Part shown: positions 1 to 42,185 of the stretch, piece after piece
How the letters are laid out: each line of letters starts with the position of its first letter
Position numbering within the stretch: position 1 is the stretch's first letter
Origin: Methanobacteriota archaeon
GTDB lineage: Archaea; JAADCQ01; Methanopyri; Methanopyrales; Methanopyraceae
Direction of reading: 5' to 3'
DNA length: 42,185 bases
NCBI GenBank assembly: GCA_027064425.1
Contig: JAMOPO010000029.1
Location: 1 to 42,185 of the forward strand
Position numbers and translations under genes: made by a program
The notes under the pieces: generated by a model
Told to the model about the DNA's origin: nothing
Databases searched by the model: none
What the model saw: the letters and a program-made list of their open reading frames with translations, nothing else

Positions 1-121
1 GGTAGGTTACCCACGTGTTACTGAGCCGTCCGCCGGGCCGCCCCCATAGCCGGGCGGCCCTCGACTTGCATGGCTTAGTCGGACCCCGATAGCGGTGGCC
101 TCCGGCAGGATCAACCGGAGT
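1..121 (-). rRNA. rrs: 16S rRNA, 5' end (partial, runs off window start)
   Basis: Reverse complement reads ACTCCGGTTGATCCTGCCGGAGGCCACCGCTATCGGGGTCCGACTAAGCCATGCAAGTCG...GGCTCAGTAACACGTGGGTAACCTACC, the canonical archaeal 16S 5' end. Confidence 0.98.
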
Positions 122-287
122 TAGGGGTGGCGGCCGCAAGGATTTGGGTCCGCGGCGGGGCTTTCACGGCCCCGGGGGGCGGGCTTGCGTCGGCCCCGGG
201 GCCCCGGGGGTTGTTCCCCCCGGGGTTGCCCGGGGCCCCATCGGGGGGCTCTCCCTCCGCGGCCATTCCCGGCGGGGAGGCGGGTTG

Positions 288-303
288 TATATTAAACTTT
301 CGG
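288..303 (-). promoter_or_regulatory. rRNA promoter, proximal (BRE + TATA)
   Basis: Minus strand CCGAAAGTTTAATATA: purine-rich BRE followed by a TATA box, ~170 nt upstream of mature 16S, in an otherwise very GC-rich leader. Confidence 0.75.
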
Positions 304-344
304 GTCGTCTGGGCCGTGCGTGCCGGTTCTTCCTCGCTGGAAAC

Positions 345-355
345 CCTATTTAAGC
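345..355 (-). promoter_or_regulatory. Probable second (distal) rRNA TATA box
   Basis: Minus strand GCTTAAATAGG; tandem promoters are common for archaeal rRNA genes. Confidence 0.55.
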
Positions 356-598
356 GTGGGCCGACGGCCGCGGGGAGCGCCATGGTCTCGCTCGACGCGG
401 CGAGGGGTCCGGTTCGTGCGGGGCGAGCGTGCCGGGCGGGCTGCCGGGTCTCCACCGAGGTGGTCTTCGTGCGGAGGGAGCGAGGGGCTCGGGAGATCCG
501 GCGGGTCCTCGGGAGTGGGTTCGTGGACCTGGTGGTGGACCGGGTGGTGAGGCGGGGCGCGCTGGAGGGGTTGGAGCGGGTGCGAGGGGCGTGGTCGG

Positions 599-653
599 TC
601 AAGGGTGGGTAGGTCATCGGGCGGGCCTCCCCTTCGCGGGCACTCGTCATCCC
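599..653 (-). ncRNA. Box C/D sRNA candidate
   Basis: Minus strand: C GGGATGA, degenerate D', C' CCGATGA, guide cctacccaccc, D TTGA. Confidence 0.6.
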
Positions 654-659
654 GGTCGT

Positions 660-681
660 CGTTACGCTCTTCGTAACGATT
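660..681 (-). repeat. Palindrome AAT-CGTTACG-N5-CGTAACG (copy 1)
   Basis: CGTTACG ctctt CGTAACG at 660-678; on the minus strand it is preceded by AAT, like the copies after the two tRNAs. Confidence 0.85.
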
Positions 682-703
682 GTCGCCGGCGCGGGGCGGC
701 CGG

Positions 704-766
704 TCAGCACCCTCGGGACCTATCATCGCGCGTGGCTCAAGATGGGGCTAATCCCCGCGTCATCCC
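704..766 (-). ncRNA. Box C/D sRNA, probable 16S guide
   Basis: C GGGATGA, D' TTGA, C' CGATGA, D CTGA, with a flanking GC terminal stem. Guides are complementary to TGGGGCTAATCCCC and ACCCTCGGGAC, both resembling the archaeal 16S 5' domain just beyond the window edge. Confidence 0.85.
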
Positions 767-812
767 GACCGCCCCGGTGGTGGTGCCGGCCTTCGGGGTT
801 TAATGGGTGCGG

Positions 813-872
813 TCGGGTGGGCGGTTTGCGATCATCCCGTCCGGTCGTCCCCCGTGGCCGTGTCCTCATCCC
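813..872 (-). ncRNA. Box C/D sRNA candidate
   Basis: C GGGATGA, D' ACGA, C' GGGATGA, D CCGA. D guide is complementary to GTGGGCGGTTTG, resembling 23S just 5' of the P-loop. Confidence 0.7.
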
Positions 873-995
873 GTCGGTCCCCTTCGAGCTCCTGGAGGGA
901 AGGGTGTTGTGAGCTCGCGGCGAGGTCGGGGGTGCAGCCGGCGGGGACGGTGGCGCCGTGGTGAGTCCGCCGCCGGGGGTGGGGCTTGAAGCGCT

Positions 996-1547
996 TCACG
1001 TCCGGTCCCGCTCGGGGGCGTGGATCTCGTAGAAGCCCTCGTAGGCGGAGTGGTAAGAGGGGACGCCGAGGCGCTGGAGGGCGCGCTCGAGTTCGCGCTC
1101 GAGCTCGCGGTAGGGTGCGGGGTCGTCGGTGGTCTCGAGCAGGTGGGCGCGGTGGGCGCGGTCGCAGGTGGCTCGGCAGGGGACGAAGCCCTCGGTGAGG
1201 ACGGTGGTGGTGGGTGGGTCGTGGTCGTAGCGGGTGTGGCCGTCGAGGAAGTAGTCGACGCAGCAGTCGGGGTAGTCGAGGAAGCGGCCGATGAGCTCGT
1301 CGTCGAGGGTGTACACGCCGAGGCGCTCGGCGACGTAGGGGTGCAGGGCGGGGCGGACGTGGAGGCCGGAGTTCTCCCAGAGCTCGAGCTCGGTCTCGAC
1401 GATGGCGGTGCAGAGCTGGAGGTCGTGTGGGGTGGTGCGCTGGAGGGCGAACCGGGCGATGGGGTGGGGCTCGGGGAGGTCGCCGGTGCCCTCGAGGTGG
1501 GACTGCAGGTCCTGTAGGAAGTTAAGCACTCGCTCGAGCGCGTGCAA
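996..1547 (-). CDS. DUF483-like conserved archaeal protein
   Basis: VRPAL...IGRFLDYPDCCV..F and GFVPC...C motifs. Start moved from 1610 to TTG 1547 because 1560-1619 is an sRNA. Confidence 0.7.
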   Translation of the reverse strand: MHALERVLNFLQDLQSHLEGTGDLPEPHPIARFALQRTTPHDLQLCTAIVETELELWENSGLHVRPALHPYVAERLGVYTLDDELIGRFLDYPDCCVDYFLDGHTRYDHDPPTTTVLTEGFVPCRATCDRAHRAHLLETTDDPAPYRELERELERALQRLGVPSYHSAYEGFYEIHAPERDRT

Positions 1548-1559
1548 GGTGGCCGCCCC

Positions 1560-1619
1560 GGGATGAGGAGCTAGTCCGGGGGTGAGGGTCTCCCGATGAT
1601 CGGCCTCCACGGCCCCTGA
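1560..1619 (+). ncRNA. Box C/D sRNA
   Basis: C GGGATGA 1560, D' GTGA 1582, C' CCGATGA 1593, D CTGA 1616; 15-16 nt guides. Confidence 0.75.
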
Positions 1620-1673
1620 CCGGTCGTAGCGGTTTTACGCTTATCTTCCCGGGCGCGTTGGGGGTGGCTCGGC

Positions 1674-2660
1674 TTGGTCGTGGTGCGCTCGGTTTCGAGG
1701 CTGCACGTGACGCTGATCGACCTGCACGGTGGGCTGGGCCGCGTGGACGGTAGCGTGGGGGTGACGTTGGAGGAGCCGTGGATGGAGTTCGAGGTGGAGC
1801 GGGCGGAGGATGGGGTGGAGGTGGTGGGGAAGGGTGAGGTGGCGGAGAAGGCGGAGCGGGCGGCGCGGGTGGTGCTGGAGGAGTTCGGGCTGGAGGGTGG
1901 CGCGCGGGTCGTGGTGCGTCGGTCGTACCCGGAGCACGTGGGGCTGGGCTCGGGGACGCAGGCGACGCTGTCGGCGGCGGTGGGCGTGCTGGAGGCGTTC
2001 GGGGTGGAGGAGTACGACGTGCGGGAGCTGGCGGACCTGCTGGGTCGCGGTGGGACGTCGGGGATCGGGGTGGCGGCGTTCGAGGGTGGTGGGTTCATCG
2101 TGGACGGTGGGCACCGGTTCGGTGAGGGTGGGAAGGAGGGGTTCAAGCCGTCGTCGGCGTCGGGCGAGGTGCCGCCGGCGCCGGTGGTGGCGCGGCTGGA
2201 CGTGCCGGAGGACTGGCGGTTTGTGCTGGCGATCCCGGAGGTTAGGCGGGGGGCGCACGGGGACGAGGAGGTGGACATCTTCCGGCGGTACTGCCCGGTG
2301 CCGGCGCGGGAGGTGGAGAGGGTGTGCCGGCTGGTGTTGATGGTGATGCTGCCGGCGGTGGCGGAGGGGGATGCGGAGGCGTTCGGTCGGGCTGTGGACG
2401 AGGTGCAGGAGCTGGGGTTCAAGCGGGTGGAGGTGGGGCTGCAGGACGAGGTGGTGCGGGAGCTGATGGAGGTGGCGCGTGGGGCGGGCGCGTACGGTGC
2501 CGGGCTGAGCTCGTTCGGGCCGACGGTGTACGCGGTGTGCGACTCGGCGTCGGCGGGCGATGTAGCGCGGGAGCTGGAGCGGTTCCTGAAGGAGCGTGGG
2601 GTGGGTGGCGAGGTGATCGTGTCGGGGCCCCGAAACGAGGGGTTCGAGGTGCGCGGGTGA
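1674..2660 (+). CDS. mptG: Beta-ribofuranosylaminobenzene 5'-phosphate synthase (GHMP family)
   Basis: SRLHVTLIDL, HVGLGSGTQ, GRGGTSGIG, GGFIVDGGH and GLSSFGPTVY motifs. Confidence 0.9.
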   Translation: MVVVRSVSRLHVTLIDLHGGLGRVDGSVGVTLEEPWMEFEVERAEDGVEVVGKGEVAEKAERAARVVLEEFGLEGGARVVVRRSYPEHVGLGSGTQATLSAAVGVLEAFGVEEYDVRELADLLGRGGTSGIGVAAFEGGGFIVDGGHRFGEGGKEGFKPSSASGEVPPAPVVARLDVPEDWRFVLAIPEVRRGAHGDEEVDIFRRYCPVPAREVERVCRLVLMVMLPAVAEGDAEAFGRAVDEVQELGFKRVEVGLQDEVVRELMEVARGAGAYGAGLSSFGPTVYAVCDSASAGDVARELERFLKERGVGGEVIVSGPRNEGFEVRG

Positions 2661-2789
2661 GAAAAGGGTTCAAATAGGGCGGCGGGGTGAGTACGCGCGC
2701 GTTCCGTGGGGAAGGGAAACATAAGCGTTTTTTGGCGGGTCGGACGGGTCTTATGGTGAGCGTCGGCCGATGATCGGGGGGCCGGCTCG

Positions 2790-4049
2790 TTGGGCGTGTA
2801 CGTGGCTGAGAACATCACGGGCGTGTACGCCTTCGATGAGGAGGGTAACCTGATCGACAGCGAGCCGTTCCCGGCGGATCCGGACGAGATCGTGGACCGG
2901 CTGATCCGGAAGGAGCGCGGTGAGGTGCTGGAGGAGGAAGAGAAGCTGCTCTCGAGGCTGGACGCGGACACGATCAACTTCGAGGGTACGAAGGCGGACC
3001 GTGAGCGGCTGGAGGACGTGGTGGACGGCGAGCTGATCGTGGAGTTCCCGAACGTGGCGGGTGAGATCCTGCGCGAGCGGGCGCGGGAGCTGGCCGTTGA
3101 GGTCGGTGTGATCGAGTCCGAGGAGGAGTACTCGGAGCTGGCCTACGAGGTCGGTATCAAGCTGTCGAAGCGGAAGGTGCGGGAGACGGTCGAGGAGCGG
3201 GACAAGATGATCATCCAGGCGATCAACACGATCGACGACATCGACCGGATCCTGAACATCCTGACGGATCGGGTGCGGGAGTGGTACGGGATCCACTTCC
3301 CAGAGATCAACAAGATCGTGAAGAAGCACGACGACTTCGTGACGCTGGTGGCGGAGCTGGGTCATCGAGACAACTTCACGAAGGAGAAGATCAAGGAGGT
3401 GCTGCCGGACTTCCCCGACCACCTGGCGGAGAAGCTGGAGGAGGCCGCGAAGGACTCGATGGGTGCGGAGATGGACGAGAAGGACCTGCAGGCCGTGCAG
3501 CGGGTGGCGGAGATCGCGCGGGAGCTGTACGAGATCCGGCGGAAGACGGCGGACTACATCGACGAGTCGATGGACGACGTGGCCCCGAACATCAAGGCGC
3601 TGGTGGGCCCGCTGATCGGCGCGCGGCTGATCGCGCTGGCCGGTGGTCTGAAGGAGATGGCGCGGCTGCCGGCGAGCACGATCCAGCTGCTGGGTGCGGA
3701 GAAGGCGCTGTTCCGGCACCTGACGAAGGGTACGAAGCCGCCGAAGCACGGTGTGATCTTCCAGCACCCGCTGATCCACCGGAGCCCGTGGTGGCAGCGC
3801 GGTAAGATCGCGCGGGCGCTGGCGGGTAAGCTGGCGATCGCGGCGCGGATCGACGCGTACTCGGGTGAGTACCGGGGCGACGAGCTGAAGCGGCAGCTGG
3901 AGCAGCGGGTGAAGGAGATCAAGGAGAAGTACCCGAAGCCACCGAAGCGGCGCGGGCGCGGTCGGCCGCCGCGCGGTCGGCGCGGTCGGCGTCGCCGGTC
4001 GCCGAGGCGCTCGCGCCGGGACCGGAGGCGCCGCTCGCGCAGGCGCTGA
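2790..4049 (+). CDS. nop5: Box C/D RNP protein Nop5 (Nop56/58)
   Basis: REWYGIHFPE, APNI..LVG..IGARLI, PASTIQLLGAEKALF, PPKHGVIFQ, RGKIARALAGK. Confidence 0.97.
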   Translation: MGVYVAENITGVYAFDEEGNLIDSEPFPADPDEIVDRLIRKERGEVLEEEEKLLSRLDADTINFEGTKADRERLEDVVDGELIVEFPNVAGEILRERARELAVEVGVIESEEEYSELAYEVGIKLSKRKVRETVEERDKMIIQAINTIDDIDRILNILTDRVREWYGIHFPEINKIVKKHDDFVTLVAELGHRDNFTKEKIKEVLPDFPDHLAEKLEEAAKDSMGAEMDEKDLQAVQRVAEIARELYEIRRKTADYIDESMDDVAPNIKALVGPLIGARLIALAGGLKEMARLPASTIQLLGAEKALFRHLTKGTKPPKHGVIFQHPLIHRSPWWQRGKIARALAGKLAIAARIDAYSGEYRGDELKRQLEQRVKEIKEKYPKPPKRRGRGRPPRGRRGRRRRSPRRSRRDRRRRSRRR

Positions 4050-4094
4050 ATTTTTCCGCCCTTAAACCACCCCTCCACCCGGGGGTGGTGAGAG

Positions 4095-4793
4095 ATGGTC
4101 GAGGTCGAGATCGAGCCGCACGAGGAGTTCGAGGGCGTGTACTGGGCGATCTTCGAGGACGGTACGCGGAAGCCCGCGACGGAGAACCTGGTCCCGGGTC
4201 ACCAGGTGTACGGTGAGCGGCTGGTGGAGTACGACGGCACGGAGTACCGGGTCTGGGAGCCGGGTCGGAGCAAGCTGGCCGCGATGATCATGAACGGCAT
4301 GGAGCACTTCCCGTTCGAGGAGGGGAGCCGGGTCCTCTACCTGGGCGCGGCGGCGGGTACGACGCCCTCGCACGTGTCGGACATCATCAAGGAGTCGGGC
4401 ATTGAGTACTGCGTGGAGTTCGCGTCGCGAATGATGCAGGAGCTGATCCCGGTGTGCGAGAAGCGGCCGAACATGGTGCCGATCCTGGGCGACGCGACCA
4501 AGCCGCACGAGTACGCGGAGATCGTGGACCAGGTGGACGTGATCTACCAGGACATCGCGCAGCCGAAGCAGGCGGAGGTCGTGGCGGACAACGCAGAGGC
4601 GTTCCTGAAGCCGGGCGGGATCATCATCGTGGCGGTTAAGTCGCGCTCGATCGACGTGACGAAGGAGCCGGAGGAGGTGTTCAAGGAGGAGGAGCGGAAG
4701 CTGGAGGAGCGCGGCTTCGAGATCCTGGAGGTCATCGACCTGGAGCCGTACGAGCGCGACCACGTGGGCATCGTGGCGGAGTACCAGGGCTAG
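4095..4793 (+). CDS. flpA: Fibrillarin-like rRNA/tRNA 2'-O-methyltransferase
   Basis: VYGE, YRVW..RSKLAA, VLYLGAAAGTTPSHVSD, DIAQP; adjacent to nop5. Confidence 0.97.
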   Translation: MVEVEIEPHEEFEGVYWAIFEDGTRKPATENLVPGHQVYGERLVEYDGTEYRVWEPGRSKLAAMIMNGMEHFPFEEGSRVLYLGAAAGTTPSHVSDIIKESGIEYCVEFASRMMQELIPVCEKRPNMVPILGDATKPHEYAEIVDQVDVIYQDIAQPKQAEVVADNAEAFLKPGGIIIVAVKSRSIDVTKEPEEVFKEEERKLEERGFEILEVIDLEPYERDHVGIVAEYQG

Positions 4794-4813
4794 CGCCCGC
4801 CCACGCTCATCCA

Positions 4814-4867
4814 GTGATGAGCATTTCGCTAGCCGACGTCGTGGATGACGAGTTACTCCCGCTCTGA
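4814..4867 (+). ncRNA. Box C/D sRNA, probable 23S H69/H71 guide
   Basis: C GTGATGA, D' CCGA, C' TGGATGA, D CTGA. Guides are complementary to TAGCGAAATGC and GCGGG(A/G)GTAACT. Confidence 0.88.
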
Positions 4868-4902
4868 GCCCGCAACCATTTTTTATTCAAGGTGACCGGG
4901 CC

Positions 4903-4954
4903 CCGATGACTGCATTCACCCCTCCTGACCTGGTGATGAGGCGGTCCCCCTAGA
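4903..4954 (+). ncRNA. Box C/D sRNA
   Basis: C CCGATGA, D' CTGA, C' GTGATGA, degenerate D (TAGA). Second guide is complementary to GGGGGACCGCC (16S-like). Confidence 0.7.
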
Positions 4955-4962
4955 AGGAGGGC

Positions 4963-5014
4963 CCGATGAGGAGGCAGCCCCAGCCTGAGGTATGACGACG
5001 GAGAGCCGAGCCGA
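4963..5014 (+). ncRNA. Box C/D sRNA
   Basis: C CCGATGA, D' CTGA, C' ATGACGA, D CCGA. Guides are complementary to TGGGGCTGCC and TCGGCTCT, resembling the 23S peptidyl-transferase/A-loop region. Confidence 0.78.
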
Positions 5015-5032
5015 GGGATCCGGGGTGCGAGC

Positions 5033-6004
5033 GTGACCCCTCTCGAGCTCCTCGCCGTGGCCATCCCCTCCCTTTACATGGGCTGGACGATCGGGGCGGA
5101 CGACGCGGGCGCCGCGATGGGCTCGGCCGTCGGCGCCGGCGTGTTCACCACCCGGCAGGCCGTCATCCTGATCGCCGTGTTCACGACCCTCGGCGCCGTG
5201 CTGGAGGGGCACAAGGTCGTCAAGACCCTCGGAAAGGGCGTGGTCCACGGCCACTTCGACCCCGTCCTCGCGGGCGCCACGGTCCTCGTCGCGGCCGTGT
5301 GGTGCCACCTCGCCGTCATGATGGGCGTTCCCATCTCAACGACCCAGGCCACCGTGGGCGCCATCGCCGGGGCCGGATTCGCCCTGGGACTGCCCGTAGA
5401 CTGGAGCAAGTTCTCCGAGATCGCCGTGAGCTGGCTGGTGGCGCCGACCCTTGCCGCCGTGCCGGCCTACGTCATCTCCCGGCGGCTCCGGGGGCTGCTG
5501 CGCGCGAAGAGGCGGTCGCTGGGCGAGCTGGAGCGCATGATGAGGCTGTTTCTCACGGTCTCCGGCTGCTACGTGGCTTACTCCATCGGTGCCAACAACG
5601 CGGCCAACGCGGTGGCCCCGCTCGTGATGTCGGGCGTGCTCGACACGAGGAAGGCGGCCGTGATCGGCGGCATCATGATCTCGCTGGGCGCCCTGACGGC
5701 CGGCTCGCGCGTCATCGAGACCGTGGGGCGAAAGATCACCAAGCTGGACCCCGTAACCGCCTTCTCCGCCCAGTTCTCCGCCGCGGCGGTGACGCACGGC
5801 GCCTCGGAGCTCGGGCTGCCGATCTCGATCAACGAGACGACCGCGGGCGCGGTCATCGGGGTGGGCGTGTCCCAGGGCGAGCTGAACCTGTACACGGTTA
5901 GGAAGATCCTCGTGACCTGGGCTGTGAGCCCGCTCGGCGCCTTCGTGATGGCCTTCACGCTCGCCCACCTCTACCTCCTCGTCAAAGGGGCGGTTCAGGC
6001 TTGA
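5033..6004 (+). CDS. Inorganic phosphate transporter, PiT family
   Basis: Duplicated signature GADDAG/GANNAAN, PISTTQ/PISINE, multiple TM helices. Confidence 0.93.
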   Translation: MTPLELLAVAIPSLYMGWTIGADDAGAAMGSAVGAGVFTTRQAVILIAVFTTLGAVLEGHKVVKTLGKGVVHGHFDPVLAGATVLVAAVWCHLAVMMGVPISTTQATVGAIAGAGFALGLPVDWSKFSEIAVSWLVAPTLAAVPAYVISRRLRGLLRAKRRSLGELERMMRLFLTVSGCYVAYSIGANNAANAVAPLVMSGVLDTRKAAVIGGIMISLGALTAGSRVIETVGRKITKLDPVTAFSAQFSAAAVTHGASELGLPISINETTAGAVIGVGVSQGELNLYTVRKILVTWAVSPLGAFVMAFTLAHLYLLVKGAVQA

Positions 6005-6612
6005 TGCTCCGCCCGAGCACCCGCCCCGCGGAGCGGGCCCTGACCGTGCTGCTCGAGGAGCTGGACGCGATGATCAAGGCGTGCTCCCTGGTCTCCGACG
6101 CGCTGGAGGGTGAGGCCCGCGAGGACCTGGAGGAGCGGCAGGAGTCGCTCAGCGAGGAGGTCACGGAGCTCCGCGATCGCGTGGAGGAGGCCATGGAGAG
6201 CGGGCCCATGGTCCCGGTCGTGCGCGAGGACCTGAACTACATCGCCGAGAACGTCCGCCGGGCGGCCGAGGCGCTGCTCAGCGTGGTCTCGCTCCTCGTG
6301 GGCAGTTACGAGGAGCTCGACGAGGAGTGCCGGGAGCGGATCGACGAGATCGCCAAGATGGTCGCGGAGCTGGCCTCCGGGATCCGGGAGTCCGTGGAGC
6401 TGCTGGAGGAGGACGTCGAGGAGGCCGCGAAGCGCGCCGAGGAGGTTCGTGAGGAGGAGGAGAAAATCCGAACGGAGCTCCGGTCCATCCTATCCGAGGC
6501 GGGCGTGGGGAGCGACCTGGCCCCGCTGGTGCTGGAGATCGAGCGGGCGCTAACCGACATGGACCGAGCCCTGGACGGGGTGAGCCGGATCAAGTCCCGG
6601 TTCCTCGGGTGA
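6001..6612 (+). CDS. PhoU/DUF47-like phosphate transport regulator
   Basis: Acidic all-helical protein with two internal repeats, coupled to the PiT gene. Confidence 0.7.
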   Translation: MMLRPSTRPAERALTVLLEELDAMIKACSLVSDALEGEAREDLEERQESLSEEVTELRDRVEEAMESGPMVPVVREDLNYIAENVRRAAEALLSVVSLLVGSYEELDEECRERIDEIAKMVAELASGIRESVELLEEDVEEAAKRAEEVREEEEKIRTELRSILSEAGVGSDLAPLVLEIERALTDMDRALDGVSRIKSRFLG

Positions 6613-7565
6613 GCGGCGTGAGGGTCCTTGGGAGGGAGTGGCGGCACCCGGTCGCCTGCGCCTCCGGCGCCCTCGCGGCCCACCTGCCCGGGCTGGAGAG
6701 CGCCGCGGTGAGCGGCGCGTCCGCCATATTTACGAAGACGATCACCGAGGAGCCGCGGGAGGGACACCCCGGCCCAACGTTCCTGTCCTTCGAGGAAGAG
6801 GGCTACGCGCTCAACGCGATGGGTCTCCCCAACCCCGGTCTGGAGGGGATGCTGCGCGAGCTCCGCGCCTTCAGGGAGCGGCACGACGTGCCGCTGTACG
6901 CCAGCATCGCGGCGGAGGACCCGGAGGGGTTCGAGCGGCTGGCGAGGGGCCTCCGCGGGGAGGTCGACGGGCTCGAGATTAACGTCTCCTGTCCGCACGC
7001 GGGCCGTGGGATGGGCGCCGAGCTGGGCTCGGACCCGGGGCTCGTCGGGGAGATCGTCGAGGCGGTGGTGGGCGCGTTCGACGGGCCGGTTTCTGTCAAG
7101 CTAACGCCCAACGTCGACCGGAGGACCCTGCTGGAGGTCGCCGCCGAGGCCGTGGACGCGGGCGCGGACGCGCTCACGGCGGTCAACACACTGGGACCCT
7201 GCCTGCGGATCGACCTCCGCACGGCGAGCCCAATGCTGGGAGCCGGCGTGGGAGGGCTCTCCGGGCCGGCCCTCAAGCCGATCGCCCTCCGGATCGTGGC
7301 CGACCTGGCCCTGGAGCTGGGTGACGAGGTGGAGATCATCGGCGTCGGCGGCGTGCGCTCGGGCGAGGACGTGATCGAGTTCCTGATGGCCGGGGCGCGG
7401 GCCGTTCAGGTCGCCACGGCCGCCCGGGACCGGGCCTTCTCCGAGATCGCCGAGGAGGCGGAGAGGGTCCTGCGCGAGCTCGGGTACGAGGACTTCGAGG
7501 AGGTGGTGGGCGCGGCGCTCCCGGAGTACGAGGAGCGGCTGAGGAGGCTGGGGTGGGTGGAGTGA
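6609..7565 (+). CDS. pyrD: Dihydroorotate dehydrogenase, catalytic subunit
   Basis: NAMGLPNPG, EINVSCPH, VKLTPN, GGLSGPALKP, IGVGGV. Confidence 0.96.
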   Translation: MSGVRVLGREWRHPVACASGALAAHLPGLESAAVSGASAIFTKTITEEPREGHPGPTFLSFEEEGYALNAMGLPNPGLEGMLRELRAFRERHDVPLYASIAAEDPEGFERLARGLRGEVDGLEINVSCPHAGRGMGAELGSDPGLVGEIVEAVVGAFDGPVSVKLTPNVDRRTLLEVAAEAVDAGADALTAVNTLGPCLRIDLRTASPMLGAGVGGLSGPALKPIALRIVADLALELGDEVEIIGVGGVRSGEDVIEFLMAGARAVQVATAARDRAFSEIAEEAERVLRELGYEDFEEVVGAALPEYEERLRRLGWVE

Positions 7566-8362
7566 GGCCGATACCGGCGAGGGTGGTGGAGAGCAGGGAG
7601 GAGTGCGAGCGGACCCACGTGCTGCGGCTCGAGCCGGAGGAGCCGGTGGGGTGGGAGCCGGGCCAGTTCCTGATGCTGGGGATACCGGGCGTGGACGAGA
7701 AGCCGATGGCCTTCTCCGGTGGTGACGAGCGGGAGATCGTGCTCACGGTGGAGGTGGTGGGGCCGTTCACGGAGCGGTGCGCGCGGCTGGAACGCGGGGA
7801 CTGGGTGTGGGTGCGAGGGCCTTACGGCCGGCCGTTCGAGCCGGTGGGCAACCGGGCCGCGGTCGTGGCCGGAGGGACCGGGGTCGCCCCGCTGGTGCCG
7901 CTGGCGGAGCGGCTGAGGGGGCGCGGGGTGGAGGTCATCGGAGTGCTCGGGGGCCCGCATGCGGAGCGGCTGCCTCGGCGCCGCGAGCTGGAGCGGCTCT
8001 CCGACGAGTTCCATTTGACGACGGAGGACGGCAGCGCGGGGCGAAAGGGATACCCGACGGACGTGCTGGAGGAGCTGCTGGAGGAGGATCGGGTGGACGT
8101 GGTGTACGCCTGCGGCCCGGAGGCCATGCTGGTCCGCGTGGTCAAGCTCGCCCGAAGGTTCGACGTACCCTGCCAGGTGAGCGTGGTGCGGTACGTCAAG
8201 TGCGGGGAAGGCGTGTGCGGGTCGTGCGCGCTGGGCCGAGGCCTCCTCGTCTGCCGGGACGGCCCGGTCTTTTGGGCGGAAGAGCTGGAGGGCACGGAGT
8301 TCGGGGACGTCCGGCGGGACGCGTCCGGGCTGCCGGAGGATGAGGACCGCCCTCGGTCCTGA
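7562..8362 (+). CDS. pyrK: Dihydroorotate dehydrogenase electron-transfer subunit
   Basis: PGQFLM, RGPYG, AGGTG, YACGPE, CGEGVCGSC...C.DGPVF; GTG start overlaps the pyrD stop. Confidence 0.95.
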   Translation: MRPIPARVVESREECERTHVLRLEPEEPVGWEPGQFLMLGIPGVDEKPMAFSGGDEREIVLTVEVVGPFTERCARLERGDWVWVRGPYGRPFEPVGNRAAVVAGGTGVAPLVPLAERLRGRGVEVIGVLGGPHAERLPRRRELERLSDEFHLTTEDGSAGRKGYPTDVLEELLEEDRVDVVYACGPEAMLVRVVKLARRFDVPCQVSVVRYVKCGEGVCGSCALGRGLLVCRDGPVFWAEELEGTEFGDVRRDASGLPEDEDRPRS

Positions 8363-8394
8363 CCGCCCGGGATGACGAGGGCGGACTTACCCGA
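8337..8394 (+). ncRNA. Box C/D sRNA overlapping the pyrK 3' end
   Basis: C AGGATGA, D' CTGA (contains the pyrK stop), C' GGGATGA, D CCGA. D guide is complementary to GTAAGTCCGCCC (16S-like). Confidence 0.75.
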
Positions 8395-8447
8395 CGCCCC
8401 CTCGGTGTTAAAAGTGGGTTGATCCCCGGTACGCGAGGGGTCGACCC

Positions 8448-9494
8448 GTGGGTCTGGCGGAGCTGCGGGAGCTGATTGAGCCGGAGGAGACGGAGTTAAA
8501 GGCTCTGTCCGGCCGGGAGATCGCGATCGACGCGTTCAACGCGCTGTACCAGTTCCTGACCACGATCATGAAGGATGGGCGCCCGCTCATGGACTCGGAG
8601 GGCCGGATCACGAGCCACCTGAACGGCCTCCTCTACCGCACGGTGAACCTAGTGGAGGAGGGGATCAAGCCCGTTTACGTGTTCGACGGCGAGCCGCCGG
8701 AGCTGAAGCGGCGGACCCTGCGCGAGCGGGAGGAGCGGAAGAAGGAGGCGGAGGAGCGGCTGAAGCGCGCCTCCTCCCGGGAAGAGCGCGAGAAGTACGC
8801 GCGGCAGGTCGTGCGGCTTAGCGACGAGCTGATCGAGGACGCGAAGCGGTTGCTCGAGCTGATGGGCATCCCCTGGGTGCAGGCCCCGTCCGAGGGCGAG
8901 GCGCAGTGCGCGCACATGGCCCGGGAGGGCGACGTGTGGGCGGCGGGTAGTCAGGACTACGACTCGCTCCTCTTCGGGGCGCCCCGGCTCGTACGAAACC
9001 TCACGATCGTGGGCCAGCGGAAGCACCCGCACACGGGCGAGATCATCGAGGTGAAGCCGGAGATCCTGGAGCTGGACGACGTGCTCGACCAGCTGGGTCT
9101 GGACTCGCGGGAGCAGCTGGTCGACCTCGCCATCCTGCTGGGCACGGATTACAACCCGGACGGGATCCCCGGGATCGGCCCGAAGCGCGCGCTTCAGCTG
9201 ATCCGGAAGTACGGGTCCCTGGACGAGCTCCAGGACACGGAGCTCTGGCCCAAGATCGAGCGGCACCTGCCGGCCGAACCGGAGGAGATCCGATCACTGT
9301 TCCTGGAACCGAAGGTGACGGACGACTACGAGCTCGAGTGGGAGGAGCCGGACGAAGAAGGGATCGTCGAGTTCCTGGTCGAGGAGCGGGACTTCTCCGA
9401 GGACCGGGTCCGGCGCGCCGTCGAGCGACTTCGGAAGGCGATGAAGGAGCTCGGCAGAAAGGGCAAGCAGGAGACGCTCGACGCCTTCTTCTAG
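8448..9494 (+). CDS. fen: Flap endonuclease 1
   Basis: [40 protein letters not shown]; C-terminal PIP box QETLDAFF. Confidence 0.98.
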
Positions 9495-9505
9495 CCGACC
9501 TCCCC

Positions 9506-10285
9506 CTAACCGAAGGCGAGCGCGCCGATCAACCACCCGAAGGCCAGGAGCAGAGAGACGTCCACGAGGGTGGTGGCGACCGAGAGCCAGGGGCCCGTCC
9601 TCGGCCCCGTGACGGCCAGTGTAGCCGGACCGCAGCTGCGCAGGAGTCGGCCCACGTACGCCGCCCCCGCGCCCAGGATGGCGACCCAGTACGCCTCCCT
9701 CGGACTCAGAGCCCCGCGCTCCATGAGCCCGGCCAGCACGGAGCAGCCCGCCAGCGGGTTCACGAGGAACGCCCCCAGCACGGCCCCGTGGGGCGCCCAG
9801 GCGGAGGCGTGGTGGGCTAGGAGCGTGCCGATCGCCACGCCGGGGAAGAGGTACCCGGCCGCCCTGGCGGTGGACCGCAGCGCGGCCCGGAGCGCGGTCG
9901 ACCAAGAGGCGTGACTCGGGGGCTCGACCCGGGTCCCGCGCAGCGCGATCGCGCCCGCGAGGATCTCCGTCACGTCCACGAGAGTCAGCGCCGCGGCGTA
10001 AGGACCCCCAACCTTCACCCCTAGGATCGCCAGCGAGTTGAACCAGATGGAGACGAGGTACGGGAGCGAGTTGAAGGAGAGCTTGGCGGCGAGCAACTTT
10101 GGTCCTCGGAGCCCCACCTCGCGCGCCGCCGCGAGCGCCGCGTGAGGGTTGATCATCCCGAGCACGACCAGCGAGACGGCTCCCGTGGCCCGGGTGGACG
10201 ACGCCGCCCCTAGGCCGTGGGCGACCAGGTAACCGGCGCCGATCATCGCGAGTGACTCCGCCGCGCTCCACAGGGCGCTCCCCAT
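9506..10285 (-). CDS. Hypothetical integral membrane protein (possibly Gate/nucleoside-recognition type)
   Basis: Hydrophobic ORF with several TM segments and an internal repeat (INPHA / VNPLA); start uncertain. Confidence 0.6.
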   Translation of the reverse strand: MGSALWSAAESLAMIGAGYLVAHGLGAASSTRATGAVSLVVLGMINPHAALAAAREVGLRGPKLLAAKLSFNSLPYLVSIWFNSLAILGVKVGGPYAAALTLVDVTEILAGAIALRGTRVEPPSHASWSTALRAALRSTARAAGYLFPGVAIGTLLAHHASAWAPHGAVLGAFLVNPLAGCSVLAGLMERGALSPREAYWVAILGAGAAYVGRLLRSCGPATLAVTGPRTGPWLSVATTLVDVSLLLAFGWLIGALAFG

Positions 10286-10316
10286 CCCTGCCAACGAGAC
10301 CACCCGGGGGATCGGG

Positions 10317-11198
10317 TTGGAGGTCGAGCTCGTGGAGCTGGAGCTGCGGCGGTCCTTCCGGATCTCTCGGGGCGCGGTGGATCGGGTGAGGGGATACCTG
10401 TGCCGCTGCGAGGTTGCGGGCGGCCGCGGGACCGGGTTCGGCCTCTCCGAGCGGGTAGCGGAGGAGATAGCGGCGCTGGACGCTCTGGCTCGAGCCGCCA
10501 GCCTCCCGCTCCGCGAGGTGCTCGGTGGAGGCCGGTCTCGGGTCCGCTCGTTCGCCACCGTAGACCTGGTGGACCCGGTCCGGGCTGGGGAGATCGCCCG
10601 GGACTACCACCGGGCCGGGTACGAGCTGATCAAGGTTAAGGTTGGGTCCGGGGACCTGGAGGAGGACGTCCGTAGGGTCCGGGCGTGCGTTCGGGCCGGG
10701 AACTTTCGGGCGCTGATCGTGGACGGCAACGCCGGGCTGAGCGCAGAGGAAACGCTGGAGTTGCTCGACCGGGTGGAGTTCGGCGGGAGGGTTTACCTGG
10801 AGCAGCCGACGCCGCTGGAGGAGCTGGATGAAGTTCGGGAGTCCTGTGACGTCCCGGTGATCGTGGACGCGATGGACGTGGGCGGGGACCGGCTGGAGGA
10901 GGTCCTCGGGGAGGGCTCGTTCGACCTCGTGAACGTGAAGGTGCAGGAGCTGGGGCTGCTCGGCGGTCTGAGGGTCGCCCGCAGGGCCCGCGAGGTCGGG
11001 CTGGGCGTCATGGTGGGCTGCGCGGTGGAGAGCTTCTGCTCGATCGCGGCCGCGGCCCACCTCGCGGCGGCGGTCGACGCCGACCTGTGCGACCTGGACG
11101 GTCATATCTTCCTGCGGGACGACGTGGTGAAGAACCCCGGACACGCCCCGGAGTTCAAGCTCACGGGACCGGGGTGGAGAGTGGAGGTTGAGCGGTAG
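10317..11198 (+). CDS. Enolase-superfamily dipeptide epimerase/racemase (DgcA-like)
   Basis: KVKVG, DGN, EQP, NVK, MVGC and DLDG motifs. Confidence 0.85.
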   Translation: MEVELVELELRRSFRISRGAVDRVRGYLCRCEVAGGRGTGFGLSERVAEEIAALDALARAASLPLREVLGGGRSRVRSFATVDLVDPVRAGEIARDYHRAGYELIKVKVGSGDLEEDVRRVRACVRAGNFRALIVDGNAGLSAEETLELLDRVEFGGRVYLEQPTPLEELDEVRESCDVPVIVDAMDVGGDRLEEVLGEGSFDLVNVKVQELGLLGGLRVARRAREVGLGVMVGCAVESFCSIAAAAHLAAAVDADLCDLDGHIFLRDDVVKNPGHAPEFKLTGPGWRVEVER

Positions 11199-12234
11199 CC
11201 TGCTCCCGCACGGGGAGGGCACTCCCGCGCTGGTGCTGTGTCACGGTGCGTTCACGAGCCCGCAGGGGAAGACGGCCCACGGGCTGCTCCGGTTCGGTCG
11301 GATCTACGAGGTGAGGGGTGTGGTGGACCGGGAGGTGGCGGGGAGGTCGGCGAGCGACGTGGATCCCGACTTCCCGGACGTCCCGGTGTTCGAGTCGGTC
11401 GAGGAGGCGCTGGAGGAGGTCAAGGCGGAGGTCCTGCTGATTGGGGCGGCGCCGCCGGGTGGCAGGCTGACGGAGGAGTGGCGGCGGGAGGTCGTTGCGG
11501 CGATCAAGGCGGGGTTGGACGTGGTCAGCGGCCTGCACGAGTTCCTGTCGGAGGACCCGGAGATCTCCCGGCTGGCGGAGGAGCGTGGCGTCAAGTTGGT
11601 CGACGTCAGGAGGCCCCGTCGGGAGCTGTTCCGGGTGGCGGACGGGTCGGTGCGGGACGTGGACGCGACGGTCGTCCTGACGATGGGCACGGACTGTGCG
11701 GTGGGCAAGATGTCGGCGGCCTTGGAGCTCCGGGACCGGCTCCGGGACATGGGCGTCGAGGCGGCGTTCCTGGCCACGGGGCAGACGGGGATCATGGTGG
11801 GCGCGGAGGAGGGCGTGGTGGTGGACCGGATGCCGGGGGATTTCATGGCCGGTGCGGTGGAGAAGCTCGTCGTCGACCTGGCCGAGGAGTACGAGGTGAT
11901 TCTGGTGGAGGGGCAGGGCGCGCTGAGTCACCCCGCCTACTCGGGCGTAGCCCTCGCTATCCTGCACGGGTGCTGGCCGGACGCCGTCGTGCTGGTGCAC
12001 GACCCGGAGCGCGAGCGGCGGGACGGGTTCCCGAGGTTCGAGGTGCCCGACCCGGAGGCGGAGATCGCGCTGATCGAGTCGCTTAGCCGGGCGGAGGTGG
12101 TGTCGGTGGCCCTGCGGGAGTACGATCGAGAGCTGGCGGACCGGCTGTCCGAGGAGGGGTACATCGTGGAGCGGTTGGGGGAGCTGAGCGGGACGGCCCG
12201 GCGGATCGAGGAGCTTCACCGGATGGGCCGCTGA
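11188..12234 (+). CDS. DUF1611 family protein (DgcN-like)
   Basis: GKTAHGLLR, GLH.FL, GTDCAVGKM, ATGQTG, VEGQG...HPAYS. Confidence 0.9.
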   Translation: MSGSLLPHGEGTPALVLCHGAFTSPQGKTAHGLLRFGRIYEVRGVVDREVAGRSASDVDPDFPDVPVFESVEEALEEVKAEVLLIGAAPPGGRLTEEWRREVVAAIKAGLDVVSGLHEFLSEDPEISRLAEERGVKLVDVRRPRRELFRVADGSVRDVDATVVLTMGTDCAVGKMSAALELRDRLRDMGVEAAFLATGQTGIMVGAEEGVVVDRMPGDFMAGAVEKLVVDLAEEYEVILVEGQGALSHPAYSGVALAILHGCWPDAVVLVHDPERERRDGFPRFEVPDPEAEIALIESLSRAEVVSVALREYDRELADRLSEEGYIVERLGELSGTARRIEELHRMGR

Positions 12235-12572
12235 GCCACCTTCTGGAGCGAGGAGTAGATGCCGTACGTCAGGTCCACGACGCCCAGGGCGGCGACCACC
12301 TCGTCCCCGTCCTTGATCGGCGAGACCACGACCGGGATGCCCTCGTAGGGCCCGGAGTCCGGGACCGTCCGGATCACCTCGCCGCGCTCCAGCACCTCCT
12401 CGAGCACGGGCCCGGTGTACTCGTCGTCCACCACCTTACCGTCCTCGATCCTCACCCCGGGCTTCTCTCGCGAGCGCATGGTCACGGGCAGCCGGTTCAC
12501 CAGCTCGTGAACCGCCATGGCGAGCGGGAGGAGCTCCCGGGCCGACGCGTCCGGGGCGATCCTCAAGCTCAA
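12216..12572 (-). CDS. DUF2111-like methanogen protein
   Basis: LPVTMRS, YTGPVLE, GPY.G.PV.V, ALGVVD. Confidence 0.8.
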   Translation of the reverse strand: MSLRIAPDASARELLPLAMAVHELVNRLPVTMRSREKPGVRIEDGKVVDDEYTGPVLEEVLERGEVIRTVPDSGPYEGIPVVVSPIKDGDEVVAALGVVDLTYGIYSSLQKVAQRPIR

Positions 12573-12624
12573 CCCCTTGGACCGTGGCGAAGGGAGCCGT
12601 GATAACCCCTCCGGGGGAGCCCGC

Positions 12625-13200
12625 GTGAGGCCTCGGTGTCACGAGTGTCCGGAACCCGGGGAGCGGTGCTCGGAGTGTGGGCTGGGTCGGGAGGAGGTGA
12701 GAGAGGCGCTGGAAGAGTACGAGCGGAGTGAGCTCTTCCGGCGCTCCTCGGAGATCGAGGCGGACGGGTACATGGAGTGGACCCGGGTGGAGGAGATCGC
12801 CGAGCTGTGCGAGCGGATGGGCTGGGAGCGGGTGGGCGTGGCGTTCTGCGTGGGGCTGTGGGAGGAGGCGAGGGCGCTTTGCAAGTTTCTTGAGAATAAG
12901 GGGCTAGAGGTCTACTCGGTCTGCTGCAAGGTAGGGGGTGTGCCGAAGGAGGAGTTTGACCTGCCCGAGCTGGAGCCCGGGGACGTGATCTGCAACCCGG
13001 TCGCTCAGGCGAGGATCCTCAACCGGGTGGGCACGGACCTGAACGTGCTGGTGGGGCTGTGCGTGGGACACGACGCGCTGTTCATCCGTGAGTCGGAGGC
13101 GCCGGTGACGGTGGCGGTGGTGAAGGACCGGAGGCTGGGGCACTGCCCGGCGCTGGCGCTGACCAACCGGTACTATCGGCGTCGGTTGGGGCTGGATTAG
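12625..13200 (+). CDS. DUF1847-like metal-binding protein
   Basis: TRVEE, GVAFC.GL, CCKVG, CNPVAQA, GLCVGHD, VKDR.LGH.P; GTG start. Confidence 0.85.
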
Positions 13201-14117
13201 GCGAGCCCGAGCTTCTCCAGGACCGGCGTGCAGTCGATCTGGTGCGTGTGCAGGGCGAGCTCGTCGGGGTCCATGCCGAAGGCTAGACCGGCCAGCTGGC
13301 AGTAGTGGAACACCGGCAGCTCCTTCGGCGGTAGCTTCTCGAAGTGCTCCTTCATCTCCACCTGACCTCGGTCGAACTGCAGGTGGCAGAACGGGCACAC
13401 GTTGGTCGTGCACTCGGCCCCCGCCTCGAGCATGTTCATGATCTTCTCCCGGGTGAAGTGCAGCGAGACCTTGAGCTCCCTGGACCGCACACCGCCTCCC
13501 GCGCCGCAGCACATGATCTTGTCCTTGTAATCCACGGACTCGGCGCCCAGCGCCTCCACCAGCTCGTCCAGGGTGTGCGGGTCCTCGGGGGAGTCGGGCG
13601 TGTCCGTGACCTCCGAGGGCTTGAGCAGGTGGCAGCCGTAGTGGACCGCGACCTTCAGCGGCTCCCCATCCTCCTTCTCCAGCGGCCGCTCGACCTGCTT
13701 TTCGATCTTCTTCACGCCGACCTCCTCGTACAGGAACGTGTCCACGTGGTGCACCTCGACCGTGCCCTTGTACTCCCGGTCAATCTCGGCGAGCTTCTCG
13801 TTCACGAAGTCGCGGAGCTCGTCGTTCTCCTTGAGCAGGTGGTTAGCCTCGTTGAGGGAGCCGTAGCAGCCGTTGCAGACGGTGAGGATGTCGTAGCCCT
13901 TCTCCTCCGCGATGGAGAGGTTCCGGGCGGCGATGGTCACCCAGGTCTTGAGGTCGAAGGAGCCGAAGACTCCCGGCGCCGGGCAGCAGGAGGCGCCGTC
14001 CATGTCCACCAGCTCGTAGCCCAGCTTCTCGAAGACCAGCCGCGTCGCCTTCTCAACGCCCGGGTACCGGTTCGGCATGATGCAGCCGAGGAAGAAGCAG
14101 AGCTTCTTCTTCGCCAA
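13197..14117 (-). CDS. hdrB: CoB-CoM heterodisulfide reductase subunit B
   Basis: FLGC.MPNRYPG, two CCG domains ([15 protein letters not shown]), CPFCHLQFD. Confidence 0.97.
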
Positions 14118-14132
14118 GGGGGACTCCCCCGG

Positions 14133-14711
14133 CTAGTCCTTCAGCTCACCCTTCTCCCAGTCGTACCCGATCAGCTCGTCGAAGCCGGTGAGCTTGACCA
14201 GCTTCTGCACCTCCTCCAGCGCCTCCTCGTAGCGGTGCGTGGTGGGTGGGACCTCGTCCAGCCCGATCTCCTTCCGGGTCTCCCGGATCTCATCGTTGAT
14301 GGGAACCGCGTGCCCCGTCTTGATCACGAACATCGCGACCATCCGGTGCGCCTTGGCCATGTGCCCCTCGCTGGCGGCGTAGTTCCGCGTCGCCTTGATC
14401 GCGTCCACGATCTTGACGCCGCGCGGACAGCGCTCGTAGCAGGTGTAGCACGTGGTGCACATCCACAGCTCGTCGCTCTTGATGACCTCATCCACCAGAC
14501 CCATCTGGAGCTTCCGCATGAGCACGCGCGTGCGGTACGCCGTCCTCCGACCGCTCGGGCACGAGCCCGTGCACGTTCCGCACTGGTAGCAGGCCTGGAC
14601 CGAGAGCACCTCCTCTTCCTCGAACACCGGTTCCACCTTCTCCGCCAGCTTCTCCAGGAACTCGGTATCCAGCTCCTCGTACCGGATCACGCGGTCCCGA
14701 GGCTCGACCAA
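14133..14711 (-). CDS. hdrC: Heterodisulfide reductase subunit C
   Basis: CYQCGTCTGSCP and CTTCYTCYERCP 2x[4Fe-4S] motifs; TTG start chosen. Confidence 0.96.
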   Translation of the reverse strand: MVEPRDRVIRYEELDTEFLEKLAEKVEPVFEEEEVLSVQACYQCGTCTGSCPSGRRTAYRTRVLMRKLQMGLVDEVIKSDELWMCTTCYTCYERCPRGVKIVDAIKATRNYAASEGHMAKAHRMVAMFVIKTGHAVPINDEIRETRKEIGLDEVPPTTHRYEEALEEVQKLVKLTGFDELIGYDWEKGELKD

Positions 14712-14797
14712 CGCCGAGCCCCGCCTCGTCGTCCGGCCAGGAACATTTTTACGATACACTACGGCGGTCCGCGTGTAGCAACGCTCAACGTCAACTA

Positions 14798-15571
14798 GTG
14801 GGGCAACGGGCTGTGAAGCTGGACGTTGACGTAGCCATCCGGGTCAACGGCGTCCTGCTAACGCCCGACGAGCTCGAGCTCCTGGTCAAGCTCTCGGAGA
14901 TGGGCTCCATGTCCAAGGTGGCGGAGGAGGTCGGCGTCACCAGGTCCGCGGTGCACAAGCGAATCCGGAGCCTCGAGGAGCGCCTCGGGTACCGGCTCGT
15001 CGAGTCCAGCCCGCTCGGATCGCACCTGACCGAGCACGGACGGAAGATCGTCGTAAAGTACCTGAACGCCAAGAATCAGCTCTCCAGCTCGGAGATGACG
15101 GTGGCCTGCTCCGAGACGGTCGTGGAGGAAGTCCTCTCCGCCCTCGGCGACAGCGGGGACAGCGTCAACATCATCGTCCCACCGCACAAGAAAATGAGCC
15201 GGATCGAGGCGGACGTGATCATCCCGGACGATCCAGTCGTCGCGTTCGACCGCTCGGAGGAGGCCGACAGTGATCCCATCGTCGTCCGACGCACCAGGCT
15301 CGTCCGAGTCGGCGACGGGGACAGGTTCGTCGAGGTCCCGGGGAGCGCCCAGCGGCTGTACCTGGCGGATAAGGGGGAGGCGCCGGCCGCCGCGCACGTG
15401 GCTTACTACTTCTCCGCCCTGAAGAAGGTAAGGGAGGGGGACTTCTGGACCGTCGTGCCCCAGGAGCTGGCCCCTGAGGCCGCCGAGGAGGGACCGGAGT
15501 ACACTATTATGGCGCTGCCCCTGACGCGGGAAGGGGAGGAAATCGTTGAGGTGCTGGATCGTGCTCGCTAG
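14798..15571 (+). CDS. LysR/ModE-type HTH transcriptional regulator
   Basis: GSMSKVAEEVGVTRSAVHKRIRSLEERLG..LV...GS.LT..G; divergent from hdrCB. Confidence 0.85.
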   Translation: MGQRAVKLDVDVAIRVNGVLLTPDELELLVKLSEMGSMSKVAEEVGVTRSAVHKRIRSLEERLGYRLVESSPLGSHLTEHGRKIVVKYLNAKNQLSSSEMTVACSETVVEEVLSALGDSGDSVNIIVPPHKKMSRIEADVIIPDDPVVAFDRSEEADSDPIVVRRTRLVRVGDGDRFVEVPGSAQRLYLADKGEAPAAAHVAYYFSALKKVREGDFWTVVPQELAPEAAEEGPEYTIMALPLTREGEEIVEVLDRAR

Positions 15572-15902
15572 CCTGCTGCTCCTGGCGACCCCGGTCGCCG
15601 GGCAGGACCAGGCCCAGCAGAAGCCGCCGCAGGGCCCGCCTCAGCAGCGGCCGCCGGGTGGTCCGCTCATCGACGCCGGAGGCGGTGGCGCGGCACCACA
15701 AGCTCCCACGGGGGCCGGGCCCGCGGGGAGTGCGGCCGGGGGAGGCGTGACCGGCGGCGCAGGGTACCAGCTCACGAGTCCCCTGTACTCCGTCATGTGG
15801 GCGACGTCGGAGATACCGTGGTTCCCGGTGGGGCTGATCCTGGCGGCCGCGCTCGGGTACTACGTGGGGAGCCGGAAGGGGCCTTCGCCCTGGGAGGAGT
15901 AG
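15546..15902 (+). CDS. Small exported/membrane-anchored protein with a Q/P/G low-complexity linker
   Basis: Signal-peptide-like N-terminus, Q/P/G-rich middle, C-terminal TM helix. Confidence 0.6.
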   Translation: MRCWIVLASLLLLATPVAGQDQAQQKPPQGPPQQRPPGGPLIDAGGGGAAPQAPTGAGPAGSAAGGGVTGGAGYQLTSPLYSVMWATSEIPWFPVGLILAAALGYYVGSRKGPSPWEE

Positions 15903-15911
15903 AAGGGCGGG

Positions 15912-16613
15912 CTAGGGGATCGGGATCTCGGTGATGGACTCACCGACGCGCTTCAGCGCGGCCGGGTCCAGCGCCACCACCACGCACTCGTCCGGGACGC
16001 CGGCGTAGGTCCGTGAGCCGTTGCACCCGAGCGTGACGTTGATCCCGCCGCGCTTGACGATGGCGCCGACCGCGTCGCCGCACAGTGACTGGATGCCGGA
16101 GAAGCCCGCCTCCACGCGCCCCCCTTCTTGGTACAGGTACGCCTGGACGATGTGCATCGCCTGCTTGGGCTCGCAGACGATCAGGACGGAGTCGGGCACC
16201 GTCTCGGCCTCCACGGCCCGCTCGTAGGAGACCGCCTCGTACACGCCCTCACCGTCGTACGCCTTGGGCACGCGCTCCACCGTCCGCTTGGCCGCGGACA
16301 GGGTGGCGTGCTGTCCCAGCTCCTCGTGGTAGAACCGGCCGGTCCGCACGGGCTCTGGGATGTCGCAGAGTCCGATCGCGGCGGCCCCGCCCTTGCACAG
16401 CTGCTCGTCCGGCGTGGTGTACACCCTGTCCAGCTCTCCCTTGGCCACCTGCATGACCAGCTCGCAGTGCCGGAGCTTCTCCTCGACGCGCTCGTACGCG
16501 TCCGGCACCTCGTCCTCGGACAGGTACAGCTTGATGGCCACGGGATCAAGCTCAAGGTCGAGGGTGTCCACAACGGCGCTCGCCGCCTCGCGAACGTCCT
16601 CCCTCCGGGTCAT
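15912..16613 (-). CDS. DUF169 family protein
   Basis: PVAIKL, RHCE, C.GGAAA.G, QSLCGD, LGCNGSR; ATG at 16613. Confidence 0.85.
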   Translation of the reverse strand: MTRREDVREAASAVVDTLDLELDPVAIKLYLSEDEVPDAYERVEEKLRHCELVMQVAKGELDRVYTTPDEQLCKGGAAAIGLCDIPEPVRTGRFYHEELGQHATLSAAKRTVERVPKAYDGEGVYEAVSYERAVEAETVPDSVLIVCEPKQAMHIVQAYLYQEGGRVEAGFSGIQSLCGDAVGAIVKRGGINVTLGCNGSRTYAGVPDECVVVALDPAALKRVGESITEIPIP

Positions 16614-16692
16614 GCGAATGCCCCCGCTCGTTCGTTGGTCGCGAACTACCGCGGCGTTTCCATACTTCAGTGTTTCGATCGGGGGGCGGAGC

Positions 16693-17091
16693 TTGCCCAG
16701 GAATACACTCTTCGTGGAACTAGCCAAGGGCGCGGCCGAGCTCACGCCGGAGAAGATCCTCTCGTGCGTGTTCGGGGTCTCGGAGTTCGAGGCTGAGGTC
16801 TACTTCAAGATGCTCGAGCACCGGGACGAGGCCCCCTTCACGGTGGAGGAGGTGGGCGAGCTGATCGGCCGGAGCCGCAGCACCGCGCAGAAGATCCTGA
16901 AGTCGCTGCTCAGCGTGGGACTGGTCCGACGGCAGGAGGAGACGCTGCCGGGAGGCGGCCGGCGCTACCTGTACGAGCCGACCCCGTGGGAGGAGGTGAC
17001 CGAGCTGGGGCTGGAGAGCCTCGAGCGCGTGTACCGGGAAGTTAAAAAATGGTTCAAGAGCTACCGGCCGGCCGAGGGGGAGGACGGGTAA
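16693..17091 (+). CDS. TrmB-like wHTH transcriptional regulator
   Basis: CVFG.S..E.EVY...L, TVEEV...[11 protein letters not shown]...GLV.R, GGRRYLY. Confidence 0.85.
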
Positions 17092-17303
17092 TGTCGAAGC
17101 GGCGCCCGTTCAAGGCGGAGAAGGTGGAGACGAGGGACGGTGAGATCCTGCTGCGGTGCCCACGGTGCGGCGCGCTGTTCAGGGACCAGAAGTCGTACTC
17201 CCGGCACATCAACAAGTCGCACCTGTACAAGAAGAACCGGCCGAAGCGGATCCTGAAAAAGATGAAAAAGCGCGGTGACCCGCTGGTCACGGAGGAGCGG
17301 TGA
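17091..17303 (+). CDS. Small basic C2H2 zinc-finger protein
   Basis: RCPRCGALF...[10 protein letters not shown]. Confidence 0.8.
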
Positions 17304-17359
17304 TGGGGAGCAGGCTGAGCGCCGAGGCCGCCGGCCGGTGAGGAAAAGCCCGGAGCCGA
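17300..17359 (+). ncRNA. Degenerate box C/D sRNA candidate
   Basis: C GTGATGG, D' CCGA, C' CCGGTGA, D CCGA; exactly fills the gap between convergent genes. Confidence 0.45.
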
Positions 17360-17361
17360 CG

Positions 17362-17814
17362 CTACACGTCCAGCTTCCCCTGCTTCCACAGGTCGATCAC
17401 CCGGCGCACGATCTTCACCGTGCTGTCCAGCGGGCAGTCCTCGTACCGCTCGATCCGAACCACCTCGCAGTCCACCCCCGCACGCTCGGCCCACCGGCGG
17501 ACGTCCTCCTCGCTGATGTCCTGGTCCGGGCCCAGCGCCACGATGTCAGGCCTCACCTTTTCCAGCGTGACCGAGAAGTCCTTGGGATGGCCCAGCACCG
17601 CCCGGTCCACCGGCTTGAGCGCCTCCACCATCCTCACCCGCTGCTCCTCCGGCACGATCGGTGTGCGCTTAAACCGTCGGACCGTCTCGTCCCGGGCCAC
17701 GACCACGATCAGCTCCCCATCCTCCCCCGCCAGCCGCTTGGCCTCCTCCAGGAAGGCCACGTGACCCGGATGCAGGAGGTCGAAGACACCGCCCGCGAGG
17801 ACCCTCCTGCCCAC
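17362..17814 (-). CDS. ribL: Archaeal FAD synthetase (cytidylyltransferase family)
   Basis: GGVFDLLHPGH, VVARD, PIVPEEQR, LGPDQ, ST.KI. Confidence 0.9.
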   Translation of the reverse strand: MGRRVLAGGVFDLLHPGHVAFLEEAKRLAGEDGELIVVVARDETVRRFKRTPIVPEEQRVRMVEALKPVDRAVLGHPKDFSVTLEKVRPDIVALGPDQDISEEDVRRWAERAGVDCEVVRIERYEDCPLDSTVKIVRRVIDLWKQGKLDV

Positions 17815-17843
17815 CGTTCATCCCCCTAAACCGGGCCGCCGGG

Positions 17844-18296
17844 GTGTCCACGTTGGCTAAGGTGTTCATCCACCCGCCGAACAGCCTGATCCTCCACGAC
17901 CTGGTGGAGCGCTTCGGGCACGAGCCGCTCTCCCTGCCGAAGGAGGTGGGTAAGAGGGTTCGGGACCCCGAGATCGACTCGCCGCCGATGAACGTGACCC
18001 CCCGCGACCCCAAGAGGGGGCTCAAGTACGCGGCGGTGGAGGTGCCCTCCGGCGTCCGCGGGCGGCTCGCCATCATCGGCCCGCTCATCGAGAAGGCGGA
18101 CGCGGCCATCCTGGTCCGCAACGTCGAGGACCTCTCCTTCGGCTGCGTCGGTTGCGACCGGACGAACGAGTTCATCGTGCACCTCGTCCGGCGCCGCGGG
18201 ATCCCCACCCTGGAGCTGGAGTACCCCGAGGACGAGGAGGAGGCCCGCGCCTTCGTCCGGGAGGTGAAGGAGTTCCTCGAGTCGCTGGAGGGGTGA
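17844..18296 (+). CDS. mmp5: Methanogenesis marker protein 5
   Basis: [51 protein letters not shown]. Confidence 0.9.
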
Positions 18297-18300
18297 GCCG

Positions 18301-19524
18301 ATGGCCGTTCAGATCGCCCAGCTCTCCTGCGGTACCGAGTACAGCGGGGTCCAGCCCGAGATCGAGCGCGCCGCCGAGCGCGTGGGCGCCGAGATCGTCT
18401 TCCCCGAGGTGGACCTGGACCTGATCGAGGAGGCGTGCGAGGAGATCGGGTACCGACCCAAGAGCGCGAACCTCCGCGTGCTCCTGGCCCGGGCGTACGC
18501 GCTCGCGGAGGGCTACGCCGAGGCGGACGCGGTGCTCATCCTCACCTGCTTCCGGTGCGCCGAGGGCGCGCTGGTTCGCAGCGAGGCCCGGCGCTACCTC
18601 CAGGAGCGGACCGACCTGCCCGTGGTCACGTACTCCTTCACCGAGGACCTCGACGCGGGCGAGCTGCTCACCCGGCTCGAGGCGCTGGTCACCATCGTGG
18701 AGCGGAAGGGCCTCCTCGCCCGGAAGCGCCAGGAGGGGCTCACGCTCGGGATCGACTCCGGCTCGACCACGACCAAGGCGGTGGTGATGGAGGACGACGA
18801 GGTCATCGGGACCGGCTGGGTTCGCACGACCAAGGTCGTCGAGTCCGCCGAGAAGGCCGTCGAGCGGGCCCTCGAGGAGGCCGGTTACGAGCTGGACGAC
18901 ATCGAGGCGATCGGCGTGACCGGGTACGGCCGCTTCACCCTCGGCAAGCACTTCGACGCCGACCTCGTACAGGAGGAGCTCACGGTCAACTCCAAGGGTA
19001 CCGTGTACCTGGGCGGCAAGCAGGAGGGCGGGGCCACGGTCATCGACGTGGGCGGGATGGACAACAAGGCGATCACCGTCTGGGACGGCATCCCGGACAA
19101 CTTCACCATGGGCGGCGTGTGCGCGGGAGCCTCCGGCCGCTTCCTCGAGGTGGCCGCCGACCGGATCGGGGTCGACCTCGAGGAGTTCGGAGAGCTCGCC
19201 GTGAAGGGTGACCCCGAGAACGTCCGCCTCGACAGCTACTGCATCGTGTTCGGGATCCAGGACCTCGTGACGGCGCTCGCCGAGGGCGCCGACCCGGAGG
19301 ACGCCGCGGCCGCCGCCTGCTACAGCGTCGCCGAGCAGCTCTACGAGCAGCAGCTTCAAGAGATCGACATCCGAGAGCCCGTGTTCTTCGTCGGAGGCGC
19401 CTCCCTGATCAAGGGCATGGTGAGGGCGCTGGAGGACGTGATCGGCGTCGAGGTGCGCGTACCGCCCCACTCCCAGTACATCGGCGCCGTCGGCGCCGCC
19501 CTCCTGGCCTCCAACTACGTGTAA
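18301..19524 (+). CDS. mmp15: Methanogenesis marker protein 15 (ASKHA/activator-type ATPase)
   Basis: [50 protein letters not shown]. Confidence 0.92.
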
Positions 19525-19527
19525 GGG

Positions 19528-20151
19528 GTGCCGCGCGTGTACGAGCACCGCGGCAGGCGCATCCTCGTCGCCGCCAGCGAGCCCGAGGCCGCCGAGCTCT
19601 ACTACGACATAGCCCGTCACGCCATGACCGACCTCGGCCTCGCCCGCACCGTCACCGCCGCCGTCTTCCACATCGACATCCAGGCCCCCATCTTCGCCGC
19701 CGCCGTCCGCACCCGACCCACCGTCAAGCCAATCACCCTCGGCCAGGTCGCCACCCTCGAGCACGACGAGGAGGAGAACACCCTGCGCGTCACCATCCGC
19801 GTCGAGCGGCACGCCCCCCGGACCCTCACCGCCCTCCAACGCGTCTTCGGCGAGGAGCGCGTGCACCAGGAGGAGCGCTTCGAGATCGAGGTCGACCTCC
19901 CCGAGGACTTCACCGAGGAGCACCTCGAACGCCTCCAGAGCCTCGTCGTCCACGACCCGCGGGAGCGCCTCACCCAGCGCGTGCACGACCTGATCGAGCG
20001 CGTCCGACCCGAGGGGTTCCGCGTCGCCCGCTACGCCCGCGTCGCCAACGATTACCTCTACGCCGCCACCGAGGGCCGGTTCCGAGAGGAGTGGTCGGAG
20101 CTGCTCATGGAGCTCCCGGGCGAGCTCGACCGCGTCGAAGGGGGCGAGTGA
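19528..20151 (+). CDS. mmp17: Methanogenesis marker protein 17
   Basis: Position after mmp15; RVRPEGFRV motif. Confidence 0.8.
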   Translation: MPRVYEHRGRRILVAASEPEAAELYYDIARHAMTDLGLARTVTAAVFHIDIQAPIFAAAVRTRPTVKPITLGQVATLEHDEEENTLRVTIRVERHAPRTLTALQRVFGEERVHQEERFEIEVDLPEDFTEEHLERLQSLVVHDPRERLTQRVHDLIERVRPEGFRVARYARVANDYLYAATEGRFREEWSELLMELPGELDRVEGGE

Positions 20152-21000
20152 GTGAAAGTTGACCACCCGTGCTACACCGGCGAGCACGCCAAGTTCGTGA
20201 AACTCCACCTGCCGATCGGCGGGCGCTGCAACATCCACTGCCGGTTCTGCGAGTCCGGGCTCGAGCACGAGGGACAGACCGCCGACTACCCCGGCCGCAC
20301 GGTACGGACCCTATCCCCCGAGGAGGTCGAGCGCCTCCTCCGCAACGCGCGCCGAGAGTGCGGCCGGATCGACGTGGTCGGCATCGCCGGGCCCGGCGAC
20401 CCCCTCGCCAACTGGGACGAGACGCGCACCGCCCTCGAGATCGCCGCCGAGACCGCCCCCGAGGCGAAGCGGTGCCTCTCCACCAACGGCGTCTGGCTCG
20501 AGCAGTACCTGCCCGAACTGCGCCGCCTCGTCCACGCCATCACGATCACCGTGAACACCCTCGACCCCGAGACCGCCGAGCGGATCTACGACCGGGCCGT
20601 CAACGAGGACGGCGAGACCCTCACCGGCCCCGAGGCCGCACGCTGGATCGTCGAGCGCCAGGAGCGAGCCCTCGACCTCCTCTCCGAGGAGCGCTACCTC
20701 CTCAAGAAGGTCAACTTCGTCCTCATCCCGGAGGTGAACGAGGACGACGTCGAGGAGGTCGCGAAGCGCGCCGCCGACGCCGGCTTCCACGCCATGAACG
20801 TCATCCCACTCCTCCCCGGCGGAGACCTCCGAGACCACCGACCACCCACCTGCCGAGAGCTCTCCCGCGCCCGCGACCGGGCCGAGCGCTACCTCCCCGT
20901 CATGCGCCGCTGCCGACAGTGCCGGGCCGACGTGCTGCACTGCCACGGCCGACCCCGGCTCATCTGGGAGCTGCTTGAGAAGGACGAGGGGGACGACTAG
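20152..21000 (+). CDS. nifB: NifB-like radical SAM protein
   Basis: HPC, CNIHCRFC, VVGIAGPGDPLAN, CLSTNG, C-terminal CRQCRAD. Confidence 0.85.
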   Translation: MKVDHPCYTGEHAKFVKLHLPIGGRCNIHCRFCESGLEHEGQTADYPGRTVRTLSPEEVERLLRNARRECGRIDVVGIAGPGDPLANWDETRTALEIAAETAPEAKRCLSTNGVWLEQYLPELRRLVHAITITVNTLDPETAERIYDRAVNEDGETLTGPEAARWIVERQERALDLLSEERYLLKKVNFVLIPEVNEDDVEEVAKRAADAGFHAMNVIPLLPGGDLRDHRPPTCRELSRARDRAERYLPVMRRCRQCRADVLHCHGRPRLIWELLEKDEGDD

Positions 21001-21896
21001 TGTACGAGACCGTGATCTACGAGGGCGGCGTGTACAAGGCCGACGAGATGCGCGAGCTGGTCGAGGACCTCGGCGGCTTCATCCTCCAGGAGCACAAGAT
21101 GCAGCTCGAGATCCACATGATCATGGCCGTCCCGATCGAGGACCTCGACGTCGTCGAGGAGAAGGCCGAGGAGCTCCTCGGCGAGATCAAGCGCGTCCCC
21201 CTCGCCGGCACCGAGATCGCCGTCGTCGGCATGAGCCTCGCCCGGCACCACATGCCCCACCCCGTCTGCGACATCGCCGAGTACCTCCGCCGCCACGGCG
21301 CCCGCACCAACGTCATCGGCCTCGCCCGCGGCTACGGGAGAGAGCTCGCCCAGCTGAGACCCCGAGAGAAGCGCCTGCTCGAGGAGCACGACCTCGTCGT
21401 CTTCGTCGTCGGCAACTTCCGAGACTGCATCGAGAAGTACAAGCTCCCGCTCATCCGACGCATCGAGCGCGTGCCCGTGGTCGTCGTCGGCGGGCCCGAG
21501 GAGATCGACGCCGACGACGTCACCTACATCGGCGGCGTCGGCCGCAAGCCCTACCGATTCCGCAAGGGCCGCGAGATCACCAAGCTCGACGAGATCGCCG
21601 ACACCGTCTCCAGGCTCATCGAGGAGCGCCGAAAGGAGCTCGCCGAGGACCCACCCGCCGTCCCACCCATGCTCGTGAAGGACCGCCTCACCCGAGAGCT
21701 GCCCCTCCGAGACCGAGACGTCGTCCTACAGCTCGACGGCGTCCGCGTCCACCGACCCTACCGGAAGTGGAGCGACCGCCTCGCCCGCGTCGAGATCCAC
21801 GACCGAAAACTCGAAGAAGTGGCCCGAATACGGCCCTCGGAGATCCGCGGTCACACCCTGATAAAGATAAAACCGAAGAGCGAGGTCGAGGTCTAG
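21000..21896 (+). CDS. mmp7: Methanogenesis marker protein 7
   Basis: YEGGVYK, EDLGG, HHMPHP.CDIAEYLR, IGLARG, GNF..CI. Confidence 0.9.
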   Translation: MYETVIYEGGVYKADEMRELVEDLGGFILQEHKMQLEIHMIMAVPIEDLDVVEEKAEELLGEIKRVPLAGTEIAVVGMSLARHHMPHPVCDIAEYLRRHGARTNVIGLARGYGRELAQLRPREKRLLEEHDLVVFVVGNFRDCIEKYKLPLIRRIERVPVVVVGGPEEIDADDVTYIGGVGRKPYRFRKGREITKLDEIADTVSRLIEERRKELAEDPPAVPPMLVKDRLTRELPLRDRDVVLQLDGVRVHRPYRKWSDRLARVEIHDRKLEEVARIRPSEIRGHTLIKIKPKSEVEV

Positions 21897-21965
21897 GACG
21901 ACCACGACGAGCGAAGGCAACCAGGTGAAGAGAGTGAGAATGAGGGGGAGGCGGGGGGCGGGGCC

Positions 21966-23288
21966 GTGGCGGGGGACAACCAGGCCCGGACCCGCGCACC
22001 CAAGGCGGGCATACACGACCGCCGCGTCCTGGTTATTGAAGTTTTCCCCGGCCTCACCCCGCCCAGGAGCCTCCTAAGGGACCTCAACCGCGAGGAGCGA
22101 AAGCTCCTCCTCGCCGCCGCCGGCCACCCCGACCTCCACTTCTGGGCCCGAAACACCATCGCCTACCTCTTCGACCACCCCACCCCCCTCCTCCTCGCCG
22201 CCGAACGACACGAGCGCATCCTCCCCACCGCCGTCCGCACCGTCGTCGAGCACCTGACCAACGACCCCAAGCGAGCCGACAAGGCCGCCCGGCTGGTACG
22301 AAAGGGCCACACCCCCCGCGAGGCCACCACCCACGCCGCCGGCCCCGACACCGCCCGCACCACCGCCCGAATCCTCGGCCGCACCCTGGGCTACATCCAG
22401 TCGGACCCGCTGACCATCGCCCTCACCCTCCAGGTCCTGGGCGTGCTGCTCACAGCACCGCACCGACTGCGACCGCTGACCCACATCCTCGTCGTGATCC
22501 CCGAGCTCAAGCACCTGAACATCCACCCGGAGCGCCTCGCCCGCCGCGTCTACTCCACCCTCTACCGCGCCCTCCGCACCCTCGACATCCCCCGCCACCT
22601 GACCCTCCGCGTCTACCTGAAGCGCGAGGACGGCCGCCTCGAGGACCCGCGCGGCGAGCCCACGGAGACCTTCCTGGTCGAGGCCTACGAGGAGCTCTTC
22701 CACCACCGACCGCACGCCGGCGGCAAGCACTTCCCGCCCCACGACCGCACCGCGCACGTCACCGCCTGGGCCCACGCCCTCGCCCGCGCCCTCACCGACC
22801 GCGTCCGCCGAGACCTACACCGGCGCGGGCTACGCGCCGCCCAGCGCGCCAAGCAACGCGGAGAGGACCCCAACGACGCCTACCAGCGAGAGCGCAACAA
22901 GTGGCTCAAACGCTGGTTCCGCCGCGGCCGAGCCTGGCTCAAGCACCACCGACCCGCCCCAACCCTCTCCCGACTCTCCGCCCACTTCGTCCTCCGGGAG
23001 GCCGGCACCGAGCTCCTGCACACCCCCGGATTCCTGGCCCGCGTGACGCGCACCACCCTCCGAACCCTGCTTCGAGCGGGGAACCTGACCCGGATCGGCG
23101 TCCGGCAGACGGTCCGACGCGTCGCCCGGAAGCTGGTCGAGAGGTTCCAACCCACCCCGGATCAGGCCAAGCACATCCTGAAGCTCCTGCGCCGAGCACG
23201 CCGCCGAGTGCTCGGTGACAGGACGCTGCTGGAGGCCTTTGGGACCCCATCGCGGCTCGAGGCGCTGGCCCGCAGCCCGCCCGGCTGA
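21966..23288 (+). CDS. Orphan, very basic (R/H/T/L-rich) hypothetical protein
   Basis: 440-codon ORF filling the gap, with the same C-ending codon bias as neighbouring genes; no family recognised, start uncertain. Confidence 0.6.
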   Translation: MAGDNQARTRAPKAGIHDRRVLVIEVFPGLTPPRSLLRDLNREERKLLLAAAGHPDLHFWARNTIAYLFDHPTPLLLAAERHERILPTAVRTVVEHLTNDPKRADKAARLVRKGHTPREATTHAAGPDTARTTARILGRTLGYIQSDPLTIALTLQVLGVLLTAPHRLRPLTHILVVIPELKHLNIHPERLARRVYSTLYRALRTLDIPRHLTLRVYLKREDGRLEDPRGEPTETFLVEAYEELFHHRPHAGGKHFPPHDRTAHVTAWAHALARALTDRVRRDLHRRGLRAAQRAKQRGEDPNDAYQRERNKWLKRWFRRGRAWLKHHRPAPTLSRLSAHFVLREAGTELLHTPGFLARVTRTTLRTLLRAGNLTRIGVRQTVRRVARKLVERFQPTPDQAKHILKLLRRARRRVLGDRTLLEAFGTPSRLEALARSPPG

Positions 23289-23340
23289 GTTGAAACCACG
23301 GGCGCAAGCCGCGCGACCCGGGGTGGGACCGGGGCCGCAG

Positions 23341-23662
23341 ATCGTTAAGAAGTTCGAAACAATGTGACACACGCTTGTCGTGCCGTTAAGAACGCACCCA
23401 GGGCGCTCAGAAAAGTGTTTTTCCTGAAGCTAACGAGACCACAAAACACAACCCTAAGCGCTGCCTTCATCGCGCTAATACCCGGCTAACCAAATAGATA
23501 ACCAAATAACCTGGTATTTGGACCAATATCTAACTTGAACCGAGCTTAAGTGATGACAGGCTGAAGCCGGTTGTCAGCCTTGATTCATGCGTTCTTTAAC
23601 CCGGGCGCGTCCCCCGGCGGGGCTGTGATCGGTTGGTTCCGGTTCGCTCGACCGTTGTTTCG
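23341..23662. other. AT-rich symmetric intergenic region; candidate replication origin
   Basis: Longest AT-enriched noncoding stretch in the window, with nested inverted repeats, sitting at a C-rich to G-rich strand switch. Confidence 0.55.
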
Positions 23663-23734
23663 GGATCGCGCGGCGGCTGGGTGAAGCTTCTTATCCCGCG
23701 GTCCGGTGGGGGAGACGGCCGGGGCGGGTTCGCC

Positions 23735-24607
23735 GTGCGGGTGGCCGCGTTCGCGGCGGAGTTTTACTCGCGGCTGCCGGAGGGCGTGTTCCGTGAGTTC
23801 GTGCGGGAGCCGGAGCGGCGGGAGTGGGCGTTCACGGTGGAGCGGGGTGGCGACCTGGTCTTCGTGCGGAAGCGTCGGTGGGACGAGGTGGAGGGGTTCG
23901 TGGAGCTGTACCACTCGGTGGGTCGGTTCGAGGAGCCGACGAGGTGGGAGGGGTTGACGGGCTGGGATTTGGTGCTGGACGTGGACGCGGAGCTGCCGGA
24001 GGATGCGGAGGGGTTCTTGCGGGAGCTGGGGGAGCTGTTGAGGGGTGTGGTTCGGGTGTGTGAGGAGCTGCGTCGGGTGGTGGGTCTGCCGGCGCCGGAC
24101 GTGATCAACTTCTCGGGGTCGAAGGGGTTTCATGTGCGGTACTTCTTTGAGTCGATTAGGAACAGGTTGAGGTGGGGGGAGCACTTGGGGAGGGGGTTGG
24201 ACGTGGAGGAGCTGGTTAGGGGGTTGGGTCGTGGGTTGGTCTGGTTGGCGGAGGAGGGGTTCATTGGTGGTGGGGTGGGTGAGCTGTTGGATGAGTCGAT
24301 GTACGAGTTGAAGCGGTTGATTCGGTGTGTGGGTTCTTTGAACGCTAAGTCGTTGTTGCCGGCGGTGCCGGTGTGGTGTAAGTGGGAGGGTTCGTGGCGG
24401 GAGTTCAGGGAGAGGGTGTTGGATGGGAGTGGGTTGGAGGTGGGTTGTTGGGTGGTTCGGAGGGTGTTGACGTGGCCGGGTGGTGGGTTGGTGGAGGTGT
24501 TGGATCGGGTGCTGGGGTTGGAGGTGGATGTCGGTGTGCGGGGGTTGGAGGAGTTCGTGGGTGTGTGGGAGGAGGTTCAGGAGGCGTTGGGGGAGATGAA
24601 GGGGTGA
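23735..24607 (+). CDS. priS: DNA primase small subunit
   Basis: REWAF, Y.S...E.P, WDLVLDVDA, FSGSKGFHV, RLIR..GSLN.KS.L. Confidence 0.9.
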   Translation: MRVAAFAAEFYSRLPEGVFREFVREPERREWAFTVERGGDLVFVRKRRWDEVEGFVELYHSVGRFEEPTRWEGLTGWDLVLDVDAELPEDAEGFLRELGELLRGVVRVCEELRRVVGLPAPDVINFSGSKGFHVRYFFESIRNRLRWGEHLGRGLDVEELVRGLGRGLVWLAEEGFIGGGVGELLDESMYELKRLIRCVGSLNAKSLLPAVPVWCKWEGSWREFRERVLDGSGLEVGCWVVRRVLTWPGGGLVEVLDRVLGLEVDVGVRGLEEFVGVWEEVQEALGEMKG

Positions 24608-25179
24608 GGTTCGTGGTCCCGTTCGCGGATCGGGGTGAGCGGAAGACGCGGTTGTCTTCGTGCATGGATGAGCGGACGCGGGAGGAGTTCGCGCTGGCGA
24701 TGTTGCGGCACGTGGTGCGGGTGCTCTCGGGGTTCGGTGAGGTGGAGGTGGTGACGCCGGACGAGGAGTTGTCGGTGCCGGGGGCGTCGGTGCGGTGCAG
24801 TGAGGCGGGGTTGAACGAGCTGCCGCTGCCGGTGGGGGAGCGGTTCGGGGTGGTGGTGTCGGATCTGCCGTTGCTGTCGGAGGAGGATGTGGAGCGGGCG
24901 TTGGAGGCGTTGGAGGGGGCGGACGTGGTGCTGTGTCCGGCGCGGCGAGGTGGTACGTCGGGGGTGTTCGTGCGGGAGGGGGTGCGGTTCCGGCCGGTGT
25001 TCGGTGGGGTGAGCTTTCCGAGGAACTTGGAGCGGGCTCGTGGGCGTGGGTTGGAGGTGCGGGTGGTGCGGTCGTTGGGGTTCTTTGCGGACGTGGACGT
25101 GCCGGAGGATCTAGTGGACGTGGCGCTCTTGGGTGAGGGTGAGGTGGCGCGGTTGGCGCGGTCGGTTGTGTCCGTGTGA
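24604..25179 (+). CDS. cofC: 2-phospho-L-lactate/PEP guanylyltransferase (F420 synthesis)
   Basis: VPF....KTRLS, AML..V, SDLPLL, P.R.GGT, DVDVPEDL. Confidence 0.92.
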   Translation: MRFVVPFADRGERKTRLSSCMDERTREEFALAMLRHVVRVLSGFGEVEVVTPDEELSVPGASVRCSEAGLNELPLPVGERFGVVVSDLPLLSEEDVERALEALEGADVVLCPARRGGTSGVFVREGVRFRPVFGGVSFPRNLERARGRGLEVRVVRSLGFFADVDVPEDLVDVALLGEGEVARLARSVVSV

Positions 25180-25238
25180 GTTCGACGCTCGGGGTGGGGG
25201 GCTCGGCTGAAAGGTCGGGTGTCGGGTCGGCGTAGGGG

Positions 25239-26327
25239 GTGTGGGTCTTGGTCTCTCGGGAGGAGGTTTGGGAGGTGTTGGAGGAGTACGATGTGGAGGA
25301 TCTGTCGATCGCGACGCTGGGGAGTCACACGGCGCTGCACATCCTGCGGGGGGCGAAGGAGGAGGGGTTCCGGTCGGTGGTGGTGTGTGAGGAGGGTCGG
25401 ACGGCGCCGTACGAGCGGTTGGGTGTGGCGGACGAGATCATCGTGGTGGAGTCGTTCGAGGAGGTGGTGGATGAGGAGGTGCAGGAGCGGCTGCGGGAGT
25501 TGAACGCGATCGTGGTGCCGCACGGGTCGTTCGTGGCGTACGTGGGCGTGGATCGGATCGAGGAGGAGCTGTACGTGCCGATCTTCGGGAATCGGTGGCT
25601 GCTGCGGTGGGAGAGCGAGCGGGAGCTGGAGCGGGAGCTGTTGGAGCGGGCCGGGGTGAAGGTGCCGAGGGTGTTCGAGTCGCCGGAGGAGATCGATCGG
25701 CCGGTGATCGTGAAGTTCCCGGGGGCGCGGGGTGGTCGTGGCTACTTCATCTGTTCGAGTCCGGAGGAGTTCGAGGAGAAGGTGGAGAAGATGATCGAGC
25801 GGGGGTACCTGGACGAGGAGGACGTGGAGCGGGCGCACATTGAGGAGTACGTGGTGGGGACGAACTTCTGCGTGCACTACTTCCGGTCGGTCGTGGAGGA
25901 CACGGTGGAGGTTCTGGGGATGGATCGGCGGTACGAGACGAACATTGATGGGCTGGTGCGGATGCCGGCGCGGGATCAGCTGGAGGTGGATCTGGAGCCC
26001 TCGTTCGTGATCTCTGGGAACGTGCCGGTGGTGGTGCGGGAGTCGCTGCTGGTGCAGCTGTACGAGATGGGTGACCGGGTGGTGGAGGCGTCGGAGGAGA
26101 TTCGGGAGCCGGGGTTGATCGGGCCGTTCTGCCTGCAGACGCTGTGCACGGAGGACCTGGAGTTCTACGTGTTCGAGCTGTCGGCGCGGATCGACGGTGG
26201 TACGAACGTCACGTTCCTGCCGTACGCGTTCCTGAAGTTCGGTGAGGTGTTCACGATGGGGCGGCGGATCGCGCGGGAGATTCGGGAGGCGCGGGAGCGC
26301 GGTGTGCTGCGGGAGGTGGTCACGTAG
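25239..26327 (+). CDS. purP: AICAR formyltransferase PurP (ATP-grasp)
   Basis: IATLGSHTAL.I..GAK.EGF, PHGSFVAY, FGNR, GGRGYF, FELSARIDGGTN, MGRRIARE. Confidence 0.93.
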   Translation: MWVLVSREEVWEVLEEYDVEDLSIATLGSHTALHILRGAKEEGFRSVVVCEEGRTAPYERLGVADEIIVVESFEEVVDEEVQERLRELNAIVVPHGSFVAYVGVDRIEEELYVPIFGNRWLLRWESERELERELLERAGVKVPRVFESPEEIDRPVIVKFPGARGGRGYFICSSPEEFEEKVEKMIERGYLDEEDVERAHIEEYVVGTNFCVHYFRSVVEDTVEVLGMDRRYETNIDGLVRMPARDQLEVDLEPSFVISGNVPVVVRESLLVQLYEMGDRVVEASEEIREPGLIGPFCLQTLCTEDLEFYVFELSARIDGGTNVTFLPYAFLKFGEVFTMGRRIAREIREARERGVLREVVT

Positions 26328-26330
26328 GGG

Positions 26331-27626
26331 GTGCCGCTCGCCCTGCTCCTTCTGGTCTCCGGGCACGATCCTACGGGGGCGGGTTTGAGGGCGGACGTGG
26401 CGACGGCGGAGGCGCTGGGCGTGCCGCACGTCTCGGTGGTCACGCTGCTCTCGGTGCAGGTGGGGGGCGTGGAGGAGGTTCGTCCGGTGGATCGTGACCT
26501 GTTCCGGCGGTGCCTGGAGGAGTACGTGGAGTGGTGCGAGGTGGCGAAGGTGGGGGCGGTGCCGCGGGAGTGGATGTTCGGGGAGCTGGCGGAGCGGCTG
26601 GAGGGGCTGCGGGTGGTCTGGGACCCGGTCTTCGAGGCGGAGAAGGGTGGCGCGCTGTCGGAGGTGGACCCGGGCCGGGCGCTGGAGGTGTTCGGTGAGG
26701 CGGTGGACGTGGTCACGCCGAACGCGCGGGAGTTGGGGGAGTGGGTGGGTCGTCGGGTGAGGTCGGTGTCGGAGGCGGAGGTGGCGGCGCGGGAGCTGTT
26801 GGAGTCGTTCGACTGGGAGGGGGTCCTGGTCACGGGCGGGCACCTGGTGGACCGGTGCGACGTGTGGGTGCCGGCGGAGGGTGAGGCGGTCGCGTGGGAG
26901 CTGCCGGAGGGGGAGGGGGCGCACGGGTCGGGGTGCGTGGTCTCGGCGGCGTTGGCGTGCTACCTGTGCCGTGGGGTGGGGCTGGAGGAGGCGGTGGAGC
27001 GGGCGGTGAGGTTCGCTCGGCGGGCGGTGAGGGGCGCGTTCGAGCTGCCGGTGGGTCGGGTGGTCTCGCCGGGCGCCTGGGTGCGTGAGCGGGCGGCGTT
27101 CGGTCGGGCGGTGCGGAACGTGCTGCGGGCGTTGAGGATGCTGGAGTCGGACCCGGTCTTCGCCCGGGCGGTCCCGCAGGTGGGGATGAACGTGGCGGAG
27201 GTGTTCGATCCGGAGCGGGGGTTGGAGGGGGTGGTGGGGCTCTCGGGTCGGGTGATCTTGGAGGGTGATCGGGTCCGGGTGGTGGGTCGGCCGGTCCCGG
27301 GTGGCTCGAAGCACGTGGGGACGGTGGCGCTGACGGCGCACCGGTTGGATCCGTCGGTGCGGGCGGCGGTGAACGCTCGGTTCGAGGAGGAGCTGGTGGA
27401 GCGGGCGCGGGAGTTGGGGCTTGTGGTGGCGAGTTTTGATCGGTCGGAGGAGCCGGAGGAGGTGGAGTCGACGATGGAGTGGGGGACGCGGGTGGCGTTC
27501 GAGCGGGCGGGTGAGACCCCGGACGTGATTTGGGATGAGGGGGACGTGGGGAAGGAGCCGATGATCCGGGTGCTGGGTGGCAGTGCGGTGGAGGCGGTGT
27601 CGAAGCTGCGGATGCTGCTGGGGTAG
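26331..27626 (+). CDS. thiD: Bifunctional HMP(-P) kinase / thiamine-phosphate synthase ThiDN
   Basis: GHDPTGAGL.AD, DPV, TPNA.E, HGSGC; C-terminal PQVGMN, GSKHV, D.GD.GKEPMI. Confidence 0.92.
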   Translation: MPLALLLLVSGHDPTGAGLRADVATAEALGVPHVSVVTLLSVQVGGVEEVRPVDRDLFRRCLEEYVEWCEVAKVGAVPREWMFGELAERLEGLRVVWDPVFEAEKGGALSEVDPGRALEVFGEAVDVVTPNARELGEWVGRRVRSVSEAEVAARELLESFDWEGVLVTGGHLVDRCDVWVPAEGEAVAWELPEGEGAHGSGCVVSAALACYLCRGVGLEEAVERAVRFARRAVRGAFELPVGRVVSPGAWVRERAAFGRAVRNVLRALRMLESDPVFARAVPQVGMNVAEVFDPERGLEGVVGLSGRVILEGDRVRVVGRPVPGGSKHVGTVALTAHRLDPSVRAAVNARFEEELVERARELGLVVASFDRSEEPEEVESTMEWGTRVAFERAGETPDVIWDEGDVGKEPMIRVLGGSAVEAVSKLRMLLG

Positions 27627-27632
27627 TGCGGC

Positions 27633-28238
27633 ATGTTCGAGCGGCTGGTGTACGTGGACCTGATCTCAAGGAGTCACGCGGAGTTCGCGAAGCGCGCGAT
27701 CCGGAGGCTGTCTCCGCGGGTGGAGGTGGAGGTTAGGTGCCTCTCTCGGTTCGAGCGGGAGGATGAGGCGCTCACGTACGATGGTCGGCTGCGGGACGAG
27801 TCGGCGTGGGAGCGGTTCCTGGAGGTGCTGGAGGAGGCGGAGGAGGACTGGGTGGTCGCGTCGGTGGTGAACGTGCCGCCGGAGGTGCGGGAGGTGGACT
27901 CGGACGCGACGGTGGTGTTGGGGGTGAACACGGGGGATCATCGGAGGACGCTGGAGGCGGCGCGGTTGGCGGACGTGTTGGTGGTGGGTCGTCGGCTGTA
28001 CTCGCCGTCGACGGGGCCTCGGGAGTTCGGTCGGGTGGGTTCCGGGGTGCTGAAGGACGGGACGCTGGTGGTGGACGTGGAGGATCTGGACCTGATGTAC
28101 GCGAGCGAGGGGGTCCCGGTGGTCGCGGTCGTGGTGGCGGAGCGCGGGGTGGAGGGGCTGCGGATGGATCTGCGGGCGGGTCGGTTGAAGCCGCTGGCGG
28201 AGGAGGCGCTGGAGGGGCTCTCGCTCTCGCGGGTGTGA
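27633..28238 (+). CDS. Hypothetical protein
   Basis: ATG-start ORF closely packed in the operon, typical acidic composition. Confidence 0.75.
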   Translation: MFERLVYVDLISRSHAEFAKRAIRRLSPRVEVEVRCLSRFEREDEALTYDGRLRDESAWERFLEVLEEAEEDWVVASVVNVPPEVREVDSDATVVLGVNTGDHRRTLEAARLADVLVVGRRLYSPSTGPREFGRVGSGVLKDGTLVVDVEDLDLMYASEGVPVVAVVVAERGVEGLRMDLRAGRLKPLAEEALEGLSLSRV

Positions 28239-28244
28239 GCGGTC

Positions 28245-29147
28245 GTGGAGGAGTTCCGGTGGCGGCCTGAAGGGTTCGAGTGCGTGCTCTCGCACTTCGA
28301 GGCGGAGCGGCTGCTGGAGGCGGTTGAGTCGGGGGAGGACCGGGTTCGGGTCCCGCTGGATCTGGGTCGGGAGGAGGGCTCGGTCTCGGTGGAGGGAGAT
28401 GGGGTTCGGGTGCGCGGGGTGTGGGTGTCTCGGGAGGAGCTGGAGCGGATGGTGGAGTGGGAGGGGGCGTACGGGCTCTCGAAGGAGGGCGTCTTCCGGC
28501 TGGAGATTCGGGCGGAGCATTACTACAAGCTGCTGCCCGTGAGGCCGGGCGAGGCGCCGACGGTGGAGATCGATGGGATTCGGATGCATCGGACGAAGTG
28601 GACGGACCCGTGGACGGACGCGGGCGTGAAGGTGCGGTACGCGCGGGTGGGTGCGGGGGATCGGGTGCTGGACGTGTGCACGGGGTTGGGCTACACGGCG
28701 ATCCGGGCGGTGGAGCGCGGGGCTGAGGTGGTCTCGGTGGAGAAGGATCTGAACGTGCTCCGGCTCAGCCGGGCTAACCCGTGGTCGGAGGGGTTGCGGG
28801 AGGTTCGGGTGTTGGTTGGGCGGGCGGAGGAGGTGGTGCCGGAGTTTGGGCGCTGCGAGTTCGACGCGGTGGTGCACGATCCGCCCCGGATGGCGCGGGC
28901 GGGTGAGCTGTACTCGCGGGAGTTTTACCGGGAGCTGCTCCGGGTGATGGCGCCGGGCGCGCGGCTGGTGCACTACGTGGGGGCGCCGGGGAGCCGGTAT
29001 CGGGGTAAAGACATAATCAGGGGCGTGGCGAGGCGGCTCGCGGAGGTGGGGTTCGAGGTGGTGCGGGTGGACCGGAAGTGGGGGCTCGTCATCGCTGAGA
29101 GACCCAGCGGCGGAGGGCGGGCTCGGGGACGAAGATCCCGCCCTTGA
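28245..29147 (+). CDS. Archaeal SAM-dependent methyltransferase (COG2521-like)
   Basis: PTVEIDGIRMH, VLDVCTGLGYTA, NPWS, HDPPR...GELYS. Confidence 0.9.
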   Translation: MEEFRWRPEGFECVLSHFEAERLLEAVESGEDRVRVPLDLGREEGSVSVEGDGVRVRGVWVSREELERMVEWEGAYGLSKEGVFRLEIRAEHYYKLLPVRPGEAPTVEIDGIRMHRTKWTDPWTDAGVKVRYARVGAGDRVLDVCTGLGYTAIRAVERGAEVVSVEKDLNVLRLSRANPWSEGLREVRVLVGRAEEVVPEFGRCEFDAVVHDPPRMARAGELYSREFYRELLRVMAPGARLVHYVGAPGSRYRGKDIIRGVARRLAEVGFEVVRVDRKWGLVIAERPSGGGRARGRRSRP

Positions 29148-29553
29148 GCTCGGCGACGGCGGCGGAGGTCTCTCGGAGGCCGGCGTGGAAGAGGTGGGAC
29201 TCGCAGTCGCAGTCGGAGCAGCCGAACCCGGGGACGCCGGGAGCGCGGCGGGAGAGGGACCTCGCCAGCTCGCACTCGGCGTCGTAGGGCAGGAGCCAGG
29301 CGCCCTTGATCCTCGGTCTCGTGGCGTCGAGCAGGTGGTCGATGTGCCAGTGTGGGTTCTCGGCGCCGCGCTCGGCGGTGCTGAGGTGCCGGCGCAGTCG
29401 GCCGCGCAGGTCGGTGGAGCCCCTCCCCTGGCCCGAGCCGACGTACGTCCAGTCCCCGGGCTCGAACTCCAGGGTCCCGAGGCTCCCGATCCGGACCCGG
29501 TGGCGCTCGTCCAGGTGGAAGATGAGCGCGTACGTCCCGGTGGAGGGTAGCAA
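29089..29553 (-). CDS. DUF123 GIY-YIG (Uri) nuclease-like protein
   Basis: GTY.L, IGSLG, YVGSG, R..RH, HWHID.L, GFGCSDC.C.SHL; TTG start chosen. Confidence 0.85.
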   Translation of the reverse strand: MLPSTGTYALIFHLDERHRVRIGSLGTLEFEPGDWTYVGSGQGRGSTDLRGRLRRHLSTAERGAENPHWHIDHLLDATRPRIKGAWLLPYDAECELARSLSRRAPGVPGFGCSDCDCESHLFHAGLRETSAAVAELKGGIFVPEPALRRWVSQR

Positions 29554-29566
29554 GGGGGGAGGCCCC

Positions 29567-31921
29567 CTGAGGAGGGCCGCGCTGGTTGGAGCGGTCATCG
29601 TGCTGGGGGCGGTCGCGGCGAACGCGGCGAACCTGAGTCATCCGCTGCTGAGCCGGGACTCGAGGGCTCACGTGCTCAAGATCTGGTACACGCGCGAGAT
29701 GCTCGCTCACGGCAGGTGGGACGCGTGGTGTCCGGAGTGGTACTCGGGCTTCCCGTACCTGACGTACTACGGCTCGCTGGGGTACCTGATCGGGGCGTGC
29801 GTGGACGCGGTGGTTGGCAGCCCGGTCCTCTCGTTCCTGGTCTGCCTGATCCTGGCCTCCGCTCTGGTGGGGTGGGGCGTCTACTGGGTGGTGCGGGCCC
29901 GCGGGTTTGAGCGCTGGGTCGCGGTGATCTGCGCGCTGTTGGCGCTCACCTCGGGCGGGCTGATGAAGGCCCTGAACTGGGAGGGCGTGTACCCCACGGT
30001 GCTGGCCCTGGGCTTCGGGATGCTCGCGCTGGGTACCTACGAGCGGTGGCTGCGCGGCGGGGATCGGCGCCGGCTGGCGCTCAGCACCGCGCTCCTGGTT
30101 CCGGCCTTCTACACGCACCCGCTGGGCGGGCTGCTCTCGGGCGGGTTGGTCCTCACGCGCGGGATCTTTGAGGTGGTGATGGACGCGTCCCGGCGCGAGC
30201 TGCGGTTCCTGGCGCTCTCGGTGGCGCCGGTCGTGATCGCGGGGTTGATCGCGCTCCCGCACTACGCGGCGGCGTTCTACTACAAGCGGTTCCTCTCGGA
30301 GCTTTGGCTGTACCCGCCCGGCTCGGTCGCGGGCTTGATCAAGGACCTGGCGGTGGGCGGGAAGTGGTCGCCCGGGCTGCTGGTGACCGTGCTGGGGCTG
30401 TCCGGGGTGATCCTGGGCCTGCGCCGCCGGGATCCGATCGCGCCGTTCACGCTGTTCTGGCTCGCCGTCTCGATCCTGGTGTGTTTCGCGTACGTGCTCG
30501 GGTACTGGTCGAAGATCCCGCTGGGTAGGAACATGCTGGCGGAGCGGTACACGACGGTCCTGCTGCCGCTGCTGCTGTCGGTCGCGGCCGCCCCGGTCGT
30601 GCGCTCGCTCGTCCGGACCCGGTGGGCGGTGGTGGGCGCCGGCGCGTTCCTGATCGGGCTGGGCGGCGTGGGGGCGCTCACTTACACCCCGCCGCTGCCG
30701 CCCAAGCTGTACCCGAGCGCGCTGGAGACGTGGCGGTGGGTGGGGGGCGAGTGGGGCGGTCGCTCGGCCCTGGAGCGCTGCGACGCGGACCCGTACACGC
30801 ACCTGTTCGACGCGTCGGTCCCGATCTCACCGATGTACTCGGGTCATCCCACGATCATGGGCTGGTTCTCGCAGGGTGACCCGATGTTCTTCTCCCTGGC
30901 GGCCCGGTGGGAGTGGGAGCTGGGCTGGGTGTACGATCCGAACTTCGTGAAGACGTCGCTCTGGGCGACGAACACCCGGTTCCTGGTCACGAAGTCGAGG
31001 CTGGTGGCGAAGCGGCTGATGCGCGAGCCGGACTTCGTCTACCGGGCGAAGTTCGGCCGGTTCCGGGTGTTCGAGTACCCGGGGCACGGTGGTCCCGCGG
31101 CGGTCGTCCCGCACCCGATCGGCGTGGTGGACCCGTGGCTGGGGTTGAGGACGGAGAACGCGTACTACACTACCCTGCTGAACTTCGTCGCGACGCCGGG
31201 CCGACGGTACGTGTTCGCGGACGTGACCTGGAAGGGGGCGCCGGCGTTCGACCGGCTGATCGTGCGGCCGAAGCGGGCGGAGGACGTGCGGAGGGCGGTG
31301 GAGCTGGCCCGGTCGGGTCGGAGGGTGCTGCTGATTCTCCCGGAGCGGTGCCCGAGGCCGGTGCTCGAGGCGGTGGAGCGGTCGCTCGGGGTGGACTTGG
31401 AGCGCTCTCGCCCGCCGTCGTTCGTGCCCTCGAGGCGGTTCTTGGTGGCGGTGTACCGGGTGGACGGGAGGTGGTTCAAGGACGTGCGCGCGGGCAGGGG
31501 GAAGGTGCGGGTCTGCGGGGTGGACCTGGTCCGGTTCGCGATGCGGTTCCACCGGCTGATCAAGGAGGTCCAGACGAAGGGGTACCGGATGCCGAGGCTG
31601 CCGACGGACCGGGAGCGGAGGTTCGTGAACGCGGTGCTGAAGGGGTTCGATTCGGGCGAGCCGAGGCCGGCGTGGGCTGCGTTCGTGGGCGGCCCGGAGC
31701 GGCTGAGGGTGCGGGGCTCGGGGTGGGTGTTCGTCAAGGTGAAGTACTTCCCGGCGTGGCGGTCGGGCTCGGGCCCGGTGCTGCCGGCCTCGTGCGGTCA
31801 GATGCTGGTCAAGGTGCCGGGGGAGGGGGAGCTCAGGTACGAGCTGCCGGCGGTGGTCTCGGTGTACCCGTACGCGGCGGCGGTGGTCGGCATCGTGGCG
31901 CTGGGGGCGCTGGCGCTGTGA
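29567..31921 (+). CDS. Large polytopic membrane protein (PTPS-related/GT-C glycosyltransferase-like)
   Basis: D...H, W...WYSGFP...YY motif, about ten TM helices, large soluble domain and C-terminal anchor; start uncertain. Confidence 0.75.
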   Translation: MRRAALVGAVIVLGAVAANAANLSHPLLSRDSRAHVLKIWYTREMLAHGRWDAWCPEWYSGFPYLTYYGSLGYLIGACVDAVVGSPVLSFLVCLILASALVGWGVYWVVRARGFERWVAVICALLALTSGGLMKALNWEGVYPTVLALGFGMLALGTYERWLRGGDRRRLALSTALLVPAFYTHPLGGLLSGGLVLTRGIFEVVMDASRRELRFLALSVAPVVIAGLIALPHYAAAFYYKRFLSELWLYPPGSVAGLIKDLAVGGKWSPGLLVTVLGLSGVILGLRRRDPIAPFTLFWLAVSILVCFAYVLGYWSKIPLGRNMLAERYTTVLLPLLLSVAAAPVVRSLVRTRWAVVGAGAFLIGLGGVGALTYTPPLPPKLYPSALETWRWVGGEWGGRSALERCDADPYTHLFDASVPISPMYSGHPTIMGWFSQGDPMFFSLAARWEWELGWVYDPNFVKTSLWATNTRFLVTKSRLVAKRLMREPDFVYRAKFGRFRVFEYPGHGGPAAVVPHPIGVVDPWLGLRTENAYYTTLLNFVATPGRRYVFADVTWKGAPAFDRLIVRPKRAEDVRRAVELARSGRRVLLILPERCPRPVLEAVERSLGVDLERSRPPSFVPSRRFLVAVYRVDGRWFKDVRAGRGKVRVCGVDLVRFAMRFHRLIKEVQTKGYRMPRLPTDRERRFVNAVLKGFDSGEPRPAWAAFVGGPERLRVRGSGWVFVKVKYFPAWRSGSGPVLPASCGQMLVKVPGEGELRYELPAVVSVYPYAAAVVGIVALGALAL

Positions 31922-32403
31922 GGGTGGTCAGGGTCGTCCTGGCGGTGTTAGCGGGGCTGTACGGGGTGGGCTGGGCGTCGACGGTGGTGAACTGGAGCGT
32001 GCCGCACGAGATCGTGCGGTCGAGCCCGGGGGTTTACCAGTCGACGGGTGCCACGGTGCAGGCGACGATCAACCCGTACCGGGGGAAGATCACGCTCTCG
32101 GTGGCGTACGATCCGGCGGTGATCGTGAAGCTGCCGTACCGGGGTAAGGCGGAGCGGGTCTCGGCGTCGGAGCTGCGGTTAGGCTCGGTCCGGGTGCGGG
32201 CGCTGGGGGACGCGCTGGAGATTCGGGGGCCGTGCTCGGTGCGCCCGTACGTGACGACGAGGACGGGCGAGGTGTACACCGTGGAGCTGGCGCGGCTGGG
32301 GGGTGGGTTCGTGGGGCTGAACCGGAGCGGGTACCTGGTGATCGTCACCCGGAGCGGTGCGGTCACGACGGTGCGGGTGCTGCCGCTCATTCCGTTGATC
32401 TAG
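31918..32403 (+). CDS. Hypothetical exported protein
   Basis: GTG start overlaps the upstream stop; signal-peptide-like N-terminus, beta-rich body. Confidence 0.65.
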   Translation: MRVVRVVLAVLAGLYGVGWASTVVNWSVPHEIVRSSPGVYQSTGATVQATINPYRGKITLSVAYDPAVIVKLPYRGKAERVSASELRLGSVRVRALGDALEIRGPCSVRPYVTTRTGEVYTVELARLGGGFVGLNRSGYLVIVTRSGAVTTVRVLPLIPLI

Positions 32404-32415
32404 GGGCGCGGGATC

Positions 32416-33426
32416 GTGCCTAGGCTGCCCTACGTGGCGGTGCCGAAGCGGGAGGCGGAGCGGGCGCGTCGGGCGCTGGCGCGGGAGTCGCTGCTGGTGC
32501 GGGACGTGAGGGTGCGGCGGGAGGGGGATCGGGTCCTCTTCCCGGTGGAGGACGCGGAGGAGGCGGCGCGGGTGCTGGAGCGGGAGGAGGTCCCGTTCGA
32601 GCTGGGTGAGGGCGAGTTCGAGTCGGTCTCGGGCCCGAGGAGCGTGGAGGAGGTGCTGAGGGAGCGGCTGGGCGTGTCCTGCTCGGTCCCGTACGATGTG
32701 GTGGGCGACGTGGCGGTGGTGCAGATCCCGGAGGAGCTGGAGGGGTACGAGGAGGAGGTCGGCCGGGCGATCATGGAGGTGCACAAGCGGGTGCGGGCGG
32801 TCTTCGAGCGGGGTCCGGTGCGCGGCGTCTTCCGGGTCCGGGAGCTGCGGAGGATCGCGGGTGAGGGGCCGCCGGTGACGGAGCACCGAGAGCACGGGTG
32901 CCGGTTCCGGGTGGATCTGTCCCGGTGCTACTTCAACCCGAGGCTGGCGACGGAGCGGCGCCTGCTGGCGGACGAGGTGGTGGAGGAGGGGGCCCGGGTG
33001 CTGGACATGTTCGCGGGCGTGGGCCCGATCACGGTGATCCTGAAGCGGTTCGTGCCGGGCGTGCGGGTGGTGGCGTGCGAGCTGAACCCGGTCGCGTACC
33101 GGTACCTGCTGGAGAACCTGAGGCTGAACCGGGTGTCGGCGCGGGCCTTCCTGGGCGATGCGGGGGAGGTGGTGCGGCTGCTCGGGCGGTTCGACTACGT
33201 GATCATGAACGCGCCGAAGTTCGCGCACCGGTTCCTGCGGGCGGCGGCGCGGGTCGTGCGGCCGGGCGGGCGGGTCGTGTACTACCGGATCGCGGGGTCG
33301 GTGGAGGAGGCGTTCGAGGAGGTGCGGGAGCGGCTGGGGGGCGGGGTGGAGCTGGAGTCGTGGCGGGAGGTGAAGCCGTACTCGCCGGAGGAGTCGCTGT
33401 TCCGGCTGGTGGTGCGGGTGCCTTAG
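32416..33426 (+). CDS. trm5: Trm5/Tyw2-family tRNA methyltransferase
   Basis: YDVVGDVA, G.FR.R, HREHG, YFNPRL..ER, DMFAGVGP, ELNP.A. Confidence 0.85.
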   Translation: MPRLPYVAVPKREAERARRALARESLLVRDVRVRREGDRVLFPVEDAEEAARVLEREEVPFELGEGEFESVSGPRSVEEVLRERLGVSCSVPYDVVGDVAVVQIPEELEGYEEEVGRAIMEVHKRVRAVFERGPVRGVFRVRELRRIAGEGPPVTEHREHGCRFRVDLSRCYFNPRLATERRLLADEVVEEGARVLDMFAGVGPITVILKRFVPGVRVVACELNPVAYRYLLENLRLNRVSARAFLGDAGEVVRLLGRFDYVIMNAPKFAHRFLRAAARVVRPGGRVVYYRIAGSVEEAFEEVRERLGGGVELESWREVKPYSPEESLFRLVVRVP

Positions 33427-33893
33427 CCCAGGCGCTTGCGGAGCTCGTGAAGGAGGATGGCGACGGCGCCGATCTCGCCGATGTTACCCTCGGTGGCGAT
33501 GTACACGGCCCGGTCGCCGAGCTCCAGCTCGCGCTTGCTGAGGCCGGGTCGGGCGCTGCCGAAGACGAACCAGACGTCCTTGCCCTGCTCGATGAGCTCG
33601 GCGACCTCGTCGAAGTCGAGGGGCTCGGCGCCGCCGTGCTCCCTGTCCTCGGCCATGAAGGTCACGTCGGGCTCGAGCGCCTCGAGGGCCTCCTCCAGGT
33701 CCTGGAAGAAGTGGAGCTCGGTGTCGCGCTCGAGGCAGAGGCGCTGGGCAGCGGGGACGCCCTCCTGGGCGGCGCTGCCGAGGGCGCGGGTGATAACGAG
33801 TCGTCGGGCGCCGAGGCCGGTCACGGTGCGGGCCATCTCCTCGACCTTTCGCGGGCTGTGCACGTTATGGTAAACCACGGTCACAGGAATCAC
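33423..33893 (-). CDS. SPOUT-family RNA methyltransferase-like protein (COG4080-like)
   Basis: HNV.S, GSAAQ.GVP, DL.EA.E.L.PD, FG....GLS..EL..G. Confidence 0.75.
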   Translation of the reverse strand: MIPVTVVYHNVHSPRKVEEMARTVTGLGARRLVITRALGSAAQEGVPAAQRLCLERDTELHFFQDLEEALEALEPDVTFMAEDREHGGAEPLDFDEVAELIEQGKDVWFVFGSARPGLSKRELELGDRAVYIATEGNIGEIGAVAILLHELRKRLG

Positions 33894-33945
33894 ACGGAAA
33901 CCCCCTTAGCCTGGGCGCTCAGCCCCGCTATGGGGGGCTTGGGCC

Positions 33946-34908
33946 TTGAGCGTGCGGACCCTGGCGTTGGTGGCGATCGCGGTCGTGGCGGCGATCGGTG
34001 GCGCGCTCGGGTATTATTATTACCAGCAGCGGGCGAACGTGGTCCGGATCGGGTACCAGCCCAGTGACCACCACACGGCGCTGTTCGTGGCGATGGAAAA
34101 GAAGATGCTCGAGAAAGAGGGTCTGAAGGTCGAGGTCTACGAGTTCAAGGCGGGTCCGCCGGAGACGCAGGCGCTGGCGGCGGGTAAGATCGACGTGGCG
34201 TACATCGGTTGCGTGCCGGCGATCACGGCGTACTGTAAGGGCGTGCCGATCAAGATCGTGGCGGGCGTGAACCAGGAGGGTTCGGCGATCGTCGTGCGGA
34301 AGGACGAGGCGGGCAAGGTCCACAGTCTGAAGGACCTGAAGGGCAAGCGCGTGGCGGAGCTGATGAAGGGTTCCATCCAGGACTGCATGCTGCGGACCGC
34401 GCTGCAGCGGGAGGGGCTGAACCCGGACAAGGACGTGGATATCGTGGAGATGAAGACGGCGGACGCGGTGAACGCGTTGGGCGCGAAGCGGATCGACGCG
34501 TTCATCGAGCCGGAGCCGGGTCCGACGCTGGCGGAGAAGAAGGGCTTCGGCGTCCGCCTGATGGACACGGGGCAGATCTGGCCGGGTCACCAGTGCTGCG
34601 TGCTGGTCATGCGGAAGGACTTCATCGAGCGGCACCCGGACCTGGCGAAGAAGGTCCTGCGGGCGCACGTGATGGCGACGCGGTACGTCATTGAGCACCC
34701 GGACGAGGCGGCGAGGATCGCGGCGAAGTGGCTGAAGACGTCCCCGGACGTGGAGAAGGAGGCGATGCGGCACATCAAGTTCACCGTGGACGTGAACGTG
34801 GACAGCGTGAAGATGTTCGCCCGGTTCCTGAAGCGGTTAGGGTACATCAAGCGGGAGCCGGACTGGTCCGACTTTATCGACCTGAAGCTACTCCGGCAGC
34901 TGGCCTAG
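33946..34908 (+). CDS. NitT/TauT ABC transporter substrate-binding protein
   Basis: N-terminal anchor, RIGYQPSDH, GKID.AY.G, DLKGK, HQCC. Confidence 0.92.
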   Translation: MSVRTLALVAIAVVAAIGGALGYYYYQQRANVVRIGYQPSDHHTALFVAMEKKMLEKEGLKVEVYEFKAGPPETQALAAGKIDVAYIGCVPAITAYCKGVPIKIVAGVNQEGSAIVVRKDEAGKVHSLKDLKGKRVAELMKGSIQDCMLRTALQREGLNPDKDVDIVEMKTADAVNALGAKRIDAFIEPEPGPTLAEKKGFGVRLMDTGQIWPGHQCCVLVMRKDFIERHPDLAKKVLRAHVMATRYVIEHPDEAARIAAKWLKTSPDVEKEAMRHIKFTVDVNVDSVKMFARFLKRLGYIKREPDWSDFIDLKLLRQLA

Positions 34909-34918
34909 GGGGTGCGCG

Positions 34919-35677
34919 GTGATCCTCGAGGAGGCAGACCGCCGGATCGAGCTGGCCCTGAAGGTCGGGGTGCCGGCGGCCATCCTGGGCCTCTGGGAGC
35001 TCGTGAGCCGGCTGGGGCTCGCGAACCCGGTCCTCCTCCCGCCCCCCTCCCGGGTTTTCATGGTCTTCGTGACGCACCCGGGCGAGGTGCTGAGGAACGC
35101 GGTGACGAGCCTCTACCGGGTGCTCGTCGGGTACTCGCTGGCGGCGGTGCTGGGCGTGGGGCTCGGGATCCTGGTGGGCACGTACCGGACGGCGCGATCC
35201 GCCCTGGACGTGGTGATCGAGCTCCTGCGACCGATCCCACCGATCGCGTGGATCCCGCTGGCCATCCTCTGGTTCGGCATCGGCGACCCGGCCGCCTTCT
35301 TCATCATCTTCATCGGCGCGTTCTTCCCGATCTTCCTGAACACGGTCTCCGGGATCCGTAACGTTGACCGCGTGTACGTCGAGGCGGCGCTGAACCTGGG
35401 CGCGGACGACGCGGCGCTCATCCGGCACGTGCTCGTCCCGGGCGCGATGCCCAGCATCCTCACGGGGCTCCGCGTGGGCCTCGGCATCGGCTGGATGTGC
35501 GTGGTCGCGGCGGAGATGATCGCGGCCAAGTCCGGCCTCGGCTACATGATTATAGAGGCCCAGCGGGTCCTCGCCACGGACGAGGTCATCGCCGGCATGC
35601 TCACGATCGGCGTGCTCGGGCTCCTCATGGACCGCGGCTTCAGAGCGCTCGAAGGGAGGCTGCTGCGATGGAGGTGA
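34919..35677 (+). CDS. NitT/TauT ABC permease
   Basis: LPPP, RPIPPIAWIPL, EAA..LGA, AEMI..SGLG. Confidence 0.95.
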   Translation: MILEEADRRIELALKVGVPAAILGLWELVSRLGLANPVLLPPPSRVFMVFVTHPGEVLRNAVTSLYRVLVGYSLAAVLGVGLGILVGTYRTARSALDVVIELLRPIPPIAWIPLAILWFGIGDPAAFFIIFIGAFFPIFLNTVSGIRNVDRVYVEAALNLGADDAALIRHVLVPGAMPSILTGLRVGLGIGWMCVVAAEMIAAKSGLGYMIIEAQRVLATDEVIAGMLTIGVLGLLMDRGFRALEGRLLRWR

Positions 35678-36408
35678 TCCTGGAGGTGGAGGACCTGAGG
35701 AAGAGCTACGACGACCTGCTCGTGCTCAACGGGCTCACCTTCAAGGTCGCGAAGGGCGAGTTCTTCGCGATCGTCGGGCCCAGCGGGTGCGGTAAGACCA
35801 CCCTGCTCCGGATCATCGCCGGCCTCGAGGATTACGACGAGGGCCGGGTCCTCGTGGACGGGAAGGAGGTCACGGGGCCCGGCCCCGATCGGGCCATGGT
35901 CTTCCAGGACTACGCCATCTTCCCCTGGAAGACCGTTCTCGAGAACATCATGTTCGCCCCGCTGATGCAGGGCAAGGACCGCGAGGAGGCCGAGCGGATC
36001 GCGCGCTGGTGCCTCGAGGTCGTCCCCGGGCTCGAGGGGTTCGAGGACGCGTACCCCAAGCAGCTCTCCGGCGGCATGAAGCAGCGCGTGGCCATCGCCC
36101 GCGCCCTCGCCGCCAAGCCGAAGATCCTGCTCATGGACGAGCCCTTCGCCGCCGTGGACGCGCAGACGCGCAACAAGCTGCAGGAGGAGCTCCTCAAGGT
36201 CTGGGAGAAGACCGGTCAGACCATCCTCCTGGTGACTCACAACGTCGAGGAGGCCGTCTTCCTCGCCGACCGCGTGATGGTCCTCTCACCACGGCCCGCC
36301 GAGATCGTGGACATCGTCGAGGTCGACCTGCCCCGGCCCCGTGACCGCACCGACCCCGAGTTCGTTAAAATCCGGGCCGAAATCCTCGAGATGCTCGGCG
36401 CCCGATGA
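35668..36408 (+). CDS. NitT/TauT ABC ATP-binding protein
   Basis: GPSGCGKT, LSGGMKQR, LLMDEPF, VTH. Confidence 0.96.
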   Translation: MEVILEVEDLRKSYDDLLVLNGLTFKVAKGEFFAIVGPSGCGKTTLLRIIAGLEDYDEGRVLVDGKEVTGPGPDRAMVFQDYAIFPWKTVLENIMFAPLMQGKDREEAERIARWCLEVVPGLEGFEDAYPKQLSGGMKQRVAIARALAAKPKILLMDEPFAAVDAQTRNKLQEELLKVWEKTGQTILLVTHNVEEAVFLADRVMVLSPRPAEIVDIVEVDLPRPRDRTDPEFVKIRAEILEMLGAR

Positions 36409-36453
36409 GGAGAAGAGGGTTAGCCGAGCTGTGACGAGCGTTTGCCGGCCCGA
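36402..36453 (+). ncRNA. Box C/D sRNA, probable 23S H68/H69 guide
   Basis: C CCGATGA, D' CCGA, C' GTGACGA, D CCGA. Guides are complementary to TAACCCTCTT and GCCGG(C/T)AAACG. Confidence 0.8.
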
Positions 36454-37210
36454 GGCGGACCTCTGGCGCGAGCTCGGCTGCCCCACCCTCGTCTTCAACG
36501 CGCCCATGTCCGGCCACACCGACCCCGAGTTCGCCGCCCGCGCCGAGCGGCACGGCGCCGGCATGGTCTTCCTCGGCGGCTACCCCGGCGACGAGCCCAC
36601 CTACCGCGCCTCCCGCCGCGTCGCCCGACGCCGCCCCGAGTTCGCACTACCCCCCGAGCGACTCCCGGACGAGCTCTCCCGCACCGACGTGAGCGTCCCC
36701 ATCGCCGTCAACGTCCGGATCACCGACCCCAACGCGGCCGCCGAGCTCGCCGGCGACCTCGCTGAGCTCGTCGACGTATTCGAGGTGAACGCTCACTGCC
36801 GGCAGCCCGAGATCGTCGAGGCCGGCGCCGGCGAGGCCCTGCTCGAGGAGCCCGAGCGGCTCGCCGAGCTCGTCGAGGCCGTCGCCGAGCACGACCTGCA
36901 CGTCTCCGTCAAGCTCCGCGGCCCGCACCCCGGCTACCGAGCCGCCCTCCGAGAGCTCCGCGACGCGCCCGTGGACATCCTCCACGTGGACGCGATGAAG
37001 CCCGGCGAGCCCACCTACGACCTCCGCTACGTCCGCCAGGCCGCCCGCCTGGACGCCGAGGTCATCGGCAACAACTCCGTGCGCACGCCCGAGGACGTCG
37101 ACAACATGTTCGAGGCCGGCGCCACCGCCGTGTCCGTCGGCCGGCCCCTCCTCGACGGGGACTGGGACCTCCTCGAGCGGCTCGCCGGGCACGCTAGGCT
37201 GGAGGAATGA
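36431..37210 (+). CDS. Dus/NifR3-related FMN TIM-barrel protein
   Basis: APMSG.TD..F, EVNAHCRQPE, G.G..LL, SVKLR, HVDAM, IGNNSV. Confidence 0.85.
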   Translation: MTSVCRPEADLWRELGCPTLVFNAPMSGHTDPEFAARAERHGAGMVFLGGYPGDEPTYRASRRVARRRPEFALPPERLPDELSRTDVSVPIAVNVRITDPNAAAELAGDLAELVDVFEVNAHCRQPEIVEAGAGEALLEEPERLAELVEAVAEHDLHVSVKLRGPHPGYRAALRELRDAPVDILHVDAMKPGEPTYDLRYVRQAARLDAEVIGNNSVRTPEDVDNMFEAGATAVSVGRPLLDGDWDLLERLAGHARLEE

Positions 37211-37240
37211 GGCCGCGGGGCCTCCCGATCGGCGGATCAT

Positions 37241-37259
37241 CGTTCCACGGCGTGTAACG
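37241..37259. repeat. Degenerate palindrome CGTTCCA-N5-TGTAACG
   Basis: Same 7-5-7 geometry as the other copies; abuts the tRNA-Leu promoter (CTTTATG at ~37264). Confidence 0.55.
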
Positions 37260-37300
37260 AACACTTTATGTCCAGTCCCGGACCGGCGAGGCACGGCGGC

Positions 37301-37390
37301 GCGGGGGCGCCCGAGCCTGGTCGAAGGGGCGGGACTTAAGATCCCGTGGCCGTAGGGCCGTCCCGGGTTCAAATCCCGGCCCCCGCACCA
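37301..37390 (+). tRNA. tRNA-Leu(UAA), encoded CCA, C at position 8
   Basis: Acceptor GCGGGGG/CCCCCGC, anticodon arm CGGGA-CT-TAA-GA-TCCCG, long variable arm, T loop TTCAAAT, discriminator A, then CCA. Confidence 0.97.
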
Positions 37391-37395
37391 GCCGG

Positions 37396-37417
37396 AATCG
37401 TTATGAAAATCATAACG
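37396..37417 (+). repeat. Palindrome AAT-CGTTATG-N5-CATAACG
   Basis: Perfect 7-bp arms beginning 8 nt after the tRNA-Leu CCA. Confidence 0.85.
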
Positions 37418-37451
37418 GTCGCGCCCCCGCCTCGCCCCGGCCCGCCGTCCC

Positions 37452-38988
37452 CTTTGTAATCGCCAGGCGGCGAAGACCGGAACCGCGCCAGCCCGCGTGG
37501 CGGAGGGAGCGGCTCCCGGGGACCGTGACGACGGTGGGGGCGCGCCTTGCTCCACCCGCGCGCCCTCCTCGGGATCCTCACCCTACCCGTCGTCCGCCGC
37601 TCGCTCCTGCTACTCGTCGCCATCCTCCTCGCCGGCACCCTCGCCTTCCACCTCCTCGAGGGCTGGCCCCTCCTCACCTCGCTCTACTTCACCGCCGCCA
37701 CGATCACCACCGTCGGGTACGGGGACTTGACCCCCACCACCACAACCGGCCGCGCCCTCAGCGTCCTCCTCATGTTCTCCGGCATCGGCCTGGCCTCCTA
37801 CACCCTCGCCGACCTCGCCCGCCTCACCCTCCGCGGGGAGCTCTCCATGGCCCTCCGAGAGGACACCCTCCGGCGGAGGGTCCAGCGCGCCGAGGACCAC
37901 CTCATCGTCTGCGGGTACGGGCGCACCGGCCGCCGGGTCGCCCGGCTCGCCACCGAGCAGTACCGCTTCGAGGTGGTTGTAATCGACCGCGACGAGCGCG
38001 CCTACGAGGCCGCCGTCGGCCACGGCCTCCCCGCCATTCACGGCGACGCCACCCGGGAGGAGACGCTCCGGGAGGCCAACATCGACCGCGCCCGCGCCCT
38101 CATCGTCGCCACCGGTGACGACCGCACCAACGTGTTCGTCACTCTCCTCGCCAAGAACCTCAACCCCGACCTCCACGTCACCGCCACCGCCCACAGCCGG
38201 GAGGGCGCCCGCCTCCTCAAGCGAGCCGGCGCCGACGAGGTCGTCTTCATCCACGACTGCGCCTCCAAGCACATCGTCCGCGCCGCCCTCGCCCCGCTCC
38301 AGCTCCGCATCACCGTCCGCCACACCGTCGACGAGATCCGCGACGTCATGTCCATCATCATCGGCCACGGCGGCGTCGTCCAGGGCGTCGAGTACTACAC
38401 CCCACCTCTCCGCACCCCCATCCGCCGCGACGTTCTCATCACCGACATGAGGGAGGTCCTCCGCTTCGTCGAGCGCCTCGAGCGGGACCCCGACCTCCGC
38501 CGCGCCCTCGAGCGCGTGTACGAGCTCTCCGAGAACGTGCACTCCTACTACGTGATCGTCCACAACGAGGAGGAGCGCAAGCGCATACTCCGCGAGCTCG
38601 ACCGGCGCGACTACCTCGTCGGCGTCGACCTCACCATCGACGAGATCCTCCGGGAGATCGAGCGACTGCGGGAGGAGGGGTGATCCCCGGCGTCCGCCCC
38701 GCTCGGCTTCCCGCCCCCCGCCTCTCTTTGTAATCAGATGGAGGAGCGGCCGCAGGTGCGTGCCAAGGCACCCTCCCTCTTGTGATCGCACGAGCCAGCC
38801 GGGCCCGACCCCACCGGCCCAGTGCCCCGGCGTCATCCTCTCCTTTGTAATCAGTCGTGGTCGGTGCCTTAGGTGCCGACGGCTGAGCTACCGATCGGTG
38901 TTCTCCAGCGCTAGCGTGGAAGCCGCAGGCAGTTTCGGGCGGGACGTCCAGCTCCGGAACATTTTTATCATCCAGCCCGATTACAAAG
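37452..38988. repeat. Dispersed CTTTGTAATC repeats
   Basis: Exact copies at 37452, 38726 and 38843, an inverted copy at 38979, and a variant at 38778. Confidence 0.85.
37547..38683 (+). CDS. Potassium channel with RCK (TrkA-N) domain and a probable C-terminal 3H domain
   Basis: Selectivity filter TTVGYGD between two TM helices; ICGYGRTG Rossmann motif, GDAT, GADEV. Confidence 0.93.
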   Translation: MLHPRALLGILTLPVVRRSLLLLVAILLAGTLAFHLLEGWPLLTSLYFTAATITTVGYGDLTPTTTTGRALSVLLMFSGIGLASYTLADLARLTLRGELSMALREDTLRRRVQRAEDHLIVCGYGRTGRRVARLATEQYRFEVVVIDRDERAYEAAVGHGLPAIHGDATREETLREANIDRARALIVATGDDRTNVFVTLLAKNLNPDLHVTATAHSREGARLLKRAGADEVVFIHDCASKHIVRAALAPLQLRITVRHTVDEIRDVMSIIIGHGGVVQGVEYYTPPLRTPIRRDVLITDMREVLRFVERLERDPDLRRALERVYELSENVHSYYVIVHNEEERKRILRELDRRDYLVGVDLTIDEILREIERLREEG

Positions 38989-39021
38989 GAGTGGCCAGCC
39001 CGGAGCCAGGGGTGGCGGGCC

Positions 39022-39615
39022 GTGTCCTGGGTCAATGTCCCGCTACCCTCCGACCCCGTGGAACGCATTCGATGCCTTCGTGTGCTGCGCGAGGCGTACC
39101 GCCGACAGGTCAAGCCCGAGCTGCGGGAGACGTACCGCAGGATCGGCGGGAGGACGTACGGCCCGTACTACGTCGCGTACTTCAAGCGGGCGCGCGGGTT
39201 CAAGCACCCGCGCCTCATCTACCTGGGTAAGTCGAACCCGAGCGTGGAGTTCGTCGAGTGGCTGGCCGAGCAGCCTGAAAAGAAGGTTCTCAAGCTCGCC
39301 CGGCTCGCCGTCCGGCACCTCCGCGCGGCGCTCGAGCGCCTGGTTGAGGAGGCCTCTAAGGCCGAGCACGTGCGCCGCCTCGTCGCCAGGACCCTCGCGC
39401 TCGCCTTCGACCTCCCGCCCGCGGGCTCGACCAGGCTCCGAAGCCTGCTCAAGCGCGCCCCACGCTTCACCCGGATCGTCCTCGGCCCCTGGGAGGCCTG
39501 GTTCGCAGAGAACGTGCTCCGCAGGCTGCTGTACCGCCGGTCCCGGAATGGTGAGCACTGGGTACCGGACGTGCAGCTCGAGCTTGAGAGGTGGCGGCTC
39601 AGGCGCGCGGAGTGA
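39022..39615 (+). CDS. Methanopyrus-specific basic protein, DUF1678-like
   Basis: LP.DPVERIR.LRVLRE, TYR..GG..YGPYYVA, IYLGKS.N.SV.FVEWL; family recalled from memory. Confidence 0.7.
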   Translation: MSWVNVPLPSDPVERIRCLRVLREAYRRQVKPELRETYRRIGGRTYGPYYVAYFKRARGFKHPRLIYLGKSNPSVEFVEWLAEQPEKKVLKLARLAVRHLRAALERLVEEASKAEHVRRLVARTLALAFDLPPAGSTRLRSLLKRAPRFTRIVLGPWEAWFAENVLRRLLYRRSRNGEHWVPDVQLELERWRLRRAE

Positions 39616-39662
39616 GCCCGGTTCGGCGTACGGTCACTGGTTAGCTCCGAGTCGGCCCACGG

Positions 39663-41663
39663 CTAGTGCGGCTGGGCCAGGGAGTACTGGAGCCTCGAGG
39701 CCAGGCTCGGTATTGGTCGGGGTACGGTAATGGACACACGCACCTCGGTGGTCGGTGTGGAGAGGAGGTGCTGGGGTAGGATCACGAGTAGCTCGAGGAG
39801 GTAGGAGAGGAGCGAGGGTAGGGCTAGCGCCTCCAGGAACCAGCGTGGTGGGCTCAGGGCGAAGACCAGGATGGGACCGCCGAGCTCTAGAGCGTAGATC
39901 GGGGCGAGCGCGGGGTACTCCAGGCACGTGATCGCGGCGTCCAGGAGGTAAGTGATCGCGCTGGTGATCGGGTCGGGACCCTCACCATTGTCCGAGGCGA
40001 GGTAAAGCACGTAGGCGAGTGGTGGCGGGGGCACGGTGATCAGCGTGCCCTGGATCGCGAGCCAGGCGAGATCGCAAGCCGCCCCGATCGGACCCTCCTC
40101 GATCAGTTCTCGGAGGCAACGCCCGACGTACTTGACGGGGTTCAGGAGGACGCGTCTGAGCGTGCCCCACCAGGGCTCGTTGATGCTGTACGCCTCGTCC
40201 AACACCCACTGGACGAAGCGGGCGAGGGCTCCAACGAGTGGTAAGGGCAGGCCCGTGCCGGCCGCGATGAGTCGGAGGCCCCAGAGCCCCAGCGGGAGCG
40301 CCCCGAACACGCCCTCTTGGACGTACGCGCCGGTGAGCGCGTAGGTGAGGAGGCCGAGGTAGTAGCGGCTGGCGAGCGTGGCGAGGCAGGCGGCGAGCCC
40401 TAGGAGCGCGTACTCGGGCGGGAGCCTCGGTGGGGTGATGAGGAACCCGTCGACGAGTGACCGTGGAAGCCCGAGCGCGTCGTTCAGGGCTCGCACAAGG
40501 CAGGCGGTGGAGAGGCCGAGCAGAACGTTGGCCACCTCCTCGCTCGATGGGAACGAGCCCGGTGGGATGGGCAGGTCCGGTGAGATCCGCAGTGTCACTT
40601 CGTACGTGATTGGGCCGGAGCCTCCCTCCGGGTAATACAGGTAGTACCAGTGGATGAGCGTGACCGGGTCGCTGTCGCTCGGGTGCTCGATGACCGGCTC
40701 GAGCGCGCGCAGGTTCTCGACCGCCTCCGCCCGAACCCGCTCGATTCGAACCTCCACGTAGCGCGGGCCGAGGAGCGGGACCACGACTCGCCCGGGCCGC
40801 ACGAGGTACTCGAACGCGCCGACCCGCCGGTCCCTCCAGTAGAGCTCGACCCGCAGGCGGACCGGTCCGGTCGGTACCGTAAGCGTGGCGAAGCTCGGCG
40901 CTTCCTTCCACTCCGAGTCCAACCGAACCTCCTTACCGTCAGTGCGGACGGTCACCAGAGTCCTGGCGTCAAACGATGCTCCGGCGGTCGCGCACAGTTC
41001 CATCCGGTCGCTGTAGAAGGCCAGGGTGAGAGAAGGAAGCGGGAACCCCTTGACCAGCGGTCCCAGCGATCTCAGCGCCACCGCCCGGGGTCTCGTCACC
41101 GCGACGCGCCCGGTGAACTCGGTCGAGCGGTGCTCGAAGCGGTCTCTCGTCCTTACGATGCCGCGGATCACGAGTTCGATTCGGTCGGCCGTCAACTCGA
41201 CCGTGGGTCGGACCGTGACCTCCACAACCTCCCTTCCGACGCGTCGGACGACCTTAACCTCGGGCAGGTTCGCCCCGGCGCACTCCACGGACAGCGGGAA
41301 CTCCAGCGCCGACGCCTCCACGACGATGGGTCTCCCTGGCTCGTCAGCGTGCACCCACCACGGCAGTTCCGCGAGGTACTTCCCGCGGTACTTCACCCGC
41401 AGGAACACGGAGAACTCCGTCAGGACGCGGTCGAGGCGGCGCGTGACCTCGCTCTTCGCCGGCCCGTGCCCGTCCCAGACGCACCGTGCCAGGACCTCGC
41501 CCGTGCTACTGTCCTGGATTACCAGCTCCAGGGTCAGGTGCCTCGTCGGCTGGTCGTCCCCTCGGACGTCCAGGTGGGCGCTCGGCTCCGCGTGCGCCGG
41601 AGCCGGGGCGTCGAGCAGGATCAGGATGATTGGAACCAGGGCTCCGGCGGTCACGGCGATCAC
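39663..41663 (-). CDS. Large hypothetical membrane protein
   Basis: 666 codons: signal peptide, beta-rich extracellular region, multi-TM C-terminus; codon usage less biased than the housekeeping genes. Confidence 0.65.
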   Translation of the reverse strand: MIAVTAGALVPIILILLDAPAPAHAEPSAHLDVRGDDQPTRHLTLELVIQDSSTGEVLARCVWDGHGPAKSEVTRRLDRVLTEFSVFLRVKYRGKYLAELPWWVHADEPGRPIVVEASALEFPLSVECAGANLPEVKVVRRVGREVVEVTVRPTVELTADRIELVIRGIVRTRDRFEHRSTEFTGRVAVTRPRAVALRSLGPLVKGFPLPSLTLAFYSDRMELCATAGASFDARTLVTVRTDGKEVRLDSEWKEAPSFATLTVPTGPVRLRVELYWRDRRVGAFEYLVRPGRVVVPLLGPRYVEVRIERVRAEAVENLRALEPVIEHPSDSDPVTLIHWYYLYYPEGGSGPITYEVTLRISPDLPIPPGSFPSSEEVANVLLGLSTACLVRALNDALGLPRSLVDGFLITPPRLPPEYALLGLAACLATLASRYYLGLLTYALTGAYVQEGVFGALPLGLWGLRLIAAGTGLPLPLVGALARFVQWVLDEAYSINEPWWGTLRRVLLNPVKYVGRCLRELIEEGPIGAACDLAWLAIQGTLITVPPPPLAYVLYLASDNGEGPDPITSAITYLLDAAITCLEYPALAPIYALELGGPILVFALSPPRWFLEALALPSLLSYLLELLVILPQHLLSTPTTEVRVSITVPRPIPSLASRLQYSLAQPH

Positions 41664-41767
41664 CCCGCCGGCCGGTCTTCCTTCTCTCCGTCCGTAGGGT
41701 CAGAGAGGGCCTCGTAAGCGGCTCGCGGGGCTGGGGCCGTGGTGCGCCCGCGCGGGCGTTCGGGCGA

Positions 41768-41782
41768 CGGAAAAGTTATTAG
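41768..41782 (+). promoter_or_regulatory. tRNA-Ser promoter (BRE + TATA)
   Basis: CGGAAAAGTTATTAG about 30 nt upstream of the tRNA. Confidence 0.7.
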
Positions 41783-41812
41783 CATGTAATCTCGTTAACC
41801 GGCCTCGGAGAA

Positions 41813-41903
41813 GCCGGGGCGGCCGAGCCCGGTCCAAGGCGCGGGACTTGAGATCCCGTGGCCCGTATGGGCCGCCCGGGTTCAAATCCCGGCCCCGGCG
41901 CCA
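41813..41903 (+). tRNA. tRNA-Ser(UGA), encoded CCA, C at position 8
   Basis: Acceptor GCCGGGG/CCCCGGC, anticodon arm CGGGA-CT-TGA-GA-TCCCG, long variable arm, discriminator G, then CCA. Confidence 0.97.
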
Positions 41904-41908
41904 TCGAG

Positions 41909-41930
41909 AATCGTTACGGAGTTCGTAACG
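41909..41930 (+). repeat. Palindrome AAT-CGTTACG-N5-CGTAACG
   Basis: Perfect 7-bp arms beginning 8 nt after the tRNA-Ser CCA. Confidence 0.85.
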
Positions 41931-41946
41931 TTGCGCGGTGGGCGCG

Positions 41947-42185
41947 TCACCGCTCGACGTGCACCCCGGCGCCCTCCTCGACGCGGCCGATGACGGTGAG
42001 GTCGAGCTCCTCGACGAGCTCCTCCGGCGCGCAGACGAGGTACTCGAAGTCCTCCCCACCCTCGAGGGCGAGGTCGAGTGGGTCTCGGTCGAGCTCGGTG
42101 GCGACGTCCTCGACGCGCGGGTGCACGGGGACGCGCTCGGCCTCGATGACGAGCTTGACCTGGGAGCGTCGGGCGATGATCTCGG
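41947..42185 (-). CDS. thiL: Thiamine-monophosphate kinase, 3' part (not in the ORF track)
   Basis: Translation ...DPLDLALEGGEDFEYLV...TVIGRVEEG.GV..ER* carries the ThiL GGEDxE motif. Confidence 0.8.
   Translation of the reverse strand, partial: EIIARRSQVKLVIEAERVPVHPRVEDVATELDRDPLDLALEGGEDFEYLVCAPEELVEELDLTVIGRVEEGAGVHVER

Follow-up and report, generated by a model that had tools for sequence, protein, structure and literature searches.

The analyzed window comprises 42,185 nt of a genome of the family Methanopyraceae (contig JAMOPO010000029.1; all positions refer to this window). The 5' end of a 16S rRNA gene, cut by the contig end, was found on the minus strand at 1..121 (RF01959, 91.4 bits, model positions 1-113). 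About 535 nt upstream of it, on the same strand, lies the palindromic element AATCGTTACGAAGAGCGTAACGACG (657..681, minus strand, 29.4 bits), and a putative C/D-box sRNA gene (700..770, minus strand) is located upstream of the element. The boxes of this sRNA, read by eye, are GAUGACG (765->759), GAUGAUA (727->721), and CUGA (707->704), with 22 nt between the D box and the element. The sRNA matched no Rfam family at threshold. An ortholog with the same guide, CCCGAGGGUG, and the same boxes was found in a second species of the genus (genome G002), where it is covered by RNA contigs (bin 18677-19343). The G002 counterpart of the element itself (L056:19167-19189) precedes the 16S 5' end by about 880 nt.

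Two further copies follow predicted plus-strand tRNA genes, both with encoded CCA. The gene for tRNA-Leu(UAA) (37301..37390) is followed by AATCGTTATGAAAATCATAACGGTC (37396..37420, plus strand) and that for tRNA-Ser(UGA) (41813..41903) by AATCGTTACGGAGTTCGTAACGTTG (41909..41933, plus strand), in each case 5 nt past CCA; a convergent ORF on the minus strand also ends 13 nt from the latter element. A sequence-only reading of the window had described 19-bp cores of the form CGTTAYG-N5-CRTAACG, and these were found exactly at 660-678 (inside the 657..681 element), 37399-37417, and 41912-41930. As that reading had noted, the two tRNA-associated cores start 8 nt past CCA with AAT in front, and AAT also precedes the first copy, since the minus strand, on which the 16S rRNA is also encoded, reads AAT-CGTTACG there.

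Two degenerate copies had also been proposed. The one at 23341-23360 proved to be a true family member, GATCGTTAAGAAGTTCGAAACAATG (23340..23364, plus strand, 29.1 bits), located 51 nt past the stop codon (23286-23288) of ORF 21966-23288. The G002 ortholog of this ORF has the element 50 nt past its stop codon (CM match L058:4818), and retention of the site at a protein identity of only 47% was counted as selection. The copy at 37241-37259, here extended to CATCGTTCCACGGCGTGTAACGAAC (37238..37262, plus strand), is doubtful: both outer half-sites are present at the right spacing, but it scores below 18 bits, and G002 gave no counterpart to it at E<=1. It lies 27 nt past the stop codon (37208-37210) of ORF 36341-37210, and the TATA-like box of tRNA-Leu follows it immediately. 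The suggestion that the palindrome marks a candidate replication origin found no support, as neither of the two flanking ORFs matches a Pfam family and no ORB-like repeats were found.

The copies belong to a family of 25-nt palindromes with the consensus AATCGTTACGA-N3-TCGTAACGATT, defined in the source genome (G000, 1.54 Mb). In total, 101 sites of at least 20 bits were found in this genome, the highest control score being 12.7 bits. None of 100 dinucleotide-preserving shuffles of the window contained CGTTAYG-N5-CRTAACG; the shorter pattern CGTTA-N9-TAACG has three matches in the window, none in any shuffle, and 53 in the genome. The spacing is strict, with exactly N9 in 53 of 56 CGTTA...TAACG pairs, and the conserved unit consists of the half-sites (A)ATYGTTA and TAACRWT at a fixed distance. 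The majority of half-sites sit within full sites, and lone half-sites show no excess (counts of 96 and 114 vs. about 124 expected by our own arithmetic from base composition). In this last respect the element differs from uptake-signal-sequence pairs, whose single motif is strongly over-represented by itself, within genes too; it resembles these pairs, together with REP/BIME elements, as an inverted repeat of conserved sequence present in many copies at gene 3' ends. Uptake-sequence pairs that double as terminators are discussed in the available part of PMC5217627.

The palindrome was found in all six genomes of the genus (G000 and five others) and in none of 15 searched archaeal genomes of other families; a control with the backwards pattern gave no matches in any genome. 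Strict matches numbered 4-7 in G001 and G002, 37-63 in G003-G005, and 54 in G000. Among the genomes searched, the palindrome is genus-specific. The same reading knew of no described archaeal element of this kind; the motif had, in fact, been published in 2017 as CGTTA(N)9TAACG, about 10 bp downstream of the tRNA genes of M. kandleri AV19 (PMC5217627, Table 4, Fig. 5). In the available part of that paper, the motif is described as specific to M. kandleri, with similar patterns at about half of the tRNA genes, is placed downstream of tRNA genes only, and is speculated to involve a 3'-maturation enzyme. The sequence pattern, the palindromic logo, and the position after tRNA genes identify it as the element analyzed here. 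Relative to that description, our analysis extends the element to essentially all tRNAs, to 5S, 16S, and 23S rRNAs, to C/D sRNAs, and to many protein-gene ends, throughout the genus, and finds arms without covariation.

In G000, the element is located 4-8 nt past the tRNA 3' end in 32 of 35 ARAGORN predictions; the three predictions that lack it are atypical and look spurious, and four further intron-type tRNAs also have it. In G002, it follows 35 of 36 tRNAs. The CGTTA core begins 7-11 nt past the tRNA end in both genomes. The rRNA genes of G002 have it as well, at distances of 7 nt (5S), 83 nt (16S), and 145 nt (23S) past the gene. In G000, small RNA genes and no fewer than 34 protein genes are likewise followed by the element, convergent pairs included; for 34 of the 101 sites, not counting those at tRNAs, the distance to a protein-gene 3' end is at most 60 nt. 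The oriented alignment of the protein-gene sites shows stop codons, and a C-rich, G-poor transcribed box, C[CT]CACGCCC, often precedes the palindrome at protein genes at a set distance of 12 or 25 nt. The original label of the palindrome as a mark of stable-RNA loci is too narrow in view of the many sites at protein-gene ends.

The reported avoidance of coding sequence was confirmed: 88 of the 101 sites are intergenic although 82% of G000 is coding, as judged by crude gene calls from our own ORF scoring with the longest start used. Of the 13 sites called intragenic, nine are at most 101 nt from where an over-extended ORF starts. By the same calls, made for G000 only, convergent gene ends flank 23 of the 101 sites and divergent starts only 4, and two converging stop codons may share a single palindrome, at distances of 11 and 22 nt or of 14 and 8 nt. 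The locations of the sites give strong support to a role of the element at 3' ends. They also bear on the idea of a promoter or operator, that is, a regulator site controlling initiation of the downstream neighbours, which we regard as very improbable. Some sites do adjoin promoters, as at the doubtful copy beside the tRNA-Leu TATA-like box, and one sRNA starts 6-7 nt after a site; nevertheless, sites between divergent starts are far outnumbered by those between convergent ends, the constant partner of the element is an upstream 3' end rather than a downstream start, and canonical BRE/TATA boxes were seen apart from it.

A short imperfect palindrome present in about 100 copies, nearly all intergenic and for the most part located at 3' ends or in the gaps of convergent gene pairs, could also be a REP-like extragenic element, selfish or structural, that is tolerated or has been co-opted, for example as a topoisomerase or nucleoid-protein site. 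The large differences in copy number among species of the genus fit such an origin. We nonetheless consider it unlikely: a Y1 (RAYT-type) transposase (PF01797) had no matches in G000, which is 99.2% complete, while 6 of 14 control genomes had matches; the distance after tRNA genes is nearly fixed in two diverged species; and a protein-gene site is kept at the orthologous position of the 47% identical ORF. As to a topoisomerase site, topoisomerase V is the genus-specific candidate. The enzyme is described in the available part of PMC9489208 as a non-sequence-specific DNA-binding protein, which argues against this version.

Archaeal terminators are described, in the available parts of PMC7289017 and PMC13675443, as U/T-tracts that act intrinsically or with the assistance of aCPSF1/FttA and do not rely on RNA hairpins; a CPSF73 homolog of archaea acts in termination (PMC13675443). 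These parts mention no palindromic terminator type and no signal tied to Methanopyrus, the string "palindrom" occurring only in the CRISPR name. The transcription machinery of the Methanopyrus lineage has been recognized as aberrant before, in that this lineage alone lacks TFS (PMC7289017, as far as available). The element resembles U/T-tract terminators in its gene-end position and in a 5' arm that is locally A/T-rich within a GC-rich genome. It differs from them as a specific 25-bp palindrome at fixed spacing, and no run of five or more T was found in the 50 nt examined of any of 32 G000 tRNA trailers. An exception is a T5 directly after the 23S site of G002. Together with the enrichment of T5 runs in the window (12 vs. 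3.5 expected), it suggests that the canonical signal may coexist with the palindrome.

Pairing of the arms was analyzed in 35 tRNA-oriented sites of G002 and 36 of G000, with 500 shuffles each. In G002, 74.0% of positions were paired vs. 73.9 +/- 1.0 in the shuffles, of which 262 of 500 were as high; in G000, the values were 82.3% and 81.5 +/- 0.7, with 70 of 500 shuffles as high. The proposal that the arms covary thus found no support, pairing and covariation being those of shuffled controls in both genomes. Sense-strand U.G wobbles at pair 9/17 number 4 and 5 and are outnumbered by non-pairs, with 11 and 11. The stems are A/U-rich, with energies of -3.2 to -12.5 kcal/mol at 37 C, and were judged too weak on their own for a hyperthermophile. 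A bacterial-type intrinsic terminator was rejected given the A/U-rich stem, the covariation equal to that of shuffles, and the at most 2-4 U after the stem. What is conserved in the palindrome is a pair of half-sites a fixed distance apart rather than a stem kept by compensation.

These results also weigh against the view that the element acts as RNA, namely that a transcribed hairpin with its 5' AAU is bound by a protein or nuclease for 3' processing or protection. This includes the published proposal of a target for a tRNA 3'-maturation enzyme, and transcription may then end further downstream. Apart from the missing covariation and sense-strand G.U pairs no commoner than mismatches, about 18-26% of stem cells are unpaired, the stems are A/U-rich in a hyperthermophile of 61-68% GC, and good sequence matches occur without a stable fold, such as 23340..23364, which has hardly any potential to form a hairpin (-3.2 kcal/mol, z 0.15). 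Maturation of tRNA alone, moreover, cannot explain sites at protein genes or between convergent genes. On the other side stands the directional conservation of the element. The 5' AAT is invariant at the tRNA sites of G000 (A2 and T3 in 36/36), whereas its mirror ATT is variable, pair 3/23 failing in 13 of 35 distinct rows; the protein-gene sites show the same trend (AAT in 13/21 vs. ATT in 8/21). This asymmetry is not predicted by a symmetric DNA-bound dimer. The short fixed distance to mature 3' ends (4-8 nt for tRNAs, 7 nt for 5S) likewise fits a processing signal, as does the speculation on 3' maturation in the available part of PMC5217627. Since all tRNA genes of G000 and G002 encode CCA, 3' trimming would need a defined entry point.

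RNA data for G002 add to this picture. At the 5S locus, the only informative one, RNA ends at the mature 3' end (10852-10857), and in run X3 poly(A)-tailed contigs, one each, end at L056:10869 and 10870. The latter are positions 8-9 of the element after the 5S rRNA, upstream of any complete hairpin; RNA 3' ends thus fall within the element, which suits an action on RNA, and the tailed ends may have arisen by decay. On the same strand, a C/D-box sRNA recovered in circular form (16593-16663) begins 6-7 nt past the 16S-trailer element. No separate promoter is visible for it, and G000 has an ortholog. The arrangement suggests co-transcription followed by cleavage and implies that the element is leaky at this place or acts on RNA. 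Other units are independent: the adjacent tRNA-Ala and tRNA-Ile genes of G002 have separate BRE/TATA boxes and separate elements, so the element does not simply separate co-transcribed RNAs, and short units running from TATA through about 60 nt to the element were found in both species. Overall, recognition as RNA is a possibility that we hold with considerable reserve.

Histone mRNAs end in a 3' stem-loop that is bound by SLBP and cleaved by CPSF73, with conserved sequence and an A-rich 5' flank. The present element is similar as a short stem-loop marking RNA 3' ends, with sequence plus pairing conserved and a conserved A-rich 5' flank; it differs in that about a fifth to a quarter of its stem positions are unpaired and in that it also follows tRNAs and rRNAs. 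A second parallel is provided by Reb1/TTF-I (Pol I) and mTERF (mitochondria), protein-bound, sequence-specific terminators with asymmetric sites; at classic roadblocks, RNA 3' ends lie 10-15 nt upstream of the bound site. Like these sites, the element is conserved DNA past rRNA and tRNA genes, could function in both orientations, and depends on no U-tract and no stable hairpin. Unlike them, it has two-fold symmetry, and the few RNA ends seen fall inside the site.

Taken together, the palindrome is probably a genus-specific, bidirectional gene-end signal that is read by sequence and serves transcription termination and/or 3'-end formation. It would be used after every stable-RNA gene and at a subset of protein genes and convergent pairs, and recognition would depend on the specific sequence without reliance on a thermodynamic stem. 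We infer that a two-fold-symmetric (dimeric) factor would read both half-sites, most likely on duplex DNA, where it would block RNA polymerase; recognition of a transcribed hairpin appears less likely. Both mechanisms put forward by the sequence-only reading, a site for a dimeric DNA-binding protein and a 3'-trailer hairpin that replaces oligo-T in termination or processing, stay in the lead, while its recombinase and initiator variants, like the origin, are without support. The distribution of the sites, their fixed spacing, their conservation in the genus, and the missing covariation are observed; termination as such, the existence of the factor, and the level of action, DNA or RNA, are our inference. 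The more specific form of the preferred reading, a factor-dependent, sequence-specific, bidirectional terminator in which a dimer on the 25-bp palindrome acts with the C-rich RNA box and largely replaces the U-tract, is put forward tentatively. If this is true, Reb1/TTF-I/mTERF-type terminators would have their first counterpart in archaea.

Accounts of archaeal termination, in the available parts of PMC7289017 and PMC13675443, describe U/T-rich tracts, with hairpins dispensable and no sequence-specific terminator site. The Methanopyrus palindrome looks like a lineage-specific end-of-gene signal, unlike the T-rich stops of other archaea, and one palindrome at stable-RNA genes and many operon ends would be a clean, testable exception to these accounts. 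The copies at protein genes correct the only published reading, that of tRNA 3' maturation. About 100 near-identical sites offer bait for the reader protein and a simple test of DNA versus RNA recognition. In Methanopyrus genomes, the element may also help annotators to locate transcript ends and small-RNA genes that have been missed, and it could serve as a compact two-way insulator in hyperthermophile genetics.

The palindrome CGTTAYG-N5-CRTAACG was found three times in the window (660-678, 37399-37417, and 41912-41930) and in none of 100 dinucleotide-preserving shuffles; the looser pattern CGTTA-N9-TAACG returned the same three matches. Two of these copies follow tRNA genes annotated by both ARAGORN and Rfam, tRNA-Leu(UAA) (37301-37390) and tRNA-Ser(UGA) (41813-41903). 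Each starts 8 nt past the encoded CCA with AAT in front, confirming the coordinates and the spacing reported by the sequence-only reading. The remaining copy, 660-678 (element 657-681), has its AAT on the minus strand, and its element lies 22 nt past the CUGA of a C/D-box-like gene. The guide and boxes of that gene are also present at the orthologous position of G002, the main comparison genome of the genus (a single contig of 1,694,969 bp, 61.2% GC). The 5' end of the 16S rRNA gene, annotated by Rfam, occupies positions 1-121 on the minus strand. This gene is apparently split by the assembly: positions 193000-193351 of C57, at the end of that contig, match the 16S 3' trailer of G002 together with its palindrome.

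The window is contig C29 of a genome herein referred to as G000, which comprises 57 contigs (1,539,955 bp, 67.8% GC). In total, 38 strict matches and 53 CGTTA-N9-TAACG matches were found in it, and when a gap of 3-15 nt was allowed between the arms, it was exactly 9 nt in 53 of 56 arm pairs. The consensus AATCGTTACGA-NNN-TCGTAACGATT was derived from the 3' flanks of 35 ARAGORN tRNA predictions. The element was present behind 32 of them, beginning 4-8 nt (mostly 5 nt) past the tRNA 3' end; the three predictions without it are atypical, with lengths of 83, 83, and 88 nt and no terminal CCA. No T5 run was found in the 50 nt behind any of the 32 tRNAs. A weight matrix trained on these 32 sites gave 118 matches scoring 10 bits or more, 101 of which reached 20 bits, versus a single match of at least 10 bits (maximum 12.7) in the same scan of the reversed genome. 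Four matches classified as non-tRNA lie behind tRNA-like 3' ends missed by ARAGORN.

Two tRNA genes are present twice on small contigs, with their trailers and near-identical flanks: tRNA-His (C16:2594-2701 and C18:349-456) and tRNA-Ser(UGA) (window 41813-41933 and C32:253-373). These doubles reflect either assembly redundancy or recent duplication. In both species, ARAGORN also predicted a tRNA of 92-101 nt whose anticodon has four bases, gggg (G000, C15:41309-41409; G002, 1499268-1499359). A non-canonical intron is the probable explanation, and the palindrome follows this tRNA as it does all others.

For the analysis of protein genes, ORFs of G000 were scored by codon usage, which resulted in 1353 calls (82% coding); the calls are crude, as the longest start was taken and 5' ends are over-extended. 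Of the 101 sites of at least 20 bits, 88 are intergenic by these calls. The remaining 13 were called inside genes. Nine of these are at most 101 nt from an ORF start that was over-extended, two are within an ORF overlapping two tRNAs, and the others are C35:8689, located deep within an ORF, and C15:168146. The intergenic sites are flanked by a 3' and a 5' end (27 sites), two convergent 3' ends (23 sites), a 5' and a 3' end (17 sites), or two divergent 5' ends (4 sites), with the remaining 17 located at contig ends. A promoter element is an unlikely explanation, given only 4 sites at divergent starts versus 23 at convergent ends. Of the non-tRNA sites, 34 are no more than 60 nt from the 3' end of a called protein gene. 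In three cases the palindrome is located between converging stop codons, at distances of 11 and 22 nt (C3:58174), 13 and 17 nt (C26:42681), and 14 and 8 nt (C57:168075); the tRNA-Ser site of the window is likewise 13 nt from the end of a convergent ORF.

Twenty-one protein-gene sites of G000 were oriented by the upstream gene and aligned (alignment A4), and stop codons are directly visible in this alignment. Between the stop codon and the palindrome these sites have a C-rich, G-poor tract, which contains the box C[CT]CACGCCC in 10 of the 21 (loci L157, L159, L160, L162-L164, L166, L168, L173, and L174). The distance from the CAC of this box to the AAT is 12 nt at five sites, 11 nt at one, and 25 nt at three. 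The arrangement CCCACGCCC-N6-AAT was also found in G002, where C-rich tracts are located at L042:18880-18900 (minus strand) and L046:5176-5206. The box may be a second part of the gene-end signal.

The element also closes a recurring short unit, composed of a TATA-like box, the sequence (G)ATGA(G/A)CTCGC(T), about 55-60 nt, and the palindrome. Copies are located at C2:514-620, C2:3123-3230, C13:2061-2170, and C46:50-153 in G000, and at L098:17535-17645 and L086:6735-6848 in G002. This unit looks like an unannotated family of small-RNA genes with their own promoter. A link of the recurring ATGAGCTCGC box to the CRISPR repeat was ruled out, since the CRISPR repeat of G002 is a different sequence. 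The association with stable RNAs noticed in the window stands for tRNAs, rRNAs, and sRNAs without being exclusive: because sites are found behind protein genes as well, the element is not specific to stable RNA but is a general marker of gene ends.

Beyond G000, each of the five other genomes of the genus contains the strict 21-nt pattern, and no match was obtained in 15 genomes from other families; the reversed pattern was found in no genome searched. Numbers of strand matches were 4 in G001, 7 in G002, 37 in G003, 63 in G004, 42 in G005, and 54 in G000. In G002, a looser version, AATYGTTAYR-N5-YRTAACRWT, was found behind 35 of 36 tRNAs (introns of up to 120 nt being allowed), the exception being a dubious 94-nt prediction. 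These 35 sites were used to build a sequence-only covariance model, and its search of G002 (E-value of at most 1) gave 122 strand matches, by our own count 73 distinct places, comprising 34 training sites (all but one) and 39 additional places. Fourteen G002 sites were read by eye, and seven loci were annotated with Rfam. Elements were found 7 nt past the 5S rRNA, 83 nt past the 16S 3' end, and 145 nt past the 23S rRNA, where TTTTT follows the element. Another, about 880 nt upstream of 16S, is the counterpart of the first window copy, and one precedes a CRISPR array by about 215 nt. Among the sites read by eye, L046:5207 is 31 nt past a stop codon and has a CCCTCAC tract, L060:18950 is flanked by apparently convergent ends, and L098:17621 and L086:6824 are behind short units consisting of TATA, ATGA(G/A)CTCGCTG, and about 60 nt. 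A second site located 36 nt past the tRNA-Lys site faces a convergent gene (L067:800). Each of the adjacent tRNA-Ala and tRNA-Ile genes has a separate BRE/TATA and a separate element.

Two degenerate copies had been proposed in the window. The one at 23341-23360 (element 23340-23364) was borne out: the ORF upstream of it has a 47%-identical orthologue in G002, with an element 50 nt past the stop codon, versus 51 nt in the window. Selection therefore acts on this site. The other, at 37241-37259 (element 37238-37262), has no counterpart in G002 and is doubtful. That the palindrome is a REP-like repeat is unlikely in view of the conserved orthologous site at 23340 and the gene-end distribution, and no Y1 transposase of a REP/RAYT element was found in G000.

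Past the 23340 site an AT-rich intergenic stretch is located (window 23365-23630; G002 counterpart L058:4843-5000), with a tandem pair of TAACCAAATA; the corresponding position of G002 has the related GTAACCAAATAAC. The replication origin suggested earlier at 23.3-23.6 kb is not supported: neither flanking ORF (440 and 324 aa) belongs to a Pfam family, a search for ORB-like repeats gave none, repeats in the region are limited to a 10-nt tandem one and a weak inverted one, and the skew profile is uninformative. The window has an excess of runs of at least five T (12 matches versus 3.5 expected; none of 100 shuffles reached 12), at 2728, 4051, 4879, 14746, 17044, 17256, 17265, 23418, and 38962. 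One run is 54 nt past the 23340 site. Canonical T-tract signals may coexist with the palindrome.

Covariation of the arms, read from the window copies, was not confirmed. Pairs were counted over the full 11-pair stem of the oriented tRNA sites and compared with 500 shuffles. In G002, 74.0% of cells were paired versus 73.9 ± 1.0 (SD) after shuffling (262 of 500 shuffles as high), with a covariation score of 0.132 versus 0.129 (224 of 500). The corresponding values for G000 were 82.3% versus 81.5 ± 0.7 (SD) (70 of 500) and 0.102 versus 0.090 (57 of 500). The variable pair 9/17 (CG 13, UA 6, UG 5, unpaired 11 in G000; UA 14, CG 6, UG 4, unpaired 11 in G002) matches the expectation for independent columns, and pair 4/22 of G002 includes, in our own alignment tally, 8 C.A mismatches versus 4 U.G wobbles. 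A stem kept by covariation is thus ruled out; the perfect match of the arms in the three window copies is coincidental and misled the sequence-only reading. What is conserved is the sequence, without arm covariation: at the tRNA sites of both species G5, T6, A20, and C21 are invariant, and at A2, T3, T7, and A19 exceptions are few or absent. The inner positions are much less conserved in G002 than in G000. In the tRNA-site alignment of G000 (A3), each arm is itself nearly palindromic (TCGT-W-ACGA), and the element is also readable as two 9-mer copies spaced 12 bp.

Lone half-sites are not enriched in G000 (96 and 114 observed versus about 124 expected from composition, by our own arithmetic). 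Together with the strict N9 spacing in 53 of 56 pairs, this rules out a one-arm intrinsic signal doubled for both directions and identifies the whole dyad as the unit, which points to a two-fold-symmetric reader. Counting against perfect symmetry, the 5' AAT (relative to transcription) of tRNA sites is much better conserved than the mirror ATT, and the same trend is seen at protein-gene sites (13/21 versus 8/21).

Transcripts were analyzed in four size-fractionated RNA runs of one study (X1-X4, G002 sequence), from which assembled Logan contigs were placed on one 20-kb locus, L056; the ends and pieces reported are among the matches listed, and stretches not covered by contigs, as well as the 16S and tRNA-Arg sites, were left out of the conclusions on RNA 3' ends. 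Contigs with non-templated poly(A), which we infer to be a library tail, mark RNA 3' ends. For 5S rRNA, such ends are at 10852-10857, the mature end, and in run X3 also at 10869 and 10870 (one contig each), corresponding to element positions 8-9, inside the 5' arm. These sparse data show that transcription extends into the 5' arm in at least some cases. Back-joined contigs point to circular RNAs of 64-71 nt at 9814-9881, 15535-15598, 16593-16663, and 19285-19355. Two were examined, and both have C/D boxes. One of them, 16593-16663 on the minus strand, starts 6-7 nt downstream of the 16S-trailing element on the same strand, and the same layout was found in G000 (C57:193030). On this sparse evidence, the 16S-trailer site is either leaky or acts on RNA.

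Judged by its genomic distribution, the palindrome is most likely a gene-end signal. It is located behind every stable RNA and close behind stop codons, is common to convergent genes and rare at divergent starts, is found at adjacent units with separate promoters, is not accompanied by T5 runs behind the G000 tRNAs, and is conserved across the genus with orthologues as low as 47% identical. The fixed dyad without covariation suggests sequence-specific recognition by a symmetric factor, which on duplex DNA would block RNA polymerase. Given a 3'-end role, recognition as an RNA hairpin would agree with the directional AAT conservation, the sRNA just downstream of the 16S-trailer site, and the RNA ends inside the element at the 5S locus. 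However, the predicted stems are rich in A/U and of modest strength (-3.2 to -12.5 kcal/mol at 37°C), and the conserved 23340 site has essentially none. Such a weak, often mismatched stem in a hyperthermophile places duplex-DNA recognition slightly ahead.

Topoisomerase V, which we take to be a genus-specific enzyme, was our own candidate for the reader of the palindrome. It was dropped because PMC9489208 describes it as a non-sequence-specific DNA-binding protein for which solution data favor monomeric DNA binding.

The sequence-only reading knew of no described archaeal element of this kind. The motif CGTTA(N)9TAACG has in fact been reported downstream of tRNAs in Methanopyrus kandleri AV19 (PMC5217627; BMC Genomics, 2017), which presents a palindromic logo, calls the motif organism-specific, and speculates on a 3'-maturation signal. 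The assignment of G000 to the genus is based on the sequence-only reading and on the agreement of its motif with this published one. Full-text literature searches, including kandleri with CGTTA, found no other publication on the motif. A term search of Su et al. (2013; PMC3695527) gave no reference to trailers, terminators, or the present palindrome, and the consulted parts of two reviews of archaeal termination (PMC7289017; PMC13675443) mention no such signal. New in the present analysis are the absence of arm covariation, the conservation of an orthologous protein-gene site, the upstream C-rich box as a companion of the element, and the presence of the element at all stable-RNA genes and at protein-gene ends, throughout the genus.

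What the first reader, a model, noticed from the sequence alone, without database searches (positions are those of the whole stretch)
19500..34900. Abrupt strand-composition switch that ignores gene orientation
Seen: the genes on both sides of ~23.3-23.6 kb are on the + strand, yet the left ones use C-ending codons and the right ones use G/T-ending codons. Hand counts: 22141-22200 has 33 C and 8 G; 24421-24480 has 4 C and 35 G. The bias is strongest at the junction and fades with distance. Known: leading strands are usually G/T-rich, so a C-to-G flip on the + strand marks an origin. The bias is strong enough to shape the proteins (H/T/P-rich to the left, V/G/W/E-rich to the right).
Basis: partly seen in the sequence, partly recalled or inferred. 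Interest (0 to 1): 0.85.

Follow-up and report, generated by a model that had tools for sequence, protein, structure and literature searches.

The report
Extreme local strand-bias flip beside primase gene
In an uncultured heat-loving methane-making archaeon, the DNA composition of the two strands swaps abruptly at one short spacer beside a primase gene, the pattern expected where DNA copying starts, in a group whose replication start sites are unknown.

Summary
The hand counts are exact. GC skew at 4-fold sites runs from -0.5/-0.7 (four + strand genes, 19.5-23.3 kb) to +0.85/+0.95 just right of a 344-bp AT-rich spacer. This is the largest upward jump of 13,153 positions tested in the 1.54-Mb genome. 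All three codon positions and amino-acid content shift, and minus-strand genes follow the strand, not their own orientation.

It is not a rearrangement breakpoint. Gene order is the same in two closed genomes of the genus, which show almost no flip. Three metagenome lineages and G004 show it at the same junction.

It is not unique, and it does not behave like a classical chromosome-wide origin:
- Contigs ordered on a closed relative give a sawtooth of C-to-G jumps 18-28 kb apart: at the 16S gene, this spacer, a DUF1678 gene, the 23S gene and another DUF1678 gene.
- One more strong jump lies about 680 kb away.
- There is no chromosome-scale skew.

Best reading (about 0.5): a fixed site from which DNA synthesis starts in both directions, with heat-driven damage of the displaced strand. 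Divergent transcription or R-loops is the main rival. No direct replication or RNA data could be obtained.

The parts
1..121 (-). 5' end of the 16S rRNA gene, which runs off the contig. A further C-to-G jump is centred on this gene.
   Evidence: Rfam SSU_rRNA_archaea positions 1-113. The 3' end of the 16S gene lies at the end of contig C57, whose last genes are C-rich on the + strand.
127..4793 (.). G-rich block upstream of the 16S gene. It includes a minus-strand DUF483 gene (996-1610) that is C-rich in its own sense.
   Evidence: The 1-kb skew is +0.16 to +0.41. Plus-strand GC3 skew is +0.57 (minus-strand gene), +0.58, +0.32, +0.24.
17844..21896 (+). Tightly packed methanogenesis-marker gene cluster: DUF2112, BcrAD-like, DUF2113, radical SAM, McrC-like. 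The bias builds up inside it towards the junction.
   Evidence: 4-fold GC skew is +0.01, -0.28, -0.71, -0.55, -0.71, with gene gaps of 4, 3, 0 and -1 bases.
21966..23288 (+). 440-aa protein found only in Methanopyrus. It is H/T/P-rich here and is the last gene of the C/A-rich block.
   Evidence: The search found 7 proteins (E <= 0.001), the query itself among them. The named ones are Methanopyrus hypothetical proteins, plus one unnamed JGI sequence. There is no Pfam hit and no PDB fold match at E <= 0.001. 4-fold skew is -0.54/-0.57.
23289..23632 (.). AT-rich spacer in which the strand bias flips.
   Evidence: G 91, C 95, A 90, T 68. The cumulative G-C minimum is at 23,541 and the keto minimum at 23,511. 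The 200-bp window at 23401 has 45.5% G+C, the 6th lowest distinct locus of 30,603 windows. Independent contigs from two studies bridge 22178-23805 and 22178-23824.
23340..23363 (.). Conserved spacer block, GATCGTTAAGAAGTTCGAAACAAT.
   Evidence: Nearly identical in L100 and recognisable in G001 and G002 in the spacer alignment.
23487..23521 (.). Two direct copies of TAACCAAATA followed by an inverted TATTTGG, next to the skew minimum.
   Evidence: One search shows the repeats. The 10-mer occurs only here in G000 (2 copies) and only at the orthologous spacer in G002 (1 copy at 544,980). The same repeat architecture with a changed word is present in L100.
23633..24607 (+). Divergent small-subunit primase (PriS-like) gene, the first gene of the G/T-rich block. 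The true start may be later than 23633.
   Evidence: NCBIfam PriS scores 25.8 bits, E 4.9e-6, far below its cut-off. Invariant DVDAE and NFSGSKGFHVRY stretches are seen in 4 orthologues. That these are the primase catalytic motifs is recalled, not tested. Pfam PF01896 finds nothing in the genome.
23633..34908 (.). G/T-rich block: ten + strand core genes and two minus-strand genes (32034-32390, 33423-33893). All are G-rich on the + strand.
   Evidence: 4-fold skew is +0.95 declining to +0.57; the minus-strand genes are +0.30 and +0.60 on the + strand. Internal spacers are G-rich: 32 against 11, 71 against 49, 56 against 24.
33946..36408 (+). ABC-transporter gene cluster (binding protein, permease, ATPase) inside which the bias reverses gradually from G-rich to C-rich.
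   Evidence: 4-fold skew is +0.58, +0.10, -0.28. It is the second largest downward jump in the genome, -0.36 at 35,000.
36341..38683 (+). Second C-rich block, made of + strand genes (Dus-like, tRNA, TrkA-type channel).
   Evidence: 4-fold skew is -0.55 and -0.72. The tRNA lies at 37301-37387.
38684..39615 (+). Spacer plus DUF1678 gene (39022-39615) at a weaker upward jump.
   Evidence: Pfam DUF1678, E 1.4e-46. The jump is +0.22, the 95th percentile genome-wide. A GATTACAAA box lies upstream, as at other copies.

Best explanation
The spacer at 23.29-23.63 kb is a fixed site from which DNA is repeatedly unwound and copied outwards in both directions. That makes it an origin-like initiation site. 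On each side, the parental strand that runs 5'-to-3' away from the site is left single-stranded for longest. In an organism living near 100 C that strand loses C and A by deamination. Over time it becomes G/T-rich: the + strand to the right, the minus strand to the left.

The effect is strong enough to change third, first and second codon positions and therefore the proteins. It fades over 4-11 kb. Two causes are possible. Most synthesis from the site may be short-range or abortive, or exposure may last longest next to the start, as in the strand-displacement gradient of vertebrate mitochondrial DNA.

What is shown: the compositional pattern, its polarity, its independence of gene orientation, its position at a conserved spacer, and its recurrence in related lineages.

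What is inferred: that DNA synthesis starts there, that deamination of single-stranded DNA is the mutational cause, and why the bias is local.

What is not resolved: whether this is a bona fide chromosomal origin or one of several sites of frequent local initiation (R-loop-primed or recombination-dependent).
For: Polarity and size:
- The polarity and the joint GC and AT (keto) skew are those of a bidirectional start. Left: GC skew down to -0.32, AT skew about +0.2 to +0.3. Right: GC skew +0.58, AT skew -0.38. AT3 skew is +0.76 on the left and -0.82 on the right.
- It is the largest upward jump of 13,153 positions.
- Upward jumps are sharp. This one occurs within a 344-bp spacer. Downward changes are gradual, about 3 kb inside one transporter gene cluster.

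The bias follows the strand, not gene orientation:
- Four + strand genes on the left are C-rich in sense.
- Two minus-strand genes in the right block are C-rich in sense.
- The bias grows inside a tightly packed gene cluster towards the junction.

It is mutational, not codon choice:
- GC skew at position 1 is +0.01 (left), +0.25 (genome baseline) and +0.38 (right). At position 2 it is -0.01, -0.02 and +0.18.
- Amino-acid content is shifted.

It is tied to the locus, not to a rearrangement:
- Gene order is conserved in G001 and G002.
- The flip recurs at the same junction in L100 (-0.55 to +0.66), L102 (-0.37 to +0.34) and L101/G004 (about -0.1/-0.2 to +0.43).

Features of the spacer and its setting:
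- The spacer is among the most AT-rich places in the genome.
- It carries a repeat found nowhere else in G000 or G002.
- It sits next to the primase gene.
- In both closed relatives it lies between the 16S and 23S genes, which point away from it.

Argument against transcription level as the cause:
- Highly expressed mRNA genes show no G-rich sense bias. The mcr operon has sense GC3 skew of -0.30 to -0.02 and EF1-alpha -0.06.
Against: - No chromosome-scale skew goes with it. The large contigs are flat.
- In closed G002 the junction ranks 89th of 1,369 boundaries. The orientation-corrected cumulative GC3 skew has a weak maximum, not a minimum, at 537-554 kb. The published skew index for Methanopyrus kandleri AV19 is 0.023, which the paper classes as no visible skew (PMC2684130, Table 2 passage).
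- If forks left this site and travelled far, the bias should persist. It ends after 4-11 kb.
- There are at least five other jumps, four of them within about 90 kb at 18-28 kb spacing. That would be an unprecedented density of origins.
- Two jumps are centred on rRNA genes, the most transcribed DNA in the cell. This points to transcription or R-loops.
- Genes left of the junction face it, so they would be head-on to a leftward fork.
- Polarised substitutions since the split from L100 are few and ambiguous. On the G000 branch in the right block, G>C is 17 against C>G 2, which suggests the bias is not currently growing in this lineage.
- No recognised initiator gene is adjacent. Cdc6_C is not found above its cut-off in 3 of 3 Methanopyrus genomes searched.
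Confidence: 0.5

Rival explanations
1. Transcription-associated asymmetry. Very strong divergent, largely non-coding transcription starts at each jump and forms R-loops. These expose the non-template strand on both sides. Read-through fades with distance, which gives sharp starts and gradual ends.
For: - Two jumps are centred on the 16S and 23S genes.
- Downstream of the 23S gene the co-oriented genes decline +0.77, +0.59, +0.44, as read-through would.
- The C-rich + strand genes downstream of the 16S gene lie antisense to rRNA read-through.
- Genome-wide, a weak G-rich sense bias follows orientation (mean +0.06 to +0.07).
- M. kandleri is reported to lack the transcript-cleavage factor TFS (PMC2643942 passage). 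That could favour stalled polymerase and R-loops; this link is inference.
- Sharp-up, gradual-down shapes fit promoters and leaky termination equally well.
Against: - It needs antisense transcription that outweighs sense transcription over about 5 kb of conserved methanogenesis genes (18.3-23.3 kb), over 36.3-38.7 kb, and over the co-oriented genes just upstream of both rRNA genes (996-1610 here; C45:1780-2954).
- The mcr operon and EF1-alpha show no G-rich sense bias.
- No known RNA family lies in the spacer, even at E <= 1.
- There is no reason to expect the primase-CofC-PurP genes to be transcribed at rRNA-like levels.
- rRNA operons of three other closed archaeal genomes show flank skews only within about +/-0.26.
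Confidence: 0.25
2. Mosaic left by rearrangement. Inversions or transfers juxtaposed segments that acquired opposite skews elsewhere, so the junction is a breakpoint.
For: - Block-like domains with both upward and downward changes.
- The literature describes M. kandleri as rearrangement-prone (PMC2643942 passage).
Against: - Gene order and orientation from 5 to 38 kb are the same in G001 and G002.
- All genes are core genes with orthologues of 46-92% identity.
- The orthologues in G002 have 4-fold skew near 0, so the bias arose in place.
- There is no genome-wide replichore skew from which blocks could have been cut.
- The same flip occurs in L100 with the same gene order.
Confidence: 0.03
3. 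Gene-level codon preference, with C-ending or G-ending codons chosen for translation, that happens to differ between neighbouring gene groups.
For: - Third positions carry the largest effect.
- The mcr operon leans slightly towards C-ending codons.
Against: - First and second codon positions and amino-acid content shift in the same direction.
- A/T third positions shift in the complementary way: A3 exceeds T3 on the left, T3 exceeds A3 on the right.
- Spacers inside the right block are G-rich.
- Minus-strand genes carry the complementary bias.
- The bias changes gradually inside gene clusters.
Confidence: 0.02

Closest known systems
GC-skew polarity switch at bacterial and some archaeal replication origins. 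The Pyrococcus oriC prediction by skew is recalled; it is listed only in the references of PMC2684130.
   Same: C-to-G and A-to-T switch on one strand at an AT-rich intergenic region next to a replication gene, with rRNA genes pointing away.
   Different: Here the bias is local (4-11 kb) rather than replichore-wide, and far stronger (4-fold skew up to 0.95). It repeats at several nearby sites, and there is no Orc1/Cdc6 gene or chromosome-scale skew.
Strand-displacement gradient of vertebrate mitochondrial DNA (PMC3269012; passages read).
   Same: G/T enrichment of the strand left single-stranded. It is attributed to C and A deamination, is graded with exposure time and is extreme at 4-fold sites.
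   Different: This is a cellular chromosome. The pattern is bidirectional from one point and spans only about 15 kb. Replication by strand displacement is not known for archaeal chromosomes.
Sawtooth 'N-domains' and upward skew jumps at mammalian replication origins
   Same: Sharp upward jumps, gradual declines through zero to negative values, and independence from gene orientation.
   Different: The scale is about 20 kb instead of about 1 Mb, the amplitude is an order of magnitude larger, and the pattern is confined to a small part of the genome.
Transcription-associated skew and R-loop-prone GC-skewed promoters. Local skew from RNA synthesis is mentioned in a PMC2684130 passage.
   Same: Local, polar, G/T-rich non-template strand; association with rRNA genes at two of the jumps.
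   Different: The bias runs against the orientation of many genes and is absent from the most expressed mRNA genes.

Membership tests
Chromosomal replication origin (archaeal oriC) | Local switch of strand composition with leading-strand polarity | tested here: met
   Cumulative G-C minimum at 23,541 and keto minimum at 23,511. Largest upward jump of 13,153 positions.
Chromosomal replication origin (archaeal oriC) | Chromosome-scale extremum of cumulative skew at the site | tested here: not met
   In closed relative G002 the junction ranks 89th of 1,369, and the corrected cumulative GC3 skew has a weak maximum at 537-554 kb. The large G000 contigs are flat. G000 itself is not closed, so the test is indirect.
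Chromosomal replication origin (archaeal oriC) | Adjacent Orc1/Cdc6 initiator gene and origin-recognition-box repeats | tested here: not met
   Cdc6_C is above its cut-off in 0 of 3 Methanopyrus genomes, while the control rings in 4 of 14 genomes. The literature reports the absence of Cdc6/Orc1 in Methanopyrales (PMC3914693 and PMC2643942 passages). The spacer has its own unique repeats, whose binding protein is unknown.
Chromosomal replication origin (archaeal oriC) | AT-rich unwinding region | tested here: met
   45.5% G+C over 200 bp in a 68% G+C genome; 6th lowest distinct locus.
Chromosomal replication origin (archaeal oriC) | Initiation shown by copy-number gradient or nascent strands | not testable with these tools
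   Only assembled contigs of DNA runs were available. There were no raw reads and no RNA runs.
Transcription-associated strand asymmetry | Bias follows gene orientation (sense strand G/T-rich) | tested here: not met
   Four + strand genes on the left, two + strand genes at 36.3-38.7 kb and two minus-strand genes in the right block are C-rich in sense.
Transcription-associated strand asymmetry | Bias scales with expression | tested here: inconclusive
   The mcr operon and EF1-alpha show none, but two jumps sit on rRNA genes. No expression data were available.
Rearrangement breakpoint between differently skewed segments | Break of synteny at the junction | tested here: not met
   Collinear with G001 and G002 across the junction.
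Mitochondrial-type strand-displacement gradient | G/T enrichment of one strand that declines monotonically from the start site | tested here: inconclusive
   The right side declines from 0.95 to 0.57 with a dip to 0.43 and 0.30. The left side is a plateau.

The most novel reading that the evidence does not exclude
In Methanopyrus, an order with no recognisable Orc1/Cdc6 and no mapped origin, DNA synthesis starts at a handful of fixed sites. These are the primase-upstream spacer, both rRNA genes and several DUF1678 loci. Initiation may be R-loop-primed or recombination-dependent and often short-range. At about 100 C the displaced strand deaminates so fast that each site writes a mitochondrial-style gradient into chromosomal core genes and their proteins. 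If so, the skew map gives the first candidate initiation sites, and candidate cis-elements and neighbouring proteins, for this order.
Probability: 0.3. Interest if true: 0.88.

Novelty: new variant of a known kind. Interest (0 to 1): 0.75.

Why it matters
Methanopyrales and Methanococcales are the archaea in which no Orc1/Cdc6 initiator has been found (PMC3914693 and PMC2643942 passages). Origin prediction for Methanopyrus strains has been inconclusive (PMC5504354 passage).

This locus offers a precise and testable candidate: a spacer of about 340 bp with a unique conserved repeat, next to the primase gene and between the two outward-facing rRNA genes.

Independently of the mechanism, a 4-fold-site GC skew of -0.7 to +0.95 over a few kilobases of core chromosomal genes is of mitochondrial magnitude. 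It is strong enough to change amino-acid composition. That matters for three things:
- models of mutation at extreme temperature;
- gene finding, since my codon-model gene caller miscalled strands in the skewed block of L100;
- phylogenetics of these fast-evolving proteins.

Tried and rejected
- Marker frequency and expression: the run search listed 5 DNA runs from 2 studies, all kept as assembled contigs, and no RNA holder. Laying 4 of them gave no usable depth profile. The dip in summed contig depth at 22.7-23.3 kb reflects how many related contigs match, not copy number.
- Strain differences from the same call are strand-asymmetric (C>T 274-308 places against G>A 124-139). Only 40 of about 1,458 places were listed, so they could not be split by block.
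- Polarised substitutions (G000 against L100, with G001 = G002 as outgroup): 126 changes in all, with a saturated outgroup. The primase gene was lost from this analysis because I gave a wrong frame. No firm spectrum resulted.
- The 'right block' figures included that mis-framed gene and are superseded.
- The 440-aa protein: the AlphaFold model was mediocre (pLDDT 62), with 0 PDB matches at E <= 0.001. A weak profile hit to one DUF1678 sequence vanished in the profile-profile comparison (probability 0.7%).
- The DUF1678 model (pLDDT 73) also had 0 PDB matches at E <= 0.001.
- Shared motif between the two strongest junctions: none. TAACCAAATA is unique to this spacer.
- Rfam found nothing in the spacer or at the C15 junction.
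- The bacterial-type promoter scan found nothing and is not suited to archaea.
- A sub-threshold Cdc6_C hit in G002 is a small winged-helix ORF of a multi-copy family. It has no syntenic copy in G000 and was dropped.
Supplementary files of papers were not consulted. Supplementary tables of PMC3914693 and PMC5504354 might list predicted origins or initiator candidates that I could not see.
- Not in print as far as searched: four full-text searches found no description of local strand-bias flips in Methanopyrus.

Full report
**What the window is.** The window is contig C29 of a 1.54-Mb, 57-contig, 68% G+C archaeal genome (G000). Pfam shows methanogen core genes. The 16S rRNA 5' end lies at 1-121 on the minus strand. 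The genome belongs to the same GTDB genus as two closed genomes, G001 (1,421,621 bp) and G002 (1,694,969 bp). Homologues of a window protein are named Methanopyrus by NCBI, one of them on a contig of 1,694,969 bp. Both closed relatives have about 60% G+C.

**Check of the observation.** The two hand counts are exact.
- The 1-kb GC skew goes from -0.32 to +0.58 across the junction, with AT skew changing in the complementary sense.
- Genome-wide, 1-kb skew has sd 0.13, and 0.17% of 2,965 windows exceed |0.5|.
- With 3-kb flanks, the jump at 23.6 kb (+0.64; sd of all jumps 0.122) is the largest of 13,153 positions. The next is C15:345.4 kb (+0.52). The largest downward jumps are -0.40 and -0.36.
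- The local cumulative G-C minimum is at 23,541 and the keto minimum at 23,511, inside the spacer.
- Genes on both sides are on the + strand, by Pfam domains and by a 440-aa ORF conserved over its whole length in the genus.
- At 4-fold sites aligned to G002 orthologues, GC skew on the left is -0.73, -0.51, -0.70, -0.57. On the right it is +0.85, +0.95, +0.90, +0.79, +0.78, +0.69, +0.43, +0.30, +0.73, +0.60, +0.57. It then falls to +0.04, -0.53 and -0.73.
- C falls to 2-6% of 4-fold sites just right of the spacer.

**Strand, not gene orientation, and mutation, not codon choice.**
- The minus-strand genes 32034-32390 and 33423-33893 are G-rich on the + strand (+0.30, +0.60).
- Elsewhere in the genome a weak bias follows orientation: mean sense GC3 skew is +0.06 to +0.07. 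For neighbouring genes, the correlation of plus-strand skew is r 0.50 on the same strand and r 0.06 on opposite strands.
- All codon positions move. Position-1 GC skew is +0.01 (left), +0.25 (baseline) and +0.38 (right). Position 2 is -0.01, -0.02 and +0.18. Position 3 is -0.41, +0.06 and +0.60. AT3 skew is +0.76 (left) and -0.82 (right).
- Against G002 orthologues, H+T+P+Q+N rises from 0.139 to 0.206 on the left and falls from 0.133 to 0.093 on the right. G+V+W+F+C rises from 0.268 to 0.324 on the right. Control genes barely change.
- The bias also changes gradually inside tightly packed gene clusters. Towards the junction it runs +0.01, -0.28, -0.71, -0.55, -0.71. Across an ABC-transporter cluster at the far end of the G-rich block it runs +0.58, +0.10, -0.28.

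**Not a breakpoint, not an assembly artefact, lineage-dependent.**
- Gene order from 5 to 38 kb is collinear with G001 and G002. The one difference is a DUF1678 gene that those two carry between the McrC-like and 440-aa genes.
- The two junction-flanking proteins are the most diverged, at 46% and 57% identity.
- G001 and G002 show almost no flip. Raw skew is about +0.1 on the left and +0.2 on the right. 4-fold skew is near 0, except the primase gene at +0.28 and CofC at +0.56.
- In G002 the junction ranks 89th of 1,369 gene boundaries.
- Uncultured relatives do show the flip at the same junction: L100 (primase 84% identical) -0.55 to +0.66, L102 -0.37 to +0.34, L101/G004 about -0.1/-0.2 to +0.43.
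- Contigs independently assembled from runs of two studies bridge the junction.

**The spacer.** It is 344 bp long. A 200-bp stretch at 45.5% G+C is the 6th lowest distinct locus in the genome. It has two features:
- a block conserved in L100 and recognisable in G001 and G002;
- two TAACCAAATA copies plus an inverted TATTTGG beside the skew minimum.

The 10-mer occurs nowhere else in G000 and only at the orthologous spacer in G002. L100 keeps the architecture with a changed word.

The right-hand gene is a divergent PriS-like primase. Pfam's primase model finds nothing in the genome.

**The flip is not alone.** The other strongly skewed contig ends abut rRNA genes:
- C57 ends in the 16S 3' part and is C-rich.
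- C29 begins with the 16S 5' part and is G-rich for 4.8 kb.
- C45 begins with the 23S 5' part and is G-rich throughout.
- C26 begins with the 23S 3' end and declines +0.77, +0.59, +0.44.

I ordered G000 genes on G002. In G002 the 16S gene is at 516.8-518.3 kb (minus strand), the 23S gene at 585.3-588.4 kb (plus strand), and the junction at about 545 kb. This gives a sawtooth with C-to-G jumps at:
- about 517 kb (16S);
- 545 kb (this spacer);
- about 566 kb (window about 39 kb, DUF1678 gene);
- about 587 kb (23S);
- about 605 kb (DUF1678 gene on C26).

The spacing is 18-28 kb. A sixth jump, C15:344.5-345.8 kb, maps to about 1,221 kb in G002. It has convergent neighbours and a DUF1678 ORF in its spacer.

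Eight testable DUF1678 loci have a mean jump of +0.17 (resampling P about 0.0003). The test is post hoc and is driven partly by one locus.

rRNA operons of three other closed archaeal genomes show no comparable flank bias. In G002 it is weak.

**Chromosome scale.** The large G000 contigs are flat. G002 has no V-shaped cumulative skew. After correcting for orientation, its GC3 curve has a weak maximum at 537-554 kb. Published work gives Methanopyrus kandleri AV19 a GC-skew index of 0.023, below the paper's 0.05 threshold for visible skew (PMC2684130).

**Interpretation.** The signature is G and T enriched on the strand that runs 5'-to-3' away from a point, on both sides. It is what deamination of a strand left single-stranded gives. 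This is well described for lagging-strand templates and for the displaced strand of mitochondrial DNA (PMC3269012 passages).

A fixed bidirectional start of DNA synthesis explains all blocks with one rule, whatever the gene orientation. It also fits the AT-rich unique-repeat spacer, the neighbouring primase gene and the outward-facing rRNA genes.

It does not by itself explain why the bias ends after 4-11 kb, or why such sites are so dense. That requires short-range or abortive synthesis, or unusually long exposure next to the start. Both are inferences.

The main rival is strong divergent transcription with R-loops. It is suggested by the two rRNA-centred jumps and would give the same shapes. 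However, it needs dominant antisense transcription over several conserved gene clusters, and the most expressed mRNA genes carry no such bias.

Rearrangement and codon selection are contradicted by the data.

Cdc6_C is not found above its cut-off in 3 of 3 Methanopyrus genomes. This agrees with reports that Methanopyrales lack Orc1/Cdc6 and that origin prediction in Methanopyrus strains was inconclusive.

**Limits.**
- No replication or expression data could be had.
- G000 is not closed, and the contig order is inferred from a relative.
- My gene calls come from a home-made codon model that misassigns strands in heavily skewed DNA. For that reason the key genes were checked by Pfam and orthology.
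- The polarised substitution counts are small.

Noticed in passing
window 39022-39615; G000 C15:344750-345307, C15:117286-117810, C57:1142-1699, C26:11290-11844 and others: DUF1678 is a Methanopyrus-only multi-copy family. Family matches (some loci give two fragments): 10 in G000, 19 in G002, 2 in G001, 3 in G004. A GATTACAAA box lies about 50 bp upstream of several copies. Copies tend to sit at upward skew jumps: mean +0.17 over 8 loci, P about 0.0003, post hoc. The AlphaFold model (pLDDT 73) has no PDB match.
   Followed up: partly
G000 C15:344491-345802 (L010 9493-10802): Second largest C-to-G jump in the genome. Its neighbours converge on it (a TPP enzyme gene and an unknown minus-strand gene). 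A DUF1678 ORF lies in the spacer, along with motifs that look by eye like C/D-box sRNAs. Rfam finds nothing. The locus maps to about 1,221 kb in G002, with synteny conserved.
   Followed up: partly
G002 16S 516776-518289 (-), 23S 585271-588370 (+); G001 784718-786230 (-), 850137-853234 (+): The 16S and 23S rRNA genes are unlinked, about 65-67 kb apart, and point away from each other, with the primase spacer between them. In G000 both genes break the assembly.
   Followed up: partly
window 23633-24607: The only primase small-subunit candidate is so divergent that Pfam PF01896 finds nothing in the whole genome. NCBIfam PriS scores 25.8 bits against a cut-off of 326. The annotated start may be too far upstream compared with G001 and G002.
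   Followed up: partly
G002 542479-543222 (-), G001 810216-884 (-): Both closed relatives carry a DUF1678 gene between the McrC-like gene and the 440-aa gene, 1.3 kb left of the orthologous spacer. G000 has none there, and my gene calls find none in L100.
   Followed up: no
L102 1-16257 (metagenome relative): A more distant lineage (61% G+C) shows skew blocks alternating every 3-6 kb: +0.40, -0.37, +0.34, -0.57, +0.20. The phenomenon may therefore be denser in some lineages.
   Followed up: no
G002 1072764-1073159 (-) (L068 12764-13159): A small, lysine-rich winged-helix ORF of 131 aa with a sub-threshold Cdc6_C hit (17.5 bits). It sits in the gap that is G002's second largest upward skew jump. 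It belongs to a multi-copy family and has no syntenic copy in G000.
   Followed up: partly
window 17000-36000: The metagenomes hold several co-occurring relatives of this population, with contigs at 99% or more, 95-99%, 90-95% and under 90% identity. Their differences from the window are strand-asymmetric overall (C>T about twice G>A).
   Followed up: no
window 35497-36408: An ABC-transporter ATPase ORF was missed by my codon-model gene caller. It overlaps the permease gene and lies in the zone where the bias reverses.
   Followed up: yes

Follow-up and report, generated by a model that had tools for sequence, protein, structure and literature searches.

The window analysed here is the whole stretch of 42,185 nucleotides from contig JAMOPO010000029.1 of a Methanopyraceae archaeon. 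Within it, a gene for an orphan protein, designated gene X, is separated by an AT-rich spacer from a gene for a primase-like protein. The features of the locus, in window coordinates, are as follows.

21966..23288, plus strand: gene X, encoding a 440-aa basic orphan protein; an open reading frame (ORF) with a GTG start, assessed by its homologues, dN/dS, and pI.
23289..23339, no strand: GC-rich stretch directly after the X stop codon, with an inverted repeat that is imperfect (72% complementary between arms at 23251-23268 and 23296-23313).
23289..23734, no strand: spacer between X and the primase gene, with a low-GC core at 23340-23600; the strand composition switches here.
23340..23365, no strand: conserved block GATCGTTAAGA..TTCGAAACAAT, aligned downstream of X in every one of the five lineages, the distant lineage L017 among them.
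23487..23521, no strand: repeat array, a candidate X-binding site; TAACCAAATA in two copies at a distance of 12 bp, followed by TATTTGG in inverted orientation.
23633..24607, plus strand: gene for a divergent, PriS-like catalytic subunit of primase; ORF from 23633, conserved protein from near 23735.

The composition of the X protein indicated a calculated pI of 11.60, with 84 Lys and Arg residues against 42 Asp and Glu residues, 15.7% Arg, 5.9% His, and no Cys, whereas the products of the eight flanking genes examined were acidic (pI 4.35-6.40). An earlier note on this DNA, made from the letters alone, had described a strongly basic 440-aa ORF in acidic surroundings, and these values agree with that description. 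X was basic in every lineage where it is present, with a net charge of +30 to +44 in seven of eight family members and +7 in the eighth, and no Cys was conserved in the family alignment. The suspicion that this composition partly mirrors the local C skew was also justified, because X shares its GC3 skew (-0.43) with its left neighbours, and the orthologues in unskewed genomes lack the excess of His, Thr, and Pro; the Arg richness is conserved.

Full-length open homologues of X occur in two further genomes of Methanopyrus, G002 (M. kandleri) and G001, where identity is 47% over about 420 residues, and in two metagenome loci, L016 (77% identical) and L017 (33-36% identical). The M. kandleri orthologue is AAM01800.1 (WP_011018955.1), and a literature search on these accessions returned only unrelated papers. 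The idea that X is the shadow of an antisense gene was rejected, since no family matched the antisense ORFs and those in G002 are short. Since the frame stays open with this identity in two genomes whose antisense ORFs are short, and since dN/dS is about 0.3 (0.33 and 0.31), the X ORF goes beyond chance. These sequence comparisons indicate that X is a genuine gene under purifying selection, so that conservation and dN/dS, which had been named as a check, came out in its favour.

X occurs as one copy per genome where present. When 1.84 billion representatives were searched, the X family was the only match, and among the sequences searched X was confined to Methanopyrus-type archaea, with no relatives outside the group. 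A search of genome contigs for related loci, from which near relatives were possibly left out, gave no confirmed locus. Neither the protein nor the profile found X in G003, G004, or G005, that is, in three of the six species genomes; these three assemblies are 87-94% complete and consist of 50-260 contigs each. X evolves fastest of the eight neighbours compared, followed by the PriS-like gene, and such a rate makes X unusual for an essential initiator.

Family searches agreed with the claim that X carries no recognisable motif. Pfam and NCBIfam gave no family, and no AAA family in particular, for any of nine X members, and PHROGs gave a single match (E 0.063) in one of the nine, the window protein being without a match. 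The Walker A pattern [AG]xxxxGK[ST] is absent from the window protein, as had been claimed, and from seven of eight members in all; the one match, at residue 394 of P0004, is an unconserved chance string. The HUH pattern occurred in none of eight members, the CxxC pattern was absent from the window protein, and Rep families, including HUH and winged-helix Rep, showed no similarity to X. A match to a Tn3-family transposase (NF033527, 17.8 bits against a cut-off of 500, in one of nine members) was discarded as noise. A relationship to DUF1678 was rejected as well; hhalign gave it a probability of 0.07 with the X family.

Two AlphaFold (AF2) models of X had a pLDDT of 73. The predicted structure consists mainly of alpha helices, with a sheet of four strands towards the N-terminus; the model has these four strands only and no P-loop sandwich. 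With the whole model and the N-terminal model, Foldseek returned no PDB match at E<=0.001, and the BFVD viral structures gave no match to the X model. VIA-align wide reached a best Z of 5.9 for the whole model and 4.8 for the N-terminal domain, where the stated noise level is 7-8. The ESM Atlas offered no usable match (TM at most 0.29, with a poor Atlas model), and a sequence profile search of the PDB gave nothing below E 0.47. In the whole-chain model, residues 339-396 are predicted to form a helical bundle with generic matches (Z 4.7-5.3), an ORC1 segment among them, and without wing strands. The proposed AlphaFold and Foldseek check related X to no solved or viral fold above noise.

The structural rows nevertheless raised the question of an unrelated enzymatic or RNA-binding role, for example through a degenerate RNase H-like or PIWI-like nuclease domain. 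Argonaute/PIWI structures made up 5 of 50 rows for X residues 17-263 (Z 4.7-5.9) and 7 of 50 for the N-terminal domain alone (Z 3.7-4.8), but every Z, including those of the alignments at Z 5.9 (rmsd 4.1, 128 aligned) and Z 4.8 (rmsd 3.2, 120 aligned), falls below the noise level, in line with the empty Foldseek result. The family does keep six invariant residues (D70, D147, E234, E239, H82, and H328), yet no invariant acidic residue lies on the first strands, and four strands are predicted, where that fold has a five-stranded mixed sheet and a conserved acidic triad or tetrad. Such a role is very unlikely.

X has the last base of its stop codon at 23288; 51 bp downstream, at 23340, a conserved low-GC block begins, which matches the distance of about 50 bp given in the earlier note. 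The low-GC core has a GC content of 46%, against 69% for the window. An AT-rich region with repeats, which is an archaeal oriC feature, is thus present in the spacer; its repeats are not ORB-like, and a repeat search of the window found no long ORB-like repeats. CCAAATA has three matches in the window against 0.29 expected, all of them in the array, and none of 100 shuffles reached three; the 1.54-Mb genome of the window (G000) holds 14 in total, and the three here form the only cluster. In G002, the sole cluster of at least three [CT]A[AG]ATAA motifs within 60 bp, among 134 sites of this motif defined after seeing the data, is the spacer between X and priS, at about 544.8-545.1 kb.

A low-GC spacer with heptamer repeats follows X in all five lineages, as two direct and one or two inverted copies about 12 bp apart, the arrays of L016, L017, G002, and G001 being equivalent to that of the window. 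The heptamer itself differs by lineage (CCAAATA in the window, CTAGATA in L016, and GGAAATA in L017), and its direct and inverted copies change together. The spacer of L017 has a lower GC content and four copies, spaced by 12, 11, and 11 bp. The X gene and the array are therefore linked in five lineages, and the array is unique in two genomes (G000 and G002). Other elements of the spacer were less specific. Because a CGTTACG-type core is common genome-wide, the conserved block at 23340-23365 is not locus-specific, and the GATCGTTA/CGTAACGA block was likewise rejected as a locus-specific element; CGTAACGA occurs 73 times in G000, often in palindromic pairs. Rfam and tRNA scans of the spacer gave nothing, a sigma-70 promoter scan, whose bacterial model is irrelevant for an archaeon, gave none, and terminator-like sites numbered two against 1.4 expected.

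The claim that priS lies on the other side of the AT-rich region was upheld by its motifs. The PriS-like gene matches NF001641 weakly (E 4.9e-6, far below the cut-off) and Pfam PF01896 is silent, but DVD, SGSKGFH, and D..KRLIRCVGS.N, which we take to be the archaeo-eukaryotic primase catalytic motifs I-III, are invariant in four of four orthologues. It is also the only PriS-like match in G000. In L017, X comes directly after MCM with a 14-bp gap, and no priS was found on the 14.9 kb of that locus. The priS of G004 overlaps the stop codon of a different gene, with no X, spacer, or array there. In four lineages (the window, L016, G002, and G001), X and priS have the array between them; it is about 60-100 bp ahead of the priS ATG in G002 and 112-215 bp ahead of the priS start in the window. 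Since L017 has the array with X and without priS, and G004 has priS without X or the array, the array belongs to X rather than to priS. The module of X and spacer adjoins a core replication gene in both settings, priS here and MCM in a distant lineage.

This adjacency could mean that X works together with the replication machinery as a protein, for instance as an accessory subunit of primase or MCM, and that the repeats have nothing to do with X; no other genes of the block evolve as fast as X and PriS, which would fit co-evolving partners. X is not PriL, however: a canonical PriL is located elsewhere (C15:211400-211843; PF04104, E 1.2e-32), and X lacks conserved cysteines. A partner role would further leave the strict linkage of X and array unexplained, and G004 has priS with no X. 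We consider such a role quite unlikely.

The strand composition of G000 switches in the same spacer. The skew step at C29:23600 was 0.611, the largest of 12,849 positions scanned in this genome (sd 0.107; 5.7 sd). GC3 skew was -0.39 to -0.44 to the left of the spacer and +0.54 to +0.71 to the right, outside the 5-95% range of 590 acidic ORFs on both sides. The eight flanking genes share one strand, and the switch has the polarity of an origin for GC as well as AT skew, and also at third codon positions. L016 has the same skew pattern. Away from the spacer, the skew loses its strength over about 5-11 kb in either direction, unlike a replichore-wide signal, and a second switch of the same polarity (0.478) occurs in G000 at C15:345600, where there is no copy of X. 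A switch also stands at the start of C26. In the complete genome of G002, the cumulative skew showed no V shape and no usable origin signal, and the step at the X locus was an unremarkable 0.12; the complete genome of G001 likewise had no skew switch at the X locus. So strong a local strand asymmetry around X would need explaining even if X proves to be no initiator.

The absence of a switch in G002 and G001 is what would be expected if X were a transcription factor or a local chromatin protein that binds the array to control the expression of X or of the downstream gene and has no role in initiation. This explanation is possible, though we hold it to be less than probable. Palindromic, closely spaced repeats in an intergenic spacer are typical of an operator, the array is upstream of priS in four lineages, X is basic and helical, and X is dispensable or missing in some genomes. 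The array, however, lies 3' of X and not at the promoter of X itself, and its distance to priS is not conserved; it stays with X in L017, where there is no priS, and is lacking beside the priS of G004. The repeated adjacency to replication genes and the extreme skew step would be left unexplained as well.

X and the spacer might instead derive from a plasmid or virus that integrated and left a remnant of its replication or partition module; now fixed next to priS, this remnant would be neutral or would benefit the element alone. The patchy presence in the genus (three of six species genomes), the fastest evolution in the neighbourhood, the lack of relatives outside the group, and a priS that is itself highly divergent all accord with this origin, as does the multicopy family DUF1678 (10 matches in G000, 2 in G001, and 19 in G002), which occurs near X in G002, G001, and L017. 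On the other hand, X is single-copy, and its position between an McrC-like gene and priS is conserved in G000, L016, and G002. Its GC3 skew is identical to that of its neighbours, so that X is not compositionally foreign, and the dN/dS of about 0.3 points to a maintained function. No PHROG or viral fold matched X, and an unsystematic look at the flanks saw no integrase or att-like sequences. We regard a remnant as unlikely.

Passages in three articles (PMC3914693, PMC2643942, and PMC3984812) describe Methanopyrales, together with Methanococcales, as having no recognisable Orc1/Cdc6 and no recognised origin, the initiator being unknown or replaced, and call replication initiation in both groups an open problem. 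The earlier note had likewise stated that Methanopyrus lacks a readily recognisable Orc1/Cdc6. For G000 this stands as far as the queries TIGR02928 and PF09079 go, with which no Orc1/Cdc6 was found at the cut-off and nothing matched at the X locus; as a general statement it is contradicted by a passage in a review (PMC5333045), according to which Methanopyrales do carry highly divergent orc genes. The best P-loop matches in this search were, by Pfam, TIP49, an intein-containing RFC, PAN, a PRS2-like AAA ATPase, and a ParA/NUBPL-type NTPase; further ORFs, read by eye only, were PhoH-, HypB-, FtsY-, and kinase-like. Among the matches listed in the literature search, no paper paired Methanopyrus kandleri with oriC or Z-curve.

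Taken together, we favour the reading, with a probability of roughly 0.35, that X, a protein specific to this lineage, binds DNA and is paired with a site of its own, probably as an origin-of-replication module. X and the spacer would then be one inherited module, in which X would bind DNA and the heptamer array directly downstream of its own gene, in the AT-rich spacer, would be its binding site. On two direct and one or two inverted repeats 12 bp apart, X would probably sit as a dimer or oligomer, and its binding may mark or destabilise the adjacent low-GC DNA. The spacer would fire as an origin, and bound X, by contacting MCM or primase, would help to bring one or both of them in a group without a recognisable ordinary Orc1/Cdc6. 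In a bolder version, X would be what recognises the origin in Methanopyrales: a protein with a new fold, not homologous to Orc1/Cdc6 but standing in for it, that would bind 12-bp-spaced heptamer iterons beside its own gene and recruit MCM and primase, the spacer in the window being a chromosomal origin; this version is rather doubtful.

The origin reading draws support from a gene and array that travel together, a repeat sequence that changes with the protein, the uniqueness of the array, the presence of two different replication genes beside the module in two lineages, a skew step larger than any other in G000, the charge of X, the lack of an Orc1/Cdc6 at the cut-off, and the three articles on the initiator and origin of Methanopyrales. 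Against it stand the lack of a recognisable DNA-binding fold in X and of long ORB-like repeats, the short reach of the skew, the fast evolution of X, and the review of divergent orc genes. Accordingly, the earlier proposal of a non-canonical initiator or origin-binding protein survives in part: X is real, conserved, basic, and coupled to an AT-rich spacer with a unique array, beside a skew switch in G000 and beside MCM in L017. What is weakened is the tie between X and the switch, which is absent from the X locus in G002 and G001 and occurs a second time in G000 without X, and the general presence of X, which was not found in three of six genomes.

If X binds the array and the spacer fires, X would represent a new class of cellular initiator. 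If not, the module would still show cleanly how a private pair of protein and site co-diverges in a hyperthermophile. An orphan ORF has become a concrete and cheap test, which involves a single protein and a 35-bp repeat array found once in the genome.

Among known systems, the locus resembles the Orc1/Cdc6 gene with its ORB-flanked oriC in that a gene for a protein of about 400-440 aa stands right beside an AT-rich spacer whose short repeats run in both directions, with replication genes nearby and, in G000, a switch of origin polarity. Unlike Orc1/Cdc6, X has no AAA+ domain, Walker A, or recognisable winged helix, and no sequence or fold relation was detected. ORB elements are roughly 22-35 bp long, whereas those at the X locus measure 7-10 bp and are spaced by 12 bp. 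As a precedent, passages of two articles (PMC5333045 and PMC3607249) describe an archaeal origin specified by an initiator other than Orc1/Cdc6, namely WhiP at oriC3 of Sulfolobus islandicus. WhiP is a distant Cdt1 homologue with winged-helix domains; the family and fold searches made here gave no such relation for X. Archaeal origin-binding nucleoid-associated proteins, as portrayed in part of one article (PMC12141716), are a small class of non-initiators that bind a motif inside origins. By analogy, X could play an accessory role of this kind; by description it is set apart from them, with 440 aa, a single lineage, and a gene beside its candidate site. In iteron plasmids, the gene of a fast-evolving Rep protein lies beside its own iterons, and the repeats diverge with the protein. 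X resembles these initiators in having its gene beside a private array of closely spaced repeats, in an array that diverges with the protein, and in its fast evolution; unlike them, the X module is chromosomal, single-copy, and syntenic, with an array of only three or four repeats.

The best-supported reading of this region, based on comparison of sequences, is that the orphan basic protein (X) and a heptamer array in the spacer between X and a PriS-like gene make up a co-inherited and co-diverging protein-site pair that adjoins core replication genes. The most likely function of this pair is an origin module, to which we give a probability of about 0.35; DNA binding by X, origin firing, and contacts of X with partners are all inferred. 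The features concerned, together with several elsewhere in the window, are as follows.

21966..23288 (+), X, ORF of 440 aa with a GTG start
23340..23600, core of the conserved low-GC block, GC 46%
23490 (+), 23502 (+), and 23515 (-), CCAAATA copies, the only three in the 42-kb window
23633..24607, PriS-like gene
1..121 (-), 5' end of a 16S rRNA gene, at the window edge
659..679, palindrome TCGTTACG-N5-CGTAACGA
37301..37390 (+) and 41813..41903 (+), tRNA-Leu(TAA) and tRNA-Ser(TGA)
39037..39594 (+), DUF1678 gene

X had no family match in Pfam, NCBIfam, or PHROGs and lacked Walker A, HUH, and CxxC patterns. Its composition (Arg 15.7%, His 5.9%, no Cys; net charge +42, pI 11.60) and the pI of its eight flanking genes (4.35-6.40) bore out the earlier note, which had described a strongly Arg/His-rich protein without a recognisable motif in an acidic proteome. 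The GC content was 69% in the window and 68% in the source genome (G000), where long basic C-rich ORFs, which X resembles in composition, are mostly shadows of opposite-strand genes. Such an antisense shadow was ruled out for X, because the frame is open and conserved in the two complete Methanopyrus genomes, G001 and G002 (M. kandleri), with 47% identity over ~420 residues, and the antisense ORFs there are short. Homologues were also present in two metagenome loci, L016 (77% identical) and L017 (33%). The comparison proposed in the earlier note thus found X conserved in other Methanopyrus genomes, with a dN/dS of 0.33 against L016 and 0.31 against G002. Judged from these sequences, X is a real gene. 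Of eight genes compared, it evolves fastest (identity 78% with L016 and 48% with G002; the others 81-96% and 58-92%), followed by the PriS-like gene.

The suspicion that this composition partly reflects the local C skew proved right. The GC3 skew of X (-0.43) is that of its left-hand neighbours. His makes up 2.1-2.7% of orthologues in unskewed genomes and 5.9-8.6% of members from skewed lineages; the corresponding figures are 3.0-4.6% and 8.6-10.1% for Thr, and 10-11% and 3.6-5.5% for Val. The His/Thr/Pro excess, absent from the unskewed genomes, is ascribed to mutational drift. The basic charge, however, is intrinsic, because Arg content (13-16%) and pI (10.5-11.7) hold steady in seven of eight members; the distant member P0008 has a pI of 9.15.

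A word-indexed search of 5.8 billion clusters returned seven X-like proteins, which, besides the window's own and one nameless metagenome protein, were all hypothetical proteins of Methanopyrus. When 1.84 billion representatives were searched exhaustively with the profile, three matched, namely two family members and P0008. The 31 genomes searched comprised the window's own, five from its genus, and 25 from other genera; genuine matches were confined to G000, G001, and G002, and a fourth, at E 0.1, was dismissed as noise. X was not found, even with the family profile, in the fragmented Methanopyrus genomes G003, G004, and G005 (87-94% complete, 50-260 contigs). The G002 protein is AAM01800.1/WP_011018955.1, "hypothetical protein [Methanopyrus kandleri]", and we found no mention of these accessions in the papers searched. 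One of the two main rivals to the origin module, a fixed relic of a mobile element, we regard as improbable.

The PriS-like gene, the only such match in G000, was recognised weakly by models (NF001641, E 4.9e-6, under the NCBIfam cut-off), and Pfam PF01896 was silent on it. The motifs DVD, SGSKGFH, and D..KRLIRCVGS.N, which we take to be primase catalytic motifs, are kept in all four orthologues. The earlier note had thus correctly placed priS on the far side of the spacer, and X about 50 bp before an AT-rich region (stop ending at 23288, low-GC block from 23340). Since the orthologues start at what is residue 35 here, the TTG start listed at 23633 probably lies too far 5', and the conserved protein would start from ~23735. 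X as PriL was ruled out, since a canonical PriL lies at C15:211400.

The order McrC-like gene, X, priS, cofC, and DUF1246/DUF1297 gene is common to the window, L016, and G002, except that G002 and G001 have a DUF1678 gene inserted directly 5' of X. In L017 (7636..11176), a complete MCM gene of 742 aa, carrying all MCM domains, lies 14 bp before the X homologue, which is in turn followed by an array-bearing spacer; priS was not found on the 14.9 kb available. The source of L017 is a more distant relative within Methanopyrales: its MCM shares 53-55% identity with the main MCMs of G000 and G002 (74% between those two), and a LysE gene showed 71% identity in one tblastx segment. G004 has priS (55% identity) without X, spacer, or array. 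At its priS locus (C52:12287-16102 of that genome; locus positions 2316-2330), the priS start codon and the stop of a preceding, unrelated 411-aa ORF overlap as ATGA, and the priS neighbourhood is therefore rearranged in that species. L017 and G004 together indicate that the array belongs to X and not to priS.

The multicopy family DUF1678 (PF07913), confined to Methanopyrus, has 10 matches in G000, 19 in G002, and two in G001. Other G000 copies lie at C15:344750 and on C47, C32, C48, C57, and others, several on short contigs or close to contig ends in the fashion of mobile repeats; one copy lies 2 kb 3' of X in L017.

For CCAAATA, 0.29 copies were expected in the window against three seen, a number reached in none of 100 shuffles; the three form the sole cluster among 14 copies in G000 (1.54 Mb). 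The corresponding arrays elsewhere are as follows.

L016: CTAGATA at 11534 (+), 11546 (+), and 11573 (-)
L017: GGAAATA at 11423 (+), 11435 (+), 11446 (-), and 11457 (-)
G002: CAGATAA, CCAAATAA 12 bp further, then inverted TTATTTGG

As a cluster of three or more sites within 60 bp, the G002 array is unique in that genome (134 sites, 1.69 Mb), counted with a degenerate motif chosen after data inspection. The architecture (12-bp spacing, direct and inverted copies) is common to five lineages, and the heptamer changes in step with X while the layout is kept. The leading rival to the origin module, a local transcription or chromatin regulator, is possible but less likely. A second conserved block directly 3' of the X stop, GATCGTTA.., is not diagnostic, because its motif is common genome-wide. 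The spacer contained no Rfam family or tRNA. ORB-like repeats were not found, which counts against an origin. Separately, the palindrome at 659..679 recurs at six or more other G000 loci (for example C15:42918, C15:180206, C15:384096, C3:119378, C48:893, and C52:29365); CGTAACGA has 73 copies against ~27 expected by our own estimate from base composition, and the palindrome may be a global-regulator site.

In favour of an origin, the spacer also coincides with a switch in strand composition. In a scan of every G000 contig of 10 kb or longer with 4-kb arms (12,849 positions), no GC-skew step exceeded the one at C29:23600 in the window (-0.163 to +0.449; step 0.611, sd 0.107), where the AT skew flips in the reverse sense, a polarity of the origin type. 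GC3 skew was -0.39 to -0.44 in four left genes and +0.54 to +0.71 in four right genes (5-95% range of 590 acidic ORFs with 200 aa or more, -0.29 to +0.28); since all eight are on the + strand, transcription direction does not explain the flip. L016 has this flip as well. Against an origin, the strong skew fades by position ~19 kb on the left and 29-35 kb on the right; 19500-35000 is a block of extreme synonymous-site asymmetry (GC3 -0.4 to +0.7 across 23.4-23.7 kb) with a return at ~35 kb (C29:35000, step -0.352). Also against it, another flip of like polarity, at C15:345600 (step 0.478), lies beside a DUF1678 copy, without X. It is paired with a step at C15:350000 (-0.272) in an asymmetry block at C15:342000-350000, and its GC-rich spacer (C15:345650-345790) carries four GATGAGG within ~130 bp, unlike the X array. 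A G-rich block at C26:1-5300 ends with a step of -0.398 at C26:5300. Likewise against an origin, the complete G002 gave a noisy cumulative curve without a V shape and an unremarkable step (0.12) at the orthologous spacer; G001 had no switch, and the orthologous genes of both show no such bias. The asymmetry blocks possibly reflect several origins, single strands exposed locally at high temperature, or another cause.

The full-length AlphaFold2 model of X (eight sequences; pLDDT 73.4, pTM 0.71) showed four strands (13-17, 21-25, 173-179, and 213-219) with a helical insertion (35-163), two long helices spanning 261-327, and a bundle of helices at the C-terminus. The search suggested in the earlier note came back empty, with no AAA+, Rep, or clear winged-helix fold emerging from the models. 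Foldseek against PDB and BFVD gave no match at E<=0.001, and VIA-align against 48,161 chains none at Z>=8. The top match, Archaeoglobus Argonaute (Z 5.9, rmsd 4.1, 128 aligned), like all structural matches of X, falls within noise by the calibration of VIA-align itself; Argonaute/Piwi entries took five of 50 rows. The N-terminal domain folded alone (pLDDT 73.2) gave no Foldseek match, a best Z of 4.8, and seven of 50 such rows. A faint RNase H-like topology is conceivable from these models.

Finally, the Orc1/Cdc6 models TIGR02928 and PF09079 matched nothing at cut-off anywhere in G000. The best hits below it were, as named by Pfam, TIP49, an intein-bearing RFC subunit, PAN, a PRS2-like AAA ATPase, and a ParA/NUBPL-type NTPase; further ORFs, judged by eye alone, were PhoH-, HypB-, FtsY-, and kinase-like. 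At C15:412085-415000, a TIP49/RuvBL-type ATPase (PF06068, E 1e-132) adjoins an intein-containing RFC-like subunit. The accessible text of the literature is divided on Orc1/Cdc6 in Methanopyrales. PMC5333045 describes highly divergent orc genes in Methanococcales and Methanopyrales, and PMC4390880 lists a fast-evolving Orc1/Cdc6 arCOG for class I methanogens. The earlier note's statement that Methanopyrus was reported to lack a recognisable Orc1/Cdc6 therefore stands against these two papers, but agrees with our search and with the available parts of PMC3914693, PMC2643942, and PMC3984812, the last of which also describes the Methanopyrales origin as not recognised; in PMC3914693, replacement of Orc1/Cdc6 by a non-orthologous protein is suggested.

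Follow-up and report, generated by a model that had tools for sequence, protein, structure and literature searches.

The AT-rich spacer between ORF440 and priS in Methanopyrus: most simply a gene-control region, and a candidate replication origin

Background

How a chromosome starts its replication without Orc1/Cdc6 is described as an open question, for Methanopyrales and Methanococcales alike, in passages of two published surveys, which report the absence of Orc1/Cdc6 from Methanopyrales and suggest its non-orthologous replacement (PMC3914693, PMC2643942). A fast-evolving Orc1/Cdc6-like arCOG is mentioned for class I methanogens (PMC4390880). The origin of Methanopyrus SNP6 could not be placed and no DoriC match was obtained for either strain (PMC5504354); the GC skew of M. 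kandleri was rated weak (GCSI 0.023; PMC2684130, Table 2), and a literature search found no paper in which a Methanopyrus origin is mapped. The locus described here raises this question, because an initial annotation regarded a group of repeats in the AT-rich DNA upstream of a primase gene (positions 23341 to 23662) as a different kind of archaeal origin, with initiator sites converging on an unwinding element.

The window, i.e. the whole stretch of DNA analysed, is the entire 42,185-bp contig C29 of a genome, G000, of 1.54 Mb in 57 contigs, with a GC content of 68% and a completeness of 99%. The named homologues of the window proteins are from Methanopyrus. Comparisons were made with two complete genus relatives, G001 (1.42 Mb, 58% GC) and G002 (1,694,969 bp, 61% GC), and with a metagenome contig, L106, which is the closest relative, its ORF440 being 77% identical to that of the window. 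Gene order around the spacer is common to G001, G002 and L106.

Results and discussion

The spacer and its neighbours

The locus is made up of three parts:

21966-23288, plus strand: ORF440, Methanopyrus-specific, encoding a basic, mostly helical protein of 440 aa; directly 5' of the spacer and syntenic in G001, G002 and L106
23289-23734: the spacer, a non-coding gap from ORF440 to priS
23735-24607, plus strand: priS, highly divergent primase small subunit; likely start GTG at 23735, in a frame open from 23633

The match of priS to the NCBIfam PriS model has an E value of 4.9e-6, far below the family cut-off, and a search with Pfam PF01896 gave no match anywhere in the G000 genome; the translation shows DxD and SGxxGxH motifs. 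The orthologues in G001 and G002 are 59% identical from residue 34 on, and no relationship is seen between the N-terminal extensions of G000 and L106. The vicinity of a primase gene is in favour of an origin. The genes located 5' of ORF440 are methanogenesis-marker genes (BcrAD-type ATPase, DUF2113, radical SAM protein and MCR_C), and all genes between 18.3 and 29 kb of the window, as read from the ORF list, lie on the plus strand; this lack of divergence among the flanking protein genes is a point against an origin.

The GC content of the spacer falls to 42-48% (100-nt windows, over about 250 nt), versus about 68% genome-wide, and forms an AT-rich tract of the kind by which the unwinding elements of archaeal origins are recognised. 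Among the contigs of G000 larger than 40 kb, the lowest-GC 200-nt window is that of the spacer. Five 200-nt windows of this genome have a GC content below it, four being coding stretches and one the AT-rich flank of a CRISPR array. A stop-free frame spans most of the length of 10 of the 14 low-GC spots checked on small contigs; the spot on contig C47 is a CRISPR array with its AT-rich flank, and the three spots located on large contigs are likewise contained in long open frames. Among the stretches of the G000 assembly that are neither coding nor CRISPR, the spacer is the most AT-rich, which favours an origin, as does the finding that between G000 and L106 the AT-richness is kept and most of the sequence is not. 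These same two properties are difficult to reconcile with a gene-control region: a 250-nt AT-rich tract far exceeds the promoter boxes of 10-12 nt found elsewhere in this 68% GC genome, and AT-richness kept without sequence is the pattern typical of an unwinding element. Against an origin, on the other hand, 32 regions of G002 are more AT-rich than its spacer.

No small ORF within the spacer is common to G000 and G002, and a DNA search with the spacer in 20 relatives returned only a 36-nt match, at chance level, in G003. In G004, priS is preceded by a different gene and has no comparable spacer, which also argues against a control region.

Repeats within the spacer

The seven repeat elements described in the initial annotation are all present in the sequence:

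23343 and 23384: direct repeat CGTTAAGAA
23355 and 23655: outer inverted pair, CGAAACAA and TTGTTTCG
23388-23396 and 23588-23596: perfect core of the inner inverted pair, AAGAACGCA and TGCGTTCTT; the arms are of 12 and 13 nt, with one extra T
23384-23396, plus strand: second CGTTAAGAACGCA, forming the left inner arm; a CGTTA half-site standing alone, not conserved in L106
23588-23600, plus strand: TGCGTTCTTTAAC, right arm of the inner pair; not conserved in L106
23487 and 23499: tandem TAACCAAATA
23502-23521: central palindrome CCAAATA-N6-TATTTGG
23495-23500 and 23527-23532: outer tier, TAGATA and TATCTA
23558-23580, plus strand: hairpin AGGCTGA-N9-TCAGCCT, followed by a T-rich stretch

The abundance of repeats was evaluated against 1000 dinucleotide-preserving shuffles of 23341-23662. 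The longest direct repeat (10 nt) was equalled in 41 shuffles and the longest inverted repeat (9 nt) in 175; inverted pairs of 7-mers, 9 for a shuffle mean of 3.6, were equalled in 44, and direct pairs, 8 for a mean of 3.3, in 58. The nested symmetry attributed to the region is therefore composed of real elements, but their excess over shuffled sequence is marginal, which tells against an origin, and it is unconvincing alone. The weight of the repeats rests on conservation and uniqueness, not on nested symmetry as such.

Alignment of the orthologous loci separated the elements. The central tandem and palindrome are found in 4/4 loci and the outer pair in L106 only, while three of the seven repeats, namely the inner pair, the direct repeat CGTTAAGAA and the AGGCTGA hairpin, have no conserved counterpart even in L106. 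At the position of the hairpin L106 does not have the same sequence and contains a different short hairpin close by; the segment is missing from the spacers of G001 and G002.

Chance repeats in a weakly constrained AT-rich spacer would agree with the marginal shuffle tests and with the lack of conservation of three repeats in seven. Long-range GC-rich inverted repeats flanking the spacer, which had been considered as a further signal and were rejected, fit the same view, being a by-product of flanks that are C-rich on the left and G-rich on the right. Yet the central dyad, Box 1 and Box 3, described below, are kept while neighbouring bases are not, and substitutions occur in parallel in the copies of a half-site. 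Chance, already unlikely for the conserved boxes, is a very improbable explanation of the locus. Two other candidates were discarded: a MITE-like insertion bounded by the inner pair, the arms of which are single-copy in the genome and absent from L106, and a C/D-box sRNA around GTGATGA (23550-23556), where the box spacing, judged by eye, is wrong.

Box 1, a worn copy of a dispersed palindrome

The left end of the repeat region coincides with a more extended element:

23341-23363, no strand assigned: Box 1, a worn copy of the genus-wide palindrome rATYGTTAYGA-N5-WTAACrAT (CGTTA-N9-TAACG family)

Box 1 contains the first CGTTAAGAA and the outer arm CGAAACAA. Its orthologue in G001 and G002, ATTGTTACGATTTCAATAACATT, reads TGTTA-N9-TAACA and matches the strict family pattern. 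The window copy, made of CGTTA, 9 nt and then AAACA, fails the strict pattern, with left arm and spacing kept. The worn form is itself conserved, since the core, AAGTTCGAAACAAT, is identical in L106, and the right arm is GAAACAAT rather than ATAACGAT in both G000 and L106.

The family pattern is matched 32 times in G000, 28 times in G002 and 23 times in 79% of G001. At least 14 of the G000 copies are located directly 3' of tRNA genes, such as the one at 37400-37421 of the window, behind tRNA-Leu, which has the same base as Box 1 at 17 of 23 positions (by eye); some copies lie apart from tRNA genes, according to flanks read by eye in G002, G000 and G001. Box 1 is found 52 nt past the stop of ORF440, without a tRNA nearby. 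Neither Box 1 nor ORF440 was found in G003-G005 (87-94% complete), a result which is unfavourable to an origin.

The relevant passages of a 2017 motif survey list CGTTA(N)9TAACG as 'tRNA downstream' and as M. kandleri-specific, report that about half of the tRNA genes bear it, ~10 bp after the gene, and offer as a guess of the authors a role in 3' maturation (PMC5217627). Box 1 of G001 and G002 fits both this pattern, as given in those passages, and the extended consensus, and differs from it in following a protein gene rather than a tRNA gene. Since Box 1 belongs to this family, the CGTTAAGAA repeats are family half-sites and not origin-specific sites. Should the spacer be only a control region, half of its apparent origin architecture would consist of a known dispersed palindrome plus non-conserved chance repeats.

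A unique composite dyad

Two further conserved elements were defined in the central and right part of the spacer:

23487-23534, no strand assigned: composite dyad, formed by two copies of TAACCAAATA, CCAAATA-N6-TATTTGG and the outer TAGATA/TATCTA
23655-23666, no strand assigned: Box 3, TTGTTTCGGGAT, right arm of the outer pair; identical in L106, none in G001 and G002

The dyad has two tiers, (T/C)AGATA ... CCAAATA - loop - TATTTGG ... TATC/T, and is kept in 4/4 loci (G000, L106, G001 and G002). No second copy of its palindrome was found in G000, G002 or the searched 79% of G001, and 3 of the 14 CCAAATA sites present on both strands of the whole G000 genome fall within the dyad; a dyad unique in each genome searched and kept at all four loci supports an origin. 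In L106 both direct half-sites are CTAGATA and the inner inverted copy is TATCTGG, so that the two direct copies share two parallel substitutions, one of which is also present in the inverted copy. The inner half-sites are spaced by 6 nt in G000 and L106, both with perfect 7-bp arms, versus 9-11 nt in G002 and G001. Between dyad and priS start there are about 70 nt in G001 and G002 and about 225-290 nt in G000 and L106. As points against a control region, this distance varies greatly between loci and the variable half-site spacing is awkward for one rigid dimer. As a point against an origin, the two direct and two inverted half-sites are all the initiator sites that remain possible.

The outer pair CGAAACAA/TTGTTTCG is inverted also in L106 and has no counterpart in G001 and G002. 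By eye, the frame of Box 3 relative to priS differs between the window and L106, and the box is therefore conserved as DNA and not as protein.

Symmetry of this type might also reflect an RNA, either a structured leader in which the dyad forms a transcript hairpin acting as an attenuator, or a small RNA ending at 23558-23580. A two-tier hairpin can be drawn in 4/4 loci, its loop of variable length (6-11 nt) suits a hairpin, the changes from G000 to L106 keep the pairing of the inner stem (A to G with T to C; C to T giving U-G), and the G002 spacer lies under RNA contigs. The stems, however, are AU-rich and the fold is weak (z from -0.1 to -2.5; -10 to -22 kcal/mol at 37 C). Growth of Methanopyrus takes place near 100 C, where the hairpin is unlikely to survive, so that the symmetry is more likely to serve a protein on duplex DNA. 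Other observations also argue against an RNA: the inner stem of G001 carries an uncompensated mismatch, and the first tandem copy has changed in parallel though one hairpin has no need of it. Rfam gave no match at gathering scores in the window, and a single weak one (E 1.8) when matches up to E 10 were considered for 23200-23800. In G002, the RNA depth over the spacer is 5-30x, about that of priS, versus 300-4000x for a true small RNA located 1.5 kb upstream, in the same libraries. A functional RNA at this locus is improbable.

Promoter-like boxes and transcription

The tRNA genes of G000 yield a clear BRE/TATA promoter consensus, which is resembled by two boxes of the spacer:

23409-23424, plus strand: BRE/TATA-like box AGAAAAGTGTTTTTCC, putative promoter element
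23683-23694, plus strand: proximal BRE/TATA-like box GAAGCTTCTTAT, putative promoter, about 40 nt 5' of the likely priS start; GAAGTCTTCTTA in L106

Boxes similar to AGAAAAGTGTTTTTCC were recognised by eye in L106, G001 and G002; the offset from Box 1 is about 68-70 nt in G000 and L106 and about 30 nt in G001 and G002. A TATA-like sequence, AGATAAGTAAC, also makes up the left half of the G002 dyad, the centre of which lies about 70 nt 5' of the priS ATG.

The RNA data refer to the G002 locus only (L008 coordinates) and derive from four size-fractionated RNA runs of a single study. In three of the four runs RNA contigs begin at L008:6997, 21-25 nt downstream of AGATAAGTAAC, and continue into priS; since this start coincides with a T-run, one run crosses the point and contigs cannot prove 5' ends, it is a weak hint of a promoter. 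Other contigs bridge the spacer at L008 6745-6977 and 6853-7028, so that the spacer is transcribed through, which is adverse to an origin. ORF446, the G002 orthologue of ORF440, is covered by RNA, with an A-tailed 3' end 6 nt past its stop in three of the four runs.

The features tested are thus ordinary ones: a gene end marked by a copy of a known palindrome, boxes resembling promoters, and RNA covering the spacer. For this reason a control region with an operator is the best single reading of the locus. Positions 23289-23734 would comprise a gene 3'-end signal followed by the promoter, operator and leader of priS, an interpretation held tentatively, with somewhat less than even confidence. 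We infer both promoters, a terminator function for Box 1, the operator role of the dyad and the protein that would bind it. In the mechanism proposed, Box 1, whose family elsewhere follows tRNA genes at ~10 nt and most likely signals a 3' end or termination, would close ORF440, and the BRE/TATA-like box would come next. The unique composite dyad would then be an operator placed over the priS promoter; in the lineage of G000 and L106, an extra leader of about 200 nt and the second, proximal promoter-like box would follow. A symmetric protein, possibly that encoded by ORF440, may bind the dyad and set primase expression.

The control region is favoured because Box 1 falls in a published dispersed family, because the boxes at 23409-23424 and 23683-23694 resemble tRNA promoters, the second being kept in L106, and because the spacer is transcribed in G002 with contigs running into priS. 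The position of the G002 dyad relative to the priS ATG and the weakness of the dyad hairpin, which makes a protein the more likely partner of the symmetry, point in the same direction, as does the raw skew, without a turn at the locus in G002 and G001 (see below). Opposed to it are, besides the points raised above, the fact that the contig start at 6997 is only a weak hint and the presence of a corrected-skew peak 7-18 kb away.

ORF440

ORF440 has no match in Pfam. At 90% identity its family forms 7 clusters, five named ones being Methanopyrus and the others corresponding to the window's protein and to an unnamed JGI protein; a search among 1.84 billion representatives gave three matches, with one distant metagenomic relative (P0008). 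The AF2 model is helical, with a mean pLDDT of 62. No fold match was obtained by Foldseek (best E 0.19) or by VIA-align, where the best Z, 5.5, does not exceed the noise and the rows are a scatter of sigma-factor, AAA-lid and HhH proteins. The best score in the protein Atlas, 0.82, is equal to the noise level. An assignment as Tn3-transposase, suggested by an NCBIfam match with an E value of 6.5e-4, far below the cut-off, was rejected. The protein has no recognisable fold or ATPase motif, which weighs against its being part of an origin, and it matches no Rep, AAA+ or HUH family. The contig of G004 ends 366 nt past mmp7, so that the absence of ORF440 there is uninformative.

Origin modules of plasmids and viruses combine a rep gene with iterons. 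The locus is similar to such modules in that the gene for a lineage-specific basic protein stands beside unique direct and inverted repeats and AT-rich DNA, followed by a primase gene; it is unlike them in being chromosomal and syntenic across the genus, and in that ORF440 is not a Rep, AAA+ or HUH protein.

A possible origin without ORB and Orc1/Cdc6

The initial annotation had seen no canonical ORB or G-string in the region, and a motif scan confirmed it. Six published ORB regular expressions (PMC4164010, Table 1) were scanned over G000, G002 and the region: no ORB or mini-ORB cluster was found in any of them, and the sole match in the region to the common core (TCCA-N-GAAA), CTGAGTTGAAAC, has 3 mismatches. 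Orc1/Cdc6 was not found in G000 (99% complete), the best score with TIGR02928 being 22.4 bits versus a cut-off of 181.3; the two best matches, checked with Pfam, are proteasome-type AAA ATPases. The result is in line with the passages of the published surveys quoted in the Background, and favours an origin of another type.

Such a chromosomal origin, independent of both ORB and Orc1/Cdc6, would be recognised by a lineage-specific initiator, for which ORF440 is a candidate; this would bind the dyad and perhaps CGAAACAA/TTGTTTCG, the AT-rich DNA would melt, and MCM and primase would be recruited. It is a possible reading, though a doubtful one. A more specific proposal, that spacer and ORF440 form the origin-initiator pair still missing for Methanopyrales, which lack Orc1/Cdc6, is unlikely; here the candidate ORF440 would bind the four-half-site dyad, open the AT-rich DNA and bring MCM and the divergent primase, in a system not orthologous to Orc/ORB.

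Compared with the Orc1/Cdc6-ORB oriC of Pyrococcus and Sulfolobus (PMC4164010), the spacer is alike in being a unique AT-rich non-coding tract with inverted elements on both sides and a replication gene adjacent. It is unlike in having no ORB, mini-ORB or G-string, in the lack of orc1/cdc6 in the genome and in offering four short half-sites; moreover, it is a candidate only.

Strand composition and gene orientation

The locus had also been associated with a local skew minimum. The minimum is real in the window, but derives mainly from the C-rich coding strand of ORF440 (GC skew -0.32 at 22001-23000) set against a G-rich priS, and the skew of the G002 orthologue of ORF440 is opposite, positive at 0.07-0.2. 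At genome scale, raw cumulative GC skew shows no turn at the spacer in G002 or G001. In G002 the curve has its minimum at 461,894 and reaches its maximum at 1,036,543; the spacer (544.8-545.1 kb), whose ends are at 544,769 and 545,065, is part of a region, 460-565 kb, of mostly positive raw skew. In G001, analysed up to 900 kb and from 1200 kb on, the minimum is near 700 kb and the spacer at 812.6 kb. The position of the minima, 83-112 kb to the left, and a switch in gene-strand bias near 450 kb in G002 are both contrary to an origin at the spacer.

A corrected skew was computed for G002, based on third codon positions and corrected for gene orientation, by using 1603 crude longest-ORF gene calls, at a resolution of 25 kb. 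The peaks are located at 562,895 (GC3) and 552,333 (AT3), and the range of the curve was reached by 4 of 1000 permutations. Genes of both strands agree, the plus strand having G over C at 450-550 kb and C over G at 600-700 kb; the peak has the form of a plateau, which begins at about 550 kb and ends at 600-650 kb. A switch in strand composition is therefore present in G002, 7-18 kb to the right of the spacer, and its vicinity supports an origin, with the reservation that the plateau is broad.

The leading strand is usually G-rich, so that a cumulative GC maximum marks the terminus. By this rule the polarity of the switch in G002 is mixed and ambiguous: the GC3 maximum is terminus-like, which is against an origin, and the AT3 part alone is origin-like. 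Across the spacer the plus strand turns more G- and T-rich among genes read as co-oriented, in G000 and more mildly in G002, which is in favour of an origin.

In G002 as in G001 the spacer is flanked by large rRNA genes that point away from it, 16S on the minus strand at a distance of 26 kb on the left side and 23S on the plus strand at 37-40 kb on the right side; a 16S gene at 1-121 of the window has the same orientation. On the assumption that rRNA genes run in the direction of replication, as in bacteria, this divergence would favour an origin over a terminus between them. The orientation of the 5S gene is opposite to the 16S/23S pattern. Genome-wide, tRNA orientation carries no signal, 15 of 29 genes being co-oriented with an origin at 545 kb, and gives no help to the origin reading.

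Taken together, the switch in corrected skew and the outward-pointing 16S and 23S genes locate a replichore boundary at no more than tens of kb from the spacer in a complete relative. This clue, at about 520-590 kb, is on a genome scale and provides the origin reading with some independent, though ambiguous, support.

A replichore boundary may also be a terminus, and the spacer could then hold a terminus-associated, dif-like site of recombination or segregation, served by an unnamed enzyme where forks meet. The archaeal dif site is presented, in the parts of its description considered here, as a unique intergenic sequence with 11-bp inverted arms, a 6-bp spacer and conserved AT-rich flanks in which other inverted repeats occur, located close to a skew inversion (PMC2958812). 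The dyad is a unique intergenic inverted repeat as well, with AT-rich flanks that contain inverted repeats and a skew inversion close by; in G000 and L106 it has perfect 7-bp arms around a spacer of exactly 6 nt, and the corrected GC3 maximum is near. The arms of the P. abyssi dif, taken from the oligonucleotides of the Methods of the same paper, share TATCTA/TAGATA with the outer dyad (by eye); the likeness is weak, extending to about 5 of 11 positions, again by eye. In contrast to the dif/XerA system of P. abyssi, as documented in those parts (PMC2958812), no Xer or other tyrosine recombinase was found in 4/4 Methanopyrus genomes: XerA (NF040815) was not found in the genome, and PF00589 was detected in 0/4, in a search whose control was positive in 14/14 genomes. 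In addition, the spacer between the arms is of 9-11 nt in G002 and G001, and, with a terminus here, both large rRNA genes would face the replication forks. A dif-like site is quite improbable, slightly more so than a functional RNA.

To return to the proposal of a different kind of archaeal origin, the spacer is non-coding, AT-rich and without ORB, and belongs to a genus lacking Orc1/Cdc6; it carries a conserved dyad, unique in each genome searched, and in a complete relative a replichore boundary lies within tens of kb. Against this, 3/7 of the repeats are not conserved, Box 1 is dispersed (~30 copies per genome, mostly behind tRNA genes), the half-sites are reduced to 2+2, the raw skew does not turn, RNA runs across the spacer and skew polarity is ambiguous. 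The spacer is most simply a gene-control region and stays a candidate for the Methanopyrus replication origin. The origin question is narrowed and not answered, one 300-bp fragment and one protein, ORF440, having been singled out.

Two additional lines were followed and abandoned. Inversions symmetric about the locus were looked for by comparing G001 to G002, and the two inversions detected have their centres near 314 kb and 1,235 kb of G002, away from the locus. Repeat-dense windows were considered as alternative origins: the highest-scoring ones were assumed to be CRISPR arrays and set aside, and the top one of the remaining windows common to G001 and G002 is composed of two similar tRNA genes.

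A palindrome shared by the genus

A palindromic motif occurs at about 30 sites per genome both in G000, the genome to which the contig belongs, and in the complete Methanopyrus genomes G001 and G002:

window 37400-37421 (example): rATYGTTAYGA-N5-WTAACrAT

The motif lies directly 3' of many tRNA genes (in G000, at least 14 of the 35), and it is also found 3' of some non-tRNA genes. The same palindrome is already known in M. kandleri, as CGTTA(N)9TAACG (PMC5217627); the comparison shows it to be genus-wide, the 68% GC lineage included.

Replication and chromosome resolution proteins

No tyrosine recombinase domain (PF00589) was detected in the whole genomes G000, G001, G002 and G004, a further relative, and no match to the XerA family was found in the whole G000 genome. 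Methanopyrus therefore appears to be devoid of the usual archaeal Xer/dif chromosome-resolution enzyme, and also of Orc1/Cdc6. The only PriS-like gene of G000 (window 23735-24607) is too divergent to be detected by the Pfam DNA_primase_S model; its product, which contains both the DxD and SGxxGxH motifs, is 54-59% identical between genomes of the genus.

Genomic setting of the ORF440-priS spacer

The AT-rich spacer between priS and ORF440, the gene of a Methanopyrus-specific 440-aa protein, is located between the 16S and 23S rRNA genes, which are unlinked and divergent, about 65-67 kb apart in G002 and G001. The 5S rRNA gene is on the plus strand, to the left of the 16S gene.

16S rRNA gene: G002 516,776-518,289 (minus); G001 784,718-786,230 (minus); window 1-121 (minus)
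23S rRNA gene: G002 585,271-588,370 (plus); G001 850,137-853,234 (plus)

The coding strand of ORF440 (window 21966-23288) is strongly C-rich, with a GC skew of -0.32 and, by eye, a predominance of NNC codons; the orthologue in G002, ORF446, has in contrast a normal, positive skew. The neighbouring plus-strand genes to the right of ORF440 are strongly G-rich (GC skew +0.4 to +0.58).

RNA species at the orthologous G002 locus (L008) include the following:

L008:5354-5487 (G002 543,353-543,486), minus-strand 3' ends: abundant small RNA, contig depth 300-4000
L008:6686-6774: RNA about 88 nt long, covered at depth 64-70 by two runs

The 3' ends of the former are assigned to the minus strand on the basis of T-tails; it is flanked by ORF446 and by a 247-aa minus-strand gene, absent from G000. 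The latter overlaps the last codons of ORF446, with an A-tailed end 6 nt past the stop codon, and falls within a GC-rich inverted repeat (L008 6750-6762 / 6803-6815) spanning this codon.

CRISPR arrays and rearrangements

CRISPR arrays are present on another G000 contig:

C47, 4900-7400: CRISPR arrays, repeat starting GTTTCATTACCCG

The flanking 576-nt AT-rich stretch, presumably the leader, ranks with the assembly's most AT-rich non-coding sequences.

G002 and G001 are collinear except for two inversions (G002 282-345 kb and 1,153-1,318 kb); G002 1,105-1,153 kb and 1,318-1,372 kb have no counterpart within the 79% of G001 compared.
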